Positions 1 through 64,000 are shown, numbered from the stretch's first letter. The stretch: 64,000 nt of DNA from Epithemia pelagica (GCA_946965045.2 OX337238.1:868001-932000), one strand, 5' to 3'. Program-made: numbers and translations. Notes: generated by a model from the letters alone, not told the origin.

Positions 1-2
1 AA

Positions 3-270
3 GTGCTTGAATCGACCTATTATGATGGAACAAAAAGGAACTATACCTACGAAAGGTATATTGAGTCACTTCAGAGGGCCTTTACGGACCTTGAGTCTAC
101 AGGCAAAGTGGTCAGTAATGAAAGAAAAGTGAGAGTTTTACTCTTAGGGGTCGCTGATTCCAGGTTGGAGAGTGCTAAGAATACGATATTGGCCACTCCT
201 GCTTTGAGGGCAAATTTTGAGGTGGCTTCAAACTATCTTGCTGAAGTCCTTGACAGCAAAGTGTTGTATA
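3..270 (+). pseudogene. gag: Outer Ty1/copia element, gag 5' portion (begins before the window; interrupted at 270 by the DNA transposon)
   Basis: Gag-like reading frame (YDGTKRNYTYERYI...KVRVLLLGV...NFEVASNYLAEVL). Removing 271-18335 joins it in frame to 18336 (..DSKVLY|SATTRKARISS..), which runs on into a copia pol. Confidence 0.8.
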
Positions 271-323
271 CAAGCTGAGTTCAAGCGGAATGTCAACGAC
301 GTAGCGCTTGGTAGAAATTCTAC
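271..323 (+). repeat. Left terminal inverted repeat (modular, 53 bp)
   Basis: Versus the reverse complement of 18281-18333: 13/13 match, 9-bp spacer, 12/12 match (TCAACGACGTAG), 6-bp spacer, 11/13 match. Confidence 0.88.
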
Positions 324-874
324 GTAAAAGCGCCTGCCATCCTCTTAATATAGCCCTTCTAATTATGCCTCTACCATTCTACCAAAAATCGACCATGGTG
401 AACGGTCCTTTTGACCGATCTCTTGCCACATAGGAGACGGCTCCGTAATCCCATGCGTCGAATCTCTTCTTCATACATTGGTTGAGCATGGGGAACGTTA
501 GTTGCCTTGTATTCTTGTTGTAGGTGTTGTTTTATCTAGTTGAAGGTTGTCGGCGCGTGATTTACCACGGCAAATTACGGCAAAACTTCGGCGCAACCAA
601 TGCACCTCTATCGTAGAATCGAATCATAGAAGATAGAACAAAGACTATGAATATTTGTAGTGTTGTTCACTTCAAAAATGGCACTCTTTGCGTAATATAG
701 ATGGAACTAAGACTAGAAGTTGCGTCGTTCACAGCGAAGAGGGATGTTCTTTTCGTTGTTGTGACTCACACAGCCGTACCACCGGTAAACGCAACTTATC
801 ACAGCTATAGAATTAGGAAAGATCCTACTTGTACATACTCGAATGATAACCTTAAAACACTAGTAAATAGTTAA

Positions 875-1483
875 TCACTTGTCTTGTGGATTGAAGAAGA
901 GGTTTTGATGAGGGTACTTGACCATGATCGAACCAAGCGAAATGTTGAAACGATCCATGTCATTGCAGCCCATGTAGATTGTGACAACCTGGGGCTCCAT
1001 GCACGCTTTAGGGGTGATGGAGCAGCGTGTGTAGAGGCGGAAGCGTCCCGTGACTTCTTCGTTCTTGCTCGTCTTTCCGAAGACCTGGTCCAAATGCGAC
1101 AGAGCGATGAACCCAACTGGAATAACCAACGCTGGTTCCTCATGCTCTTTCGTTGCATCCCGGTGGAACATTGCAATCCGAAGGTAGTCAGTCGAGAGCT
1201 CCCGCTGGACAAGCAGATGGCCACGGTCAACGATGTTGGTTCCAGTGTCCGCGCTTCTCGACATGGGTCCAAGGAGCGCACAAACGTTTCTTGCGTAGAA
1301 CGAACACTTGAAAGGAAGACCGAAACCACCCTCACGGTCGTCCTCTTCATTGAACTCGAACTTCTTCTTCCCTGCGATGGCCATCTTCGCGTCTTGTCTC
1401 TTCTTCCTTGCCTCTTCCTGTCGTCTCTGTTTGATTGTTCTAGATGATGATGATGACGGCGGGTGATTCGGAAGCTGCTTCAT
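875..1483 (-). CDS. Transposon cargo ORF A, hypothetical 202-aa protein with basic N-terminus
   Basis: ATG-initiated ORF with a K/R-rich N-terminus (possible NLS) followed by a globular-looking region. No family recognised. Confidence 0.55.
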   Translation of the reverse strand: MKQLPNHPPSSSSSRTIKQRRQEEARKKRQDAKMAIAGKKKFEFNEEDDREGGFGLPFKCSFYARNVCALLGPMSRSADTGTNIVDRGHLLVQRELSTDYLRIAMFHRDATKEHEEPALVIPVGFIALSHLDQVFGKTSKNEEVTGRFRLYTRCSITPKACMEPQVVTIYMGCNDMDRFNISLGSIMVKYPHQNLFFNPQDK

Positions 1484-1529
1484 GCTGCAACTTTATTGTG
1501 GCGCGCGCCGATATTGTTCACGAATGAGC

Positions 1530-2312
1530 TGTTAGAATTCTCACCGTCTATGGTGGTTAGATTCTACATCTCATCGATTCCCCATGTCACATAGCCTCGT
1601 GCTATCGCACCATGCCCTCTAGCTTCGAGCTATGTTTCCTAGCTTCGCGCTATATCGACCTATATTTCTTCGCAAATCATGAAAAGTGAGAATAGATTGA
1701 CGAACTCACTCTCAAGACTAAACTGGGTCGTGCGGTATTACAACGGACATAAATTTGGCCGTTGCTCGGACATTATACTAACGCCCTAAGCATACGCGCC
1801 CGAAATCATCGAGCGCACCCAAGCGACATCCGAGCGCTATCGGCATCTATCCGATCCAACGGTCTAAGTATCCCAAGCACGACACACGATCACGCGAGAC
1901 CATATTTCCATTCCCACAATCTCCAAATTGTCAACAAGCTGCGCGCCATGAAAACAACTATGCCAACCCAAAGCAAGAGCTGTTGACCCTGTATATGTTA
2001 TCCGCCCACATATACATGTCATATACATCACATGAATCAACTCCAACTATTCCAAACCTGTTGCCGCCAAGAACCTATGACACATGACCCTTGGCAGGAC
2101 CGAACATTTCACGTAGACCTATCGTAGTAATCAACACACAATCTAACAATATCACCATTTATCACATCCTCTTTTGTGTCCCGACTATCCTTCTGATAGA
2201 CTTCGACTTGCTTGCTTCTCTGACCCTGAGAAGCTTGTATCGGTTGGTGACCTACCTGATTGTCTGCTCTACCGAGCATCAATGTCCCTACGATTCAGAA
2301 AGAATTGTAACA
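1530..2312 (+). repeat. 5' LTR
   Basis: TG...CA termini. No difference from 9131-9913 seen on visual comparison. Confidence 0.97.
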
Positions 2313-2323
2313 GATTAACAGTC
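2313..2323 (+). promoter_or_regulatory. Candidate primer-binding site complementary to a tRNA-Asn(GUU) anticodon arm (half-tRNA priming)
   Basis: GATTAACAGTC directly follows the LTR. Its reverse complement GA-CT-GTT-AA-TC has the form of tRNA positions 30-40 with anticodon GTT. No canonical TGG PBS is present. Confidence 0.6.
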
Positions 2324-2348
2324 TCAAAGCTTATTTCCTTGTGGTTTC

Positions 2349-3128
2349 ATGGATACTAACGAGATTATCACTCCTGTACGACAGATCTATCGAGCCAACC
2401 TGCATCCCGGGCAGCCCGATACCCTGGTGCAGCAGGAACTGGTGCCGACGCCGAAGGCAGCCAACACATCGGTCAACATCTCCGTCGACAGTTCCAACAG
2501 CAACCCATTCGAGACTCCAACCCAGCCTCACGCTCCAATCCCTGCGCCGTTGCTTCGGCCCCCGAGTCCGCCTCGTCGGCTCGTCCCTTCTCGATCCCGT
2601 CGTACCACCCGGTTGATTGCTGATCATATCAAGTACTTCCGCCAACCAACTTGTTCGACCTTCGATCCCGAGATCATTCGTGGGGAGACCCAGATCGAAC
2701 GCCAGTTCCAATCGGTGACCCACATCGTCGACCAAGAAGACATTGACCGTCTGAACGACCAACTTCATCGTTCTCCGAGGCGTCGCCTCATCTTTGCCGC
2801 CCTCTCGGGCAACCCCATCCGTACTGTCCACCTCCGCTTCCTAACCTTCGAGCGCCCAACTGGATACTACAATACCATCCACGTCGTGAACACGACGACT
2901 TGCCCTCTGCCTCCTAACGTTGTACGCCTAGATAACTACGTTGCCTACATCCACGAGGTCCATACCATCGAGGACCATCGTGCAACTATCTACCCTTTGC
3001 GTGCCGAGGTCGAGAACCACCTGGCTGAAGGTGATTCCCCTTCTTCTGTTGCTTGTGCTGCCCCATCTGAGCCTGGAAGCGACTCTGATCATTCGGAAGA
3101 GGGTGAGGATTCGGAGACCGAAGCTTAA
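2349..3128 (+). CDS. Additional 259-aa ORF between the 5' LTR and gag-pol
   Basis: ATG 37 nt after the LTR end. Pro-rich N-terminal half, acidic tail, no recognised domain. Confidence 0.6.
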   Translation: MDTNEIITPVRQIYRANLHPGQPDTLVQQELVPTPKAANTSVNISVDSSNSNPFETPTQPHAPIPAPLLRPPSPPRRLVPSRSRRTTRLIADHIKYFRQPTCSTFDPEIIRGETQIERQFQSVTHIVDQEDIDRLNDQLHRSPRRRLIFAALSGNPIRTVHLRFLTFERPTGYYNTIHVVNTTTCPLPPNVVRLDNYVAYIHEVHTIEDHRATIYPLRAEVENHLAEGDSPSSVACAAPSEPGSDSDHSEEGEDSETEA

Positions 3129-3448
3129 TTACTCATAGTTAACTCCCGTCCTCTCAAAACCTTTCCAAGACTTAAACTCAACGCACATCCGGGTACCCTT
3201 GGTCGCACAACACGCCACACATTCCCGTCAAATCGCGAAAATTCGGCGAAAATTTGTTGAAACTCGGCGAAAATTTGTCGAAATCAACGGAAATTTCCAG
3301 GAGTCGCACATCACAACACACATCCGGGTATCACATACGTGGTACATACGTGGCACACGTGGTACATCCGGGTTCACATCACATCACACATTAAATAAAC
3401 CACATCACACCGCACATTAAATAAACATCGAACCAACCAAATAACACC

Positions 3449-6400
3449 ATGGATCCTCAATCACCCAAGACACCTACGACTCCTAAGGGAGAAGATAACC
3501 AAGACAATGTCTCGGACACAGACCTATTCGACCACATCATATTTACTGTCTGCCAATTCTTCACCAAAGAAAGGGCCGACTACTTAATGAAGTGGATGAA
3601 ATACCATGGTTTTGAGAACATTACTCATGTTATCTCGTATATGCAAACTAATACCGAGGAATCCATGAAGGAACTGACACAATACAAGGTCAACAAACAG
3701 ACACATGATCTACAAGGCCCTACAAGACAGCAGATCAAGCTCTTGGCTTATTGGGCCACATACAAGACCAATGAAATTCAAGACGAGCTATCCAATAGCG
3801 ACTGGATGAACCTAACGAGGAAAGAGTTCAACACTTGGAGGATCAACACAGATTTCTCTAAGGGACCACCTAGCCAAGTCTCAGTCTCGCCAATGAAGTC
3901 ACCGTCATCTGTGAAATCTGTCAGCACAGTTACTGCCGCATCCCAATCTCAACAAGACCTTACAGCATTCAGAAAGGGAACTAAGCGCGACGCAACTGCA
4001 TATGAGGTATTCAAGGATGAACGATACTACGATTCATTCTGGCGTGTATTCAAGACTACAGCTAAGGCTCAAGGCCTATCCAACGTTCTGAATTTCAAAT
4101 ACACACCACCCCATGATGATGAATATGCCGAAGAACTTTTTCAAGAGCAACAAGTATTTCTTTACTCCGTTCTTGTCCGTATCATTCAGACTGATCAAGG
4201 TCGAGCCTATGTACGTGAACATGAACATGATGAAGATGCGCGTGCCGTATTGCAGAAGTTACACTCTTTGCATACCGAATCCGACCTAGCAAAGCGAGAA
4301 GTCCTCCGCTTAACCAACTACATTTCCAATCTACGTCTTGACGACACATGGCGCGGAACAACACGTCAATTTCTTCTACACTTTCAAGAGCAGCTACGTT
4401 TGCTAGACAATTTAGTGACATTGTCTGATCGCATCCCTGATCATACCAGGATGACCTTCCTCATGCAAGCTGTAGAAAAGGTACCTGATCTCCGCCGAGT
4501 CAAGATCTTGGATAATGTGGTGAACACCAAATCCGGTGCAAAATCCCTTTGCTATCAATCATACTTCCGTCTCCTTCTAGACGCAGCTTATGACCATGAT
4601 CAAGCAACCCAGTCATCTGTTCAAAGTCGCCGTCGACATGTCAAACAACATGAATCACTATATGGCCAAGATACAGATGCTGACATAACCTCACAAGATG
4701 ATATGGAGTATCATGTCCACAACACCAAAGCGACATCTGACTCTCCATCCTCTTCATCTAAGGTTAGTCTGCCGCGTGACCTATGGTTCAAACTTTCTGA
4801 AGAAGATCGCAAGTTGATCATTGAGTATAACAAGATGATTCAAGCACCTTCATCAACAACACCGAGGACAGTGCAAACACATGCCCTCGACATTGATCCG
4901 GAACCTGATCCTGACCCCAACCAAGTTGCATCTGATGACGACTCACCTGGCGTAGTCCCTGAGCATTCAGATGATTCAGATCCGGTTACACAATTTATCA
5001 ACCAAGCCATGACGACTGATATCAATCACCCGGTAACTGACCTGACTAGTGTTCTTTCTAACGCCAAGTCCAAGACAAGCAAGAAGGTTACTTTCAAAGC
5101 CAACATGCATAAACAAGCAGGACATGTCCCACGCTATCTGTTTTCCAGGAAATCTACTTTACCAGGGAATCAATTGATTGACCGTGGTGCTAATGGAGGA
5201 CTTGCTGGTTCTGACATGCGCATCCTTTCTAAGACTGGCCGTCATATCACTATTGTGGGTATTGATAACCATGAACTTACTGGACTTCCTGTCGTCACAT
5301 GTGCCGCAAAGTTTGAGACCAATGATGGACCTATTGTCGGCATCTTCAATGAATATGCTTATTATGGGAAGGGCTTATCTATCCATGCTCCTGGTCAATT
5401 CGAGCATTTCGGACTTGCTGTTGATGAACGATCTGTTAAAGTTGATGGTAAACAACGCATCACTACACTTGATGGTCGTGCCATACCCCTTCACATCAAG
5501 GATGGGTTAGCCTACATCCACTCCTTGGGTATCCCCAGCGACGATGACATGGATACCTTACCTCAGATCATCTTCACGTCACCCGACACATGGGATCCTG
5601 GTGTTCTGGACCATTCGTATTCTCCCACACCCTCTGACAATGATCCTGATTGGAAACACGTCAAGACTGATGGTAGTATGTCGAACCACCCATATGACAA
5701 CTATGGGGAGTATACTGATCGTGTTGTTTGTAACCTCAATCTCCTTTTGGATCTCCCATATGATCATGGACCTGACGACGCACCCTTCTTTTCTATCTAT
5801 GCTGACGCAGAAGGTAATGATCCTACACTTCATGCCTCTGTCCACCGTCGTTACCAGGAAGCGTATGACTGGAAGAAGTTCCGTCCATTCTTTGGTTGGC
5901 AATCTGAAGATGTTATTGCCGACACGTTCAAGCACACTACACGTAATGGTAGCATTACTTTTGACCACGACACCCTCAAGAAACATTTCAAGGCTCGCAA
6001 TCCGGTCCTTAATATACCTCGACGTCATGAACCCGTTGCTACTGACTCGGTTTTCTCCGACACCCCTGCTGTTGACCATGGCGGTAAAGTCGCACAAATC
6101 TTTGTTGGTCGAGATACTCTGGTTACTGATATCTATGGGATCAAGTCAACCAAACAGTTTGTCAATACTCTTCAGGATAACATCCGGTTTCGTGGTGCCA
6201 TGGAGACTCTTATCAGTGATGGTGGTTCATCTCTCATCTCTCAAAAGGTCAAAGACATTCTTCGCACTTTGCTTATTGGGGAGTATCGATCTGAACCTTA
6301 TCATCAACACCAGAATAAGGCTGAAAACCGTTATCAGACCGTTAAACGTATGACCAACGCTCTCATGAATGCCACTGGTTGCCCTGCCAACACCTGGCTT

Positions 6401-9136
6401 CTTTGCCTTGAGTATGTCTGTGACTTATTGAACCATACGTCATCACCCACCCACTCCGGTCGCACTCCTCTTGAGGCTCTCTCCGGACGCCCACCCGACA
6501 TTACTCATCTCTTGTTCTTTCCTTTCTGGGATGAGGTTTACTACCGTGTTGACCCCGCTGAACCCACTTCCGGTTCTTATCCATCTTCTTCTGATGAGAA
6601 ACTTGGCCACTGGGTTGGTTTTGCTCACAACGTTGGTGATTCTTTTACTTGGAAGATTCTCACCCAGGATCACCAGATAATCTACCGTTCTGCCGTTCGC
6701 CGTGTTGAATCCACTACACCCAACCTCCGTGTGGATCGACCTTCAGGGGAGGATTCGTCTGAGAAGGATGACAATGATAAGCAAGCTGACACTGTCTTCA
6801 TTCGCAGTGATAGTGAAGATCCATCCAAACCAATGCCCACGATCGATTTTGACGACATGATAGGACGCACATTCCTATGCGACACAGAAGAAAATGGGGA
6901 GCGACACCGTGCACGTGTCATCAAACGAGTCATTGATCTTAATGAAGAAGCGACGAAACAGGAAGAACGTGTCAAGTACATCTACCGAAAGACAAATTCT
7001 GATGTTGATGAGATGATATCCTATAATCAACTCATGGAGTATATCGAACGAGATAACCAAGCTCAAACCTCTGGAGATAATCTTTTCAGGTTCAGGGATG
7101 TCATTGCCCATCAAGGCCCACTGAACACAACTGATCCAGATTACAAGGGGAGCAAATATAATTTGCTTGTTGATTGGGAAACTGGGGAGACTACCTATGA
7201 ACCTTTATCACTCATCGCCAATGATGATCCGATCACTGTAGCAATTTATGGAAAGAAACATGGTTTACTCAACGAACCTGGATGGAAGCATTTGAAACGT
7301 TATGTCAAAACAAGCAAACGCCTCATTCGAGCAGCCAAACAGTCAAGGATTAAACAAGTTCACCATTCCGTCAAGTATAAGTTTGGATTTCAAGTACCAC
7401 GCAATTATGAGGAAGCTGTCGCTCTTGATAAACAACATGGCAACACAAAGTGGCAGGATGCAACAGAATTAGAATTGTCACAAATCCAGTCCTACAAGAC
7501 ATTCAAGGATTTTGGGAAAGCCATCTTCATTAAAGGGAAAGTATCCAATGCACCTGAAGGATATCATAAGATACGTGTGCATCTTGTCTTTGACGTAAAA
7601 CATGATGGACGACATAAAGCAAGACTTGTCGCAGATGGACATCTCACAAAAGAACCTGTTGAGACAATCTATTCAGGTGTTGTTTCCATTCGCAACCTCC
7701 GCATTGCCTTATTCCTGGGTACTTTGAATGACTTGGAAATATGGGGAGCAGATATTGGAAATGCATATCTGGAAGCCTTGACAGGGGAGAAAATTTTCAT
7801 TGTCGCAGGACCTGAATTCAAGGAATTAGAAGGTCACATCCTGATTATATACAAGGCACTTTATGGATTGAAGTCATCAGGCGCACGCTGGCATGATGTC
7901 TTATTCGATGTTTTGACAGACATGGGATTTTCACCAAGCAAAGCAGATCCGGATATCTGGATGAGGAAAGCACCTGGAGAAGACTGTTACGAATACATTG
8001 CCGTATACGTTGATGACTTAGCCATTATTTCTACTGATCCTGGGAATATCTGCAAGATCCTGAAGGAGAAATACAACTTCAAACTCAAAGGAGATGGACC
8101 TATTGATTTCCATTTGGGATGTTGTTACACCAAGGATTCTGATGGAACATTCGTAGCAGATCCAAGACGCTACATTGGTAAGATGATGGACACTTTCGAA
8201 CGAATCTTCAAGGAGAAACCCAAGAAAGCCAAAACACCTCTTATTGGTGGAGACCATCCTGAATTGGATGATTCTGAGCTCCTTGATGAAGAAGGTACTA
8301 GCCATTTCCAAACTCTGATTGGACAACTCCAATGGGTGATCACTATTGGTCGTTTCGACGTCTTCACCGCTACAATGACGCTATCACGCTTTCGTGCTGC
8401 TCCGAGGAAAGGACATCTTGATAGAGCCAAGCGTATCTATGGATACCTTGCACATCTCCCAGAAGGCGCAATCAGATTTAGGATTGGAGAGCCTGATTAT
8501 TCAAGTCTTCCTACCCAAGAATTTGATTGGACTCGCACTGTCTACTCGAATGCAAGTGAACGTATTCCTGAAGATTGCCCAACACCTCTTGGCCGCTATG
8601 TTACCACAACTCATTATGTTGATGCCAATCTCATGCATGACATAGTCACTGGTAAATCCGTCACTGCTGTTCTACATTTGTTGAACGGAACACCTATTGA
8701 CTGGTACAGCAAGAGACAGAGCACGGTGGAAACTGCTACCTATGGATCCGAGTTTGTGGCTGCAAGGACAGCAATAGATCAGATTACAGAATTACGACAT
8801 TCTCTCCGCTACCTTGGAGTACCTATCCGAGAGCGAAGTTACTTGTACGGAGATAACAGATCTGTTGTGCTCAATGCAACCGTTCCTCACTCCATACTAT
8901 CCAAGAGACACCATCTTCTGTCATACCACCGAGTTCGTGAAGCCATCGCAGCAAAGTATGTTGCATTCTACTGGAAAGATGGAAAGACCAACCCTGCCGA
9001 TATCCTTAGCAAACATTGGGATTTCGTATCTATTTGGCCCATGCTCAAGCCATTGTTGTTTTGGAAAGGAGAAGTTCAAGATCTCAACAAATCCAATGAT
9101 GACAAGGTTGAAACGACGAGTTGTGGGGAGTGTTAG
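3449..9136 (+). CDS. gag-pol: Copia Gag-Pol polyprotein (gag-PR-IN-RT-RNaseH), 1895 aa
   Basis: Protease LIDRGANGG; integrase TDSVF..SDGG..AENRY; RT KARLVADG, DIGNAYL, YVDDL; RNase H YVDAN..YGSEF..ADILSK. Integrase precedes RT (copia order). The stop codon lies in the first 6 nt of the 3' LTR. Confidence 0.97.
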   Translation: MDPQSPKTPTTPKGEDNQDNVSDTDLFDHIIFTVCQFFTKERADYLMKWMKYHGFENITHVISYMQTNTEESMKELTQYKVNKQTHDLQGPTRQQIKLLAYWATYKTNEIQDELSNSDWMNLTRKEFNTWRINTDFSKGPPSQVSVSPMKSPSSVKSVSTVTAASQSQQDLTAFRKGTKRDATAYEVFKDERYYDSFWRVFKTTAKAQGLSNVLNFKYTPPHDDEYAEELFQEQQVFLYSVLVRIIQTDQGRAYVREHEHDEDARAVLQKLHSLHTESDLAKREVLRLTNYISNLRLDDTWRGTTRQFLLHFQEQLRLLDNLVTLSDRIPDHTRMTFLMQAVEKVPDLRRVKILDNVVNTKSGAKSLCYQSYFRLLLDAAYDHDQATQSSVQSRRRHVKQHESLYGQDTDADITSQDDMEYHVHNTKATSDSPSSSSKVSLPRDLWFKLSEEDRKLIIEYNKMIQAPSSTTPRTVQTHALDIDPEPDPDPNQVASDDDSPGVVPEHSDDSDPVTQFINQAMTTDINHPVTDLTSVLSNAKSKTSKKVTFKANMHKQAGHVPRYLFSRKSTLPGNQLIDRGANGGLAGSDMRILSKTGRHITIVGIDNHELTGLPVVTCAAKFETNDGPIVGIFNEYAYYGKGLSIHAPGQFEHFGLAVDERSVKVDGKQRITTLDGRAIPLHIKDGLAYIHSLGIPSDDDMDTLPQIIFTSPDTWDPGVLDHSYSPTPSDNDPDWKHVKTDGSMSNHPYDNYGEYTDRVVCNLNLLLDLPYDHGPDDAPFFSIYADAEGNDPTLHASVHRRYQEAYDWKKFRPFFGWQSEDVIADTFKHTTRNGSITFDHDTLKKHFKARNPVLNIPRRHEPVATDSVFSDTPAVDHGGKVAQIFVGRDTLVTDIYGIKSTKQFVNTLQDNIRFRGAMETLISDGGSSLISQKVKDILRTLLIGEYRSEPYHQHQNKAENRYQTVKRMTNALMNATGCPANTWLLCLEYVCDLLNHTSSPTHSGRTPLEALSGRPPDITHLLFFPFWDEVYYRVDPAEPTSGSYPSSSDEKLGHWVGFAHNVGDSFTWKILTQDHQIIYRSAVRRVESTTPNLRVDRPSGEDSSEKDDNDKQADTVFIRSDSEDPSKPMPTIDFDDMIGRTFLCDTEENGERHRARVIKRVIDLNEEATKQEERVKYIYRKTNSDVDEMISYNQLMEYIERDNQAQTSGDNLFRFRDVIAHQGPLNTTDPDYKGSKYNLLVDWETGETTYEPLSLIANDDPITVAIYGKKHGLLNEPGWKHLKRYVKTSKRLIRAAKQSRIKQVHHSVKYKFGFQVPRNYEEAVALDKQHGNTKWQDATELELSQIQSYKTFKDFGKAIFIKGKVSNAPEGYHKIRVHLVFDVKHDGRHKARLVADGHLTKEPVETIYSGVVSIRNLRIALFLGTLNDLEIWGADIGNAYLEALTGEKIFIVAGPEFKELEGHILIIYKALYGLKSSGARWHDVLFDVLTDMGFSPSKADPDIWMRKAPGEDCYEYIAVYVDDLAIISTDPGNICKILKEKYNFKLKGDGPIDFHLGCCYTKDSDGTFVADPRRYIGKMMDTFERIFKEKPKKAKTPLIGGDHPELDDSELLDEEGTSHFQTLIGQLQWVITIGRFDVFTATMTLSRFRAAPRKGHLDRAKRIYGYLAHLPEGAIRFRIGEPDYSSLPTQEFDWTRTVYSNASERIPEDCPTPLGRYVTTTHYVDANLMHDIVTGKSVTAVLHLLNGTPIDWYSKRQSTVETATYGSEFVAARTAIDQITELRHSLRYLGVPIRERSYLYGDNRSVVLNATVPHSILSKRHHLLSYHRVREAIAAKYVAFYWKDGKTNPADILSKHWDFVSIWPMLKPLLFWKGEVQDLNKSNDDKVETTSCGEC
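9125..9130 (+). promoter_or_regulatory. Polypurine tract
   Basis: GGGGAG immediately before the 3' LTR TGTTA. Confidence 0.7.
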
Positions 9137-9913
9137 AATTCTCACCGTCTATGGTGGTTAGATTCTACATCTCATCGATTCCCCATGTCACATAGCCTCG
9201 TGCTATCGCACCATGCCCTCTAGCTTCGAGCTATGTTTCCTAGCTTCGCGCTATATCGACCTATATTTCTTCGCAAATCATGAAAAGTGAGAATAGATTG
9301 ACGAACTCACTCTCAAGACTAAACTGGGTCGTGCGGTATTACAACGGACATAAATTTGGCCGTTGCTCGGACATTATACTAACGCCCTAAGCATACGCGC
9401 CCGAAATCATCGAGCGCACCCAAGCGACATCCGAGCGCTATCGGCATCTATCCGATCCAACGGTCTAAGTATCCCAAGCACGACACACGATCACGCGAGA
9501 CCATATTTCCATTCCCACAATCTCCAAATTGTCAACAAGCTGCGCGCCATGAAAACAACTATGCCAACCCAAAGCAAGAGCTGTTGACCCTGTATATGTT
9601 ATCCGCCCACATATACATGTCATATACATCACATGAATCAACTCCAACTATTCCAAACCTGTTGCCGCCAAGAACCTATGACACATGACCCTTGGCAGGA
9701 CCGAACATTTCACGTAGACCTATCGTAGTAATCAACACACAATCTAACAATATCACCATTTATCACATCCTCTTTTGTGTCCCGACTATCCTTCTGATAG
9801 ACTTCGACTTGCTTGCTTCTCTGACCCTGAGAAGCTTGTATCGGTTGGTGACCTACCTGATTGTCTGCTCTACCGAGCATCAATGTCCCTACGATTCAGA
9901 AAGAATTGTAACA
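9131..9913 (+). repeat. 3' LTR
   Basis: Direct repeat of 1530-2312, followed by TSD TGAGC. Confidence 0.97.
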
Positions 9914-10019
9914 TGAGCGCCGGGGGGAACACGAGATGACACAAGAATGGAGACTGAACCCAACGATTCAAACGAACACAACAATCAAACCAACCAATCC
10001 TCACTTTTATTTTCTAACG

Positions 10020-10893
10020 ATGCGCCAGACTCGTAGTGCTACCAAACGAGCTGAATCTGCGAAGGAGCAGGATTCCGCCGCAGCTCCTTCCAGCAAAACC
10101 GCATTTCCCTCCGACAAGGGAAACGGCAAGAAAATGCCTTCAAAGAAGTCTGTGGAGAACAAAAAGGCGAAGAAGAAGAAGACGATGACGACGAAGTCTC
10201 CTGCTTTGACCAAGAGGCAAGTCACGTTCAACCTTGAGGATGCTTCGTTGTGGAAAGAGCGCGCCAAACAGTGGCAACTCACCATTGGGGATGAAGATGG
10301 TATCCCAGTGTTCTTCGTCAGCAACAAGGACGTCGAACGCGCTAACCTGTCGGATATCGCGGCAGAGCTCCTTGCGATCGAGGCTGTCGGCAAAGAAGGT
10401 AAGTTTGATTGTTCATTGTTGGCTTTGAGTCTCCCTTTCTCACGATGCGCACTCTGCTGCCACAGACACCAAGCCCAACAGCAAGCCCGACAACAAGCCC
10501 GAGAAGGAGATCAAGAAGGAGGACAACATCGAGAACAAGACTCCAGAGTCTTATGTGACCCCGAAGAAAGTAGCTTCTTCCCCAAAGGTGGAGTCCCGAG
10601 CTTTTGCTTTGACCCCCTCCCAGAAGCATGCCTTCCAACGTCAGATTGCAGAAGAACAGGTGAAGGAAAGTGGAGCGACAGACCCTCGCAAGATTTTGAA
10701 TGAATCGCTGGCAGTTGGAGAAAACATCCCCTCCTCACCTCCGTTGTTCTTTAACAATCCATCCCGTGCTTACCGGACATCCATTGATTTGTATGCCGAT
10801 GATGGATTTCTCGAAACCCAAGAAGACTTCATCGGTACGCAGCACAACAGTTTCGGCCCCGAGTACTTGGATCATGAGGACAAGGCGTACTAG
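10020..10893 (+). CDS. Transposon cargo ORF B, spliced hypothetical protein (~268 aa; exons 10020-10398, 10466-10893), Lys-rich
   Basis: A 67-bp GTAAGT...CACAG intron joins ORF 9936-10703 to ORF 10555-10893 in frame (KE-D-TKPNSK). Contains polybasic KKAKKKK. Confidence 0.65.
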
Positions 10894-11419
10894 ATATCTA
10901 CTGATGGACGTTTTAGGTATCCTTAATCACTAAATATGAATCGATTTGTCATCATGGTACTTGTAGTGCTTCTACAGTCGTTCTTGTTGTGATTATCATT
11001 ATTGTCGTCGTCCAAGTCCTCGTCATTGTCGTGGCTATCATTGTCGTCGTTGTATTGTAGTCGTCCTTGTTGTAGCTATCATCGCTCATCCCGTTTGTCC
11101 TCTTCATCATCGTTATGGTCGTGATTGTCATGGTCATCATCATCGTCATCGTCGTCATCCAGCTTCCCAGTGTCGGTAGTTGGGTCCCGGTTTGCGGGCG
11201 CGTCTCGTATGGATGTACGAGGGAGTTCGTGATTGGTCCCAGACGAGCTATGATTCTTATCTCATATTTTGCGTTTTCGACACTTCATGGAAACAAACAC
11301 GACAATGTACTAAAGTATAATATGAAGGAATAAACTAATAAATCTTAATGTCATACTGCAACTCAACGTACCATGGTATTCTTTTTCAACAATAACACAC
11401 TTTCACCACGAGGAAAGAT

Positions 11420-14266
11420 CTAAGTTTGATCGGCTTCTTTGCTCGCGATCTTCTTACCAGGTTTATAATTCGCGGCCACAAGCACCTTACGAGGATTGTC
11501 ACTTAGGACGCAAACACGCTTGTCCCCGACCCAAAGCTTAACCCCAACGAGCCCACTTCGGCAAACACCAGGGATGTCTTTGTCATGGAAGTAGTAGTCG
11601 GAAAGCCTGCTTTCTCCAGAAGGAAGGTTGTAGGTGTTCTTTGGCATGGGATCGTGAACGGTCCCATCTTTTCCTTGGTACACGTAGAAATGTGCACGTG
11701 GATTCCCCATCTCCCCAGTCTTAAAGCCACCAGCATGGACAGTATCTCCTCGAACGAGGAGAAACGTGCCATATGGGATATGTACCACTTTACCCAGCTC
11801 GTTCATATAATCCTTGTGCTTCTCACCGCGGAAACTCCACAATTCAACGGACATACCCTCCTCCGCCAGGGGCATGAAAACAATAAAAGGCATGCGTTCC
11901 CGGAGTGGCAGATCTGCATTTGCTCTCCGAGTCTTTTTGATTGGTTGCTTCCCGGAGGGCGTTTTGGGACCTTCGGACATGTTCCCTGTTACGCTCTGGA
12001 ACAAGAAGTCGATGTGAGGTTCTTGAACTTTTGCCTCTGTGGTCTTCATGAACGAAAGGTGAATGTTGATTTGGTCCGCAAATGAATCATCTTTTGCGTA
12101 GTTCATCCCATAGAGAGCTGAGGCAAGCAACTGCTTGAAATTGGCCGTGACCTTTGCAGCATGTTCGGGGTTAACGTGGCCGAAGTACCGAATGTTGGAC
12201 ACCATTCCCTCATGTTCCATCATTGCCATCAACAAATTTGGTGTGTAGTCTTGAACAGATTTGAAAAATTTGCCCTTTCCTTTCTGGTCCAAGCCTGTGC
12301 TGTACCACGCATTCTCCAACATTTCGAGGAGATCTGGCGGAGTTGTCAAAAAATATCCTCGATACATTTTGTTTTCAATATCGTACAGCCATTTGAAATA
12401 CTTCGAGCGCAATTCTCTATGTAACAACTTCATTTTCTCGAAACGCTCATTCTCCTTCGCTTTCGCATCGATCGCTTCCATCTCCTCAAAAATACTATCC
12501 GTGTCATCTTCTGCCATTACCACTGGTACGAACATTCCAGTACTAGGGCTGGGATTGGCTTGAGTGGCGGGTTGAGCTTGTGCTGCAGGTAGGACGGGAC
12601 TGCTGGGAAGGAGCTCGGGTTGAGCTTGTGCTGCAGGTGGGATGGGATTGCTCGGAAGGAGGTGGGGTGAGCCTTCGACCGGCTGGGTCGTGCGTTGTTG
12701 TTGCTGCTGATGATGGAGCGATGAAGGTAGAGTCCCCCCGTAACCTCCATAGTTGGGTTGATTGTAGGACGGAGGATGTCCATGGTACTGCGGCGGAGGA
12801 TGACTCGTCGGAGGATGAGGATAATGCGGCGGAGGATAAGGATAATGCGGCGGAGGATGATGATTGTACTGCGGTGGAGGGTAATTGTACTGCGGCGGAG
12901 GGTAATTGTACTGCGGCGGAGGATGGTGATAATATTGCGGAGGATAATGCGGCGGCAGCTGAGGGGGCGAATTGTAGTGCTCAGAAACGTATTGCGGAGG
13001 AGGCGGAGAAGGAGGACGAGCAACAGTAGCAACTGGACGGAAAACAGTAGAAGGAGAAGTAAAGACAGGCTTCTTTGTCTTTTTCCCGTCGTCTTCATTT
13101 TCATCATTGGGTCGACTGCGTTTCTTTCCCTCGTCTTCGTCGTCACCTTTCGTCGACGTTTGGATGACCTGTTCGGAGGACGTCGGCGATTCGTCCGTAA
13201 GGTTATAAAACAAAGACAGCTCGTCGCCCGGCTCAATATTTTTGATTGCCTTAACTAGAAGATTTGGCATGATTCTCACGTTGTAACCGTCGTCCGATTC
13301 ATCCGGTGGATTGTCTGTACCGTACAGATGGTGTTGGTGGTCGTTGATTAAGTGCAGCGCCATGCCGAAGTGATCGTCGTTGTCTGCTTGAAGCCTTCGA
13401 TTGTCACGTCCGAACTGAATCGCGTACTCGTTGGGTACAACTGTCCGAGACGTGACGTCGTTTCCTGTGTACGCGCCAATCACTTCACCATCGTTGATTG
13501 TCCGAACTGCAAAGACGCCAAACCCGGCGCCTGGGAGTTTTGACTCCTTCACCTCAAACAGAAGCACTTTTCCAAGGTAGATTTTGACTACCGGATTGTT
13601 CGCCAATGTGTAACCGACATGCTTGCCGATCGGGAAGGTATTTTTTCTGTTCTTCTGCACAGGGAGACCCATTCCACTCGAAAGTGGCACAATCTTCCCC
13701 TTTTGCAAGCCTGAACCGGGCTTCCGAATTGGAGCTTCTTGGACCGTAAAAGTGGCCAAAATCTTCCGTGAGACATACTCTCCCATAGCACAGGCAAGTA
13801 CAGCACTGTCTTTGATCTTGGAGAGCGTCTTGAGGCCTTCGGTGAAAGTCCTGATTGGATCCCGTCCAGAACGAGAAGGGAGTTTCTCCACTTCCTCGAC
13901 GCCTTTCTTGTAGTCCGCTGTGCGCGTATCGGTGAGGAGCTGCCGCATTTGAGTGTCCGAATACTGTTTGCTGTGGTCCTTCTCTGGATGGCCACGCCGA
14001 ATATCTGCAAGCTTTTTATCCTTCACTTGGGCAAAGTCTTGATCCGAAAGAAACCGATGGTGCTTTGTTGTTGTCGCTTCGTCTGTTGCTGCTGCTTCGG
14101 GCGCTGCGGCTGCTGCTACTTCGGGCGCCGCTGTTACTGCCGCTGACGGCCCTTCCGCTGCATCTATTGCAAGTAGAAGAGCGTTAAGATTTCCTTGGTC
14201 ACTCATGCTGTCTCGTTTTTGAGCACCCGCTTTTGAAGGCTGTTTCTTTGGGCTTGGTTTCCCCAT
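11420..14266 (-). CDS. Transposon cargo: SET-domain + Pro/Tyr/Gln-rich linker + 2OG-Fe(II) dioxygenase-like (PhyH-like) fusion protein, ~948 aa
   Basis: SET motifs GAGFGVFA, IGAYTG, LHLIND, IEPGDELSLFY (~13200-13560). Dioxygenase-type ligands EPHID (HxD, ~12010-12025), GDTVHAG (distal His, ~11730) and NPRAHFY (~11690). The open frame extends upstream to 14335. Confidence 0.8.
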   Translation of the reverse strand: MGKPSPKKQPSKAGAQKRDSMSDQGNLNALLLAIDAAEGPSAAVTAAPEVAAAAAPEAAATDEATTTKHHRFLSDQDFAQVKDKKLADIRRGHPEKDHSKQYSDTQMRQLLTDTRTADYKKGVEEVEKLPSRSGRDPIRTFTEGLKTLSKIKDSAVLACAMGEYVSRKILATFTVQEAPIRKPGSGLQKGKIVPLSSGMGLPVQKNRKNTFPIGKHVGYTLANNPVVKIYLGKVLLFEVKESKLPGAGFGVFAVRTINDGEVIGAYTGNDVTSRTVVPNEYAIQFGRDNRRLQADNDDHFGMALHLINDHQHHLYGTDNPPDESDDGYNVRIMPNLLVKAIKNIEPGDELSLFYNLTDESPTSSEQVIQTSTKGDDEDEGKKRSRPNDENEDDGKKTKKPVFTSPSTVFRPVATVARPPSPPPPQYVSEHYNSPPQLPPHYPPQYYHHPPPQYNYPPPQYNYPPPQYNHHPPPHYPYPPPHYPHPPTSHPPPQYHGHPPSYNQPNYGGYGGTLPSSLHHQQQQQRTTQPVEGSPHLLPSNPIPPAAQAQPELLPSSPVLPAAQAQPATQANPSPSTGMFVPVVMAEDDTDSIFEEMEAIDAKAKENERFEKMKLLHRELRSKYFKWLYDIENKMYRGYFLTTPPDLLEMLENAWYSTGLDQKGKGKFFKSVQDYTPNLLMAMMEHEGMVSNIRYFGHVNPEHAAKVTANFKQLLASALYGMNYAKDDSFADQINIHLSFMKTTEAKVQEPHIDFLFQSVTGNMSEGPKTPSGKQPIKKTRRANADLPLRERMPFIVFMPLAEEGMSVELWSFRGEKHKDYMNELGKVVHIPYGTFLLVRGDTVHAGGFKTGEMGNPRAHFYVYQGKDGTVHDPMPKNTYNLPSGESRLSDYYFHDKDIPGVCRSGLVGVKLWVGDKRVCVLSDNPRKVLVAANYKPGKKIASKEADQT

Positions 14267-14675
14267 GGTCGAAACGCAAAACTCAAAACACGAAACACAA
14301 GAAACACGAAACGCAGCACTCTCCTCAGCCCACATACCAAAAACAAAATCTTGAGCTCACAAACTAAAAAACGGGAAAGTTTTTGGTATTTGGGCTGAGT
14401 TACTTAAGGAGTTTTGCGATACGTGCGCGCTTTTGGAGAGGGGGGCGTGTTTTCGCGCAAGGTGTGCTCCGAAAATCGTCCATTCTTCTCGGTTGCGCAC
14501 ATTTTCGATCTATTTACAAACTGAGAATCGAACACGCAACACGAGCACACGAGCACACAACACGGAAGTGATCATTGATACCACTAACTGACAAGGATTA
14601 CATTCAATATAATGGATTAATCGCATGAATAGTTCAGTAACATGTATATAGATGATAAATAGAGATTATTGTAGA

Positions 14676-17600
14676 TCAGGTCTCTTCTGCACCTGATCCT
14701 TGCGTTTCTCTCCAGAGACGTGAGATGAAGCCATGGTCTTGGTCGAGGGCGGATCGGTGACACTTGATTGCTTTTGTCATCTTTTCAATTTCGTCATACG
14801 AGAGGCCCGCAGTTGAATAGTCTCTGTTGGTGGGATTTTGGTCGTACAACAAGTACGCGAGCATATAGCGACGTGCCTTTCCTGACATTTTCCGCACGAT
14901 TTCAGGTGTCGTCTTCTTCAGGCTCGCTGTCAAACATTGCAAAAAGGCAGCTTTGTCTTTCTTCTCCTTCAGTGAGAAAGCGCGAAAGACATTTTTTGAG
15001 TAACCCCAGCAATACTCAATCCCCTCACCAGCCATCTCGCAATGATACTTGGTCGATACCAGAATCTCGATCTTGCAACGATGTCGCTCAGACAAGTCTT
15101 CCGCCAACTTCTCCATTGCAGATTTTTCATTTTTAAAATCAGAGCATTCGCTCATCAGCCGAACCAGAGAGTACTTTTTGTAATCCGCCTGACAGGCTTC
15201 TTTCACAGTCTTCCTATCCTGTTCCAACCATGCATCTCTGGTTGTCTTGACGTACTTGATCATGTTTTCAGGGTCAATCCACCCCCTCTCCCATAAAACT
15301 TGAAACAGTCCTTTTGCAGCATTCATCCAGCCTTCGTCGACCATATCATCTTCAATCGTTGTTGCAATGTTGGAGCGTTTACAAAGGTCCTGTAGTTCAC
15401 TAGTATTTTTCGATTGAAACGAACGTTGCATTCCAGGTCCCATGACCTGGACAAGTTTTGCCATGAGCTCCTTCTTTGTGAGGTTGCGAATCTTCGTTGT
15501 ACCAGTTCGGTATGTATTCTTCGATGCAACACGCTGTGCGTCATTGAGACGACGTCCTTTTTTAGCAACTGGACCACGATCGTTCTCCTGATAGACAAGG
15601 TGTTGCACGTCACCAACTCGTAGTTTGTCGTCATGGTTGTACGGGCCAAGGCAACTTTCATCCAGGATTTTCGTGTCACGCATGCTGGGAACAGCTCCTC
15701 CCCAGTTGTTGTTCATATTCAGAGCATTCAACCCATCAGATCGATGTTTTCCATGACCACTGCTTTGGTCGAACAAAAAGACAAAGTCATGCGCGGGGAA
15801 CATGACCACGAGGCAATCGACAATGTCCTCCAACTGCAAGGCCATGTGGTCGTAGCACCAATATCCCTCTTTGTCTGCTCCGTAATCAAAAAAGCGAGTG
15901 AAGGGTTTTGCGTTGGTAATTGGAGTCTTGGCAGTGTGGCCATTGAGGCGCATTGCAACCTCCGTAGAGATGTATGTGTTGTGTGTTGGACGTAGATGGA
16001 GTTCATTGATCTGAAATAGCTGCGCATCAAGCAATGGGTTTTCGTCCATAAGGATGCCCCATGATCGGCTAACAAATGCGCTGATCATCATCCCATGTCC
16101 ATCATCCTTTGGCAACATTTTTGTTGCACCGTCTTTAGTGTACCACGCCTTGGACGAGAACGAAAACTGCTTGTAGATCGATTCGTCTTGTCCGATAAGG
16201 ATCACGGGCTTGCGGTCCGAAGGGAACCTGTGTGACAAGTTCCCATTGTGAATTTTGTTTTGGGGCTTGATGTACCGTTCAAATTCGCTGGGGAAGGCAT
16301 CGATATGGTACTCCCGCATCTAAGTGCCTGTTGTTGCGTCAGTGTATTCAAATACGAAGCTGTCTGGTAGGAGCTTCTCGTTGCCAGCATCCCCTTCGTT
16401 TTCAAGTTTGATTGCCTCCTCGACAGGGAGTTGCACCCACCGATATGAGAGCTCTTCCCACTTAAAGTACCTCTTGACAAAATCAGCTCTGTGGGCGACA
16501 TTCTCAGCGCTTTCGTGTCGATCGGTGAAGTATGTTTTCGTGTGTTCCTTGAACACCAACCCTGCAGCGGCAATGCAGCGCCATGCTGTGCTATGGGAAA
16601 TGGTCGACAGCTTCAACGAGGCCAGGAAATCTTCGTTCGACAATGGCCTTGCGTTGTTATCGATGCACTCTTGTGTGACCATGGCATACATTTCTGGAAT
16701 CAAGGTGTTCTTCAGGTACACGAGAGCGGACTCTGTTGTTAGAGTGCTCAGATTTTCCTTTGCCCAGCATTCAAACTTTTCCTTCGCTTCAGGCAAGTGA
16801 ACAAAAATGTAGGGCGATGCCTCTTTTCCAATTTGAACTTGATAGTTTGGATGAGGGAAACAGTCGAAAGCCCGATAGTACCTGTGCCAACGAGCAACGG
16901 TGTGCGGGTGTCTTTTTACTGATGCACCATAAACTGCTTCCATTTTTTTAACGGCTTCCTCTATACAATCTAACCACCGGTGACCATATGGCATGTCCGC
17001 CAATGCTATCTTATAGGAGAGGTGCAAGTACGTCACCTTCAGCTGTACCCTGCTTGTCTGTTCGTGGTTAAGTGGGAAGGCATCTGCATTGTTAACCACC
17101 TTCTGCATTGTTTCCAAGCTGAAAGGGGCCTTCCCAAGGATGTCTATCCATCGTTCAAGGTTTCTTTTTACTGATCCTGGAGAATTTTTCTTGCCAGCAA
17201 AGAGTCCAGACATCCTTCCGGAATTAAAAAACGCTTCCTCGTCTACGTTCTGGTACTGTGCTAGACTTCCGCTCGGCTCATCCTCCAAAGCTGTAAAACC
17301 AATACACAAACTCCGTGAATGAACAACATTGACTTTGTTTGTGCCCAATTCGGCAGGTTGGATTGCTGCAACATGTACCTGATTTGTGTTGTTGTGTGAT
17401 GGCGACATTTCCATTGCGGTGGTGCTGTCGACGATTTGCAGTGCTGGCTGTTCATGCTGCTGCGTTGAAGTGTTCTTGATTGCTGGTGGAGTTGAAGTGT
17501 TTCTTGCTTGCTTGGATGTATTTAGCGTGCCTTCACGCAACCCTGGTGACTCTTCGTTCCTTCGCTTCGTTGGCTTCGCTCGTCCCGACCGCCGAATCAC

Positions 17601-18029
17601 ATTCTTGGCTGCAGCCTCCAGCCATTCTTGATGATCGTCCAACATCACTGGCAGGGTTGTTGTGTCTTTAGAGATGTAATAGAATGTGAAGCGTTCCCTT
17701 TTGATCGTATCTCTATAGCGGTAGAAGCCATACTTGTTTGGCTTTTCAACATCATCGAAACACATTGCAATGCTTTTTTCTCTTCGGAAAGCACGGTTCA
17801 TTTCCAGCACAGACAATCCTGGCAACCAAGTGTTCATATATCCTACAAGCTCGACATCTCGGAACCACTTGTTGCAGAATCCAAACACGGTGGGTGAGCA
17901 CTGCTTCCGAAACAGTTCAACAATCTCGTTCCCAGAAAAACTTCGTTCCATCCGAGACTGTGCTGCGTGAGGTGAGTCCGATGATCGTGTCATTGTGGAT
18001 GATGTCGATGCGTTGAACTGTTGCCCCAT
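14676..18029 (-). pseudogene. IS630/Tc1/mariner-like DDE transposase (~1117 codons) split by one in-frame TAG at 16320-16322
   Basis: ORFs 16320-18029 and 14676-16319 are in the same frame (ACT TAG ATG). HTH-like ISHSTAWRCIAAAG and YFTDRHES; catalytic GQDESIY, FLFDQSSGH and KYHCEMAGEGIEYCWG. Confidence 0.85.
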
Positions 18030-18280
18030 TGGGGGTGGTTCAAGTAAACCCTAAAGCATCCGGATGCAGCTCGGCAACAGTTCAACGGGTCTGGGAGGCC
18101 CTCCACCATGGTCGTTAGACAACAAGCGTTTTTTCATCATTTTGGACGGAATTCCAGCGTTCGGAAGCTGTCACGCAACACACTAAAACAAATAAAATAT
18201 TATCCTAAGACTCTGGGAAGTCGCCGGTCGGACACTTTCATTCACTAGTAATGAGAACGCTAGCGAGGATTATTTTTCTG

Positions 18281-18333
18281 GTACAAATTCTACAGGGGTC
18301 TACGTCGTTGATGTACACTCTGAACTCAGCTTG
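18281..18333 (-). repeat. Right terminal inverted repeat
   Basis: Reverse complement of 271-323 in three conserved blocks, followed by TA at 18334-18335. Confidence 0.88.
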
Positions 18334-18335
18334 TA

Positions 18336-18724
18336 GTGCCACCACAAGGAAAGCACGGATCTCGTCCATTCAGTCTAACAAGAATGGCGGCAATGGAAAC
18401 AAACGTAATAACGGGTACCAGACTCCAACCAAAGGATTTGACCCCAATAAATATTACCCGTTCAGAAAGTGGATTAAATTATCCAAAGAACAGCAGCAAA
18501 TGGTCCGAGAAGCAAGGGACGCTGCCAACAGCAGTACGAAGAAGAGGTCTGCTGCGGCCATTCATATAAACAATAAGAACAAGAGGAAAGGCCATGATAG
18601 TAGTGGTACTTCCACTACCGACGACAGTTCTGAGACGACAGGTGACTCCAATGACCAGAATGAGAAAGAACTAGGCGTTGGTGCGATCATGAGCCAAAGG
18701 AAGAAAGGAAAGAGGGACATCTGA
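18336..18724 (+). pseudogene. gag: Outer copia gag, 3' portion
   Basis: Continues the 3-270 frame after removal of the DNA transposon. Ends at TGA 18722-18724, in frame with pol. Confidence 0.8.
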
Positions 18725-21700
18725 TATGATCCCCGAGAAGTGAATGCAGTTGCAAGCGAGATTGCTGTGAAGACGACGAATTGTGAGCTGGACAGTCATG
18801 CTGATACATGCTGTCTTGGTAACACTTGTTTGGTCTTATATGAAACGGACAAGGCCGAAGTGAGTGGATTCTCTTCACAACTTGGCAAGATAAAGGAGAC
18901 CCCGGTAATCACGGGTATACTTGCGTACGATGATCAAGACTCTGGCGAAACGTACCTTCTGTACTTTCATCAGGCGTTGTATCTTCCAATGATGGATAAA
19001 TGTTTGCTTAATCCAAATCAAATGAGAGAAGCCGGTGTAATTGTGAATGATATACCTCTCAAGTATATCACACGGGAACAGAGAACAAGTGAATCACATG
19101 CTGTGATAGCCCCAGTCAACGGAGATGAAAGCAAACTCAAGATACCATTGGACTTGAAAGGGGTGATTAGTGGATTCACCGTGAGAAAGCCAACATGGGA
19201 AGAAGTGGCAAATATAGATCCAGCTTATAGGATCAAAATGACCAATGATAATCCTCAATGGGCGCCGAATGACTTGACTGAAAGTGATGTCGATGAGAGG
19301 AAGCTCAGACAGGACGTTCAACAAGATATCGTCAGAACGAAAGGATCAAGGTCAATCAATAACCGAATGGCTAAAATGGTTCGGATCAACTCAAGAATGG
19401 TTGCAGAAACAAGCCATAGGAGAAAGGGGACTGTCGACCCAATCGCGTTGTCATCTCGTTGGGGAATCGGCCTTTCTGTGGCAGAAAGGACTTTCCAATC
19501 GACGGCCCAATTAGGAGTGCGAGACTTCTCCCAAGGAGTTGGCAGTAAGAGGTTGAAACATACCGCCTACCAACTGAAGCATCGGCGATTAAGAGCGGAT
19601 GTTTATACTGACACCCTCTTTTCAGACACTAAATCGTTGGGCCAAAACACCTGTGGTCAAATTTATGCGAGTGATTTTGGTTGGGTACAGTTCTACCCTT
19701 TGGAAAGGAAGAAGGACGCCCATACGACGCTCGAGAAAGTGTTCAGTGACTTTGGGATTTTTAACAGTGTTGTCCCTGATAATGCCCCGGAACTAACCAG
19801 TGGCAAGTTCAAAAAGACAGCGCAGAAGTTTGGTTGTCGCATAAGGCCCATCGAGGCGTGGACTCGGAACCAAAATCTCGCTGAAGCTAATATACGTGAA
19901 TTGAAGCGTGCATATAGAAGAGAAATGAGAAGGACCAATGCTCCAGCAGTCCTATGGGATCATTGTCTCCAACTGGTTGCTGAGAGGCGCTCGAACACGG
20001 CTTTCTCTTCTGGTCCCTTCGATGACGGTCCACCGATAAAGACATTAACGGGAGATACTCCGGACATTTCTCACCTGGTTGAGTACACGTGGTACGAACC
20101 CGTTTGGTACTCCAACCCGGGTTTTGAGAATCGGAAACTCGGCCGGTGGTTAGGCCCGAGTAAGACGGTAGGACAAGCGATGAGTTCAAAGATTCTGACC
20201 TCAAAAGGTAAAGTGGTCCATCGTACATCCGTTTGGCCTCTGTCGGTTGAAAAATCGCACGACCCCTCATTCACTGCACAGAAAGAACAGTTTGACAGTG
20301 AATTGAAGGAAGCCTTGGGCGATCGTATTGAGGGCGTGGCTCCACAAGAGGATGAAGATCCAGATGAATTCGGTCACGACACACCCTTATATGAGGCTTA
20401 TGAAGACGAAAAGCAAGGGGACGTACGTGTCCCAGAAGCAGACTCCTACAAACTTGACGCTTTCGACAAGCTCATCTCGGCAAAAGTAATGCTCCCTTTA
20501 GGGGACTCGAAGAGAGCAGGCCAAGTAATTAGAAGAAAGCGGGATGCTGATGGGAACCCGATTGGTCAATCATCGACGAATCCTTACCTTGACACTTCAA
20601 TGTATGAAGTAGAGTTTCAAGATGGACATGTCGAGTCCTATGCGGCAAATTTAATCGCGGAAAACATTTACGAACAACTGGATGACGACGGTAATCGCTT
20701 TAAGTTGATCGATCAAATCATAGATCACCGCAAAGATGCCACGGCGGTCCCAATTTCCGAGGGAACTTTCTTTCACAATGGTCGTGAGCATAAGAAAAGG
20801 ACAACGAGAGGTTGGCAACTTTGCATCCAATGGAAGGACGGAACTACGTCATGGGAAATGTTGAAGGACTTGAAAGAGTCGTATCCCCTTGAAGTAGCGG
20901 AATACGCAACAGCCAACCTTCTTGACAAAGAACCTGCTTTTAACTGGTGGGTAGGATTCACGTTGAAAAGGCGCGCAAGATTGATTAAAGCTGTCTCCAC
21001 GACAAGGTATATGAAGAAGTGGCAGAAATACGGAATAGAACTGCCGAAGACAGTCGAAAGAGCCCTGGAGATAGACAAAGAAACAGGGACTGACTTCTGG
21101 GCGAAAGCTTTGAAACTTGAAATGTCAAAGATCTTCCCTGCTGTCAAAATATTGGAGGAAGGAGCCCCTCATCCGGCCGGACACCAGATCATACCTTGCC
21201 ATATCGTTTTTGACATTAAAATGGATTTCACAAGAAAGGCAAGATATGTTGCTGGTGGTCATCGTACCCAAGAACCAGAAACACCAACATACGCTAGTGT
21301 TGTCAGTCGGGAAAGTGTCCAAATCGGATTCCTCCTTGCGGCGCTAAATGGAATTGATGTCACAGCCGCTGATATAGCCGGGGCATATCTCAATGCCCCT
21401 TGTCATGAGAAAGTCTGCACCAAGTGTGGGCTCGAATTTGGGAAGGAAAACGAAGGTCGCTATGCAATTTTAACAAAAGCGCTATATGGTCTAAAGACAA
21501 GCGCGTTTGCATGGCGAGAGCACCTTTCTACGACGCTCCAAGAATCTTTGGGATTCCGACCTTGTCGGGCAGACCCTGACGTTTACCTCCGAGCCTCGAC
21601 GAAGGAAGATGGGACGAAATACTACGAACTTGTCTTCATCTATATTGATGATGTACTAGTGATTTCGCATCGAGGCAAAGATATCCTGAATATGATTGAT

Positions 21701-22720
21701 CAACACTACCTGTTGAAACCAAGCTCTATCGGAGAGCCTAAGATATATCTTGGTAACCAAGTCGAAACCTTTGACATCGACGGAGATGTGAGTAAGCGTT
21801 GTTGGGCCCTTAGTTCAAAACGGTACGCTACCGAAGCGATACGCAACGTCAAGATTTGGTTAGAAGAAAGAGGTCTCAGTTTAAAAACAAGAGCCCCTAG
21901 TGTCTTACCGACTGGATATCGTCCTGAACTGGACACAAGTGCATATTGTAATCAAGACTGGCATTTGTTTTACCAGCAGCAAATCGGTGTCCTAAGATGG
22001 TTGGTTGAACTGGGCAGGATCGATATTACTGCAGAAGTCTCCATGTTGGCGGCTTTCTTGGCAGGACCCAGAGAGGGTCACATCCATGCTATGCTGCATA
22101 TTTTTGCGTATTTGAATTTGCATGACCGCTCAAGGCTAGTGTTGGACCCCTCTTACATACAACATGGGGAAGAGATTACCTCTGACTGGTCGGGATTTTA
22201 CCCGGATGCGAGAGAAGACTTGCCAGCGGACGCGCCAGAGCCTCTTGGGAACCCAGTCCAGATGACCGTGTTTGTTGATTCGGATCATGCTGGAGATTTG
22301 GCAACTCGGAGATCAAGAACAGGAATACTGATATATCTGAATCGTGCTCCAGTGAGTAGGTACAGCAAGAAACAAACGAGTGTTGAGACATCAACGTTTG
22401 GTTCAGAGTATATGGCCCTCAAAGTCGGTATCGAAATGATCAAGGGTCTACGATACAAATTAAGGATGATGGGCGTACCTTTGGACGGTCATGCACATAT
22501 TTGGGTGGATAATATGTCTGTTGTTCATAACAGTACAATTCCCGAATCAAGTTAGAAGAAGAAGTCAAATTCAATCGCATACCATTTCGTTCGTGAGAAT
22601 GTTGCTTCAGGAATGTGTCGAATTGCCTATGAACCGTCTAAGACTAACCTTGCTGATCTTCTTACTAAGATTCAAACAGGAACAGAGAGAACACGGTTGG
22701 CTTTGATTATCTTATTTTGA
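18725..22720 (+). pseudogene. pol: Outer copia pol (PR-IN-RT-RNaseH) with premature TAG at 22553-22555
   Basis: ELDSHADT protease; YTDTLF/VPDNAPE/AEANI integrase; DIAGAYL/YIDDV RT; FVDSDHAG RNase H. After the TAG the frame continues KKKSNSIAYHFVRE..NLADLLTK to TGA 22718-22720. Confidence 0.92.
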
Positions 22721-22855
22721 GTGTGTTTCCCGCCAACAGATGTTGGGACTGGGTACGTCCTGCACCCTACTTGATATTTGGGACTCTAAGCAGGTCTAGA
22801 TGGAACGATTGATGAAGAAAAGGCACAGTTACCCCACTAATGAGCGGTAGAACTG

Positions 22856-23632
22856 TGAGGGGACCAAAATATGGCTATGGTATTGGGCGAAATTTAGCGA
22901 TAGTGTAGGCCTCTAAGCTTGAGGCATGAGATAGTCACAATTTTACTTTCGAGTCACTATCATGCGCGTATTTTGATACCAAGTCCGTTAAGCGTTGAGT
23001 GCATAGCTCTCTACACTCTAATCTATTGTTATTGTACTGTCGGTAGCAGCATAGTCTATCTTCTCTATCCTCCTATCAATTTCCGGAGGGAGTAGCTAGC
23101 TAGAGTGCATATAGAGGGCGCGGGTTGCTGCTTGCTACAATACTCCTCACTTGATCGAGAGGACGGAGGATAGTTCAACAAGCTAGGAGTACATTCTTGT
23201 GACAGTTGACAGTTTCACATGATAATGGATAATGGGTTATGAGAAATCAGCTTTTAATGAGAAATCTACAACTAACTTGCAATCTTTGAGATCGACAAGT
23301 GGTGTAGAATTAGAAGTAGAACGATCTGTTTTATAGCTGATTGCTCAAAGCCACGGTGGACCTGCGGATCTTTCGATGGGATGGCTTCTCCTTCGACGGG
23401 CTGTAGGGTGGTACATTCTTGTGACAGTTGACAGTTTCATATGATAATGGATAATGGGTTATGAGAAATCAGCTTTTAATGAGAAATCTACAACTAACTT
23501 GCAATCTTTGAGATCGACAAGTGGTGTAGAATTAGAAGTAGAACGATCTGTTTTATAGCTGATTGCTCAAAGCCACGGTGGACCTGCGGATCTTTCGATG
23601 AGATGGCTTCTCCTTCGACGGGCTGTAGGGTG
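22856..23632 (+). mobile_element. Probable PPT (GAGGGGAC ~22857-22864) and 3' LTR region of the outer copia; boundaries unresolved
   Basis: Purine run downstream of pol followed by non-coding DNA. The 5' LTR lies outside the window, so the ends cannot be confirmed. Confidence 0.35.
23189..23632. repeat. 222-bp tandem duplication
   Basis: 23189-23410 and 23411-23632, two substitutions seen. Confidence 0.92.
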
Positions 23633-25878
23633 ATTATCTTATGGAGCACCATGGCCGGAATTTGAAAAGTAGTGACAATCACTTTTCTTGTGCTGCAGTT
23701 TCCAATGCGAAAGACAATCCACTATGTGTATCGCTATATTCCATTCATGGACCAATCAGATGATACTTACCACTTACTCCTACCAGCAGTGGTTCCGAGA
23801 CACGTTGGTGGGGATTGCTCTACCTAGATATGAAATGGAAAACCACTCTCATTCTTGGTCCGCTATTGGGAATTGGGATTGGCTTTGTTGCTCTGTCGTC
23901 CGAAGTCTAAAAAGTGAGCAGCCTTGAGCTGTCTGTAAACTGACTGTTGATTGGGCAATATAATATATGAAGAATCAATAGTATGAGAAACTATTGCCCT
24001 ACTTAGGAGCAGACTCAGCCCTCAGATGCAATCTGACTTTGTGTAAGTTTTTGTGTCCCGTATACGAGCTCCACCGCACGAAAGTTCTTCGCGCAGTAGC
24101 CCGTGCTTCACCAACTGATGAGACTTCCGCCCAACGAGATTCACTACACCATACATTTTCCAAGAGTAAAATGAATTGCCCCTCATCCACGGTCGTAAGG
24201 TTACCTCGTACCGATGACACCTCTCACCATGATACGAGTATGCGATTACCCTTCCTGTACGAGAAGTAAAACAAAAATCATACTAGTGCAAAATGTACAA
24301 AGCGCTTCCTAATGATAAGCCTATTTTATGTTACCACCACCACTGCTGCTTGTGGTCGTTGTTATAGGAGATTGTTGCATTCAGCCGAGACGAGGAGTTC
24401 ATTGTTGAGTTTGGCCCCGTTGTCGTGGCACCGGATTGTCTCTTTCAGCCAAACCAAGGAGTTGATTGTTGCGCTTGTTGTAGAACCGTAGAACTGAGAG
24501 AGACAGAGATGGAGAGCAGCTGGTGATTGGTGTGTTTGTTGTCATTGTCATTATCGTGGCCCCGAAGTGTTTCACTCGGCCAAACCAACCAGTTGATTGT
24601 TATGATGGGGACATGCACTGCCACGCGAGGCCAAAACCAATTGGTTACATGTACTTGGTTGTGTCTGTGGTCATGGTTGTGGGTGTCGTATCATCATCAC
24701 CATCCGATGGCTCGGTCGTTGTGGTTGTTGGTTTTGTCGTCGTGATTCTCCATCCTGTTCTGGTTGTGGCGACATCGGCCGAGGAGGCTGCCAAAAAGTG
24801 AAGGGAAGTCTCCCTCCATTGTTGCACCATAACACTACCTTTCAGTTGTTTATTGTTGTGTTCTTAGGTCCAGTACAACCTCGCTGTTGTTGTTGTTGTT
24901 GTTTCCATCTGTGGTCCTGTCTTGGTCGTTGTCGCCGCTCATCAACTTGTCGTACCAAACAGTTTGCCGCTCGCAAGGCTCTTCGACCAAGGCCACCACA
25001 GCTCCACGGCGTCCACTCCTTCTTCTTCCTCTCGAACTCTGTTGTCGGAAGCAGCCGCACCACGGGCATCACCATCCTTGATGGCAGTAGAAGCCCCTTC
25101 GACCCACGGTTGACACTTGTTTTGATAGGACTAGTTAGGCTTTTGTTGCGTTAGAACCACCAACGGACGAGGCGCGCATTTGTTGTGTTCGGACCAATCG
25201 ATGACGACGAGTTGATTGATGCGAGAAGAGTGATGCTGGATTCATTATATCGATTGTCATCGTCTTCTTTCCACGGTTACTTCCTTCGCTCCGGTTGCCA
25301 AAAATGGAAGGTCTTTCAAATCTTCCTGTAGCTCCACAGATTTTCACAGTTCATCCCTTCCCCTCCATTCCCTCACGGTACACATGAAGATCAAGCTTCC
25401 TGGATGGTCGGCGGAGTGCTAGCACCTTTCGTTGGAGGTGCACACCGGCTTGAGTGTGCCATGGTGGTGTTATGCAGTGCAAAATGACCGTAATGCTCTT
25501 CCTACCAAGTTAGAATCACTATAGAAAAAACAGTGGAGGCCCTGAAAGCACGGGCTACTGCGCGAAGAACTTTCGTGCGGTGGAGCTCGTATTAATATGT
25601 AGGTGGAGAGTGAGAGGCAACTCTGTCGGTCGCGTACAATATCCATGCCACAGACGGTTCTAGTTTCCATTACTGCAGTACACAGTACAAGCATAGATCA
25701 AAGGCAGATACCTCCTTTAGAAACGATGGTGACTGCATTTTGCCGTTTGAAAAGAAAGAATGATGCATGTGCTTAAGATGGACTCGATGCGTATTCGTAG
25801 TTTCCTTTTCCTAAAGAGCTACCCACGATCGGTCGCAGGATTCTCGAAACTCCAATTCACTTAGGGCTAACAGAAATC

Positions 25879-27300
25879 CTACAAGTCGAAAAAATCCAAC
25901 AGGGTTGGAGCACAGAGGGAAATGGGTTCCACAAAGACAGAGGCAGGAAATCCAAATGGCAGAGATTGACATAACAACTGGTCGGCTGTCGTATTGTTCT
26001 CAACCGCAGGGTCCTCGTCGCTTTCAAAGGATGGGTCCCAGGAGACAAACACATCCATGGTCAAGTCGACGGAATTTTCTTCCACAAGAGGTTTCCACGA
26101 AGCAATGCGTAAGGGGAAGAGGGCATTGTTGTCTACTACACCAAATATGTGCGACAGTCTTGATGGTGATTTGGGAAACCACCAGTCCAATACATTGGAG
26201 GAGGACGACGACGCGGCAGGAGTTTCCAAGAGGTCCAAAGTTTCCGGATCCACAGACAACGGAAGATTGACCAAAATGGGCAGTTGGACCAATGTATTAG
26301 TCAAGGATGAAGATGTGAGGGATATGAGGAAATGGATGACGGGTGGATGGGGAGTCGTCAGAGGCCATTTCCAATCCATCCAAGAACGAGGTGCCAGTCC
26401 TGACAAAGAGTGCACAACACCGGGCAACACAGTGTCCAAACGAAACAACGGCGACTTGTCGCCACTGTCTTCTTTCAAAGTTGTAGTTTGCATTCGAGCT
26501 CGACAATCGTCGTCATTATCATTCTTCGATCGGAGAGACGAATACAGGCCAGAAGGACGAGCTTGCCAGGCTTCGACCGTGGTCACGACCGAAGCAAGAC
26601 CCTCTTTCTCCAAAAATGGTTGCAGGGGTTGACAGCAACAATCCTTGCTTGGATCCGTATTACAAACCCATAAATTCAAAGAGATTTTCAACGTGGGGGA
26701 TTGCCGAGAAGGAGCAGGTTTGGTAGTGGATGGGAACCAGGAAAAAAGAAATGACGACAACGACGATGATGATGATGACGAAGAAGGACTGTTTTGGTAA
26801 TGCTGGGGATCGCAAATTGTTGCCTCAGTTTCAGAGGATGACAAGGGAACATTGGGTTTGTACGCATGAGCTGTTCCACCATGCTGATAAATATTGGGCT
26901 TTGTGTTTGTTGTTGTGGATGGTTTGGGTTGGGAGGACGACCACCAACTTGATTTCTTGTCGGTTTCTCCGTGCCCATAGGGACATCGACGGGTATCGAT
27001 CCCACACACTGGCTTTCCTTGGTACACGAGTTCATCCGAGGTGGTGCAAGAGCCTGTCTCATCGTCCTGGTTGTCGTTGACACAGTTGCTGTTGCCGCTG
27101 TTGGATCCAGTCGTTGTTGTGGGTGTTGTCGATTCTACCGTGGGAAGCGGTCCTCCAAAAAGAAAAAATGAAAACAAGAGGACAACAGACCACGACCACA
27201 TCCGATATGGACAATGAGGTAGTTGGTTCTGTAGCTGTTGCTTCTGACCCGGTGCAATCTTCATCATGGTGGAACTACCTACTACCGAATCTTGGAGCAA
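25879..27300 (-). CDS. Hypothetical secreted/membrane protein (473-aa ORF)
   Basis: Hydrophobic signal-like segment (WSWSVVLLFSFFLFGG) after an internal Met, S/T-rich linkers. No family confidently recognised. Confidence 0.5.
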   Translation of the reverse strand: MLQDSVVGSSTMMKIAPGQKQQLQNQLPHCPYRMWSWSVVLLFSFFLFGGPLPTVESTTPTTTTGSNSGNSNCVNDNQDDETGSCTTSDELVYQGKPVCGIDTRRCPYGHGETDKKSSWWSSSQPKPSTTTNTKPNIYQHGGTAHAYKPNVPLSSSETEATICDPQHYQNSPSSSSSSSSLSSFLFSWFPSTTKPAPSRQSPTLKISLNLWVCNTDPSKDCCCQPLQPFLEKEGLASVVTTVEAWQARPSGLYSSLRSKNDNDDDCRARMQTTTLKEDSGDKSPLFRLDTVLPGVVHSLSGLAPRSWMDWKWPLTTPHPPVIHFLISLTSSSLTNTLVQLPILVNLPLSVDPETLDLLETPAASSSSSNVLDWWFPKSPSRLSHIFGVVDNNALFPLRIASWKPLVEENSVDLTMDVFVSWDPSFESDEDPAVENNTTADQLLCQSLPFGFPASVFVEPISLCAPTLLDFFDL

Positions 27301-27858
27301 GAATGTTGTGCACCGTCAAGTCAGTCTGTCAGTCTGACGGAGCTACCCAAGCTATCCAAAGTCGACCTTCTCTGATTGTTCTCCGACTCCTCTAGGAGTG
27401 CTCCTAGGAGTACGAGTTACAAGTAACCTAGAAGGATCACGAGAGATTCGATCTCCATGTGCAGGGTTCAGGGTTGTTTTCCCCCTACTAGGAGTACTAG
27501 GAAAGGAATCAATATCTACTTCTCGCCCACTGAGAGATCCCAACTGGACGAAAGAATAGGAACCGTCAGAGAAATCATGCGTGTAGAAAGGACCACACTG
27601 TCTCTATTCTGTCACGGTTGTGATGTCGACAAAAGTTCTTGTCTGATATGGCTTGTATTTGCTTCAGCACCAATCCAAGCGCCAAGAGATGCCACCAATC
27701 CTGTCCATCAAGTACCCAAGACTTTAATGCCTCCAAGAACAAAACCTCATACCTTGTTCCTTCTATTGCCCTATTCATCTGGCAGTCATGCTTACAAGAT
27801 GAGCGTCTTGTGTCGCTGTTCTTCGGATGCAATGCTTCCCTCCTCCTACACTTGCGGA

Positions 27859-28210
27859 GTAGTCGTTGACGTTGACTTTGTAGGTTTGGAGTGCCAAGAA
27901 GTACATAACCTCATACAGCAAGCTTTTCTCCTTTTCATGTGCATTGTCGAGTGTTCAATGCTTCCCTCCTCCGACACTGACGGACCCGTACCGGAACGAG
28001 CTTGGGCTGGCTGTAGTCGTTGACGTTGACTTTGTAGGTTTGGAGTGCCAAGAAGTACATAACCTCATACAGCAAGCTTTTCTCCTTTTCATGTGCATTG
28101 TCGAGTGTTCAATGCTTCCCTCCTCCGACACTGACGGACCCGTACCGGAACGAGCTTGGGCTGGCTGTAGTCGTTGACGTTGACTTTGTAGGTTTGGAGT
28201 GCCAAGAAGT
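27859..28210. repeat. 154-bp tandem repeat (~2.3 exact units, then a degenerate unit with micro-duplications)
   Basis: GTAGTCGTTGACGTTGACTTTGTAGG starts at 27859, 28013 and 28167. Confidence 0.9.
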
Positions 28211-28572
28211 GAAGAAGTACATAACCTCATTCATACCTCATACCTCATACAGCAAGCTTTCCTCCTTTTCCCTTTTCATCTGGCATAGAGGATTGGGGTT
28301 TCTTACAGAGTCTATTCTATACTCCTAGTAAGGAGTGGGAGTAGTAGGAGTAGATGATTCTATTCAACCGTAGCTAGAGAGGTAGCTCTTGGGCTTGGAA
28401 TCCGTCAGAAAGAAGTCACGACCGATGAGATGTGAAACATTGCTCGTTATCATCCCACGTCTGATGTCTTACAAGAGACCCAATCGTAAAAGGCGCTTGA
28501 CATCTCTCTCATAAAACACACGAGTCTCCAAAAACGAGACAGAACACAATCAACAGCAACAATAAGAACACC

Positions 28573-30482
28573 ATGACCATCAGTCCACCGGACCGAAGAA
28601 TGGAACCACTAGTCCTTGCCAATTCGGCGCCCGAGCAGCCCGTAGAACAACAACAAGCAGAAGAAGCACAAACCAACAAGCAAGAAGCAGCATGCCGCAA
28701 TAGCAGAACAATTATAATGGAGAGAAGACAAAGTACTTTCGAAAGTGTGACAGATGATGTGATCAATGACTTGAGCCTGGAATCTGAATTTTATGCTCGA
28801 AATCGATTACGACCCATTCCCTCCTTTGCCAAAGCAGGTGCGTACTTTATCAGACTGTTTCCTTACAGTGTCGGAGATCACTAGCAAAGCTCAACAACAC
28901 ATATTGATTTTTCTTTTTACTAGACATTCAAGTAGGCATTCTCCTTGGCGAAGGACAATTTGGCTCCGTTTACGAGGTAGTATCGTTTGGGTCCGCTTCT
29001 GAAATGGGAGACTCCTCTACCTTGGAAGTGGTGGACAGTGATGATTCGTTGGAAGAACATCAAGACAATAGTCATCGTTCTTCTTCTTCCACGCTTCACA
29101 CAGGGAGTCCTTCTCGACCACGTTCCATTTCCTTGACGGGCGACTCGGAATCCTTTTATTTTGATGACGAAGTCGATGAAACCGAGCAACGTCACTTGGT
29201 TCGGACGGCCAAGGCTAAAATGATTCGTCATCCCCTTCACTCGAACGGTCAAGCACGCTTTGCCGTCAAACTCTTGCGTCCCGATGTTCGTGCCACGATT
29301 CGTTCCGATGCCATTCTGGACATGGCCTGTGAGGCGGAATTTCTGTCACGCATTTCTCATCCCAATATTGTCCGGTTACGAGGGACGGTAGGAAATTTGG
29401 GATATTCGTCTTTCATGCTCGTGTTGGAGCGATTGGAACAAACCTTGTCGGACAAGCTGGAAGAATGGAAAGTCCTGGTCAAACGACAAAAACGACCCTT
29501 TTCCAAATTTCGAAGTGGCAAAGGCATGTTCCTTCGCAAACGGAAAGCTGTACAACAACCACCGCCGTTTCACCATCAACGGCACGAGAGTTTGCAACAA
29601 ACCTTGTATCGCGAACGATTGCGTGCAGCGGTCCATGTCGCCCGTGCATTAGGACATTTGCATCGTCGAGGTCTCTTGTTTCGAGATGTCAAACCCGACA
29701 ATGTTGGACTGGATCACGAAGGACAATGGCGCCTCTTTGATTTCGGCTTAAGTAAAGAGCTCAAGGAAAAGGATTTAGTACAACCACCGGATGGCTACAA
29801 TACGACGGGTACAGTCGGGTCAAGACGATACATGTAAGTCTTACTGTTGCGAAAACGTGTATGGCATTTCTGGAGTAAACGCAAACGACTCATGGTTGTC
29901 CATTCTTTTTTCTCTTTTGTGTTTTCTTCTTGCTGCACCATTCTGTTTTGGAAATTCAATTTAAATAGGGCTCCCGAAGTGGTACGCAATCTACCCTATG
30001 GTTTTTCAGCCGATGTGTTTTCCTTTGGCATTTTGTTTTGGGAACTCTTTGCCTTGGAATTGCCCTTTTGTCATTTGGATGCCTCGAAACATTATGAACA
30101 AGTGGTGGTACAACATCGTCGTCCTTCCGCGATTCGACACGTTTTGCCACCCATCTTGCATGACTTGATGGAAGCGTGTTGGTCCGACCACCCATTGGAA
30201 CGACCTCGCTTGACGGAAATTTGTCAAGCACTGGATCAACAGGTATTGGAATTGAACGAAGTCTGTGACAAGGAACAATCGCAACAAACCGCCTCTGGCA
30301 AGGATTCTGGACAAGGCGCAACCAGTGTTCGTTCCACTAATACGTGGCCCTTGACCAACTTGCGAAGTTCTTTTCGTCGAACGGCCAGTACCAACGGCGG
30401 CGGATCACCGAAAGAACAACAAGCACCACGACGACCTTCGAATTGTTGGAGACGTACTGGGGGTCGGACTTTAACCGAGTAA
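28573..30482 (+). CDS. Protein kinase, TKL-like (exons 28573-28837, 28924-29833, 29969-30482)
   Basis: GEGQFGSVY, FAVK, RDVKPDN, DFG, RYM|APE across the intron, SADVFSFG. Both GT-AG introns keep the frame. Confidence 0.9.
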
Positions 30483-30809
30483 ATTGGAGATTGTCGTGGG
30501 GTGAAACTGTTTGAAGGGAATATTTCGCGTTGTCTCGTGCTGGTGGGTCGTTCTCTTTTTTCCCAAATGTTTGTGCCATGTTCAATGGTGTTACCAACAT
30601 GGCTTCTCATATAGAATATTTAACGATAGACACTATAAGTAAACTATTCAAGTGAAACTGGATCGACTTTGGATTTGCTGTTATGATTGGTTTGGTTTGG
30701 TCCACCCAACAGAGATCTACTTTGTTTGTACATGTAGAGAAGACGAGACCAAAGACTATTTGTTAACACTCTGTCATGAAAGTTGCGTTCGTTACATCAG
30801 GAAATGAAA

Positions 30810-32486
30810 TCAATTCTCGTCCTTCCCAAAAACCGCATGCTCAAGCGAACCAAGACGATCAGAAAGTTGAACCATCATGGTCCTTTGTTCAATCATCATA
30901 TCTTCCAGTTTGACGAATCGATCTTCGGGATCATCGCAGCCATTGGTGTTTTCAACAAGGGGACGACCCGACGCAGGTAGTTGTTCGTGTCCTGTCATCG
31001 AAGCGGATTCATGGTCATACTCTGCATGCTGGCTGGCAAGTTTCCTATCATGTTCCACCTGCTTATTCTTGGACACTAGCTCTTTCAACTTTTGGATCTT
31101 TTCTGCAACTGGAATACGTGCCTTGAAACCATCTTTCTGCCTCAACTCCTGTTGGAGTTGGCTAATTTCCTCCTCCAGTTGCGACACGGAGCGGAACTTG
31201 TCGTCATGAAACCGGGATTGCAGCCGTGGAAGCAGGGATTCTGCCTTTACAGCGCTCTCCAAAAGCTCTACGTTGTCAGGTTCCAGGTTTGCAGCTTCAA
31301 TCGCACCTTGAACCCTTTCAATTTCCATATGCAGTTCAGCACGACACGAATAGTCCTGTGAACAAGCAGAACTGCTGGTGAGAGCAAATTTTCGCAATAC
31401 AAAAATAAAATCACACTGCGACAACCCTCGCACCTTGATGTGATCCTTGATGTCAATCAATGGAAGCGTCTCACTGGAATCCAACTCGTATCCACCAATG
31501 ACAACAAGTCCGCCCGACGTGGACACCATGCTTGGACCGATCCGTCCCAGGGCCATATCGGGTAGGTTGAACACAACATTGCGCTCCGTATCCAAGACTT
31601 CTGCGGACTTCAAAGTATAATCGTAGTCGTAAAGACGCAGACCGCCAGACACAATGACACAAGACCCCACTTGGACAACAGCATGTTGGTTTCGCTGTAC
31701 AGAAAGAACCAGATCCTTGTGAATCGTCCATTCCGATGACGAAGGAAATATGAAACCGGCAGTCTCTTTATTCTCTTGAGAAGCTTCGTTGAATTCCAAG
31801 TATTCAACAGAGTTTAATACATTTCCATTGTATCCACCAACGACAAAGATGCGACGGTCAACGACAGCCATCGCACAGAAATGTCGAGCGACCTTCATGG
31901 AAGGTCCGACAATGACACTGTGTCCAGTTTTCTGCATCGTATCAATGATGTCAGTCGACGACAAGTAACTTCCATTGGATCCACCGGCGACCATAATAAA
32001 TCGATCATGCACCACAGCAGCAGCACATCCATACCTTGGAGTTGACAAGTAACAGTTCAATGTTGTCCATTGTTTCTTGTTGTTGGTTGTACACGTTGTT
32101 TCCAACAAATCATCGACAGCAATCCGTTCAATTGAATCCAGGTAACCACAACCATTACAAAATCCTCCCAACACATAGACAAAGCCATTGCAAACGACTG
32201 CAGCATGTCCATGTCGTTTTGGTTTCAGGTTTGGTGCTTCTTTCCATTCCTTCTTGTCATTTCCCAAATTCATCAACAATACGGAATCTGTTTGACTGAT
32301 TGATTTATATCCTCCAATGACAACCACTATCTGTTGATCGGTTTCCTTGTCCTTTACAACAACTGATGCATGGTTGTAGCGCCATCCACCCAAAAGTGGC
32401 GGCAACGAGTCGGACTTCCATTGTGGTTCTTCATCCTTGTCAGTGTCAAGAAAGACAAGCTTGGACAATTTCACTTCGTTTTGCAT
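30810..32486 (-). CDS. Kelch-repeat protein copy 1 + C-terminal helical/coiled-coil module (probable intron 31356-31433)
   Basis: Six Kelch-type repeats (VIGG, YVLGG, VAGG, FVVGG, VSGG, VIGG with downstream W/L motifs). Confidence 0.85.
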   Translation of the reverse strand: MQNEVKLSKLVFLDTDKDEEPQWKSDSLPPLLGGWRYNHASVVVKDKETDQQIVVVIGGYKSISQTDSVLLMNLGNDKKEWKEAPNLKPKRHGHAAVVCNGFVYVLGGFCNGCGYLDSIERIAVDDLLETTCTTNNKKQWTTLNCYLSTPRYGCAAAVVHDRFIMVAGGSNGSYLSSTDIIDTMQKTGHSVIVGPSMKVARHFCAMAVVDRRIFVVGGYNGNVLNSVEYLEFNEASQENKETAGFIFPSSSEWTIHKDLVLSVQRNQHAVVQVGSCVIVSGGLRLYDYDYTLKSAEVLDTERNVVFNLPDMALGRIGPSMVSTSGGLVVIGGYELDSSETLPLIDIKDHIKVRGLSQCDFIFVLRKFALTSSSACSQDYSCRAELHMEIERVQGAIEAANLEPDNVELLESAVKAESLLPRLQSRFHDDKFRSVSQLEEEISQLQQELRQKDGFKARIPVAEKIQKLKELVSKNKQVEHDRKLASQHAEYDHESASMTGHEQLPASGRPLVENTNGCDDPEDRFVKLEDMMIEQRTMMVQLSDRLGSLEHAVFGKDEN

Positions 32487-33478
32487 GGTCCTTTGATCAC
32501 TTGGTGCAACACAAAAAAGTAAGCGCTCTCCACAGTTTGTTGATGCGAAACTCGCCGTGGCCTGCCCAGCGGAGTCGAAATCCATCTCCGTCGTGGATCC
32601 CACACGTTATCATCCGTTGTCAATCACATACTGTCATAAAATGTCCTCTTTTCTTCTCCATCGTGAAGCGCTCCTCCATCGTGTCGATTCTCGTCTTCGC
32701 TCGACCAATGCGATTGGTGGACAGACAGTGCGCGCAAGCGCAGATGGATCTGCGAGTGGATACGTCCCCTGCCTGGCGAACGGAAAGACTCCCATGCGCC
32801 CCTACCTTATCTACTTCTCTGTACGTTTTATGCTCGGACTGGACGCCGACATCCGACATACGTTGTCCAATGGGATCAATGACATAAGCTCATCTGCGAC
32901 AAGTCCTTTGGGAATGAATTCCCCCAAGAAATCTTCCCAACCAATAATGTATCATTAATATCTGTCAAAACGACAACCACCAACGGAGGAACCGCAACCC
33001 ATCGCCATCATTCGATTTCGCCATGAGATAGCAGATAAGGAGGCTCCACATTCGGCGAAACAAATCCTGAAACACACACATACACATGCACGACTGTTGC
33101 ATTTGGCGTCCACCACATTGCGTGTATGTGGGTGTGTAAGAAGCGTGTACACTCTCTTGCATGTTCTCTTCTCTCCATTTTCAATTTTCCCTCTCTCTTT
33201 CTCTCTCGAATCATGTGAAAACCAACACAGACACGAGTTATCGCCATCGAATGCGCTACTTCACACTACGAATCCACCGTAAGCCTACTATCTCTCTTGT
33301 TGGTTGCACAAACACATACCGCCTTGGCGGGAGTTTTTTCGTCTGGTCGCGTTCGGTTCAAATCGACCAAAAAGAAGAAGAAGAAGCAACAACGAACGCC
33401 AAAACGCAGAGGAAAGTTTGAGACATTGCACAATATTATCTCTGTTTCCCATGCAATACGTAGACAATAGACTCACTT

Positions 33479-34852
33479 GTGCTGCCTCAAACAATAGATG
33501 AAGTGTCCGTACAGCTCATCTTCAGCACCGGGGCACCCCCGTCGTCGAGAAGTGATTGGAACACCCAAATTTACGTTGCCGCTTTGCCTCCCTTTGTTCT
33601 TGGCATACCCGAGCGACAAGTACAGCTTTTCTTGTCCGAAATTCATCTCGGCGTACCAAATGGGTCATTGCCAACATATTGAATCACGAGCATTGCCGCG
33701 TCTTGCCGGAAAAGTATCATGAGTATTTTACATCCGTGTACAGCCGTGCAGTACTTGGTCGAGAAGGCCTCCCGCCGTGCAGCCTCCGCTTTATTTCCGG
33801 ACAGGGCTATGGTACGTCCAACATAAAGGACACGCATGTCAAATGTGGCAAGAGGAAGGAAATGTTGCGATTTGCAAACATGGGGGTTCCGCGACGGTGC
33901 TTACGATTTTGGATATTTCTTCCAATCCCCATGTTGCCGCCTGTTTGGCCGACAAAATTCCGCCATCTTGGGACGAACTGCAAAAGTGGAACAAGAGACA
34001 AGTCTTTGCCGATCTACCATTTCCCTTGGCCTGTAGCAAGAGTACTTTGTCTTGGCGCTGTCGCGTGGGATGGGACGGTCAACATGCTTGCTCGAGCGAT
34101 CATCCCGATTACAAGCTTGATGAATTAGACCCCAAATTCAGCGACTTGTTGTGCTTTCCTGTTGCAAATTGTATCCTTGCTGCCATCAAGATGCGCTATT
34201 GCGAAGGGGACAGTCACAACTTGGATCAAATTTTCTGAGACAAGTTTCTGCAACTCCAGACGCGATACTTGAAGAAGAAGGACCGTGACGTGCCTCCGCC
34301 GCCGACTTGCAGCAACCTGACTCATCTGCAGACTCTCCTTGACAATGGTATGCTGCGCATCAATCCGGAATCCTTTGATTGCATTCTATATCAGCGAGAG
34401 CGTGAATGGTTCCCCACACGCGAACTTGCGGTTGTGCTCGCCGTCGATCAGGCCGACGGCAAAATAGCGGGGCAACAATTGTCAAGTTCGTGATCGAGAC
34501 AATTACTGCCTGGTACAGAGAGGATCCTCAAGAGCGCTATTGGAAAAAAGTGTTTGAGATTCCCTATAGCCATCGGGAAGAGGAAAACGCCTGGCGAAAC
34601 TTGATACACATGATGGGAGACTTGCGATTTGAGCTATTGGATTGCTATTTTTTCATCAGCAATACAGCCATCGCCCCTTGCGAGATGGATGAAGGCGAGT
34701 CGAACGTGGACTTGAAAGACTTGGCGCTCTACTTTCCTCATTTCATGGACCTCGTGGAGACTGTTCAGAACTGGATTGAGATGGGCAATGCCGAGTCAAG
34801 TTTGGAAAGCAGTCGTACAGACGATGATTGTGTTGCTGGGGCTTGTCGGTAA
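33479..34852 (+). pseudogene. Frameshifted remnant of an unknown gene
   Basis: Chain of overlapping protein-like ORFs in different frames with an in-frame TGA at 34236-34238. No family recognised. Confidence 0.3.
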
Positions 34853-35339
34853 TCCGAGGTTTGGCAGTGACCAACCCAGTAGTCACTATGTTCCTAGAAT
34901 ATGGGCAGCAGGTTTGATATTGACCTCATTGTCGGAGGTGGTGCTCAGGACCGGCAGCAAGAAATTGTGACGCGCTTGTTGATGTCGTCGATGGAAAGGT
35001 TGGCACTTTTGGAACAGCACCTGATGCCAATACCCCCATTCTTGATTCCAACATGGTTGTAGCCATGATGCTTTATGCCACTGTTTCGAAGTTTGCTGTT
35101 CTTTTCCTTACTCTTTCCTCTCTGGCTTTGTCCCACAAAGAAGCTTCGATCTATGAAAGTCGTCTTGTCAGTGCGTCTATTTCCGGTTAGAGCTTGGATT
35201 TACGATCACGCATTCTCGCAATGGAGTGTAGCGAGGTCAGTAAATGTAAAAGGGGTACCTTTCTATTTTCTAGGTAAGACGTTTCTTAGACTGCGAAATT
35301 GGTGTATTCGTTCGTAAAAAGATGCATCACGAAATGTAA

Positions 35340-37041
35340 CTAGTTCTCGTTCTGTGAGAGCACTAGATTGTCAAGCTGGTCAACGCGCTGAGAAATTTTG
35401 AACATCATGCTCTTCAGTTCAACAATCATATCTTCCAGTTTGAGGATTCGGTCTTCAGTACCATCGCAATCATCAGAGAGCTCAACAGTGCCGCGGCCAG
35501 ACACGGGTAGTGATTCGTTTCCTGTTACCCACTCAGATTCAGACTCAGCATCTGAATTCTGACTCGCAGGTTTCCTTTCATCTTCCAACTTCTTATTCTT
35601 GGCAGCAAGCTTTTCTAACGCTTCAATCTTCCGAGCAATTGGAAGACATCCAGCTAGAACTTCAATTTCCTGTAACTCTCCATCAAGTTGGTTAATATTT
35701 TCTTCAAGCTCTTGCACAGAGCGGAACTTTTCGTCGTGATCACGAAGCCCTTCCATAAGAGGCAGCAAGGATTCCGCCTCGATGGCCTCTTCCAGTACAT
35801 TGACATTGCGACGTTCTTTATGCGCACATTCAATCGCAGAGACAAGTTTTTCAATGTTTGTGTCCAGCTCGGCACGACATGAATACATGTTCTTTAGAAA
35901 AAGGCAACAATCAAAGCCAATGTAAGAACAGCAGGACAATGCCAAAACCCAACTTGTCCAGAACCTTTCAGCTACAAACCAAGCCATACTACAACAGACG
36001 CCGTACCTTGATGTGATCCTTCAGGTCAATCAATGCAAGCGCCTCACTGGAATCCATATTTTGCCCACCAATAACAGCAATTCCGTCCGACATGGACACC
36101 ATGCTTGGAGCGTTCCGTTTGGCAGTCATATCGGGTAGGTTGAACACGACATTGCGCTCCGTATCCAATACTTCTACGGACTTCAACATTTCACCGCCAG
36201 CCACAATCAAACAAGGCCCAACTCTAACAATAGCATGTAGGTAACGCGCGACAGAAAGAACAAGATCCTTGTGAACCGTCCATTCCGATGACGAAGGAAA
36301 AATGAAACCGGCAGTCTCATTATTCTCTCGAGAAGCTTCGTTGAATTCCAAATATTCAACAGAGTTCAAGAAAGAACTTCCATCGGATCCACCAACGACA
36401 AAGATGCGACGGTCAACAACAGCCATTGCACAGAATCGTCGAGCGAACTTCATGGACGGTCCGGCAATGACAGTGTGTTGAGTTTTTACTACCGTATCAA
36501 TGATGTCAGTCGACGACAAGTTACTTCCATTATATCCAGCGGCAACCACAATAAATCGATCATGTACCACAGCAGCGGCACATCCATTTCTTGGAGTAGA
36601 CAAGCGACAGTTCAATGTTGTCCATTGTTTCTTGTTGTTGGTCGTACACGTTGTTTCCAACAAATCATCGACAGCAATCCGTTCTATTGAATTCAGGTAA
36701 CCATAACCATTACAAAATCCTCCCAACACATAGACAAAGCCATTGCAAACGACTGCAGCATGTCCCTGTCGTTTTTGATTCAGGTTTGGTGCTTCTTTCC
36801 ATTCCTTCGTTTCTTTTCCCAAATTGATCAACAAAACTGAATTTGTATCGCCATTTGATTTAGATCCTCCAATGACAACAACTATCTGTTGATCGGTTTC
36901 CTTGTCCTTTACAACAACCGATGCATGATAACAACGCCATCCACCCAAAAGTGGCGGCAACGAGTCGGGCTTCCACTGTGGTTCTTCATCCTTGTCAGTG
37001 TCAAGAAAGACAAGCTTGGACGATTTCACTTCGTTTTGCAT
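35340..37041 (-). CDS. Kelch-repeat protein copy 2 (exons 37041-36007, 35891-35340)
   Basis: Paralog of copy 1. The GTACGG...AAAG intron keeps the frame. Confidence 0.85.
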
Positions 37042-38029
37042 GGTCCTTTGATAATTTGGTGCAACACAAAAAAGTGTGTCCAAGAAAGTCGTGTTGAAAT
37101 CGCAGCTTTTGATGTGAAACACCGCCAGTTCGGAGGCGACAACATTCTGCTCAATTCAGCTATTGATGTGAAACACTCAGCCGGAATCGTCGCTACACGA
37201 ACCGTTGAGCTTCTTTGAACCGTGGATCTTTTCCATCGTCCATGGATCTCCGTTATAGGCATTCTGTTATGGATCAATCTCCGTGCACCGTGCACGCCGT
37301 GGCCTATGCAGCGGAGTCGAAACCCACACGTTATCACCTGTTGTCAATCATATACTGTCATAAAGTGTCCTCTCTTCTTCTTCTCGCTCGTTTGGAAATG
37401 GATGTGTTCCATCGTGAAGCGCTCCTCCATGGTGAATTATTTTCTCGTCGACCAATGCGATTCGTGGAACGTGGACATGTGGACAGAAAGTGCGCGCAAG
37501 CGTAGATGGATCTGCGAGTGGATACCTCCCCTGTCTGGCGAACGGAAAGACTCGCATGCGCCCCTTACAGACTCGTACATTGTACTCGGACTGGATGCCG
37601 ACATGTATTGTCTAATGATCGATGACACAGGTTCCCCAGCGACATGTCCTATATGGGAATGAATTCCCCCAAGAAATCCTCCCAATCAATAATCCATCCA
37701 CGCACATCAAAGATTCGAAACTCGAGAAAGACACGCAACGAAGACGACTTCCACAACAGGAGGCGGAGGAACCGCAACCCATTGCCATTCGATTTCATTC
37801 GAGCATGGGAGTGAATGAGATAAGGAGGCTCCATATCACTACGATCGTGTGAAACAACCACGAGGCGAACCAAATCCTGAACACACACTCACACACGGCT
37901 GCTCCAATTGGTGTCCGTCCATCGGAACCACATTGTGTGTGTGGAAGAAGCGTCTACGCACTCTTTCTCTCTCTCGAATCATGTGTGTGTGTGTGAAAAC
38001 CAACGCAGACACGAGGGATCGCCATCGAA

Positions 38030-38740
38030 TACGCTACTCCACCACAAGCGCCACTCTCTCTCGCAACACAACTCAGCACTCTGAGTCGGAGGGCGTATCC
38101 ACAACTACTCGTGACTTTGGATCAATCCACCACGAACGAACGAAATAACAATAAGAAGATGAACTGTGACTGTCTGTGTAATACATTCACAGTTCTCGCA
38201 ATCGATCGTATCATTCTTGCATGCCCGACTGTCCCCACATGATGCAGTGTGTCGAATCCAATGGCATGACCTGCCCGGAATCCATTGCTCCTTCTCCAGA
38301 CAGCAATAACCACCACAAGAACAACCACAGGAACAATCACCGAATTCTTGGACGGAGAGGTCCATGGTCTTGTTGGTAGCGGTGGCGGCCTATGCTCTCA
38401 GGACTCATTACGGACGCGACAGGGATGATTACCAGTATTACGATTCGTATACGCGTCCTTCCTCCTCCTTGTCTTGTTGGTTTGGCATTCACAACACGAC
38501 TCGGTGGGATGCTCCCTTGCAAAGTTGGTTGTTGGCCACACCAGATGACGACGATCATCAAGTCGAGGACCAGAACGATGACGAAGAAGCGTATTATCAT
38601 CGTCACCAACAAGGCCATCCGGAAGTGCCCTCCTATGCGCGACACTATCATCCGTCATCCTCTTCGTGGTTGGTTGTCGGACGTGGCAGCGACTCGACCA
38701 ATCTCCTAGCCGTTGAACCCAACCACAACACGACGATTTC
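38030..38740 (+). pseudogene. Internally deleted VSR-like gene remnant
   Basis: The leader matches 43560-43775 and jumps at ~38226 to sequence matching 45395-45897 (TM and tail). About 1.6 kb is missing. Confidence 0.8.
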
Positions 38741-38962
38741 AAAACATTGCCCTTGAGATATTCAAGGCGAATTGATACAGTTTCTGCAACAGCGGCCATG
38801 AGAGGAGAGGACCATTCGTGGGTTTCTTGCCACTGTTCATTGCCCCTTTACTCGTATGTTCCTGTGTCAAATGCGAGGAGGAATCTCCAGTGCATGTTGT
38901 GCTGTTGTCGATGACATCCAAGGACGAAAAGGATTTGTGATTGTTGTTGTCCTTGGAGGAAC

Positions 38963-39637
38963 CTACAATATTAACTCGTCATCTTGTTTCCACAGGGCCA
39001 AGCCTTCCAACCATTGCAACAAATCATGTGCCGAAGTGGTCCTTGTGACATTGTTGGTCGTAATAGTACTCGTCATGCAATGGGTCGCCCACATGGATTC
39101 CAACCATACAAAACCCAATCGTGCCGCCACCTGGACCAAGTCCAAGGGCAAGGTAGGAGCCGTAATGGTTGTTGTTGGTGTAGTGGTTGACGATGACACT
39201 GCAAGACGTATCGATCTACTACTCGGATCGATGGTCCAATTCCACCAACCAATCCTTGGTAGGAGGACGGCGACTCGTTCGAAGGGGTAGGAGGACGGCG
39301 ACTCGTTCGAAGGAGAAGTGGCCAATTTTGTGGTTGGATTCCGAACCATACGTTGCAGCAACACTTGATTGTATCGATGTGCTATAGTCGTTGGTTTAGT
39401 ACTTGCCACTGATACCGCCGAAGGACTGTTGGAATGATTCCCTTGTCGTCCTCTGGATACAAAAATTGAAAGGGTACGAGGGCATATTTCCTTGATATTC
39501 GTACCAGAAGGGGAAACTTGCTGTTGTTGTGGGTTGTTATTGTTGTTGCTGTTGCTCGAACTGTTGTTGCTATGATTGCGGTTGCAGTGATGGTGGTAAA
39601 CACATTTTCCCATTTTCAATAGCAAACCAATGCACAC
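38963..39637 (-). CDS. Hypothetical low-complexity ORF (224 aa)
   Basis: N/Q/S/T-rich ORF containing a ~28-bp tandem duplication at ~39260-39315. May be a pseudogene. Confidence 0.3.
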   Translation of the reverse strand: MCIGLLLKMGKCVYHHHCNRNHSNNSSSNSNNNNNPQQQQVSPSGTNIKEICPRTLSIFVSRGRQGNHSNSPSAVSVASTKPTTIAHRYNQVLLQRMVRNPTTKLATSPSNESPSSYPFERVAVLLPRIGWWNWTIDPSSRSIRLAVSSSTTTPTTTITAPTLPLDLVQVAARLGFVWLESMWATHCMTSTITTNNVTRTTSAHDLLQWLEGLALWKQDDELIL

Positions 39638-40399
39638 TCACCCGGATGAAACAAGAGAAGAGGAACCGAGAGAGATTACAATTCAGGAGACAACACAATT
39701 TTGCTGGTCACTCTAGAAGAAGAACGCTGAAGCAAGGTCTTGCTTGGAAATTGCGCCTTGCGTCGTTTCTGCCATTGTCGTCGACACTGTTTCTTGATCG
39801 TCTGAACGCCCAAAAAGAGTCTATCCTCTTCATGAGTGCCGTGGATCTATTCGGAGGTTGAGCTACTCCTTTGCTTTTCCCATAGGGGCATACTTAGTCC
39901 CAAACTCCTAGTTCTAGAAAAGATTTTGGTTTGCGATTGGGCCATGGATTGAGAGGAAGTTGAAGTGGTGCAAAACGATATATACAATAGGTCAGCACTC
40001 CAACCACAATCAATGGAAACAAGGAGTAAACCCTTCAACCACAATCAATGGAAAGATCTGTCATACAGGTTCCATCCTCCGCTCTCGTTCGTCCATCCAC
40101 CGACCCCGTGCTTCGTCGACCCACTCCATCTCAAGAAAGGATTCACATTCATGGATGTCAACAAAGTGGGTGGCTATCATTTTAATGATAATGATCTGAA
40201 TGATGATTAGTTGTGCAATTGTAGTCGGGTGGACTTTCGCCCTTTCAGACCAACAAACTAGGACCGGCCATCTGCTGCCTGCTAATTCACTTGTCAATGT
40301 AGCGATGCCAGTGACGGGAAACGGGTACCTCTCTATGCAAGACGTTACTAAGGATAAATAAATGGTAGTTGTTCATAAAAGGATGATCACGAAATAGGA

Positions 40400-42552
40400 C
40401 TAAGTCTCGTTCTCCCCGTGCACCGGATTCTCAAGCAGACGAAGACGAACAGAAAGTTGGTCCATCATACTCCTTTGTTCAGCAATTATGCTCTTTAGTT
40501 CAACAATCATATCTTCCAGTTTGAGGATTCGGTCTTCGGGACCATCGCAATCATCAGAGAGCTCAACAGTGCCGCGGTCAGACACGGGCAGCGTTTCGTT
40601 TCCTGTCACCCAACCAGATTCTGATTCATCCTCTGCATTGTGGCCATCATCATGGTTCCTTTCATCTTCCGCCATCTTGTTCTGGGCAACAAGCTTTTCC
40701 AACGCTTCAATCTTCCGAGCAATTGGAAGATATCCATCTAGAATGTCAATCTCCTGCAACTCTCCTTCCAGTTGGCTATTATTTTCTGCAAGCTCTTGCA
40801 CAGAGCGGAACTTTTCGTCGTGATCACGAAGCCATTCCATAAGAGGAAGCAAGGATTGCGCCTCGATGGCCTCTTTAACTGCAGTGACATTGCGACGTTC
40901 TTTATGCGCACGTTCAATTACACAATGGAGTTTTTGTATCTTTTTGTCCAGCTCGGCACGACATGAATACTTGTTCTGTATTCAAGATAGAACACAATCA
41001 CCGTGAGATACCGATCGCCGTTTTATTCAAATCACACTGCAGCAAAAGTCCTACCTTGATCTGTTTCTTCTTGTCACTCAGTTCAAAAGTCTCACAGGAT
41101 TCCAAATCGTATCCACCAAGGGCAACAAGATCTTTCAATTTCTGGATCTTCTTAGCAACTGGCAGACGCGCCTTGAAACCATTCATCTCCTTCAAAACCT
41201 TTTGGAGTTGGTCAATTCCCTCCTTCAGTTCATGTACAGACCGGAACTTGTCGTCGCGGTCACGCAAGGACTGCATCAGTGGAAGTACGGATTCTGCCTC
41301 AATAGCGTCTTTCAAAACCTGCTCATTATCGGAATCCAGATTTGCATGTTCAATCGCACGGCTTAGCTTTTCAATGTTTGTATCCAGCTCGGCCCGACAC
41401 GAATACAAGTTCTGTAGAAAAAGGCAACAATCAAAGCCAATGTAAGACAAGCAGGACAATGCCAAAACCCAACTTGTCCAGGACCTTGCATTTACAAACC
41501 AAGCCATACTACAACAGACGCCGTACCTTGATGTGATCCTTCAGGTCAATCAATGGAAGCGCCTCACTGGAATCCAAGTTTTGCCCACCAATGACAGCAA
41601 TTCCGTCCGACATGGACACCATGCTTGGGGCGCACCGTCCGGTGGTCATATCGGGTAGGTTGAACACAACATTGCGCTTCGTATCCAATACTTCTGCGGA
41701 CTTGCCTCCAGCCACAATCAAACAAAATCCAACTGTAACAACAGCATGTAGGTGACGCGCGACAGAAAGAACAAGATAGTTGTGAACCGTCCATTCCGAT
41801 GACGAAGGAAAAATAAAACCGGCAGTCTCATTATTCTCTCGAGAAGCTTCGTTGAATTCCAAATATTCAACAGAGTTTACTTCGGAACTTCCGTTGTGTC
41901 CACCGACGACAAAGATGCGACGGTCAACAACAGCCATTGCACAGAATCGTCGAGCGACCTTCATGGACGGTCCGGCAATGACAGTGTGTTGGGTTTTCAC
42001 TACCGTATCAATGATGTCAGTCGATGACAAGTAACTTCCATTGTATCCACCGGCGACCACAATAAATCGATCATGTACCACAACAGCGGCACATCCATTT
42101 CTTGGAGTAGACAAGCGACAGTTCAATGTCGTCCACTGTTTCTTGTTGTTGGTAGTACACGTTGTTTCCAACAAATCATCGACAGCAATCCGTTCAATTG
42201 AATTCAGGTAACCACAACCATTACAAAATCCTCCCAACACATAGACAAAGCCATTACAAACGACGGCAGCATGTCCACGTCGTTTTTGATTCAGGTATGG
42301 TGCTTCGTTCCACTGTTTCTCGTCTTTTCCCAAATTCATCAACAAAACTGAATTTGTGATATCGCCTGATTTATATCCTCCAATGACAACAACTGTCTGT
42401 TGATCGGTTTCCTTGTCCTTGACAGCAACTGATGCATGATAAGAACGCCATCCACCCAAAAGAGGCGGCACCGAGTCGGTCTTCCATTGTGGTTCTTCAT
42501 CCTTGTCAGTGTCAAGAAAGACAAGCTTGGACGATTTCACTTCGTTTTGCAT
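40400..42552 (-). CDS. Kelch-repeat protein copy 3 with duplicated C-terminal exon (exons 42552-41527, 41411-41055, 40975-40400)
   Basis: Two successive N(L/K)YSCRAELD modules, each preceded by a phase-0 GT-AG intron. Confidence 0.8.
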
Positions 42553-43969
42553 GGTCCTTTGATAATTTGGTGCAACACAAAAAAGTGTGGTGAAGAAAGT
42601 CGTGTTGAAATCTGAGCTTTTGATGTACCAGTTCGGAGGCGACAACATTTTGCTCCACTCAGCTTTTCATGTGAAACACTAAGCCGGCATGGTGCATCGT
42701 CGCGTTGAGCTTCTTTGAACAGTTGATCTCAATGGTTCTCCGTTTTAGATGCCACATGGCTCTCTCTTATGGATCAATCGGCGTGCACCTTACACGCCGT
42801 GGCCTATGGAGCGGAGGCCAAATTCATCATCGTGGTGGATCCCACACGGTCAATCACATGCTGTCATAAAATGTCGTCTCTCATGGAGTTTTTGTTCCAT
42901 CGTGTGGCGTAATAATATAGGTAATAGCGCTTCGATTCTCGTCGTCGCTCGACCAATGCGATTCATGTTGACGTGTGGACAGACAGTGCGCGCAAGCGCA
43001 GATTGATCTGCGAGTGGATACCACCCCTGCCTGGCGAACGGAGAGACTCCCATGCGCCCCAGACATACTCGTACTTACATTGTACTCGGACTGCTGGACG
43101 CCGAAGTAATGTCCCTTGTCCTTTGTCCCATGATCGATGACATAAGTCCACCTACGACATGTCCTATATGGGAATGAATTCCCCCAAGACATCTTCCCAA
43201 CCAATAATCTAGCTGCAATCTGTCAAGACGACCCACATCACAAAAGCGAAGACCACGACAACGATAGGAGGCGGAGGAACCGCAACCCATTGCCATTCGA
43301 TTTCGCTCGAGCATCTGATGAATGAGATGAGGAGGCTCCACATCTCACCACGATCGTGTGAAACAACCACGAGGCGAACCAAATCCTGAACGTACAGACG
43401 ACTGCGACCGTGCCCATCGGAACCACATTGTGTGTGTGTGGAAGAAACGTGTACACATTCTCGCACGGTCTCTTAAAAGGATCCACCGCCACCCCCATTT
43501 TCCCACTCTTTCTTTTTTCTCCAATCATGGATGTGTGTGGGTGAGTTCCAAGAGACACGAGGGATCGCCATCGAATGCGCCACTCCACACTACGTATCCA
43601 CCGCAAGCGCCACTCTCGCGCAATGCGCAATAACACACGCTGTACGCATCCACAACTCTACTCGTGACTTTGGATCAATCCACTACGAACGAAACAACAA
43701 TAAGATGATGAACTGTGACTGTCTGTGTAATACATTCACAGTTCTCACAATCGATCGTATCATTCTTGAATGCCCAACGTGTTTGCGTTTGTGGGGGAAG
43801 GATGATTCTTGTTTCGCCTCGATCAACTTGGATCAACTCTGACTCTCATTTTTTTGCAACCGTAACTCCCTCCACCACATTTCGACCTATACACCAGAAG
43901 AACGAACCAGTCCCCTTTCCTTCCAAACTCCTTGCATCCGATCAAGTCAAGTCCAGCCAAGTTCTGCTG

Positions 43970-46066
43970 ATGATACTAATGATGATGATGAATCTCGTCA
44001 AGCTCGTTTCCTTTGGCTTGCAGCCAAGAACGAGGATCCATTGGTTGCTTCTCCTAGTGGTGATGATCGGGACTACTGCTACCATGGTGACTGCTGCTTC
44101 GAACTCGATTGTACCACCAATGACAACTCCGAACCAGAAGGCGGCAATGACAAGGACGATGCGAACCCCATTTGTACGGCGCACCACCACACACCGCACT
44201 CTCTCCAACAATAATGAGAAGAAGAATCCAATGGTACCCACTTGGTTGCGGTACACGGTTTGGATGCAACCCACTTGGTTTGCCAGCAGCACCCACACAA
44301 GCCCCTCGTTATTGTCCTTCCACCAAAAGGATTACAACTCTTCCTTGATGTTATCGGAAACCTTGGAGTTTTGGTCGCAATTGGAAACGATTGCCACCGT
44401 CTTGGCACCAGATGGAGCAGCCTTGGTGCCCCAGTTTTGGATTCGCAATGGTCGTCAAGCCGGATGTCATGTGACGCCTGAAATATTTCATCACGATGAC
44501 GACGATGATCTCTATCCGTCGGAGGATGATACTGACGATGACGGCGACAAGAACCACAACGATGCTCACACTCATCATCATGGTCGCCCCTGTCACAATT
44601 TGTGTACGCATTACGGTCGATATTGTGCGGCTGATCCCGATGGCAATTTGAACGAGGGCTTGTCGGGACAAGATGTCGTGAAAGAATCGCTGCGACGCTT
44701 GTGCATATGGAAGGTTTTGCAAGAACAACATGAGCGAGAGCAACAACAACAACAACAAGATTATCATTCTCATCATCGCAACCATGCTACTACATAGTGG
44801 TCATTTCCGTACAGTACCTGGTTTGCCTATGTGACGGAATTTACGCGTACGTGTTATCCCACTCCCGATTCGACCGACACGTTTGGCAATGAAGCCTGCA
44901 TTCAACACGTGTACGAAACAGTTGGTTTGAATGGAACGGCCATGGATACTTGTTTGTATGAGGACAATGCCTTGGACGAAGCCGATGAAAAGGACATGCC
45001 CAGTCCCTTGTTGGAACATGCCCTCCATGTGGCGCAACAACGAGGTGGTATTTCCGTTGTACCAACGGTCCAAATTCCCATTCCATCACAAGAAACAGAA
45101 CCAACAGTAGAGAAGGAGGAGGACTCAAAGAAAAACTCACCAGCACAAGAGAAGAATCGCAACAAGGACGCTTCCAAGAACACGCCATCGCAAGACAACA
45201 AGGAGGACGACCACCATCAGAAGAATGCCTCCCACTACCATCCTCCTCACCACCAAGAGTTTCATTCCTTGTATGGATCCCAAGTGACACCGCACAATTT
45301 GTTGCAACACTTGTGCCATGGATTGCAACAACATTCGTCTCACAAGAATGGAGGAGCAGCAGGACGGTTTCCCCATGTATGTCACGCCTGTCTCGACTGT
45401 CCCCACATGATGCAGTGTGTGGAGTCCAATGGCATGACCTGCCCCGAATCCATTGCTCCTTCTCCAGATAACGACAAGAACCACAAGAACAACCAGAACA
45501 ACCGTTCGAATTCCTGGACGGGGTGGTCCATGGTCTTGTTGGTAGCGGTGGTGGCCTATGCTCTCTGGACGCATTACGGACACGACACGGATGAGTACCA
45601 CTATTACGATTCCTATACGCGTCCGTCCTCCTCCTTGTCGTCTTGGTTTGGCACGACCAATACTACTCCCTTGCAACGTTGGTTCTTGGCCGCACCAGAT
45701 GACGACGACAATCAAGGCGAGGACCAGGATGACGACGAAGAAGCCTATTATCATCACCATCATCCATACCAACGAGACCATACAGAAGTGCCTTCCACTG
45801 CGCGGCACTATCATCCGTTATCCTCGTCGTCTTCGTGGTTCGTTGTCGGACGTGACACATCCAATCTCTTGGCCGAACCCAACCACAACACGACGACAAC
45901 CACCAGTCCACCCATGGTCATGGCCCACAGCACCACGACTCCTACTCCCACAAGTACGAATCCCATTGTCCTATTGTCCACCATTCCCGAGCAACAACAA
46001 CACCATCTGTCTGGTTCGAGTACACCCCATGCCTTGCAACGAGCCGTCAGTAGTCCCTTGAGTTGA
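43970..46066 (+). pseudogene. Vacuolar sorting receptor (BP-80/VSR)-like gene, copy A, nonsense TAG at 44795-44797
   Basis: CTHYGRYCAADPD..SGQDVVKESLRRLCIW..WFAYVTEF..C matches the VSR luminal core. The paralog has TCG at the stop position. Confidence 0.8.
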
Positions 46067-46099
46067 GTTAAGAGACTGCGTTTGCCGGGAAACTCGCGA

Positions 46100-48050
46100 A
46101 AGCACAGCCGTGTACTGACCTTGGTTGCCGAAAAGTGCGCTGTAGGTTCAGTGGCACCCGAAACTGTCCAAAGATTCCTCCGTTTCAGTCCCATTGGAGG
46201 CATTGCATCCTCACATTCAGCGTTCAATCCATCGCCGCGATCCTTTTCCGCTGTCACATTTGATGACGCTTGCGCCGCATAAATAGTCGACGACACAGTT
46301 TCATCATTCTCTTGTCGTCGGAGGATGCCATGATCATCCCTATGTACGATACTCCCCTAATCGCTCTTTTTGGTTCGAAAGAAGGGACGAACAAAGTTTT
46401 GCACTTCTGTCAGTTGTACTTGGTTCGCACCGTAAATGGCGGCGCATGTTTCCAAATGCAAGGCCAGTGTCAAATTGTCCAAGGCCATCAAGTCATGCTG
46501 TCGCAGATATGTCGTTCCGTCAATGTTGAATTTAATATCGCAATCGGGGTCCAAGACAATGCCAGGACTGGATTGTCCGCTAATAGCACCAAGCTGGACC
46601 AAAGCAACGTAGCAACGACAACACATGAGTCACCCACAGAAACTGGAATGGTCGTCTAGTAATCTGGTTCACAGCAGAACACTTATCAACGTGGACTTTC
46701 TCGATCCTAATCTTCCAACAATCCCATTGACCGTCCCTGGTTTCAAATCGAGTTTCACCTTGTCCAGGATGGTTCTCCCAGACGACTTGAGCCTGACAGT
46801 CAAGTCTGTCAGTCTCACACCGGGTAAATGTTCTACAGGGGGGTGCCTCTTTGGTGAAACAAGAGGATGTCATTTGCTTTGTCTTCCTTTGGACCACTTT
46901 GGCGGAAGATACCAAAGGCCGCAATAGTTTGGAAACGAGAATGCCTCCCCAGGTTGTGTTCGAAGCAAGATACCTAACAGCACAATGAATCCCATATATC
47001 CAAACCATATCGCTCTCAAAGCAAGATTGACTTCATGATAGGTATTTTCGAGTTCCAAGAGGGGTCGACAGGCATGTGGTTGGTTGCCGACGACACAATT
47101 GGGACCTGCACAGTCATCCATCAATAATCCCGCTGATTCGTTGTGGGGAAGCAGTGCGGAGACGCCATTCGCAGATACAAAGCGACCAACAATGTCCTTT
47201 ATCGATGTACCATTGACTGAGGCGTAGTTCCAGGTGTTGATATCCACCACAAGGTTACGCCCAAATCACCGATTTTCACCTGATGAGGTATATTGCTGAC
47301 ATTCGAGATGTGGAATCTCCATGATGGCAGAATGAAACTATGATTCAAGCATGATGGCATCACCCAGACCAATTTGGGCAATCCTTGTGAGCTTTCTTGT
47401 GAGCTATTGGTTGCGGTTGGGTAGAGAGTTGTGGAAGAAGGAGAATAGCGAGTACCGAAAAGGTCCCAGTACATGGTTTCTTGTTTTGCTCGAATTCGAC
47501 ACCCGGTCATTTCGCCCACGGCACTGTATTGCTCTGCCTGTGCACTTCTCGCACTAATACCCTTGTTTTGGTAGGTATCCAAAGAGACCAGGATTGCCAC
47601 TGCATTATGGGTGGAATCGAGCAAGAGAAATGATTCCTCGGGAAAAGCAATGGGCTGTTATGTTGGTGGTGGTAAAGGCGGGAGGAACCTTTCATGACGA
47701 GCAAGACAGTGTGTGGACAAGCAACATGGGAGGGACGTTAACGACTCGTGCATGGAAAAAGCGGCCGTGTCACAAAGGGGGTGTCGATCGGTGTCCACAA
47801 TCAATCCATCCTGATCAGTCAGGGAGGCACCGTCATCATTGTCGCTGAGTAAGGACGAATCGACCATAATTTTGAGTTCTTGAGCACCAACAGTCGCGGC
47901 CGCATAACAAGAAGTGGTAACGGCCTATGGAATCAATGATTGCAAAGCGGCCGTGACACGCATTGACTATCGTACGGTCGTGGACCAGTGGTTGCGACCG
48001 GTTCCATTGTCTCCACAACTGGATGGCCAACAAGAACAAGCATCCGTACC
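46100..48050 (-). pseudogene. Decayed gene: luminal domain + TM + ABC (ABCG-like) nucleotide-binding domain
   Basis: Minus-strand frames give LTDLTVRLKSSGRTILDKVKLDLKPGTVNGIVGRLGSRKSTLISVL (degenerate Walker A, ~46680-46820) and YLRQHDLMALDNLTLALHL (Q-loop region). Several stops and frameshifts. Confidence 0.5.
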
Positions 48051-48486
48051 GCATGTTGTGGCGACTCTCAGTGTGAAGCAGTGTGCCTCTCTCTGCGTTT
48101 TTGGAAAGCGACACTGGACTCGGGCCTCTCGCATTTGTCAAACTGTCTGCCGTATGGCTGTTTGGTCTCTTGTGTTTGTGAATGGAGGATTGTGGAATTG
48201 GCCTCATGAGACCTGCTTATGCACTACGAGCGTCCTTGTGTCACCGATATGTTTGTAGTTGCGCGCACAGTGTCGTATGTTCACAAGGAACCAAAAGTAT
48301 TCCTACGGCGTTGTGGCGCAAGCGGCTGGTGTACAGGTTGGATGACAATAGTAGATTGTTTGTGCGATCAGGCATTGATTTTCATTAAAGCATACGAAGA
48401 GGTCGATTGCTAACAATATCCAAGGTTGACATCAAACGTTGCTAAGACTACGTAATTTGTGTAATGGTTCATAAGAAGATGCATCA

Positions 48487-50202
48487 CTAGTTCTCGTTCT
48501 GTGAGAGCACTAGATTGTCAAGCCGGTTAACGCGTCGAGAAGTTTTGATCATCAGGCTCTTTAGTTCAACAATCATATCTTCCAGTTTGAGGATTCGGTC
48601 TTCAGAACCATCGCAATCATCAGAGAGCTCAACAGTGCCGCGGCCAGACACACCCAGCGTTTCGTTTCCTGACACCCAACTAGATTCTGATTCATCATTT
48701 GTATTGTGTCCATCATCATGGTTCCTTTCATTTTCGGGCATCTTATTCTGGGCCACAAGCTTTTCCAACGCTTCAATCTTCCGAGCAATTGGAAGACATC
48801 CCGCTAGAACTTCAATCTCCTGCAACTCTCCATCAAGTTGGTCAATGTTCTCTTCAAGCTCTTGCACAGAGCGGAACTTTTCGTCGTGATCACGAAGCCA
48901 TTCCATAAGAGGCAGCGAGGATTCAGCCTCGATGGCCTCTTCCAGTGCATTGACATTGCGACGTTCTCTACGCGCACATTCAATCGTACGACTGAGCTTT
49001 TCAATGTTTTTATCCAGCTCGGCACGACACGAATACATGTTCTGTAGAAAAAGCCAGCAATCAAAACCAATATAAGAACAGCAGGACAATGCTATTGTAT
49101 ATCCAAAATTGTCCAGGACCTTGCAGTTACAAACCAAGCCATACTACAACAGACATCGTACCTTGATGTTATCCTTGATGTTGTCCTTCATGTCAATCAA
49201 TGGAAGCGTCTCACTGGAATCCAACTTGTGTCCACCAATAACAACAATTCCGTCCGACATGGACACCATGCTTGGAGCGTTCCGTTTGGCAGTCATATCG
49301 GGTAGGTTGAACACGACATTGCGCTCCGTATCCAATACTTCTACGGACTTCAAAATTTCACCGCCAGCCACAATCAAACAAGGCCCAACTCTAACAATAG
49401 CATGTAGGTAACGCGCGACAGAAAGAACAAGATCCTTGTGAACCGTCCATTCCGATGACGAAGGAAAAATGAAACCGGCAGTCTCATTATTCTCTCGAGA
49501 AGCTTCGTTGAATTCCAAATATTCAACAGAGTTCAAGAAAGAACTTCCATCGGATCCACCAACGACAAAGATGCGACGGTCAACGACAGCCATTGCACAG
49601 AATCGTCGAGCGAACTTCATGGACGGTCCGGCAATGACAGTGTGTTGAGTTTTTACTACCGTATCAATGATGTCAGTCGACGACAAGTTACTTCCATTGT
49701 ATCCAGCGGCAACCACAATAAATCGATCATGTACCACAGCAGCGGCACATCCATTTCTTGGAGTAGACAAGCGACAGTTCAATGTCGTCCATAGTTTCTT
49801 GTTGTTGGTCGTACACGTTGTTTCCAACAAATCATCGACAGCAATCCTTTCGATTGAATTCAGGTAACCATTAGAATATCCTCCCAACACATACACAGAG
49901 CCATTACAAACGACTGCAGCATGTCCACTTCGTTCTTGATTCAGGTTTGGTGCTTCTTGCCAATTCTTCTTGTCCTTTTCCAAAGACATCAACAATACCG
50001 AAGCTGTGTTAGTACCTGATTTCAGTCCGCCAATGACAACAACTGTCTGTTGATCAGTTTCCTTGTCCTTCACAACAACTGATGCATGGTTGTAGCGCCA
50101 TCCACCCAAAAGTGGCGGCAACGAGTCGGACTTCCATTGTGGTTCTTCATCCTTGTCAGTGTCAAGAAAGACAAGCTTGGACAATTTCACTTCGTTTTGC
50201 AT
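48487..50202 (-). CDS. Kelch-repeat protein copy 4 (exons 50202-49162, 49041-48487)
   Basis: Paralog; N-terminus like copy 1, remainder like copy 2. Confidence 0.85.
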
Positions 50203-51403
50203 GGTCCTTTGATCACTTGGTGCAACACAAAAAAGTAAGCGCTCTCCACAGTTTGTTGATGCGAAACTCGCCGTGGCCTGCCCAGCGGAGTCGAAATCCA
50301 TCTCCGTCGTGGATCCCACACGTTATCATCCGTTGTCAATCACATACTGTCATAACATGTCCTCTTTTCTTCTCCATCGTGAAGCGCTCCTCCATCGTGT
50401 CGATTCTCGTCGTCGCTCGACCAACAATGCGATTGGTGGAACCTGGACATGTGGACAGACAGTGCGCGCAAGCGTAGATTGATCTGCGAGTGGATACGTC
50501 CCCTGCCTGGCGAACGGGAAGACTCCCATGTGCCCCTTCCTCGCAGATTGTCCAATGATTGATCACCTGCGACATGTCCTATATGGGAATGAGCTCCCCC
50601 AAGACATCTTCCCAACCAATAATCTAGCTGCAATCTGACCCCCATCACAAAAGCAAAGACCACGACAATTAACGCTAGAGGAGGCGGAGGAACCGCCATT
50701 CGATTTCGCTCTTGAGAGCATGAGCACGAAATAAGGAGGCTCCACATCACCACGATCGTGTGAAACAACAACGAGGCGAACCAAATCCTGAAACACACAC
50801 ATGCACATGCACGACTGTTGCAATTGGCGTCCGTACATATGGCCCATTGTGTGTGTGGAAGAAGCGTCTACACATTCTCGCACGTCCGAACAAACCCTCA
50901 TTCCTAATCTCTCTGGAATCATGTGTGTGTGTGTGTGAAAACCAACGCAGACACGAGGGATCACCATCGAATGCGCAATACTCCACACTACGAATCTACC
51001 ACAAGCGCCACTCTCTCTCGTTGGTTGCACAAACACACACGCTACTACGAAGCCACTTCAGCACTCTAAGTCTGAGGGCTTATCCACAACTCTACTCATG
51101 ACTTTGGATCAATCCACTACGAACGAAACAACAATAAGATGATGAACTGTGACTGTCTGTGTAATACATTCACAGTTCTCGCAATCGATCGTATCATTCT
51201 TGAATGCCCAACGTGTTTGCGTTTGTGGGGGAAGGATGATTCTTGTTTCGCCTCTATCAAGTGGATCGACTCTGACTCTCTCTCATTTTTTTGCAACAGT
51301 TCCCTTCACCACATTTCGAACCATACACCAGAAGAACGAACCAGTCCCCTTTCCTTCCAAACTCCTTGCATCCGATCAAGTCAAGTCCAGCCAAGTTCTG
51401 CTG

Positions 51404-53527
51404 ATGATACTAATGATGATGATGAATCTCGTCAAGCTCCTTACCTTTCGCCTGCAGCCCAGAACGACGAGGATCCATTGGTTGCTTCTCCTCATGGTGA
51501 TGATCGGGACTACTGCTACCATGGTGACTGCTGCTTCGAACTCCATGGTACCACCAATGACAACTCCGAACCAGAAAAAGGCAATGACAAGGACGATGCG
51601 AACCCCATTTGTACGGCGTACCACCACACACCGCACCCTCTCCAACAACAACGAGAACAACAAGAAGAATCCAATGGAGCCCACTTGGTTGCGGTACACG
51701 GTTTGGATGCAACCCACTTGGTTTGCTAGTAGCACCCACACAAGCCCCTCGTTATCGTCCTTCCACCAAAAGGACAACAACTCTTCCTTGATGTTATCGG
51801 AAACCTTGGAGTTTTGGTCGCAACTGGAAACGATTGCCACCGTCTTGGCACCAGATGGAGCAGCCTTGGTGCCCCAGTTTTGGATTCGCAATGGTCGTCA
51901 AGCCGGATGTCATGTTACGCCTGAAATATTTCATCACGATGACGACGATGATCTCTATCCGTCGGAGGATGATACTGACGATGACAACAAGAACCACAAC
52001 GATACTCACACTCATCATCATGGTCGCCCCTGTCACAATTTGTGTACGCATTATGGTCGGTATTGTGCCGCCGATCCCGATGGCAATTTGAACGAAGGCC
52101 TATCGGGACAAGATGTCGTGAAAGAATCGCTGCGACGGTTGTGTATTTGGAAGGTGTTGCAAGAACAACATGAGCGAGAGCAACAACAACAACAACAACA
52201 ACAAGATTATCATTCTCATCATCGCAACCATGCTACTACATCGTGGTCGTTTCCGTACAGCACGTGGTTTGCCTATGTGACAGAATTTACTCGTACGTGT
52301 TATCCCACTCCCGATTCGACCGACAAATTTGGTAATGAAGCCTGCATTCAACACGTGTACGAAACAGTTGGGTTGAATGGAACGGCCATTGATACTTGTT
52401 TGTATGACGACAATGCGTTGGACGAAGCCGATGAAAAGGATGTGCCTAGTCCCTTGTTGGAACATGCCTTACATCAGGCACAACAACGAGGGGGCATTTC
52501 TGTCGTACCCACGGTCCAAATTCCCATTCCATCACAAGAACCAGAACCAACAGTAGAGGAGGAAGACTCGACGAACAAATTACCACCACAAGACAAGAAT
52601 CGCAACAAGGACACTTCCAAGAATACGCCTTCGCAAGACGACAAGGAGGACGACCACCATCAAAAGAATGCCTCCCATTACCATCCTCCTCACCACCAAG
52701 AGTTTCACTCCTTGTATGGATCCCAAGTCACACCGCACAATTTGTTGCAACACTTGTGCCACGTATTGCAACAACATTCGTCTCATAAGAATGGAGGAAC
52801 AGCAGGACGGTTGCCCCATGTATGTCAAGCCTGTCTCGACTGTCCCCATATCATGCAGTGTGTGGAATCCAATGGCATGACTTGCCCCGAATCCATTGCT
52901 CCTTCTCAAGACAAGAACCACAAGATCCACAAGAACAAGAATCGTTCGAATTCCTGGACGGGGTGGTCCATGGTCTTGTTGGTAGCGTTGGTGGCCTATG
53001 CTCTCTGGACGCATTATGGACACGACGCCGATGAGTACCAGTATTACGATTCGTATACGCATCCTTCCTTCTCATGGTCGTCTTGGTTTGGTACGACCAA
53101 TACTACGACTAGTCGGTGGGATGCTCCTTTGCAAAATTGGTTGTTGGCCACACCAGACGACGACGATCATCAAGACGAGGACCAGGATGACGACGAAGAA
53201 GCCTATTATCATCATCACCATCCATACCAACGAGACCATGCAGAAGTGCCCTCCACTGCGCGGCACTACCATCCCTCATCCTCCTCTTCGTCTTCATGGT
53301 TGGTTGTGGGACGTGACACATCCAATCTCCTCGCCGATCCCAGCCACAACGCGACGACAACCACCAGTCCACCCATGGTCATGGCCCACACCACGAATCC
53401 TACTACTCCCACAAGTACGAATCCCATTGTCCTATTGTCCACCATTCCCGAACAACAACACCGCCATCTGTCTGGTTCGAGTACACCCCATGCCCTGCAA
53501 CGAGCCGTCAGTAGTCCCTTGAGTTGA
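51404..53527 (+). CDS. Vacuolar sorting receptor-like type I membrane protein, copy B (intact, ~707 aa)
   Basis: Signal-like segment, VSR core cysteine motifs, TM segment WSMVLLVALVAYALW, long His/Asp/Tyr-rich tail. The open frame starts at 51149. Confidence 0.8.
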   Translation: MILMMMMNLVKLLTFRLQPRTTRIHWLLLLMVMIGTTATMVTAASNSMVPPMTTPNQKKAMTRTMRTPFVRRTTTHRTLSNNNENNKKNPMEPTWLRYTVWMQPTWFASSTHTSPSLSSFHQKDNNSSLMLSETLEFWSQLETIATVLAPDGAALVPQFWIRNGRQAGCHVTPEIFHHDDDDDLYPSEDDTDDDNKNHNDTHTHHHGRPCHNLCTHYGRYCAADPDGNLNEGLSGQDVVKESLRRLCIWKVLQEQHEREQQQQQQQQDYHSHHRNHATTSWSFPYSTWFAYVTEFTRTCYPTPDSTDKFGNEACIQHVYETVGLNGTAIDTCLYDDNALDEADEKDVPSPLLEHALHQAQQRGGISVVPTVQIPIPSQEPEPTVEEEDSTNKLPPQDKNRNKDTSKNTPSQDDKEDDHHQKNASHYHPPHHQEFHSLYGSQVTPHNLLQHLCHVLQQHSSHKNGGTAGRLPHVCQACLDCPHIMQCVESNGMTCPESIAPSQDKNHKIHKNKNRSNSWTGWSMVLLVALVAYALWTHYGHDADEYQYYDSYTHPSFSWSSWFGTTNTTTSRWDAPLQNWLLATPDDDDHQDEDQDDDEEAYYHHHHPYQRDHAEVPSTARHYHPSSSSSSSWLVVGRDTSNLLADPSHNATTTTSPPMVMAHTTNPTTPTSTNPIVLLSTIPEQQHRHLSGSSTPHALQRAVSSPLS

Positions 53528-54222
53528 TGCGTTTGCCGGGAAAGTCGCGAACGCACAGCCGTGGGCTGGCTGATTCTTCTTGTCTTTTTTCTTCATGGTT
53601 GTTTCCCTTTTTCTTCTTCTTGTGTTATACATACTATCATCCATTTCTATTAATTGTTGCTCGGTCCCACACACACAGTTCGTTCCTAACCGTTTGACAA
53701 CTATCCTATAAAAAGTTTCACTACTACTTTCTCTTCCTACTAGGGGTAGAGTATCCGCTGATTCATATGGTAGTTGGATTGAGAAAGACTCGTATCCGCT
53801 TGTGTTGTGGTGTGTAAGATACCACACTTGACAGTCTCTATAGGTAGACCTCCCAGTCTTGGCGGTGTCTCGGTAGGACTGCCAGCCACCGCCATGGCAC
53901 GAGTCCAATGATGCGCAACCGAACACAAGAGGAAAACGACACTGTACCTCAGGAGACGACATGCACCGACCACGGAAGGCTCGTGGTGAATGCAGAAGGT
54001 GTTCTCTCTTTACCCGGCCAATAGCAGGAAACTCATCCATGTAGTCACGAATGTGTCGCTCGATTCTATGCACATGGACCATACAAAAAGGTGGGAGAAG
54101 GAAATTTGAAATTTGTTATACGAGCTAAACTGAAAATTATTTAGATCTCTGGGTTTGTCCAATCCATGGTTCTCCGTGCTATGTACGGATCCGGTTCAGG
54201 AAGCTCGATTGGCAAAAGATAG

Positions 54223-56605
54223 TTAGTCGTTGTAGTTGCCAACAATGAATTCGTCGTCCGAATCCGCAAACTCATCCCAAAACCGATCGCCACCAATATT
54301 GACATCAAACAAATCTTCCATGGCAGTGAGTTGCGCTCGCTTTTCCTCCTTGGCCGACAACTTTTCCATGGATCCTTTCCCAAGGGCAGCCTTTCGTGAC
54401 TGGATGGACACCAATCGCTCTTCAATGGAATCCTTCATGACGAATCGAAAGACACTGACTGGCCGCGTCTGCCCCAAACGGTGCACACGATCAGCAGCCT
54501 GATCTTCCGACGCTTGATTCCACCAAGGGTCCATCATAAAGGCAAAGTTTCCTCGTGTCAGACTGATACCCAGGCCAGCAGCTTTCATGGAACAAAGGAT
54601 CATGCGGGGTCCATCGTCATCATCAAATTGACTCATGGCCTCAAGCCGTTTCTCGGCACTCATTGATCCATCCAAACGAGTAAACGTGATCCCGTGTTCT
54701 TTGAGAGTTGGTTCAATCAGGTCCAAAAAGCTGGTGAAGTTACTAAAGATGACGCCTTTTTCATCTGGCTTCATTTCCATTTCAATGAATCTAAGAAGAG
54801 CTTCGACTTTGGGTGACGGCGGAAGATCCAACACCTTGCCACTAGCTTTCTTTAAAGGCTTCTTCTTTTTGTCTCCAGACAAGCTGATTCCTCCAAGCTT
54901 GGCTGCAACATCATCGATGGCATTTCCAGATTTGGCGGTACTCTTCTTGGTCATAGATTCCTTTGAAATACTCTGAAGTTTGCTCAGTACATCCCAGCCC
55001 TGTTCAGCGGTCAATGTTCCAGCTTCATCAAACTGGTCTGCAAGATCTTCCACCTGCTCACGAAACTCTACCGGGAAGAGTTCGCCGGAACAGCAAGCTT
55101 GACGGATACGAATGTTAAGGAAGAACATGACTTTGATGGCATCCTTGCGTGAGTCGTTGTTGCCGTCTTTAAGGATAGCAGTGAGGGCCTTTCGGGCTGT
55201 CTCATATATGTTGCTGTGAATTTCGTTGTGTGGACCAGGTGAAAACGGAATCTTGATGAATTTGGTTGTCTTGGGTTCCAAGCCAAGATCTATTGTTTTT
55301 TTGGTACGTCGAAGCGAAAGATGACTCATGGCAGCACGAATGCGTGCCAAGCCACAAGGACGACCTTGTTTAATCTTATTCGTGATTTGTTCCTCAAAGA
55401 CAAGGCGGCTTTGAAGAGGCTCGACACCCAAAAATGACATGAGGGCCCAAAGATCCTCAGGTTTGTTGACAAAGGGCGTTCCAGTTAACGCGACTTTGTT
55501 GGAGGCCTTGACGGCTGACACGGCCTTGAAAAACTTGGAGGATGGACTCCGGATCAAATGTGCTTCATCAATCACAATTCGATGGTATTGGGCACAGAAC
55601 AACGATTGGGCCGAAACAGTTTGTTTTTCATCGTCCTTGTTTGTAGCCGAAAAGTCGGCCCGTAGAGTCTCATAGGATGTAACAACGATATCGTACTCTC
55701 CGTTGATAATATCTGGCACCAGCTTATTACGCTTAGGACCTGGGGAAAGATAAACACGCATTAGGTTTTGTGTGAATCAAGGTAGTGAGCGAGACTATGT
55801 ATTCTTACCTTGATAAAGGCACACATTTAGGTGCCCTTTCTTCACATGTTGATTGGCTTGTTGAGCCCAATTCGCCATAGCAGAGACTGGGCTCACAATA
55901 AGTGTAGCCTTTCCCGCACTACCGGCCTCTGGCTTATTCAGTAGAATAAGTCCAAGCGTCTGGAGGGTTTTCCCCAGACCCATATCTGCAATCAAAGAAA
56001 TGACAGATTGTGAGATACGAGAAAGCACTTCAGTGTCTCTGTTCATTTAAAGTTTCTGCGCACGTACCGTCAGCAAGGAGTGCTCCCTGGATGGGCTTTG
56101 GAGCTTCCTTTTGATGCAGCCCGGTAAGGGAGCAACGGTAGCTTGTTGTACCGCTCTTGTATGTCATGGTCTTGAAGAACGGATTAGGACGTGTTGACTT
56201 TTCTTGGTTGACAAGCCAACGGATGCCATCCACCTGGTGAGGCTTAAGCTTCGCCTTGAGAACCTTCTTATCAAGGCCAAGGGTTTTCCTGCCGAGGCTC
56301 TTGATCTTCGAAGCAGTCTGCTCTTCGAACATTTGTTCAAGGTAGGCCTGCTGCGCCTCCTCGTCGAGTTCCTCACTCACGACGGCGTCGGGATCGTCTT
56401 CGACATTCTCCTCGGGGATGTTGGCCTCTGGTGTATCCTCAGTCTCTGTCATGGAAATGACAGTTTCATTTTCTTCCTTATCGCTCAGAACAGACTTTTC
56501 GTTTCCGGTAATATTGGTTTCGACTTGTTTGTTGGCATCGATCGGCGTGTTTTCATCGGTTGGAATGAGCCGGTTGCTTCGGGTTTGGCGTGTCTTCGTT
56601 GACAT
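54223..56605 (-). CDS. SNF2-family ATPase, Rad5/Rad16-like (exons 56605-56068, 55985-55809, 55739-54223)
   Basis: LKPHQVDG, LAD|DMGLGKT, VIDEAH, ALTGTP, RLDGSM, GISLT, DPWWN, QAADRVHRLGQ. Confidence 0.93.
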
Positions 56606-57442
56606 GGTTTTGTTTGTATTGCTCAAGGGGTATCTTTTATCTTTTTGTCTCGAGTTTATGCGAGGGTGGGTTGTGAGAATCATTCGTTGTCTGGAAGAAT
56701 CATCAACTTATCCCGTGTCTGTGACCAGAATATGGCCGGCTGGTGCACGTGTGACGGGTCGACCTGCGTTCCGGGATTCGACGTCTCGCCGTGCTCGACA
56801 TCTGCCGTCTGTCTCGCTCTCACATTTAGAAGATACGCCGGGGAGTGTCCAGTTCAGTGTCCGTGACACACACAAGACTGAAATAGGGTATACGGGTTTG
56901 CGAATCTTAGGAGTATCATGCTAGCGGGGGGCGACAAAAGCGCCATCCCATCATGGAGTTGATTACCGTCTACTAGAAGCAAATCACCAAATCATTGCTT
57001 GACACCATAGACAGAAAAGATGACCCTAGAAATTCTACTTGTCCATGGCCAATCATATTGTATGATGTTAGTCTACTGCTACACACCAATGGCAAGGGGA
57101 GTCAATATGGATTGGGTCATACAACCGTACGTCTTATCCTACTCGGCTAATGCATGCAACCACATGCATGTCAGGCACATGCTCATATTGGTGTTAGATG
57201 TTAGATCGGATGGAATTGCATGTTGGATCGGTCGACACTGCTCTCCATCGAACCTGCAGAAGGGGACGACCACAAGTTCTAAATGCTTGTGTGCTTTTTT
57301 GAATTTGAGAGCATGGCTCTCTCACTCAACGGGTGTGGATGCCGAGCCCGAAGAGCGCATATTGGGCAATAGTCAATAGTGCACGATTCGCTGTTGTCAG
57401 AATTGTAAATGGGAATGGCAATATTAAAAAATAATATTCGTC

Positions 57443-58048
57443 AGGGCTGGGGATACCGATCCATGTACATCTAAGTAGGCTCAGTACATTAAGCTACGTA
57501 GTACTATTTTCATCGGTGTAACAAGTGGGGCGGATGGTCTCAAATCGAAAACTTGCTGCCACGAGAAACAATGCAAATTGGAAGCCATCGCTCGACAATG
57601 GTGGAAGCCATCACCCCCATGGCCATAACTTCCTCAATAATAGAGCTTGACTCGACCGCTTTGACAATAAGATTATTTACTACTAGAGCGACTATGCTTT
57701 CAATTCGGTCGAGTCAGCATTGAAAAATGAGTGAGTTAGGGCGGTCGTTCGATTTCATCACTGCAGAAAAATGAGCGTACCTTTTCAGCCAACTTGGCAA
57801 ATCTTCTGTAATTTCAGACAACAATTTCAAAGGTAAAGGCAAAGAACTTACGGTGGTTGGATGTTTATGCGATGCATGGGTGAATGCATACGGCGTCACC
57901 GGATCTCGCCATCATTGTCGAGCGTTTTTGCTTTTTTTTTGAAATTCCGACCATTTCCGGCGTGACGTGTACTATCTGATTTTATGTACTCTACGTAGCT
58001 TTTGTACTGAGCCTACTTAGATGTACATGGATCGGTATCCCCAGCCCT
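57443..58048. mobile_element. 606-bp non-autonomous DNA transposon (MITE), possibly hAT-like
   Basis: 46-bp perfect TIR AGGGCTGGGGATACCGATCCATGTACATCTAAGTAGGCTCAGTACA plus a further AAGCTACGTAG match. Flanks TATTCGTC / TATCCTTC (6/8) suggest a decayed 8-bp TSD. Confidence 0.85.
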
Positions 58049-58060
58049 TATCCTTCGCCG

Positions 58061-59422
58061 ATGTCGAATTTCAAAAAAGAAGACACGATTTTTGCTGATG
58101 CCACAGAAAGGACGGCGACCATGGGGATGTCGAGAACGGATGATGCGTTCGTGTCGAACGGGTTGGACATGTCAGAGTCCATGGTGGTCACAGGTTTCAC
58201 GAAAGATTCGTGTACACCCTGGTCTTGCTTGAAACAACCAGAACAACCCCCCTATTTTCCCGTGGTGTCTCCACCGTCGCCCTCCCGTGCCTCCCAACAG
58301 GGTTTGATTTCATGGTTCCACACATATCGTCCCCTGGTCAAGGAGCAATTGTTGCATCATGGTGCCTTGCTCTTTCGGGGGTTTGACTTAATGAGTGCTG
58401 CCGATATGGAAGCGGTTCTTGTGAGCTTTTTTGGAAAAGACAGCAACGACGGTCTCCATCGAGACTATCAAGGAACCTCTCCCCGTACTCTGCAACCCCA
58501 GTGCGACTATTTCTTTTCAGCCGCCGACATTCCCACCTACTTTCCTATTCCCCAACATCTGGAAGTGAGTCATATGCCACAAGTTCCTCGAATGGTCTTT
58601 TTCGGATGTGTGCAAGCACCCACCAACCAAGGTCATGGACGTGGTGGTGGTGGTGGCGAAACATCCTTGGCTGATTTTCGCAAGGTCTATCAAGCATTGC
58701 CAGTATCCTTGCGTGACAAATTACAAACCAAGGGCATTCGATACACGCGTATTCATCCTTACCAACAACACTGTCGGTGGTGGTGGCAACAATGGTTGAA
58801 ACGGTACGATATTCACCAAAACACGTCTTGGCCCTCCTTGTTTGGAACCGACTCGAGGGAAAAGGTAGATCAACTGTGCTGGCAAGATAAGGGGATTTAT
58901 CATCATTCGTGGCTGGGCAATGCTCTGGTCGTCACCACCTTCTCGGATGCCTTTCAACGACATGCCGAAACCAACGAGCCAGTATACTTTAATCACCTTC
59001 AAGTCTTTCATTGGACCAGCTTTTTCATGGAATTGTGGAGGACCTGGTGGAGAACGCAACAACATGAATTGCTTTGGCATCTGGTTGGGACATGTTTGTT
59101 TTGTTTCGTCAAGTATGGCGTGTTGCAACATTCCTGGGCCCTGCATGTGACGTACGGTGACGGTCACGAATTTTCGTGGACTGACTTGTCCGCCATTCGT
59201 CAGGCCATTCACCAACACATGCTGTATCCACAATGGCAGCCGGGAGATTTGTTGTTATTGGACAATTTAAGCATGTCACATGGACGACAACCCACCATGG
59301 ATTCCAATCGACACATTGTGGTGGCCTGGTCCCAGTTGTGGACCAAAACCAATCAAATGAGGAAACACGAGGAGGGGCCAACCCAAGGACCAACGAATAC
59401 AATTCCAAAACCAACTTTGTAG
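58061..59422 (+). CDS. TauD/TfdA-family 2OG-Fe(II) dioxygenase (SyrP-like)
   Basis: HGALLFRGF, IPQHLE (HxE), GGETSLAD, WQPGDLLLLDN..SHGR. Confidence 0.88.
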   Translation: MSNFKKEDTIFADATERTATMGMSRTDDAFVSNGLDMSESMVVTGFTKDSCTPWSCLKQPEQPPYFPVVSPPSPSRASQQGLISWFHTYRPLVKEQLLHHGALLFRGFDLMSAADMEAVLVSFFGKDSNDGLHRDYQGTSPRTLQPQCDYFFSAADIPTYFPIPQHLEVSHMPQVPRMVFFGCVQAPTNQGHGRGGGGGETSLADFRKVYQALPVSLRDKLQTKGIRYTRIHPYQQHCRWWWQQWLKRYDIHQNTSWPSLFGTDSREKVDQLCWQDKGIYHHSWLGNALVVTTFSDAFQRHAETNEPVYFNHLQVFHWTSFFMELWRTWWRTQQHELLWHLVGTCLFCFVKYGVLQHSWALHVTYGDGHEFSWTDLSAIRQAIHQHMLYPQWQPGDLLLLDNLSMSHGRQPTMDSNRHIVVAWSQLWTKTNQMRKHEEGPTQGPTNTIPKPTL

Positions 59423-59880
59423 GAGAATGACACGGATATATGTTCGCAAACTCGCCCATTGTCCAACTGTCGAGAACTGTAATAACACTTTTTTCTATGA
59501 AGTAATCGTTTCTGGGGTTAAAACACTATGAACAAGGTTACGGCACTGTAGGTTTCGAACCAAATGTTCAACAGTCTTATGTCGTTGGTCAGAATCACTG
59601 GACATAGAATGCCTAGGTTTCCTGGGTTCTTCCTTGCGCATCCTTTTTGTCCATCTGTCCAAGCACATAAATTTGAGTTGTGGAAGCATGATGATGGTGG
59701 GGGAGAGTTCCTCGTTCGTTCAGTGGATGCAACGATTGTCCAAGAGCGCGAGGACTGGAGAAACAGCCACGCGGTCCCAGACATATCATGGTTGACGATC
59801 AAGTCCAACCAAGACTGTGTGTTGTTTCTGTATCCTCTTTCTGTTGGCAAAACGATTTTTCTTCTGTGAGTGTTGGTCGC

Positions 59881-60744
59881 TTAATCTAGTTTTCGGTCGT
59901 TTTCATCCTGTAGCAAGAGCCGGTGGAGTAACTTGTAACAAAACCATAATTCCACCGGAAGAGCCACGAGAAAACGACCAATGAGGGCCAACCCCAAAAG
60001 CATAAGCCATATATGGTACAATGGCATTCCTTCTCCCGTTGAATCCTGCTCATTGAGACAACCAGACAACAATAAGAAAGGACAGGCAAACAAGCCATAA
60101 ATGCCCAGCATTCCCCTTGGATTTTTAAATCCGTGCGCAAAAAATGCCTGGACCCAGACCGGATCCTCCAGTTCTTCCTTGCTTCTTGGTGGTGGTGGTT
60201 GCAACGGTTTGGATTCCTCCTTTTCCTTGTCTGGTCGTCGATCTTTCCAATGTGTTTGAGTCGAGGCCGCCTCGAGTTGATGGGCTACTGTCGTCATCCA
60301 TTCCACCGTGGGAATGAGGACAGCCCCGAGGGCCACCAGGACTGGTGGTAGAAGCTGCACTGTGCTGGTGGTGGAACGACGAGTGTATCCTCGCAGGGCG
60401 GCCGCCAGCCATACTGTGGATCGCCACAAATTGTCCGCCACAACATCCAAGAGTGCGCCCACACGAGAGGTTTGGTTCCATCGTCGTGCCACGATCCCAT
60501 CGAACAAATCCAAACTGGACGAGACGGCCCAAAGAATCAGGGCCAATACGAGCTGCTGCTTCTGCTGCTCCTTGGCAGTGTGATGATCGCTCCAAGAAGA
60601 AATGACAAGAGCCACGAGTGCCAACACAATGCGAGCATAACCCATGACATTGGGAATGTACAAGAGAACCGGCCAAGAAGAAGAGTTCGAATTCCTCTTC
60701 CGGCTTATAGTTGGGTGCTTGTTTTCCGTCGTGGCCATGGCCAT
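59881..60744 (-). CDS. CDP-alcohol phosphatidyltransferase, phosphatidylinositol-synthase-like
   Basis: VLLYIPNVMGYAR and signature DLFDGIVARRWNQTSRVGALLDVVAD. The frame is open from 60828. Confidence 0.88.
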   Translation of the reverse strand: MAMATTENKHPTISRKRNSNSSSWPVLLYIPNVMGYARIVLALVALVISSWSDHHTAKEQQKQQLVLALILWAVSSSLDLFDGIVARRWNQTSRVGALLDVVADNLWRSTVWLAAALRGYTRRSTTSTVQLLPPVLVALGAVLIPTVEWMTTVAHQLEAASTQTHWKDRRPDKEKEESKPLQPPPPRSKEELEDPVWVQAFFAHGFKNPRGMLGIYGLFACPFLLLSGCLNEQDSTGEGMPLYHIWLMLLGLALIGRFLVALPVELWFCYKLLHRLLLQDENDRKLD

Positions 60745-61667
60745 GGTGCGTGAGAAGGAGATGATTGTTCTGATCTGACATTTGGGTTCGCCTGGTGAGA
60801 AAATTAGTACAGCTCCAATAAGGGGCAATTCTCTCTATCAACGAATAGTGCGACTAAAGATACCCCCAAAAAGACTTCTGAAAAAGAAGGGAGGGGGAGA
60901 AGAGCCATTTGGACTCATTCATCCATGAGACCATACGAACCGGACAATGACATTGCAAATTGCAAGTGCAAGCATCTCAGTCAGGCCTTATCTTTTCCGA
61001 CATCCAATCACGCGTGACTGACTCACCCCTGTTTGGGGGTATCCCTCCCTCGCCCACGCGTCTTTGGACTTTGGTCTTTGGTGTTGGGTGGTTCGAAGTT
61101 CGAAGTTCGATCTCCGAACGGCGACCGAGTGAAGAAAGAGGCGGAGTAAGTCTCTACAATACAAATTTTTGCTTTTAAATTTAAGCCTTTCATGATGGCT
61201 CGTGCGCGAGCGTGTGTTTATTCATTAAGCCCATTGTACTCGTCTCGTATAGCTTGTGCTTACTCGTACAAGTAGTCCGCCTAACAAAAGTTCACAGACG
61301 TTATACAATAGTTGTTCAGAGACCAGAGACGTTACACATACGAGAAACCGTTATCCGGTATCCGTTGACTTTTCATCGACGAGATTTCCCATTCCCCACA
61401 GAAAAAGCAAACATTCGATTCTGGACGGATGGCAAAAGACAAAAGAGAAAGGACCATTGAATCACACTGCAGGAAATAGGACAAAACAAAGCAATGAAAT
61501 CAACATGACCTTGACATTGGTGGTTGGTAGCTCGGGATCCACGTTGATCGTGCTCATAGCTCTCCCGCCGGTCGGCATAGCCGTCTGTCCGTCCATCCGC
61601 ATCGACCCGGACCTGTCACAACAGCAACAGGTCTCAACATAATCGACATCGTACCGTCATCAAGACT

Positions 61668-63677
61668 TTGCTTCTGTCAGCAAGAAGACATTCATCTACA
61701 ATGGCGCACACAATGTCAGTACCGAAATGGGGGGAAGATGAACTGCGCCAGATGGAGCAAGGAGGCTTTTATTTCGACTCCATGGCCTTGCGCGGTCGCG
61801 AGGAGACAATTTGTGAAATCCGTGGTGTTGGTGTATTCGATCATGGTCAATACAATGTTCTCATTGCTTCGGGTCATGTCCGCTCGGGAAAGACACGGAC
61901 TGGACAAGAAGTCTTCAAAAGTGTAACTGATATTGCACCTTCAAGTAATGCCCTCTACGTGCCTGTGAATCTGGGGAACGGCCACGGGTTTGACGAAAGT
62001 TTTGATCCTCACGTTACTCCAAGCGAAGCGCTCGGTGCTCGAATTGTGAAGGGCTATTTTGCGGCAACGGCTCTCAAGGCTGTAAGCACTGCCGACGTCA
62101 TCAGTATGATAGCAGGAGAGGGAGATGAACGTCGACGGCCTATTGTTGTGCATATTGATGAGCACGGTCAATACGCTAGCCAGTGTGCAGAATATTTAAA
62201 ACAGTCAAGTGGCGGGGATGGCGACGAGAACAAGGTCTTCATCGAACAAGGTCGACAAAGAATTGTCAAAATGGTCGATGAGTTGGTTGCTATTGCCACC
62301 ACTCAAGTCGCAAACCGACACCTGACACTCGTTGTTGTGTTGTCCGGAACGTCCTTTGGAGACGTCTCACCAAAACGCAACTCTATGTACCAACTCTTTC
62401 CGTTGAAGCTTCCTGTGCTCAATCCCCAGATGTGCCGTGAACTTGCATCTGACAGCATCGATTCACAGATTGCGCGTGTTAAAGCGAGAAATCTAAATAT
62501 CGAATTGCCTGACAAAGCAACTACAGTCAATTCGCCACTGTTCAAGGTAGCATTGGCTGATACAGGCGGGTTGCCCGGTTGGGTTGTGGAACTGGGAAGA
62601 TTGGGGTGTAATCCAAATGTTTGGAAGCCAGAAAACTACGTCAGTTCAATCCACGATGCTGTCAAGCGATACCTTAAGAAACCAAACCCCGAACAGGTAG
62701 CAATATCAGTGTTGGTTGGATTTGCGCGCCCCCCACTCATGTTGTCGTCGGAATTACTCGGTGGGGATGCCCAAACCTCGGGAAACAAAAGGAAGCGTGA
62801 TGCATGGACAGTACAAGATGCTTCCGACAGCGGCAGTGTCAATGTCGTTGAAAGCACAACGGAAAAGTCCATAGAAATCAGAATTCCAGCAGCTGTGATG
62901 GCGTCGTACGCATCGTACGAGAATGTAAGTGTCCCATGCGATATTCCGACGTTATGTTGTGCCGTATCCAAAATGGATGCTTGGACATGGCAACGATTCG
63001 AATCTGCGCATATCTGCTACCTAGCAGCGGTGCTTCATGCCATTGCTGAAACAAAAGAGCAGTTCTGGACTCGCAAAGGTCACACGGTGACACTTTCAAA
63101 TGTTCTCGTTGGCGTTTCGCCCTCCAACCATCAGAGTCTTAAGAAGGTGTTCACTCCGCAAGATTCGTTCGATGCATTAGATATCATCAAGGATAAAGAG
63201 CAATGCATTCGAAGAGCAAATGCAAGGTCAAAGGTGCACGGAGTTGACACGAAAGACTTGGACCACATGCACCAGGCCCTGGATGGTACACCGATCATTG
63301 ATGCTTATGTCAATTTGAAGCTTCGTGATGAAGGAACCTTGGCTGCAGCCGCTGCTTCAAGTGCAGCCGCTGCAACAGTGGATGAAACTACGACTCTCTT
63401 CGTCCAGTACAAGCATAGCAAATTGGAGTCAGATGCACAGGTAAAAGTTTCTGAAATGAATGAAACAGTCACGAAATTGGAGACCTATTTATCGGGACCA
63501 GGCAAGTGGAGCGGGCGTCCTTGGATCTTCCTATGGGTCACCAACCGCGCCATCGTCGACGATGCAACAACTCCTCATCCAAATTTGCTCTGGGTTGGGA
63601 AGGATAAGCTGATAGACCATGCTCCCTTGATTGGAAGACGTGGCCTGATTCCTAAGGAGGAAGAGCGAAGTGATTAA
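61668..63677 (+). CDS. Crinkler/RHS-type P-loop NTPase + C-terminal restriction-endonuclease-fold protein
   Basis: LRGREE, Walker A GHVRSGKT, Walker B IVVHIDE, DTGGLPG helical region, C-terminal PIIDAYV...LFVQYKHS (D...QxK). Confidence 0.7.
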   Translation: MLLSARRHSSTMAHTMSVPKWGEDELRQMEQGGFYFDSMALRGREETICEIRGVGVFDHGQYNVLIASGHVRSGKTRTGQEVFKSVTDIAPSSNALYVPVNLGNGHGFDESFDPHVTPSEALGARIVKGYFAATALKAVSTADVISMIAGEGDERRRPIVVHIDEHGQYASQCAEYLKQSSGGDGDENKVFIEQGRQRIVKMVDELVAIATTQVANRHLTLVVVLSGTSFGDVSPKRNSMYQLFPLKLPVLNPQMCRELASDSIDSQIARVKARNLNIELPDKATTVNSPLFKVALADTGGLPGWVVELGRLGCNPNVWKPENYVSSIHDAVKRYLKKPNPEQVAISVLVGFARPPLMLSSELLGGDAQTSGNKRKRDAWTVQDASDSGSVNVVESTTEKSIEIRIPAAVMASYASYENVSVPCDIPTLCCAVSKMDAWTWQRFESAHICYLAAVLHAIAETKEQFWTRKGHTVTLSNVLVGVSPSNHQSLKKVFTPQDSFDALDIIKDKEQCIRRANARSKVHGVDTKDLDHMHQALDGTPIIDAYVNLKLRDEGTLAAAAASSAAAATVDETTTLFVQYKHSKLESDAQVKVSEMNETVTKLETYLSGPGKWSGRPWIFLWVTNRAIVDDATTPHPNLLWVGKDKLIDHAPLIGRRGLIPKEEERSD

Positions 63678-63719
63678 GATTAACGTTCAAGTGTTTACCG
63701 TTGAAGTTCGGCCCAATCG

Positions 63720-63919
63720 ATCAGGGCCAATACTAGCTGCTGCTGCTGCTACTCCTTGGCATTGTGGGTATCGCTCGGCGAAGAAATGACCAGAGCCACC
63801 AGTGCCAACACAGTGCGAGCATATCCCATTAGATTGGGAATGTACATGAGAACCGGCCACGAAGAAGAACTAGTGGAATTCCTCTTCCGGCTAGTTGGGT
63901 GCTTGTTGTCCGTGGCCAT
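63720..63919 (-). pseudogene. Truncated duplicate of the 5' end of the PI-synthase-like gene
   Basis: Similar to 60536-60744 (MATDNKHPTSRKRN..WPVLMYIPNLMGYAR). In-frame TAG; stops before the catalytic motif. Confidence 0.85.
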
Positions 63920-64000
63920 GGTGCGTGAGATGATGATTTTTGAGCATTTGGGATCGGCTGCTCCATTCCTATTACTCCTATATAGTCTTATTGCGATCTT

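What the first reader, a model, noticed from the sequence alone, without database searches (positions are those of the whole stretch)
269..18335. Giant cargo-carrying Tc1/mariner-like transposon (~9.7 kb unnested) defined by TIRs, TA TSD and a restorable target gene
Seen: inverted termini at 271 and 18333, each flanked by TA. Deleting 271-18335 re-creates a continuous gag frame (DSKVLY-SATTRKARISS), so the boundaries are exact. Inside are a transposase and three additional genes (ORF A, spliced ORF B, SET-dioxygenase). Established: TA target duplication is the signature of IS630/Tc1/mariner elements, which are usually 1-3 kb with only a transposase. Inference: this is a large multi-gene DNA transposon family carrying its own accessory proteins, and it may be undescribed.
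Basis: partly seen in the sequence, partly recalled or inferred. Interest (0 to 1): 0.9.

Follow-up and report, generated by a model that had tools for sequence, protein, structure and literature searches.

The report
Four-gene mariner-like transposon in a diatom
This is a real cut-and-paste jumping gene in a diatom, about five times larger than its Tc1/mariner relatives. It always carries three extra conserved genes, one of them a likely chromatin-modifying enzyme. The copy in this window is dead.

Summary
Window 271-18333 is a DNA transposon with inverted termini (13 perfect bases, imperfect to about 55 nt) and a TA on each side. An uninterrupted copy of the outer copia gag elsewhere in the same assembly has a single TA at exactly this site, so the TA duplication and the boundaries are proven.

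Removing a nested copia element (1530-9913, identical 783-bp LTRs, 5-bp duplication) leaves 9,674 bp. Five more TA-flanked copies share the CAAGCTG termini. All four full-length ones share the gene order: a transposase of about 1,100 aa, a SET-domain gene, the two-exon ORF B on the opposite strand, and ORF A.

The transposase matches no Pfam model. Its predicted fold is closest to Mos1, SETMAR and Sleeping Beauty, with about 250 residues between the second aspartate and the glutamate instead of 34-41. ORF A is predicted to have a Ran-binding-domain-like PH fold. The oxygenase half of the SET gene occurs in only one subfamily.

The window copy is dead: a TAG replaces a Gln codon in the transposase, and the copia sits between ORF A and ORF B. 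What the accessory genes do is untested.

This scan had already found the same family on other DNA of this genome (s1-256914, s1-256923). My tests agree with those reports.

The parts
1..268 (+). Outer copia gag, left part, interrupted by the element. It continues at 18336.
   Evidence: 97% identical to residues 281-369 of the uninterrupted 498-aa gag paralogues. There is a weak Retrotran_gag_2 hit.
269..270 (.). TA target-site duplication, left copy
   Evidence: The empty site in L009 has one TA.
271..323 (.). Terminal inverted repeat at the ORF A end of the element. It starts CAAGCTGAGTTCA.
875..1483 (-). ORF A, 202 aa. It has a basic N-terminus and a predicted PH-like (Ran-binding-domain-like) fold. 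It is present in every subfamily.
   Evidence: Alignment. dN/dS is 0.26. The model has pLDDT 77.
1530..9913 (+). Nested copia-type LTR retrotransposon. LTRs are at 1530-2312 and 9131-9913, gag at 2349-3128 and pol at 3449-9136. The 5-bp duplication TGAGC lies at 1525-1529 and 9914-9918. It is inserted in the 147-bp spacer between the ORF A and ORF B start codons.
10020..10893 (+). ORF B, 268 aa, in two exons (10020-10398 and 10466-10893). The 67-nt GT..AG intron lies at 10399-10465. The C-terminal part has a conserved DDGF..TQ motif.
   Evidence: The intron is conserved in L005 and L002. Exon 2 is conserved in L006 and L003.
11420..14335 (-). SET plus oxygenase-like gene, 971 aa. The SET domain lies at about 13202-13525, followed by a Pro-rich linker and a C-terminal domain at about 11423-12358. 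That domain has PHID (12005-12019), DTVHAGG (11726-11746) and RAHFY (11684-11698).
   Evidence: Pfam SET scores 25 bits against a cut-off of 22.4. Atlas feature hits go to 2OG-Fe(II)/PhyH clusters. There is a 96% identical intact copy, P0260.
14676..18029 (-). Transposase gene, 1,117 codons, with an in-frame TAG at 16320-16322 (codon 570, Gln in intact copies). The candidate catalytic residues are D at 16185-16187, D at 15768-15770 and E at 15015-15017.
18281..18333 (.). Terminal inverted repeat at the transposase end of the element
18334..18335 (.). TA target-site duplication, right copy
18336..22555 (+). Outer copia: the rest of gag (to 18724) and pol (18740-22555)

Best explanation
Window 271-18333 is one old, now dead copy of a multi-copy cut-and-paste DNA transposon family of a diatom.

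**What is shown.**
- The element inserted into a TA inside a copia gag gene and duplicated that TA.
- It was later hit by a young copia.
- Its family carries four conserved genes in a fixed order between short inverted termini that begin CAAGCTG.
- The transposase has an RNase H-like DDE core whose nearest solved relatives are Tc1/mariner enzymes.

**What is inferred about transposition.** The transposase of about 1,100 aa binds the termini, excises the element and integrates it at TA. It uses D, D and E residues spaced 138 and 250 residues apart, with a domain of about 230 residues inserted before the glutamate.

**What is inferred about the accessory proteins.** They serve the element, not the host.
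- The SET-domain protein acts on chromatin, either to escape silencing or to guide integration. In the 9.7-kb subfamily it is fused to a 2-oxoglutarate/iron oxygenase-like domain.
- ORF A is a small Ran-binding-domain-like PH-fold protein with a basic N-terminus. It may act as a protein adaptor, possibly for nuclear transport of the large transposase, as the second protein of Harbinger elements does.
- ORF B has no assignable role.

**State of this copy.** It cannot make transposase because of the stop codon. The intact promoter-sharing region between ORF A and ORF B is split by the copia. Its termini are intact.
For: **Boundaries and duplication.**

**Six copies, all 12 ends with TA and CAAGCTG-type termini.**

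| Copy | Coordinates | Length | Notes |
|---|---|---|---|
| window | 271-18333 | 9,674 bp unnested | nested copia removed |
| L005 | 5987-15709 | 9,723 bp | 88.6% identical end to end; all four genes intact |
| L002 | 9656-19492 | 9,837 bp | collinear with the window element |
| L003 | 8304-16669 | 8,366 bp | |
| L006 | 9623-16593 | 6,971 bp | |
| L008 | 9402-11170 | 1,769 bp | deletion derivative in a second assembly |

**Gene set.** It is conserved across the subfamilies.

**Selection.** dN/dS is 0.22 for the transposase C half and 0.26 for ORF A.

**Recent activity.** An identical 1,088-aa transposase is found on 5 contigs. Its 90% cluster has 43 members, and two other subfamilies have 25 and 24.

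**Transposase.**
- Full-length relatives have 1,000-1,100 aa, and the family has 3,428 representative clusters.
- The window's N-terminal ORF aligns to their N-terminus.
- The model has pLDDT 82.
- SETMAR, Mos1 and Sleeping Beauty score Z 11.0-11.7, above integrases at 9.6.
- AlphaFold DB hits named Tc1-like DDE reach E 1e-18.
- Atlas neighbours by shape carry DDE_3 or are IS630 transposases.
- D45, D184 and E435 are invariant, in an HCE.AGEGIEY.W motif that resembles the Tc1 SPDLNPIE..W motif.

**ORF A fold.**

**Chromatin link in relatives.** Some related transposases carry a chromodomain or a SAP domain.
Against: - No sequence profile links the transposase to Tc1/mariner. Pfam, NCBIfam and PDB sequence searches were empty for it and for 51 relatives.
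- The D-D-E spacing is far outside the 34-41 residues typical of the group. The identity of the catalytic glutamate rests on motif resemblance, not on a residue-level structural superposition.
- There is no RNA evidence. The only runs that hold the element look like DNA assemblies.
- The SET plus oxygenase gene shows dN/dS of about 0.8 between the window and L002. The out-of-frame controls score about the same, so recent selection on it is not shown.
- The five ORF A models disagree (pLDDT 77 down to 35).
- The oxygenase fold was not modelled here.
- More distant relatives (Fragilaria L004, metagenome L007) show a transposase without these accessory genes.
Confidence: 0.88

Rival explanations
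1. The three extra genes are passively captured host genes, as in Pack-type cargo, with no role in the element's life cycle.
For: - The oxygenase-like domain is present in only one subfamily, so at least that part is a recent gain.
- dN/dS is about 0.8 for the SET plus oxygenase gene between two copies.
- Capture of chromatin genes by transposons is a known general pattern (bioRxiv 10.1101/2021.11.30.470311).
Against: - SET, ORF B and ORF A keep the same order, strand and, for ORF B, the same two-exon structure in subfamilies whose transposases are only 45-47% identical.
- ORF A has dN/dS of 0.26.
- ORF A was found only in 20 clusters, all on large ENA contigs. None carries a name, and the ones examined lie inside elements.
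- ORF A is retained in the 1.77-kb deletion derivative.
Confidence: 0.15
2. The transposase belongs to a different or new superfamily that merely shares the RNase H fold and a TA target. Under this reading 'Tc1/mariner-like' is a misnomer.
For: - No Pfam DDE_3, DDE_1 or Transposase_1 hit was found in 52 family members.
- The spacing is about DD250E.
- The transposase is three times the usual size.
- Retroviral integrases score only about 2 Z units lower.
Against: - All seven top solved structures are Tc1/mariner enzymes and align across the whole core, residues 1-517.
- AlphaFold DB and Atlas neighbours carry DDE_3 or IS630 labels, and they align through the inserted domain too.
- The motif around the glutamate resembles the Tc1 motif.
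- The TA duplication is the group's hallmark.
- Brown-alga curators file 4.4-kb elements with large transposases under Mariner-Tc1 (PMC12477816).
Confidence: 0.2
3. The region is not mobile: it is a gene cluster or segmental duplication that happens to be bounded by inverted repeats.
For: None beyond the bare possibility. The window holds only one copy.
Against: - A paralogous empty site has a single TA.
- Six copies in unrelated flanks have alignments that stop exactly at the termini.
- Identical transposase proteins occur on five contigs.
Confidence: 0.01

Closest known systems
Tc1/mariner elements (Mos1, Sleeping Beauty, Hsmar1/SETMAR) of the IS630-Tc1-mariner group
   Same: - TA target duplication.
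- Short terminal inverted repeats.
- Cut-and-paste DDE core with the same fold (Z 11.0-11.7).
- An IE..W motif at the third catalytic residue.
   Different: - The transposase has about 1,100 aa, not about 340.
- About 250 residues, not 34-41, separate the second D from the E, owing to an inserted domain.
- No Pfam profile matches.
- The element is 7-10 kb with four genes, not 1.3-2.4 kb with one.
Ciliate Tec and TBE elements, the multi-ORF members of Tc1/mariner (PMC7325037)
   Same: They are Tc1/mariner-type transposons that carry three ORFs, one on the opposite strand.
   Different: - Tec and TBE have DD34E transposases.
- Their accessory genes differ: a tyrosine recombinase in Tec, and a zinc-finger protein plus a small ORF in TBE.
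- Tec has 700-bp inverted repeats.
- They occur only in ciliates.
- None has a SET, oxygenase or PH-like gene.
PIF/Harbinger elements, which need a second, Myb-like protein
   Same: A conserved second protein is encoded beside the transposase. In Harbinger it brings the transposase to the nucleus and to the ends, which is the role proposed here for ORF A.
   Different: - The transposase superfamily is different.
- The duplication is 3 bp.
- The partner is a Myb-like DNA binder, not a PH-like protein.
- The analogy is functional only and is untested.
Fungal KDZ transposons associated with TET/JBP oxygenases, and giant accessory-gene DNA transposons of algae (KDZ, EnSpm, Sola-1; PMC12477816)
   Same: They are large DNA transposons that carry accessory genes. 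These include 2-oxoglutarate/iron oxygenases or DNA methyltransferases thought to act on chromatin or DNA.
   Different: - The transposase superfamilies are different.
- In the Ectocarpus survey the giant, accessory-gene families are KDZ, EnSpm and Sola-1, not Mariner-Tc1.
Human SETMAR
   Same: A SET domain is associated with a mariner-type transposase.
   Different: SETMAR is a host gene that captured a transposase by exon fusion. Here the SET gene is a separate gene inside a mobile element.
RepeatMasker class TcMar-Sagan
   Same: The label appears in basidiomycete and Hydra annotations. These are the taxa of the nearest DDE_3-bearing Atlas clusters.
   Different: No sequence of that class was available, so the link is only a lead.

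Membership tests
IS630/Tc1/mariner group | Duplication of a TA target dinucleotide | tested here: met
   The empty site in L009 has one TA and the window has two. All 12 ends of six copies carry a TA.
IS630/Tc1/mariner group | Short terminal inverted repeats bounding the element | tested here: met
   13/13 perfect and about 55 nt imperfect. The CAAGCTG start is conserved in all subfamilies.
IS630/Tc1/mariner group | DDE/D catalytic domain with the Mos1/Sleeping Beauty type RNase H-like fold | tested here: met
   VIA-align Z 11.0-11.7 to 3f2k, 3hot, 3k9k, 5hoo, 4u7b and 5cr4. AlphaFold DB Tc1-like DDE proteins reach E 1e-18. Atlas neighbours by shape carry DDE_3.
IS630/Tc1/mariner group | Match to the family's sequence profiles (Pfam DDE_3, DDE_1, Transposase_1, HTH_Tnp_Tc3) | tested here: not met
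   No such hit for the window protein or for 51 relatives, even at E up to 1. The PDB profile search was empty.
IS630/Tc1/mariner group | 34-41 residues between the second D and the third D/E (82 in Sailor) | tested here: not met
   D184 to E435 leaves 250 residues between them. The assignment of the E is by motif.
IS630/Tc1/mariner group | N-terminal paired helix-turn-helix DNA-binding domain | tested here: inconclusive
   Only weak HTH_33 hits (E 0.014) in 3 of 33 relatives. The N-terminal half was not modelled.
Tec/TBE multi-ORF Tc1/mariner elements | DD34E transposase plus a tyrosine recombinase or zinc-finger accessory ORF | tested here: not met
   The spacing is 250. The accessory genes are SET, ORF B and a PH-like ORF A. 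The Tec/TBE description is from PMC7325037.
SET-domain methyltransferases (the cargo gene) | Pfam SET domain above the curated threshold | tested here: met
   PF00856 scores 25 bits against a cut-off of 22.4, at residues 271-378. SET hits are also recorded on the L002, L005 and L006 copies. Catalytic activity was not tested.
2-oxoglutarate/Fe(II) oxygenases (C-terminal half of the cargo gene) | An HxD...H metal triad, a downstream Arg, and the double-stranded beta-helix fold | tested here: inconclusive
   PHID, DTVHAGG and RAHFY are invariant in three copies. Atlas feature hits go to 2OG-Fe(II)/PhyH clusters at 0.93 with a low shared-feature count. There is no Pfam, NCBIfam or PDB sequence hit. 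The fold was not modelled here.
Ran-binding domain / PH-like superfold (ORF A) | A seven-stranded beta sandwich capped by a C-terminal helix. For RanBD proper, binding of Ran-GTP. | tested here: inconclusive
   The fold is met. All 50 top chains are PH-like and RanBDs come first (Z 11.5, Foldseek E 5e-4, AlphaFold DB NUP2/50/61 at E 6e-6). However, only one of the five models is confident, identity is 7-15%, and Ran binding is untested.
TcMar-Sagan (Repbase/Dfam label) | Sequence similarity to the Sagan reference transposases | not testable with these tools
   No Repbase or Dfam library is available. Only the label's taxonomic spread was seen.

The most novel reading that the evidence does not exclude
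These elements may represent a deep, unnamed branch of the IS630/Tc1/mariner group. It would have giant DD~250E transposases and be spread through stramenopiles and fungi. In diatoms this branch would have built its own host-manipulation kit:
- a SET (plus oxygenase) enzyme that rewrites histone marks on or around the element, to evade silencing or choose targets;
- a Ran-binding-domain-like protein that hijacks nuclear transport for the transposase;
- a third, spliced partner.

In this reading the accessory genes are required for, or strongly boost, transposition.
Probability: 0.3. Interest if true: 0.8.

Novelty: new variant of a known kind. Interest (0 to 1): 0.64.

Why it matters
Tc1/mariner elements are the textbook minimal transposon: one gene and two short repeats. 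Here a lineage with the same chemistry and target keeps three extra genes under selection and reaches 7-10 kb.

One of the extra genes is a SET-domain protein, which in one subfamily is fused to an oxygenase-like domain. Relatives of the transposase carry chromodomains. Together these point to repeated recruitment of chromatin tools by this lineage.

Intact, recently moved copies exist: an identical 1,088-aa transposase is found on five contigs. Diatoms can be transformed. It should therefore be possible to test directly whether a DNA transposon uses its own chromatin writer and transport adaptor.

The transposase family is also large (3,428 representative clusters) and invisible to Pfam. Standard annotation therefore misses it.

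Tried and rejected
- **Profile and sequence searches of the element's proteins.** Pfam and NCBIfam scans of the transposase, ORF A, ORF B and the oxygenase half gave nothing usable. PDB sequence searches with the transposase profile and with the oxygenase half were empty.
- **Foldseek alone.** It gave only E 0.45 to Mos1. The VIA-align second look was needed.
- **Homologue search with the whole SET plus oxygenase protein.** It returned only one near-identical copy, probably because the Pro-rich linker took up the word budget.
- **ORF A relatives.** The metagenome scan found none. The Atlas feature search suggested a C2 domain at low recognition. I dropped that suggestion in favour of the PH-like fold result.
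- **Sequencing runs.** The three holders look like DNA assemblies, with contigs up to 509 kb. They show the element as short, high-depth pieces. This gave no RNA evidence and no check of the ORF B intron.
- **Gag paralogues for the empty site.** None were found in the window or in the first eight loci. The two gag halves gave no usable Pfam continuity. The exact-cluster look-up solved the problem.
- **Fragilaria locus L004.** It has a related transposase but no recognisable termini or accessory genes.
- **Literature.** Searches for a description of this family, or of 'Sagan', found none.

Full report
**Observation**

The window has a 13-base perfect inverted repeat, CAAGCTGAGTTCA, at 271-283 and 18321-18333. 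The similarity continues imperfectly to about 55 nt. With up to two mismatches allowed, this 13-mer occurs only at these two places in the 64 kb. TA lies directly outside both ends.

Inside the element is a copia-type retrotransposon at 1530-9913. Its two 783-bp LTRs are identical, its termini are TG..CA, and it is flanked by a 5-bp duplication, TGAGC. Removing it and one copy of the duplication leaves 9,674 bp.

**Empty site**

Joining 1-270 to 18336 onward gives a single open frame...AEVLDSKVLYSATTRKARISS....

The gag fragment downstream of the element belongs to a 90% cluster that also holds four uninterrupted gag proteins of 471-498 aa. These read ...AEVLDSKVSYSATTRKARISS.... The two window halves align to them with exactly one bridging residue, the codon split by the insertion.

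The DNA of one such copy (L009, another contig of the same assembly) reads gtgtcgta TA gtgccacc with one TA. The window has TA, then the element, then TA. It proves both the boundaries and the 2-bp TA duplication.

**Other copies**

Using proteins from the element, I fetched further copies.

| Locus | Coordinates | Length | Main features |
|---|---|---|---|
| L005 | 5987-15709 | 9,723 bp | Aligns to the unnested window element from first to last base at 88.6% identity. Holds an intact 1,088-aa transposase ORF, a 967-aa SET plus oxygenase ORF, ORF B and ORF A. |
| L002 | 9656-19492 | 9,837 bp | Collinear at 65-81% identity |
| L003 | 8304-16669 | 8,366 bp | More distant subfamily: transposase 45-47% identical, SET 31-36%, ORF A 43-47%, ORF B exon 2 33% |
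| L006 | 9623-16593 | 6,971 bp | As L003, and intact. Its SET gene has 408 aa and no oxygenase half. |
| L008 | 9402-11170 | 1,769 bp | From a second assembly. A deletion derivative that keeps the termini and ORF A fused to a short N-terminal piece of the transposase. |

All twelve ends are flanked by TA. All begin CAAGCTG, or a one-base variant of it.

Copy numbers are substantial:
- The exact 1,088-aa transposase is on five contigs, and its 90% cluster has 43 members.
- The L006-type cluster has 25 members.
- The L008-type cluster has 24 members.
- The window's own subfamily has only 4.

**Gene models**

- **Transposase.** The two ORFs at 16320-18029 and 14676-16319 on the minus strand are in one frame and are separated only by a TAG. 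Full-length relatives have 1,000-1,100 aa. The upstream ORF aligns to their N-terminal 500 residues, right up to the stop. The TAG aligns with a Gln codon (CAG) in L005 and with Gln in L002. This copy therefore encodes a truncated transposase.
- **ORF B.** It is a two-exon gene on the plus strand (10020-10398 and 10466-10893). Its 67-nt GTAAGT..CAG intron is conserved in place in L005 and L002. The spliced product has 268 aa.
- **ORF A.** It lies at 875-1483 on the minus strand.
- **Nested copia.** It sits in the 147-bp spacer between the divergent ORF A and ORF B start codons.

**Selection**

Between the window and L002, dN/dS is 0.22 for the transposase C half, 0.43 for its N half and 0.26 for ORF A, at dS of about 0.9.

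The SET plus oxygenase gene differs by only dS 0.1-0.24, with dN/dS 0.7-0.8. Out-of-frame controls give similar values. That segment was therefore exchanged recently between lineages, and it gives no evidence of selection at this distance. Its conservation at the protein level in L003 and L006, where the DNA is saturated, argues for older constraint.

**What the transposase is**

Pfam, NCBIfam and PDB sequence searches find nothing for it or for 51 relatives. The only exceptions are weak HTH_33, SAP and, in two relatives, clear chromodomain hits.

An exhaustive HMMER search finds 3,428 representative clusters. The named ones are from the diatom Fragilaria.

An AlphaFold model of the C half (pLDDT 82, pTM 0.78) gave these results:
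- Foldseek matched Mos1 only weakly.
- On re-alignment, the top seven entries are SETMAR, Mos1 and Sleeping Beauty catalytic domains at Z 11.0-11.7, spanning residues 1-517. Retroviral integrases follow at 9.6.
- AlphaFold DB cluster neighbours are mostly named Tc1-like transposase DDE domain proteins, with E down to 1e-21. They align over about 500 columns, including the inserted domain.
- Atlas neighbours by shape and by features carry DDE_3 or are IS630 transposases.

Invariant residues are D45, D184 and E428/E432/E435 of the C half. The motif HCE.AGEGIEY.W resembles the Tc1 SPDLNPIE..W motif, which points to E435 as the third catalytic residue. That gives spacings of 138 and 250 residues.

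Together with the TA duplication, this places the element with the IS630/Tc1/mariner group by mechanism and fold. It fails the group's sequence-profile and spacing criteria.

**Accessory proteins**

- **SET domain.** It passes Pfam's threshold.
- **Oxygenase-like half.** The C-terminal 310 residues have an invariant HxD, a distal His and an Arg. They resemble 2OG-Fe(II)/PhyH clusters by language-model features. I did not model this half.
- **ORF A.** Relatives are found only in 20 clusters on large ENA contigs. Its best model (pLDDT 77, with the other four models worse) is a seven-strand sandwich with a C-terminal helix. All 50 top solved chains are PH-like and Ran-binding domains lead (Z 11.5). 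The best AlphaFold DB hit is a NUP2/50/61 Ran-binding domain at E 6e-6.
- **ORF B.** It is low-complexity apart from a conserved LTP.QKHA...DDGF..TQ region.

**Mechanism**

The cut-and-paste part is well founded. The roles of the accessory genes are inference:
- A chromatin writer and eraser that protects or steers the element. This fits the chromodomains fused to related transposases and the general pattern of chromatin-gene capture by transposons.
- ORF A as a protein adaptor, perhaps for nuclear transport, by analogy with the second protein of Harbinger elements.

No RNA data could be obtained. The runs that hold the element behave like DNA assemblies.

**Comparison with what is known**

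Multi-ORF Tc1/mariner elements are known only from ciliates (Tec and TBE), with different accessory genes and DD34E transposases (PMC7325037).

In the brown alga Ectocarpus, curated Mariner-Tc1 families reach 4.4 kb with enlarged transposases. The giant accessory-gene families there are KDZ, EnSpm and Sola-1 (PMC12477816).

I found no description of this diatom family. Repbase and Dfam could not be searched, and the RepeatMasker class TcMar-Sagan remains an untested lead.

**Earlier notes of this scan**

The same family was already reported on other DNA of this genome. Follow-ups s1-256914 and s1-256923 reached the same reading. My tests were run independently on this window and agree. I did not test their claim that the oxygenase was captured from a host gene family.

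**Verdict**

This is a new variant of a known kind: a deep Tc1/mariner-like lineage with a conserved four-gene architecture. The function of its accessory genes is unknown.

Noticed in passing
L001:1-18625 (start of contig ctg1231l, assembly ERZ21939226): At least three tandem units of 5,689 bp. Each holds one element terminus (CAAGCTGAGTTCA at 896, 6585 and 12274, same strand) and an internally deleted transposase ORF (N residues 1-319 joined to C-half residues 46-279; 551 aa). Each also holds a 119-aa ORF and a 723-aa WW-domain ORF. No opposite terminus was seen. It may be a tandemly amplified chimera or an assembly artefact at a contig end.
   Followed up: partly
window 11420-14335 against L002:13719-16736: The SET plus oxygenase segment is 85-92% identical in DNA between the two copies (dS 0.1-0.24). 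The flanking transposase and ORF A are 64-76% identical (dS about 0.9). This mosaic suggests recombination or gene conversion between subfamilies.
   Followed up: partly
window 14324-14344 / 14379-14399; L002:13654-13673 / 13711-13730: A 20-21-nt near-perfect hairpin (CTCAGCCCACATACCAAAAA and its complement, loop about 35 nt) lies in the spacer between the transposase stop and the SET gene. It is conserved in the window and in L002. No exact match was found in the other loci. It may be a terminator or a regulatory element.
   Followed up: partly
P0241, P0249 (relatives of the transposase; origin unknown): Two related transposases carry a clear N-terminal chromodomain (Pfam Chromo, E about 4e-9). 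Others carry SAP domains. This lineage has recruited chromatin or DNA-tethering modules more than once.
   Followed up: no
L008:9402-11170 (assembly ERZ25042306, ctg3415l): A 1,769-bp TA-flanked deletion derivative in a second assembly. It keeps both termini and a 245-aa ORF made of a short transposase N-terminal piece plus ORF A. Its 90% cluster has 24 members on many contigs. It is a non-autonomous element that still encodes ORF A.
   Followed up: partly
window 1530-9913: The nested copia has two 783-bp LTRs without a single difference and an uninterrupted 1,895-aa pol ORF, so it inserted very recently. With the outer copia this makes three levels of nesting: copia, then the DNA transposon, then copia.
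   Followed up: partly
L007:7522-11342 (JGI metagenome 3300081633): A unit of about 3.8 kb holds only a related transposase (41% identical) between 50-nt inverted repeats. A TA sits next to CAGC termini, but the repeat similarity continues beyond the TA, so the exact ends are unclear. It suggests the single-gene form exists in other organisms.
   Followed up: partly
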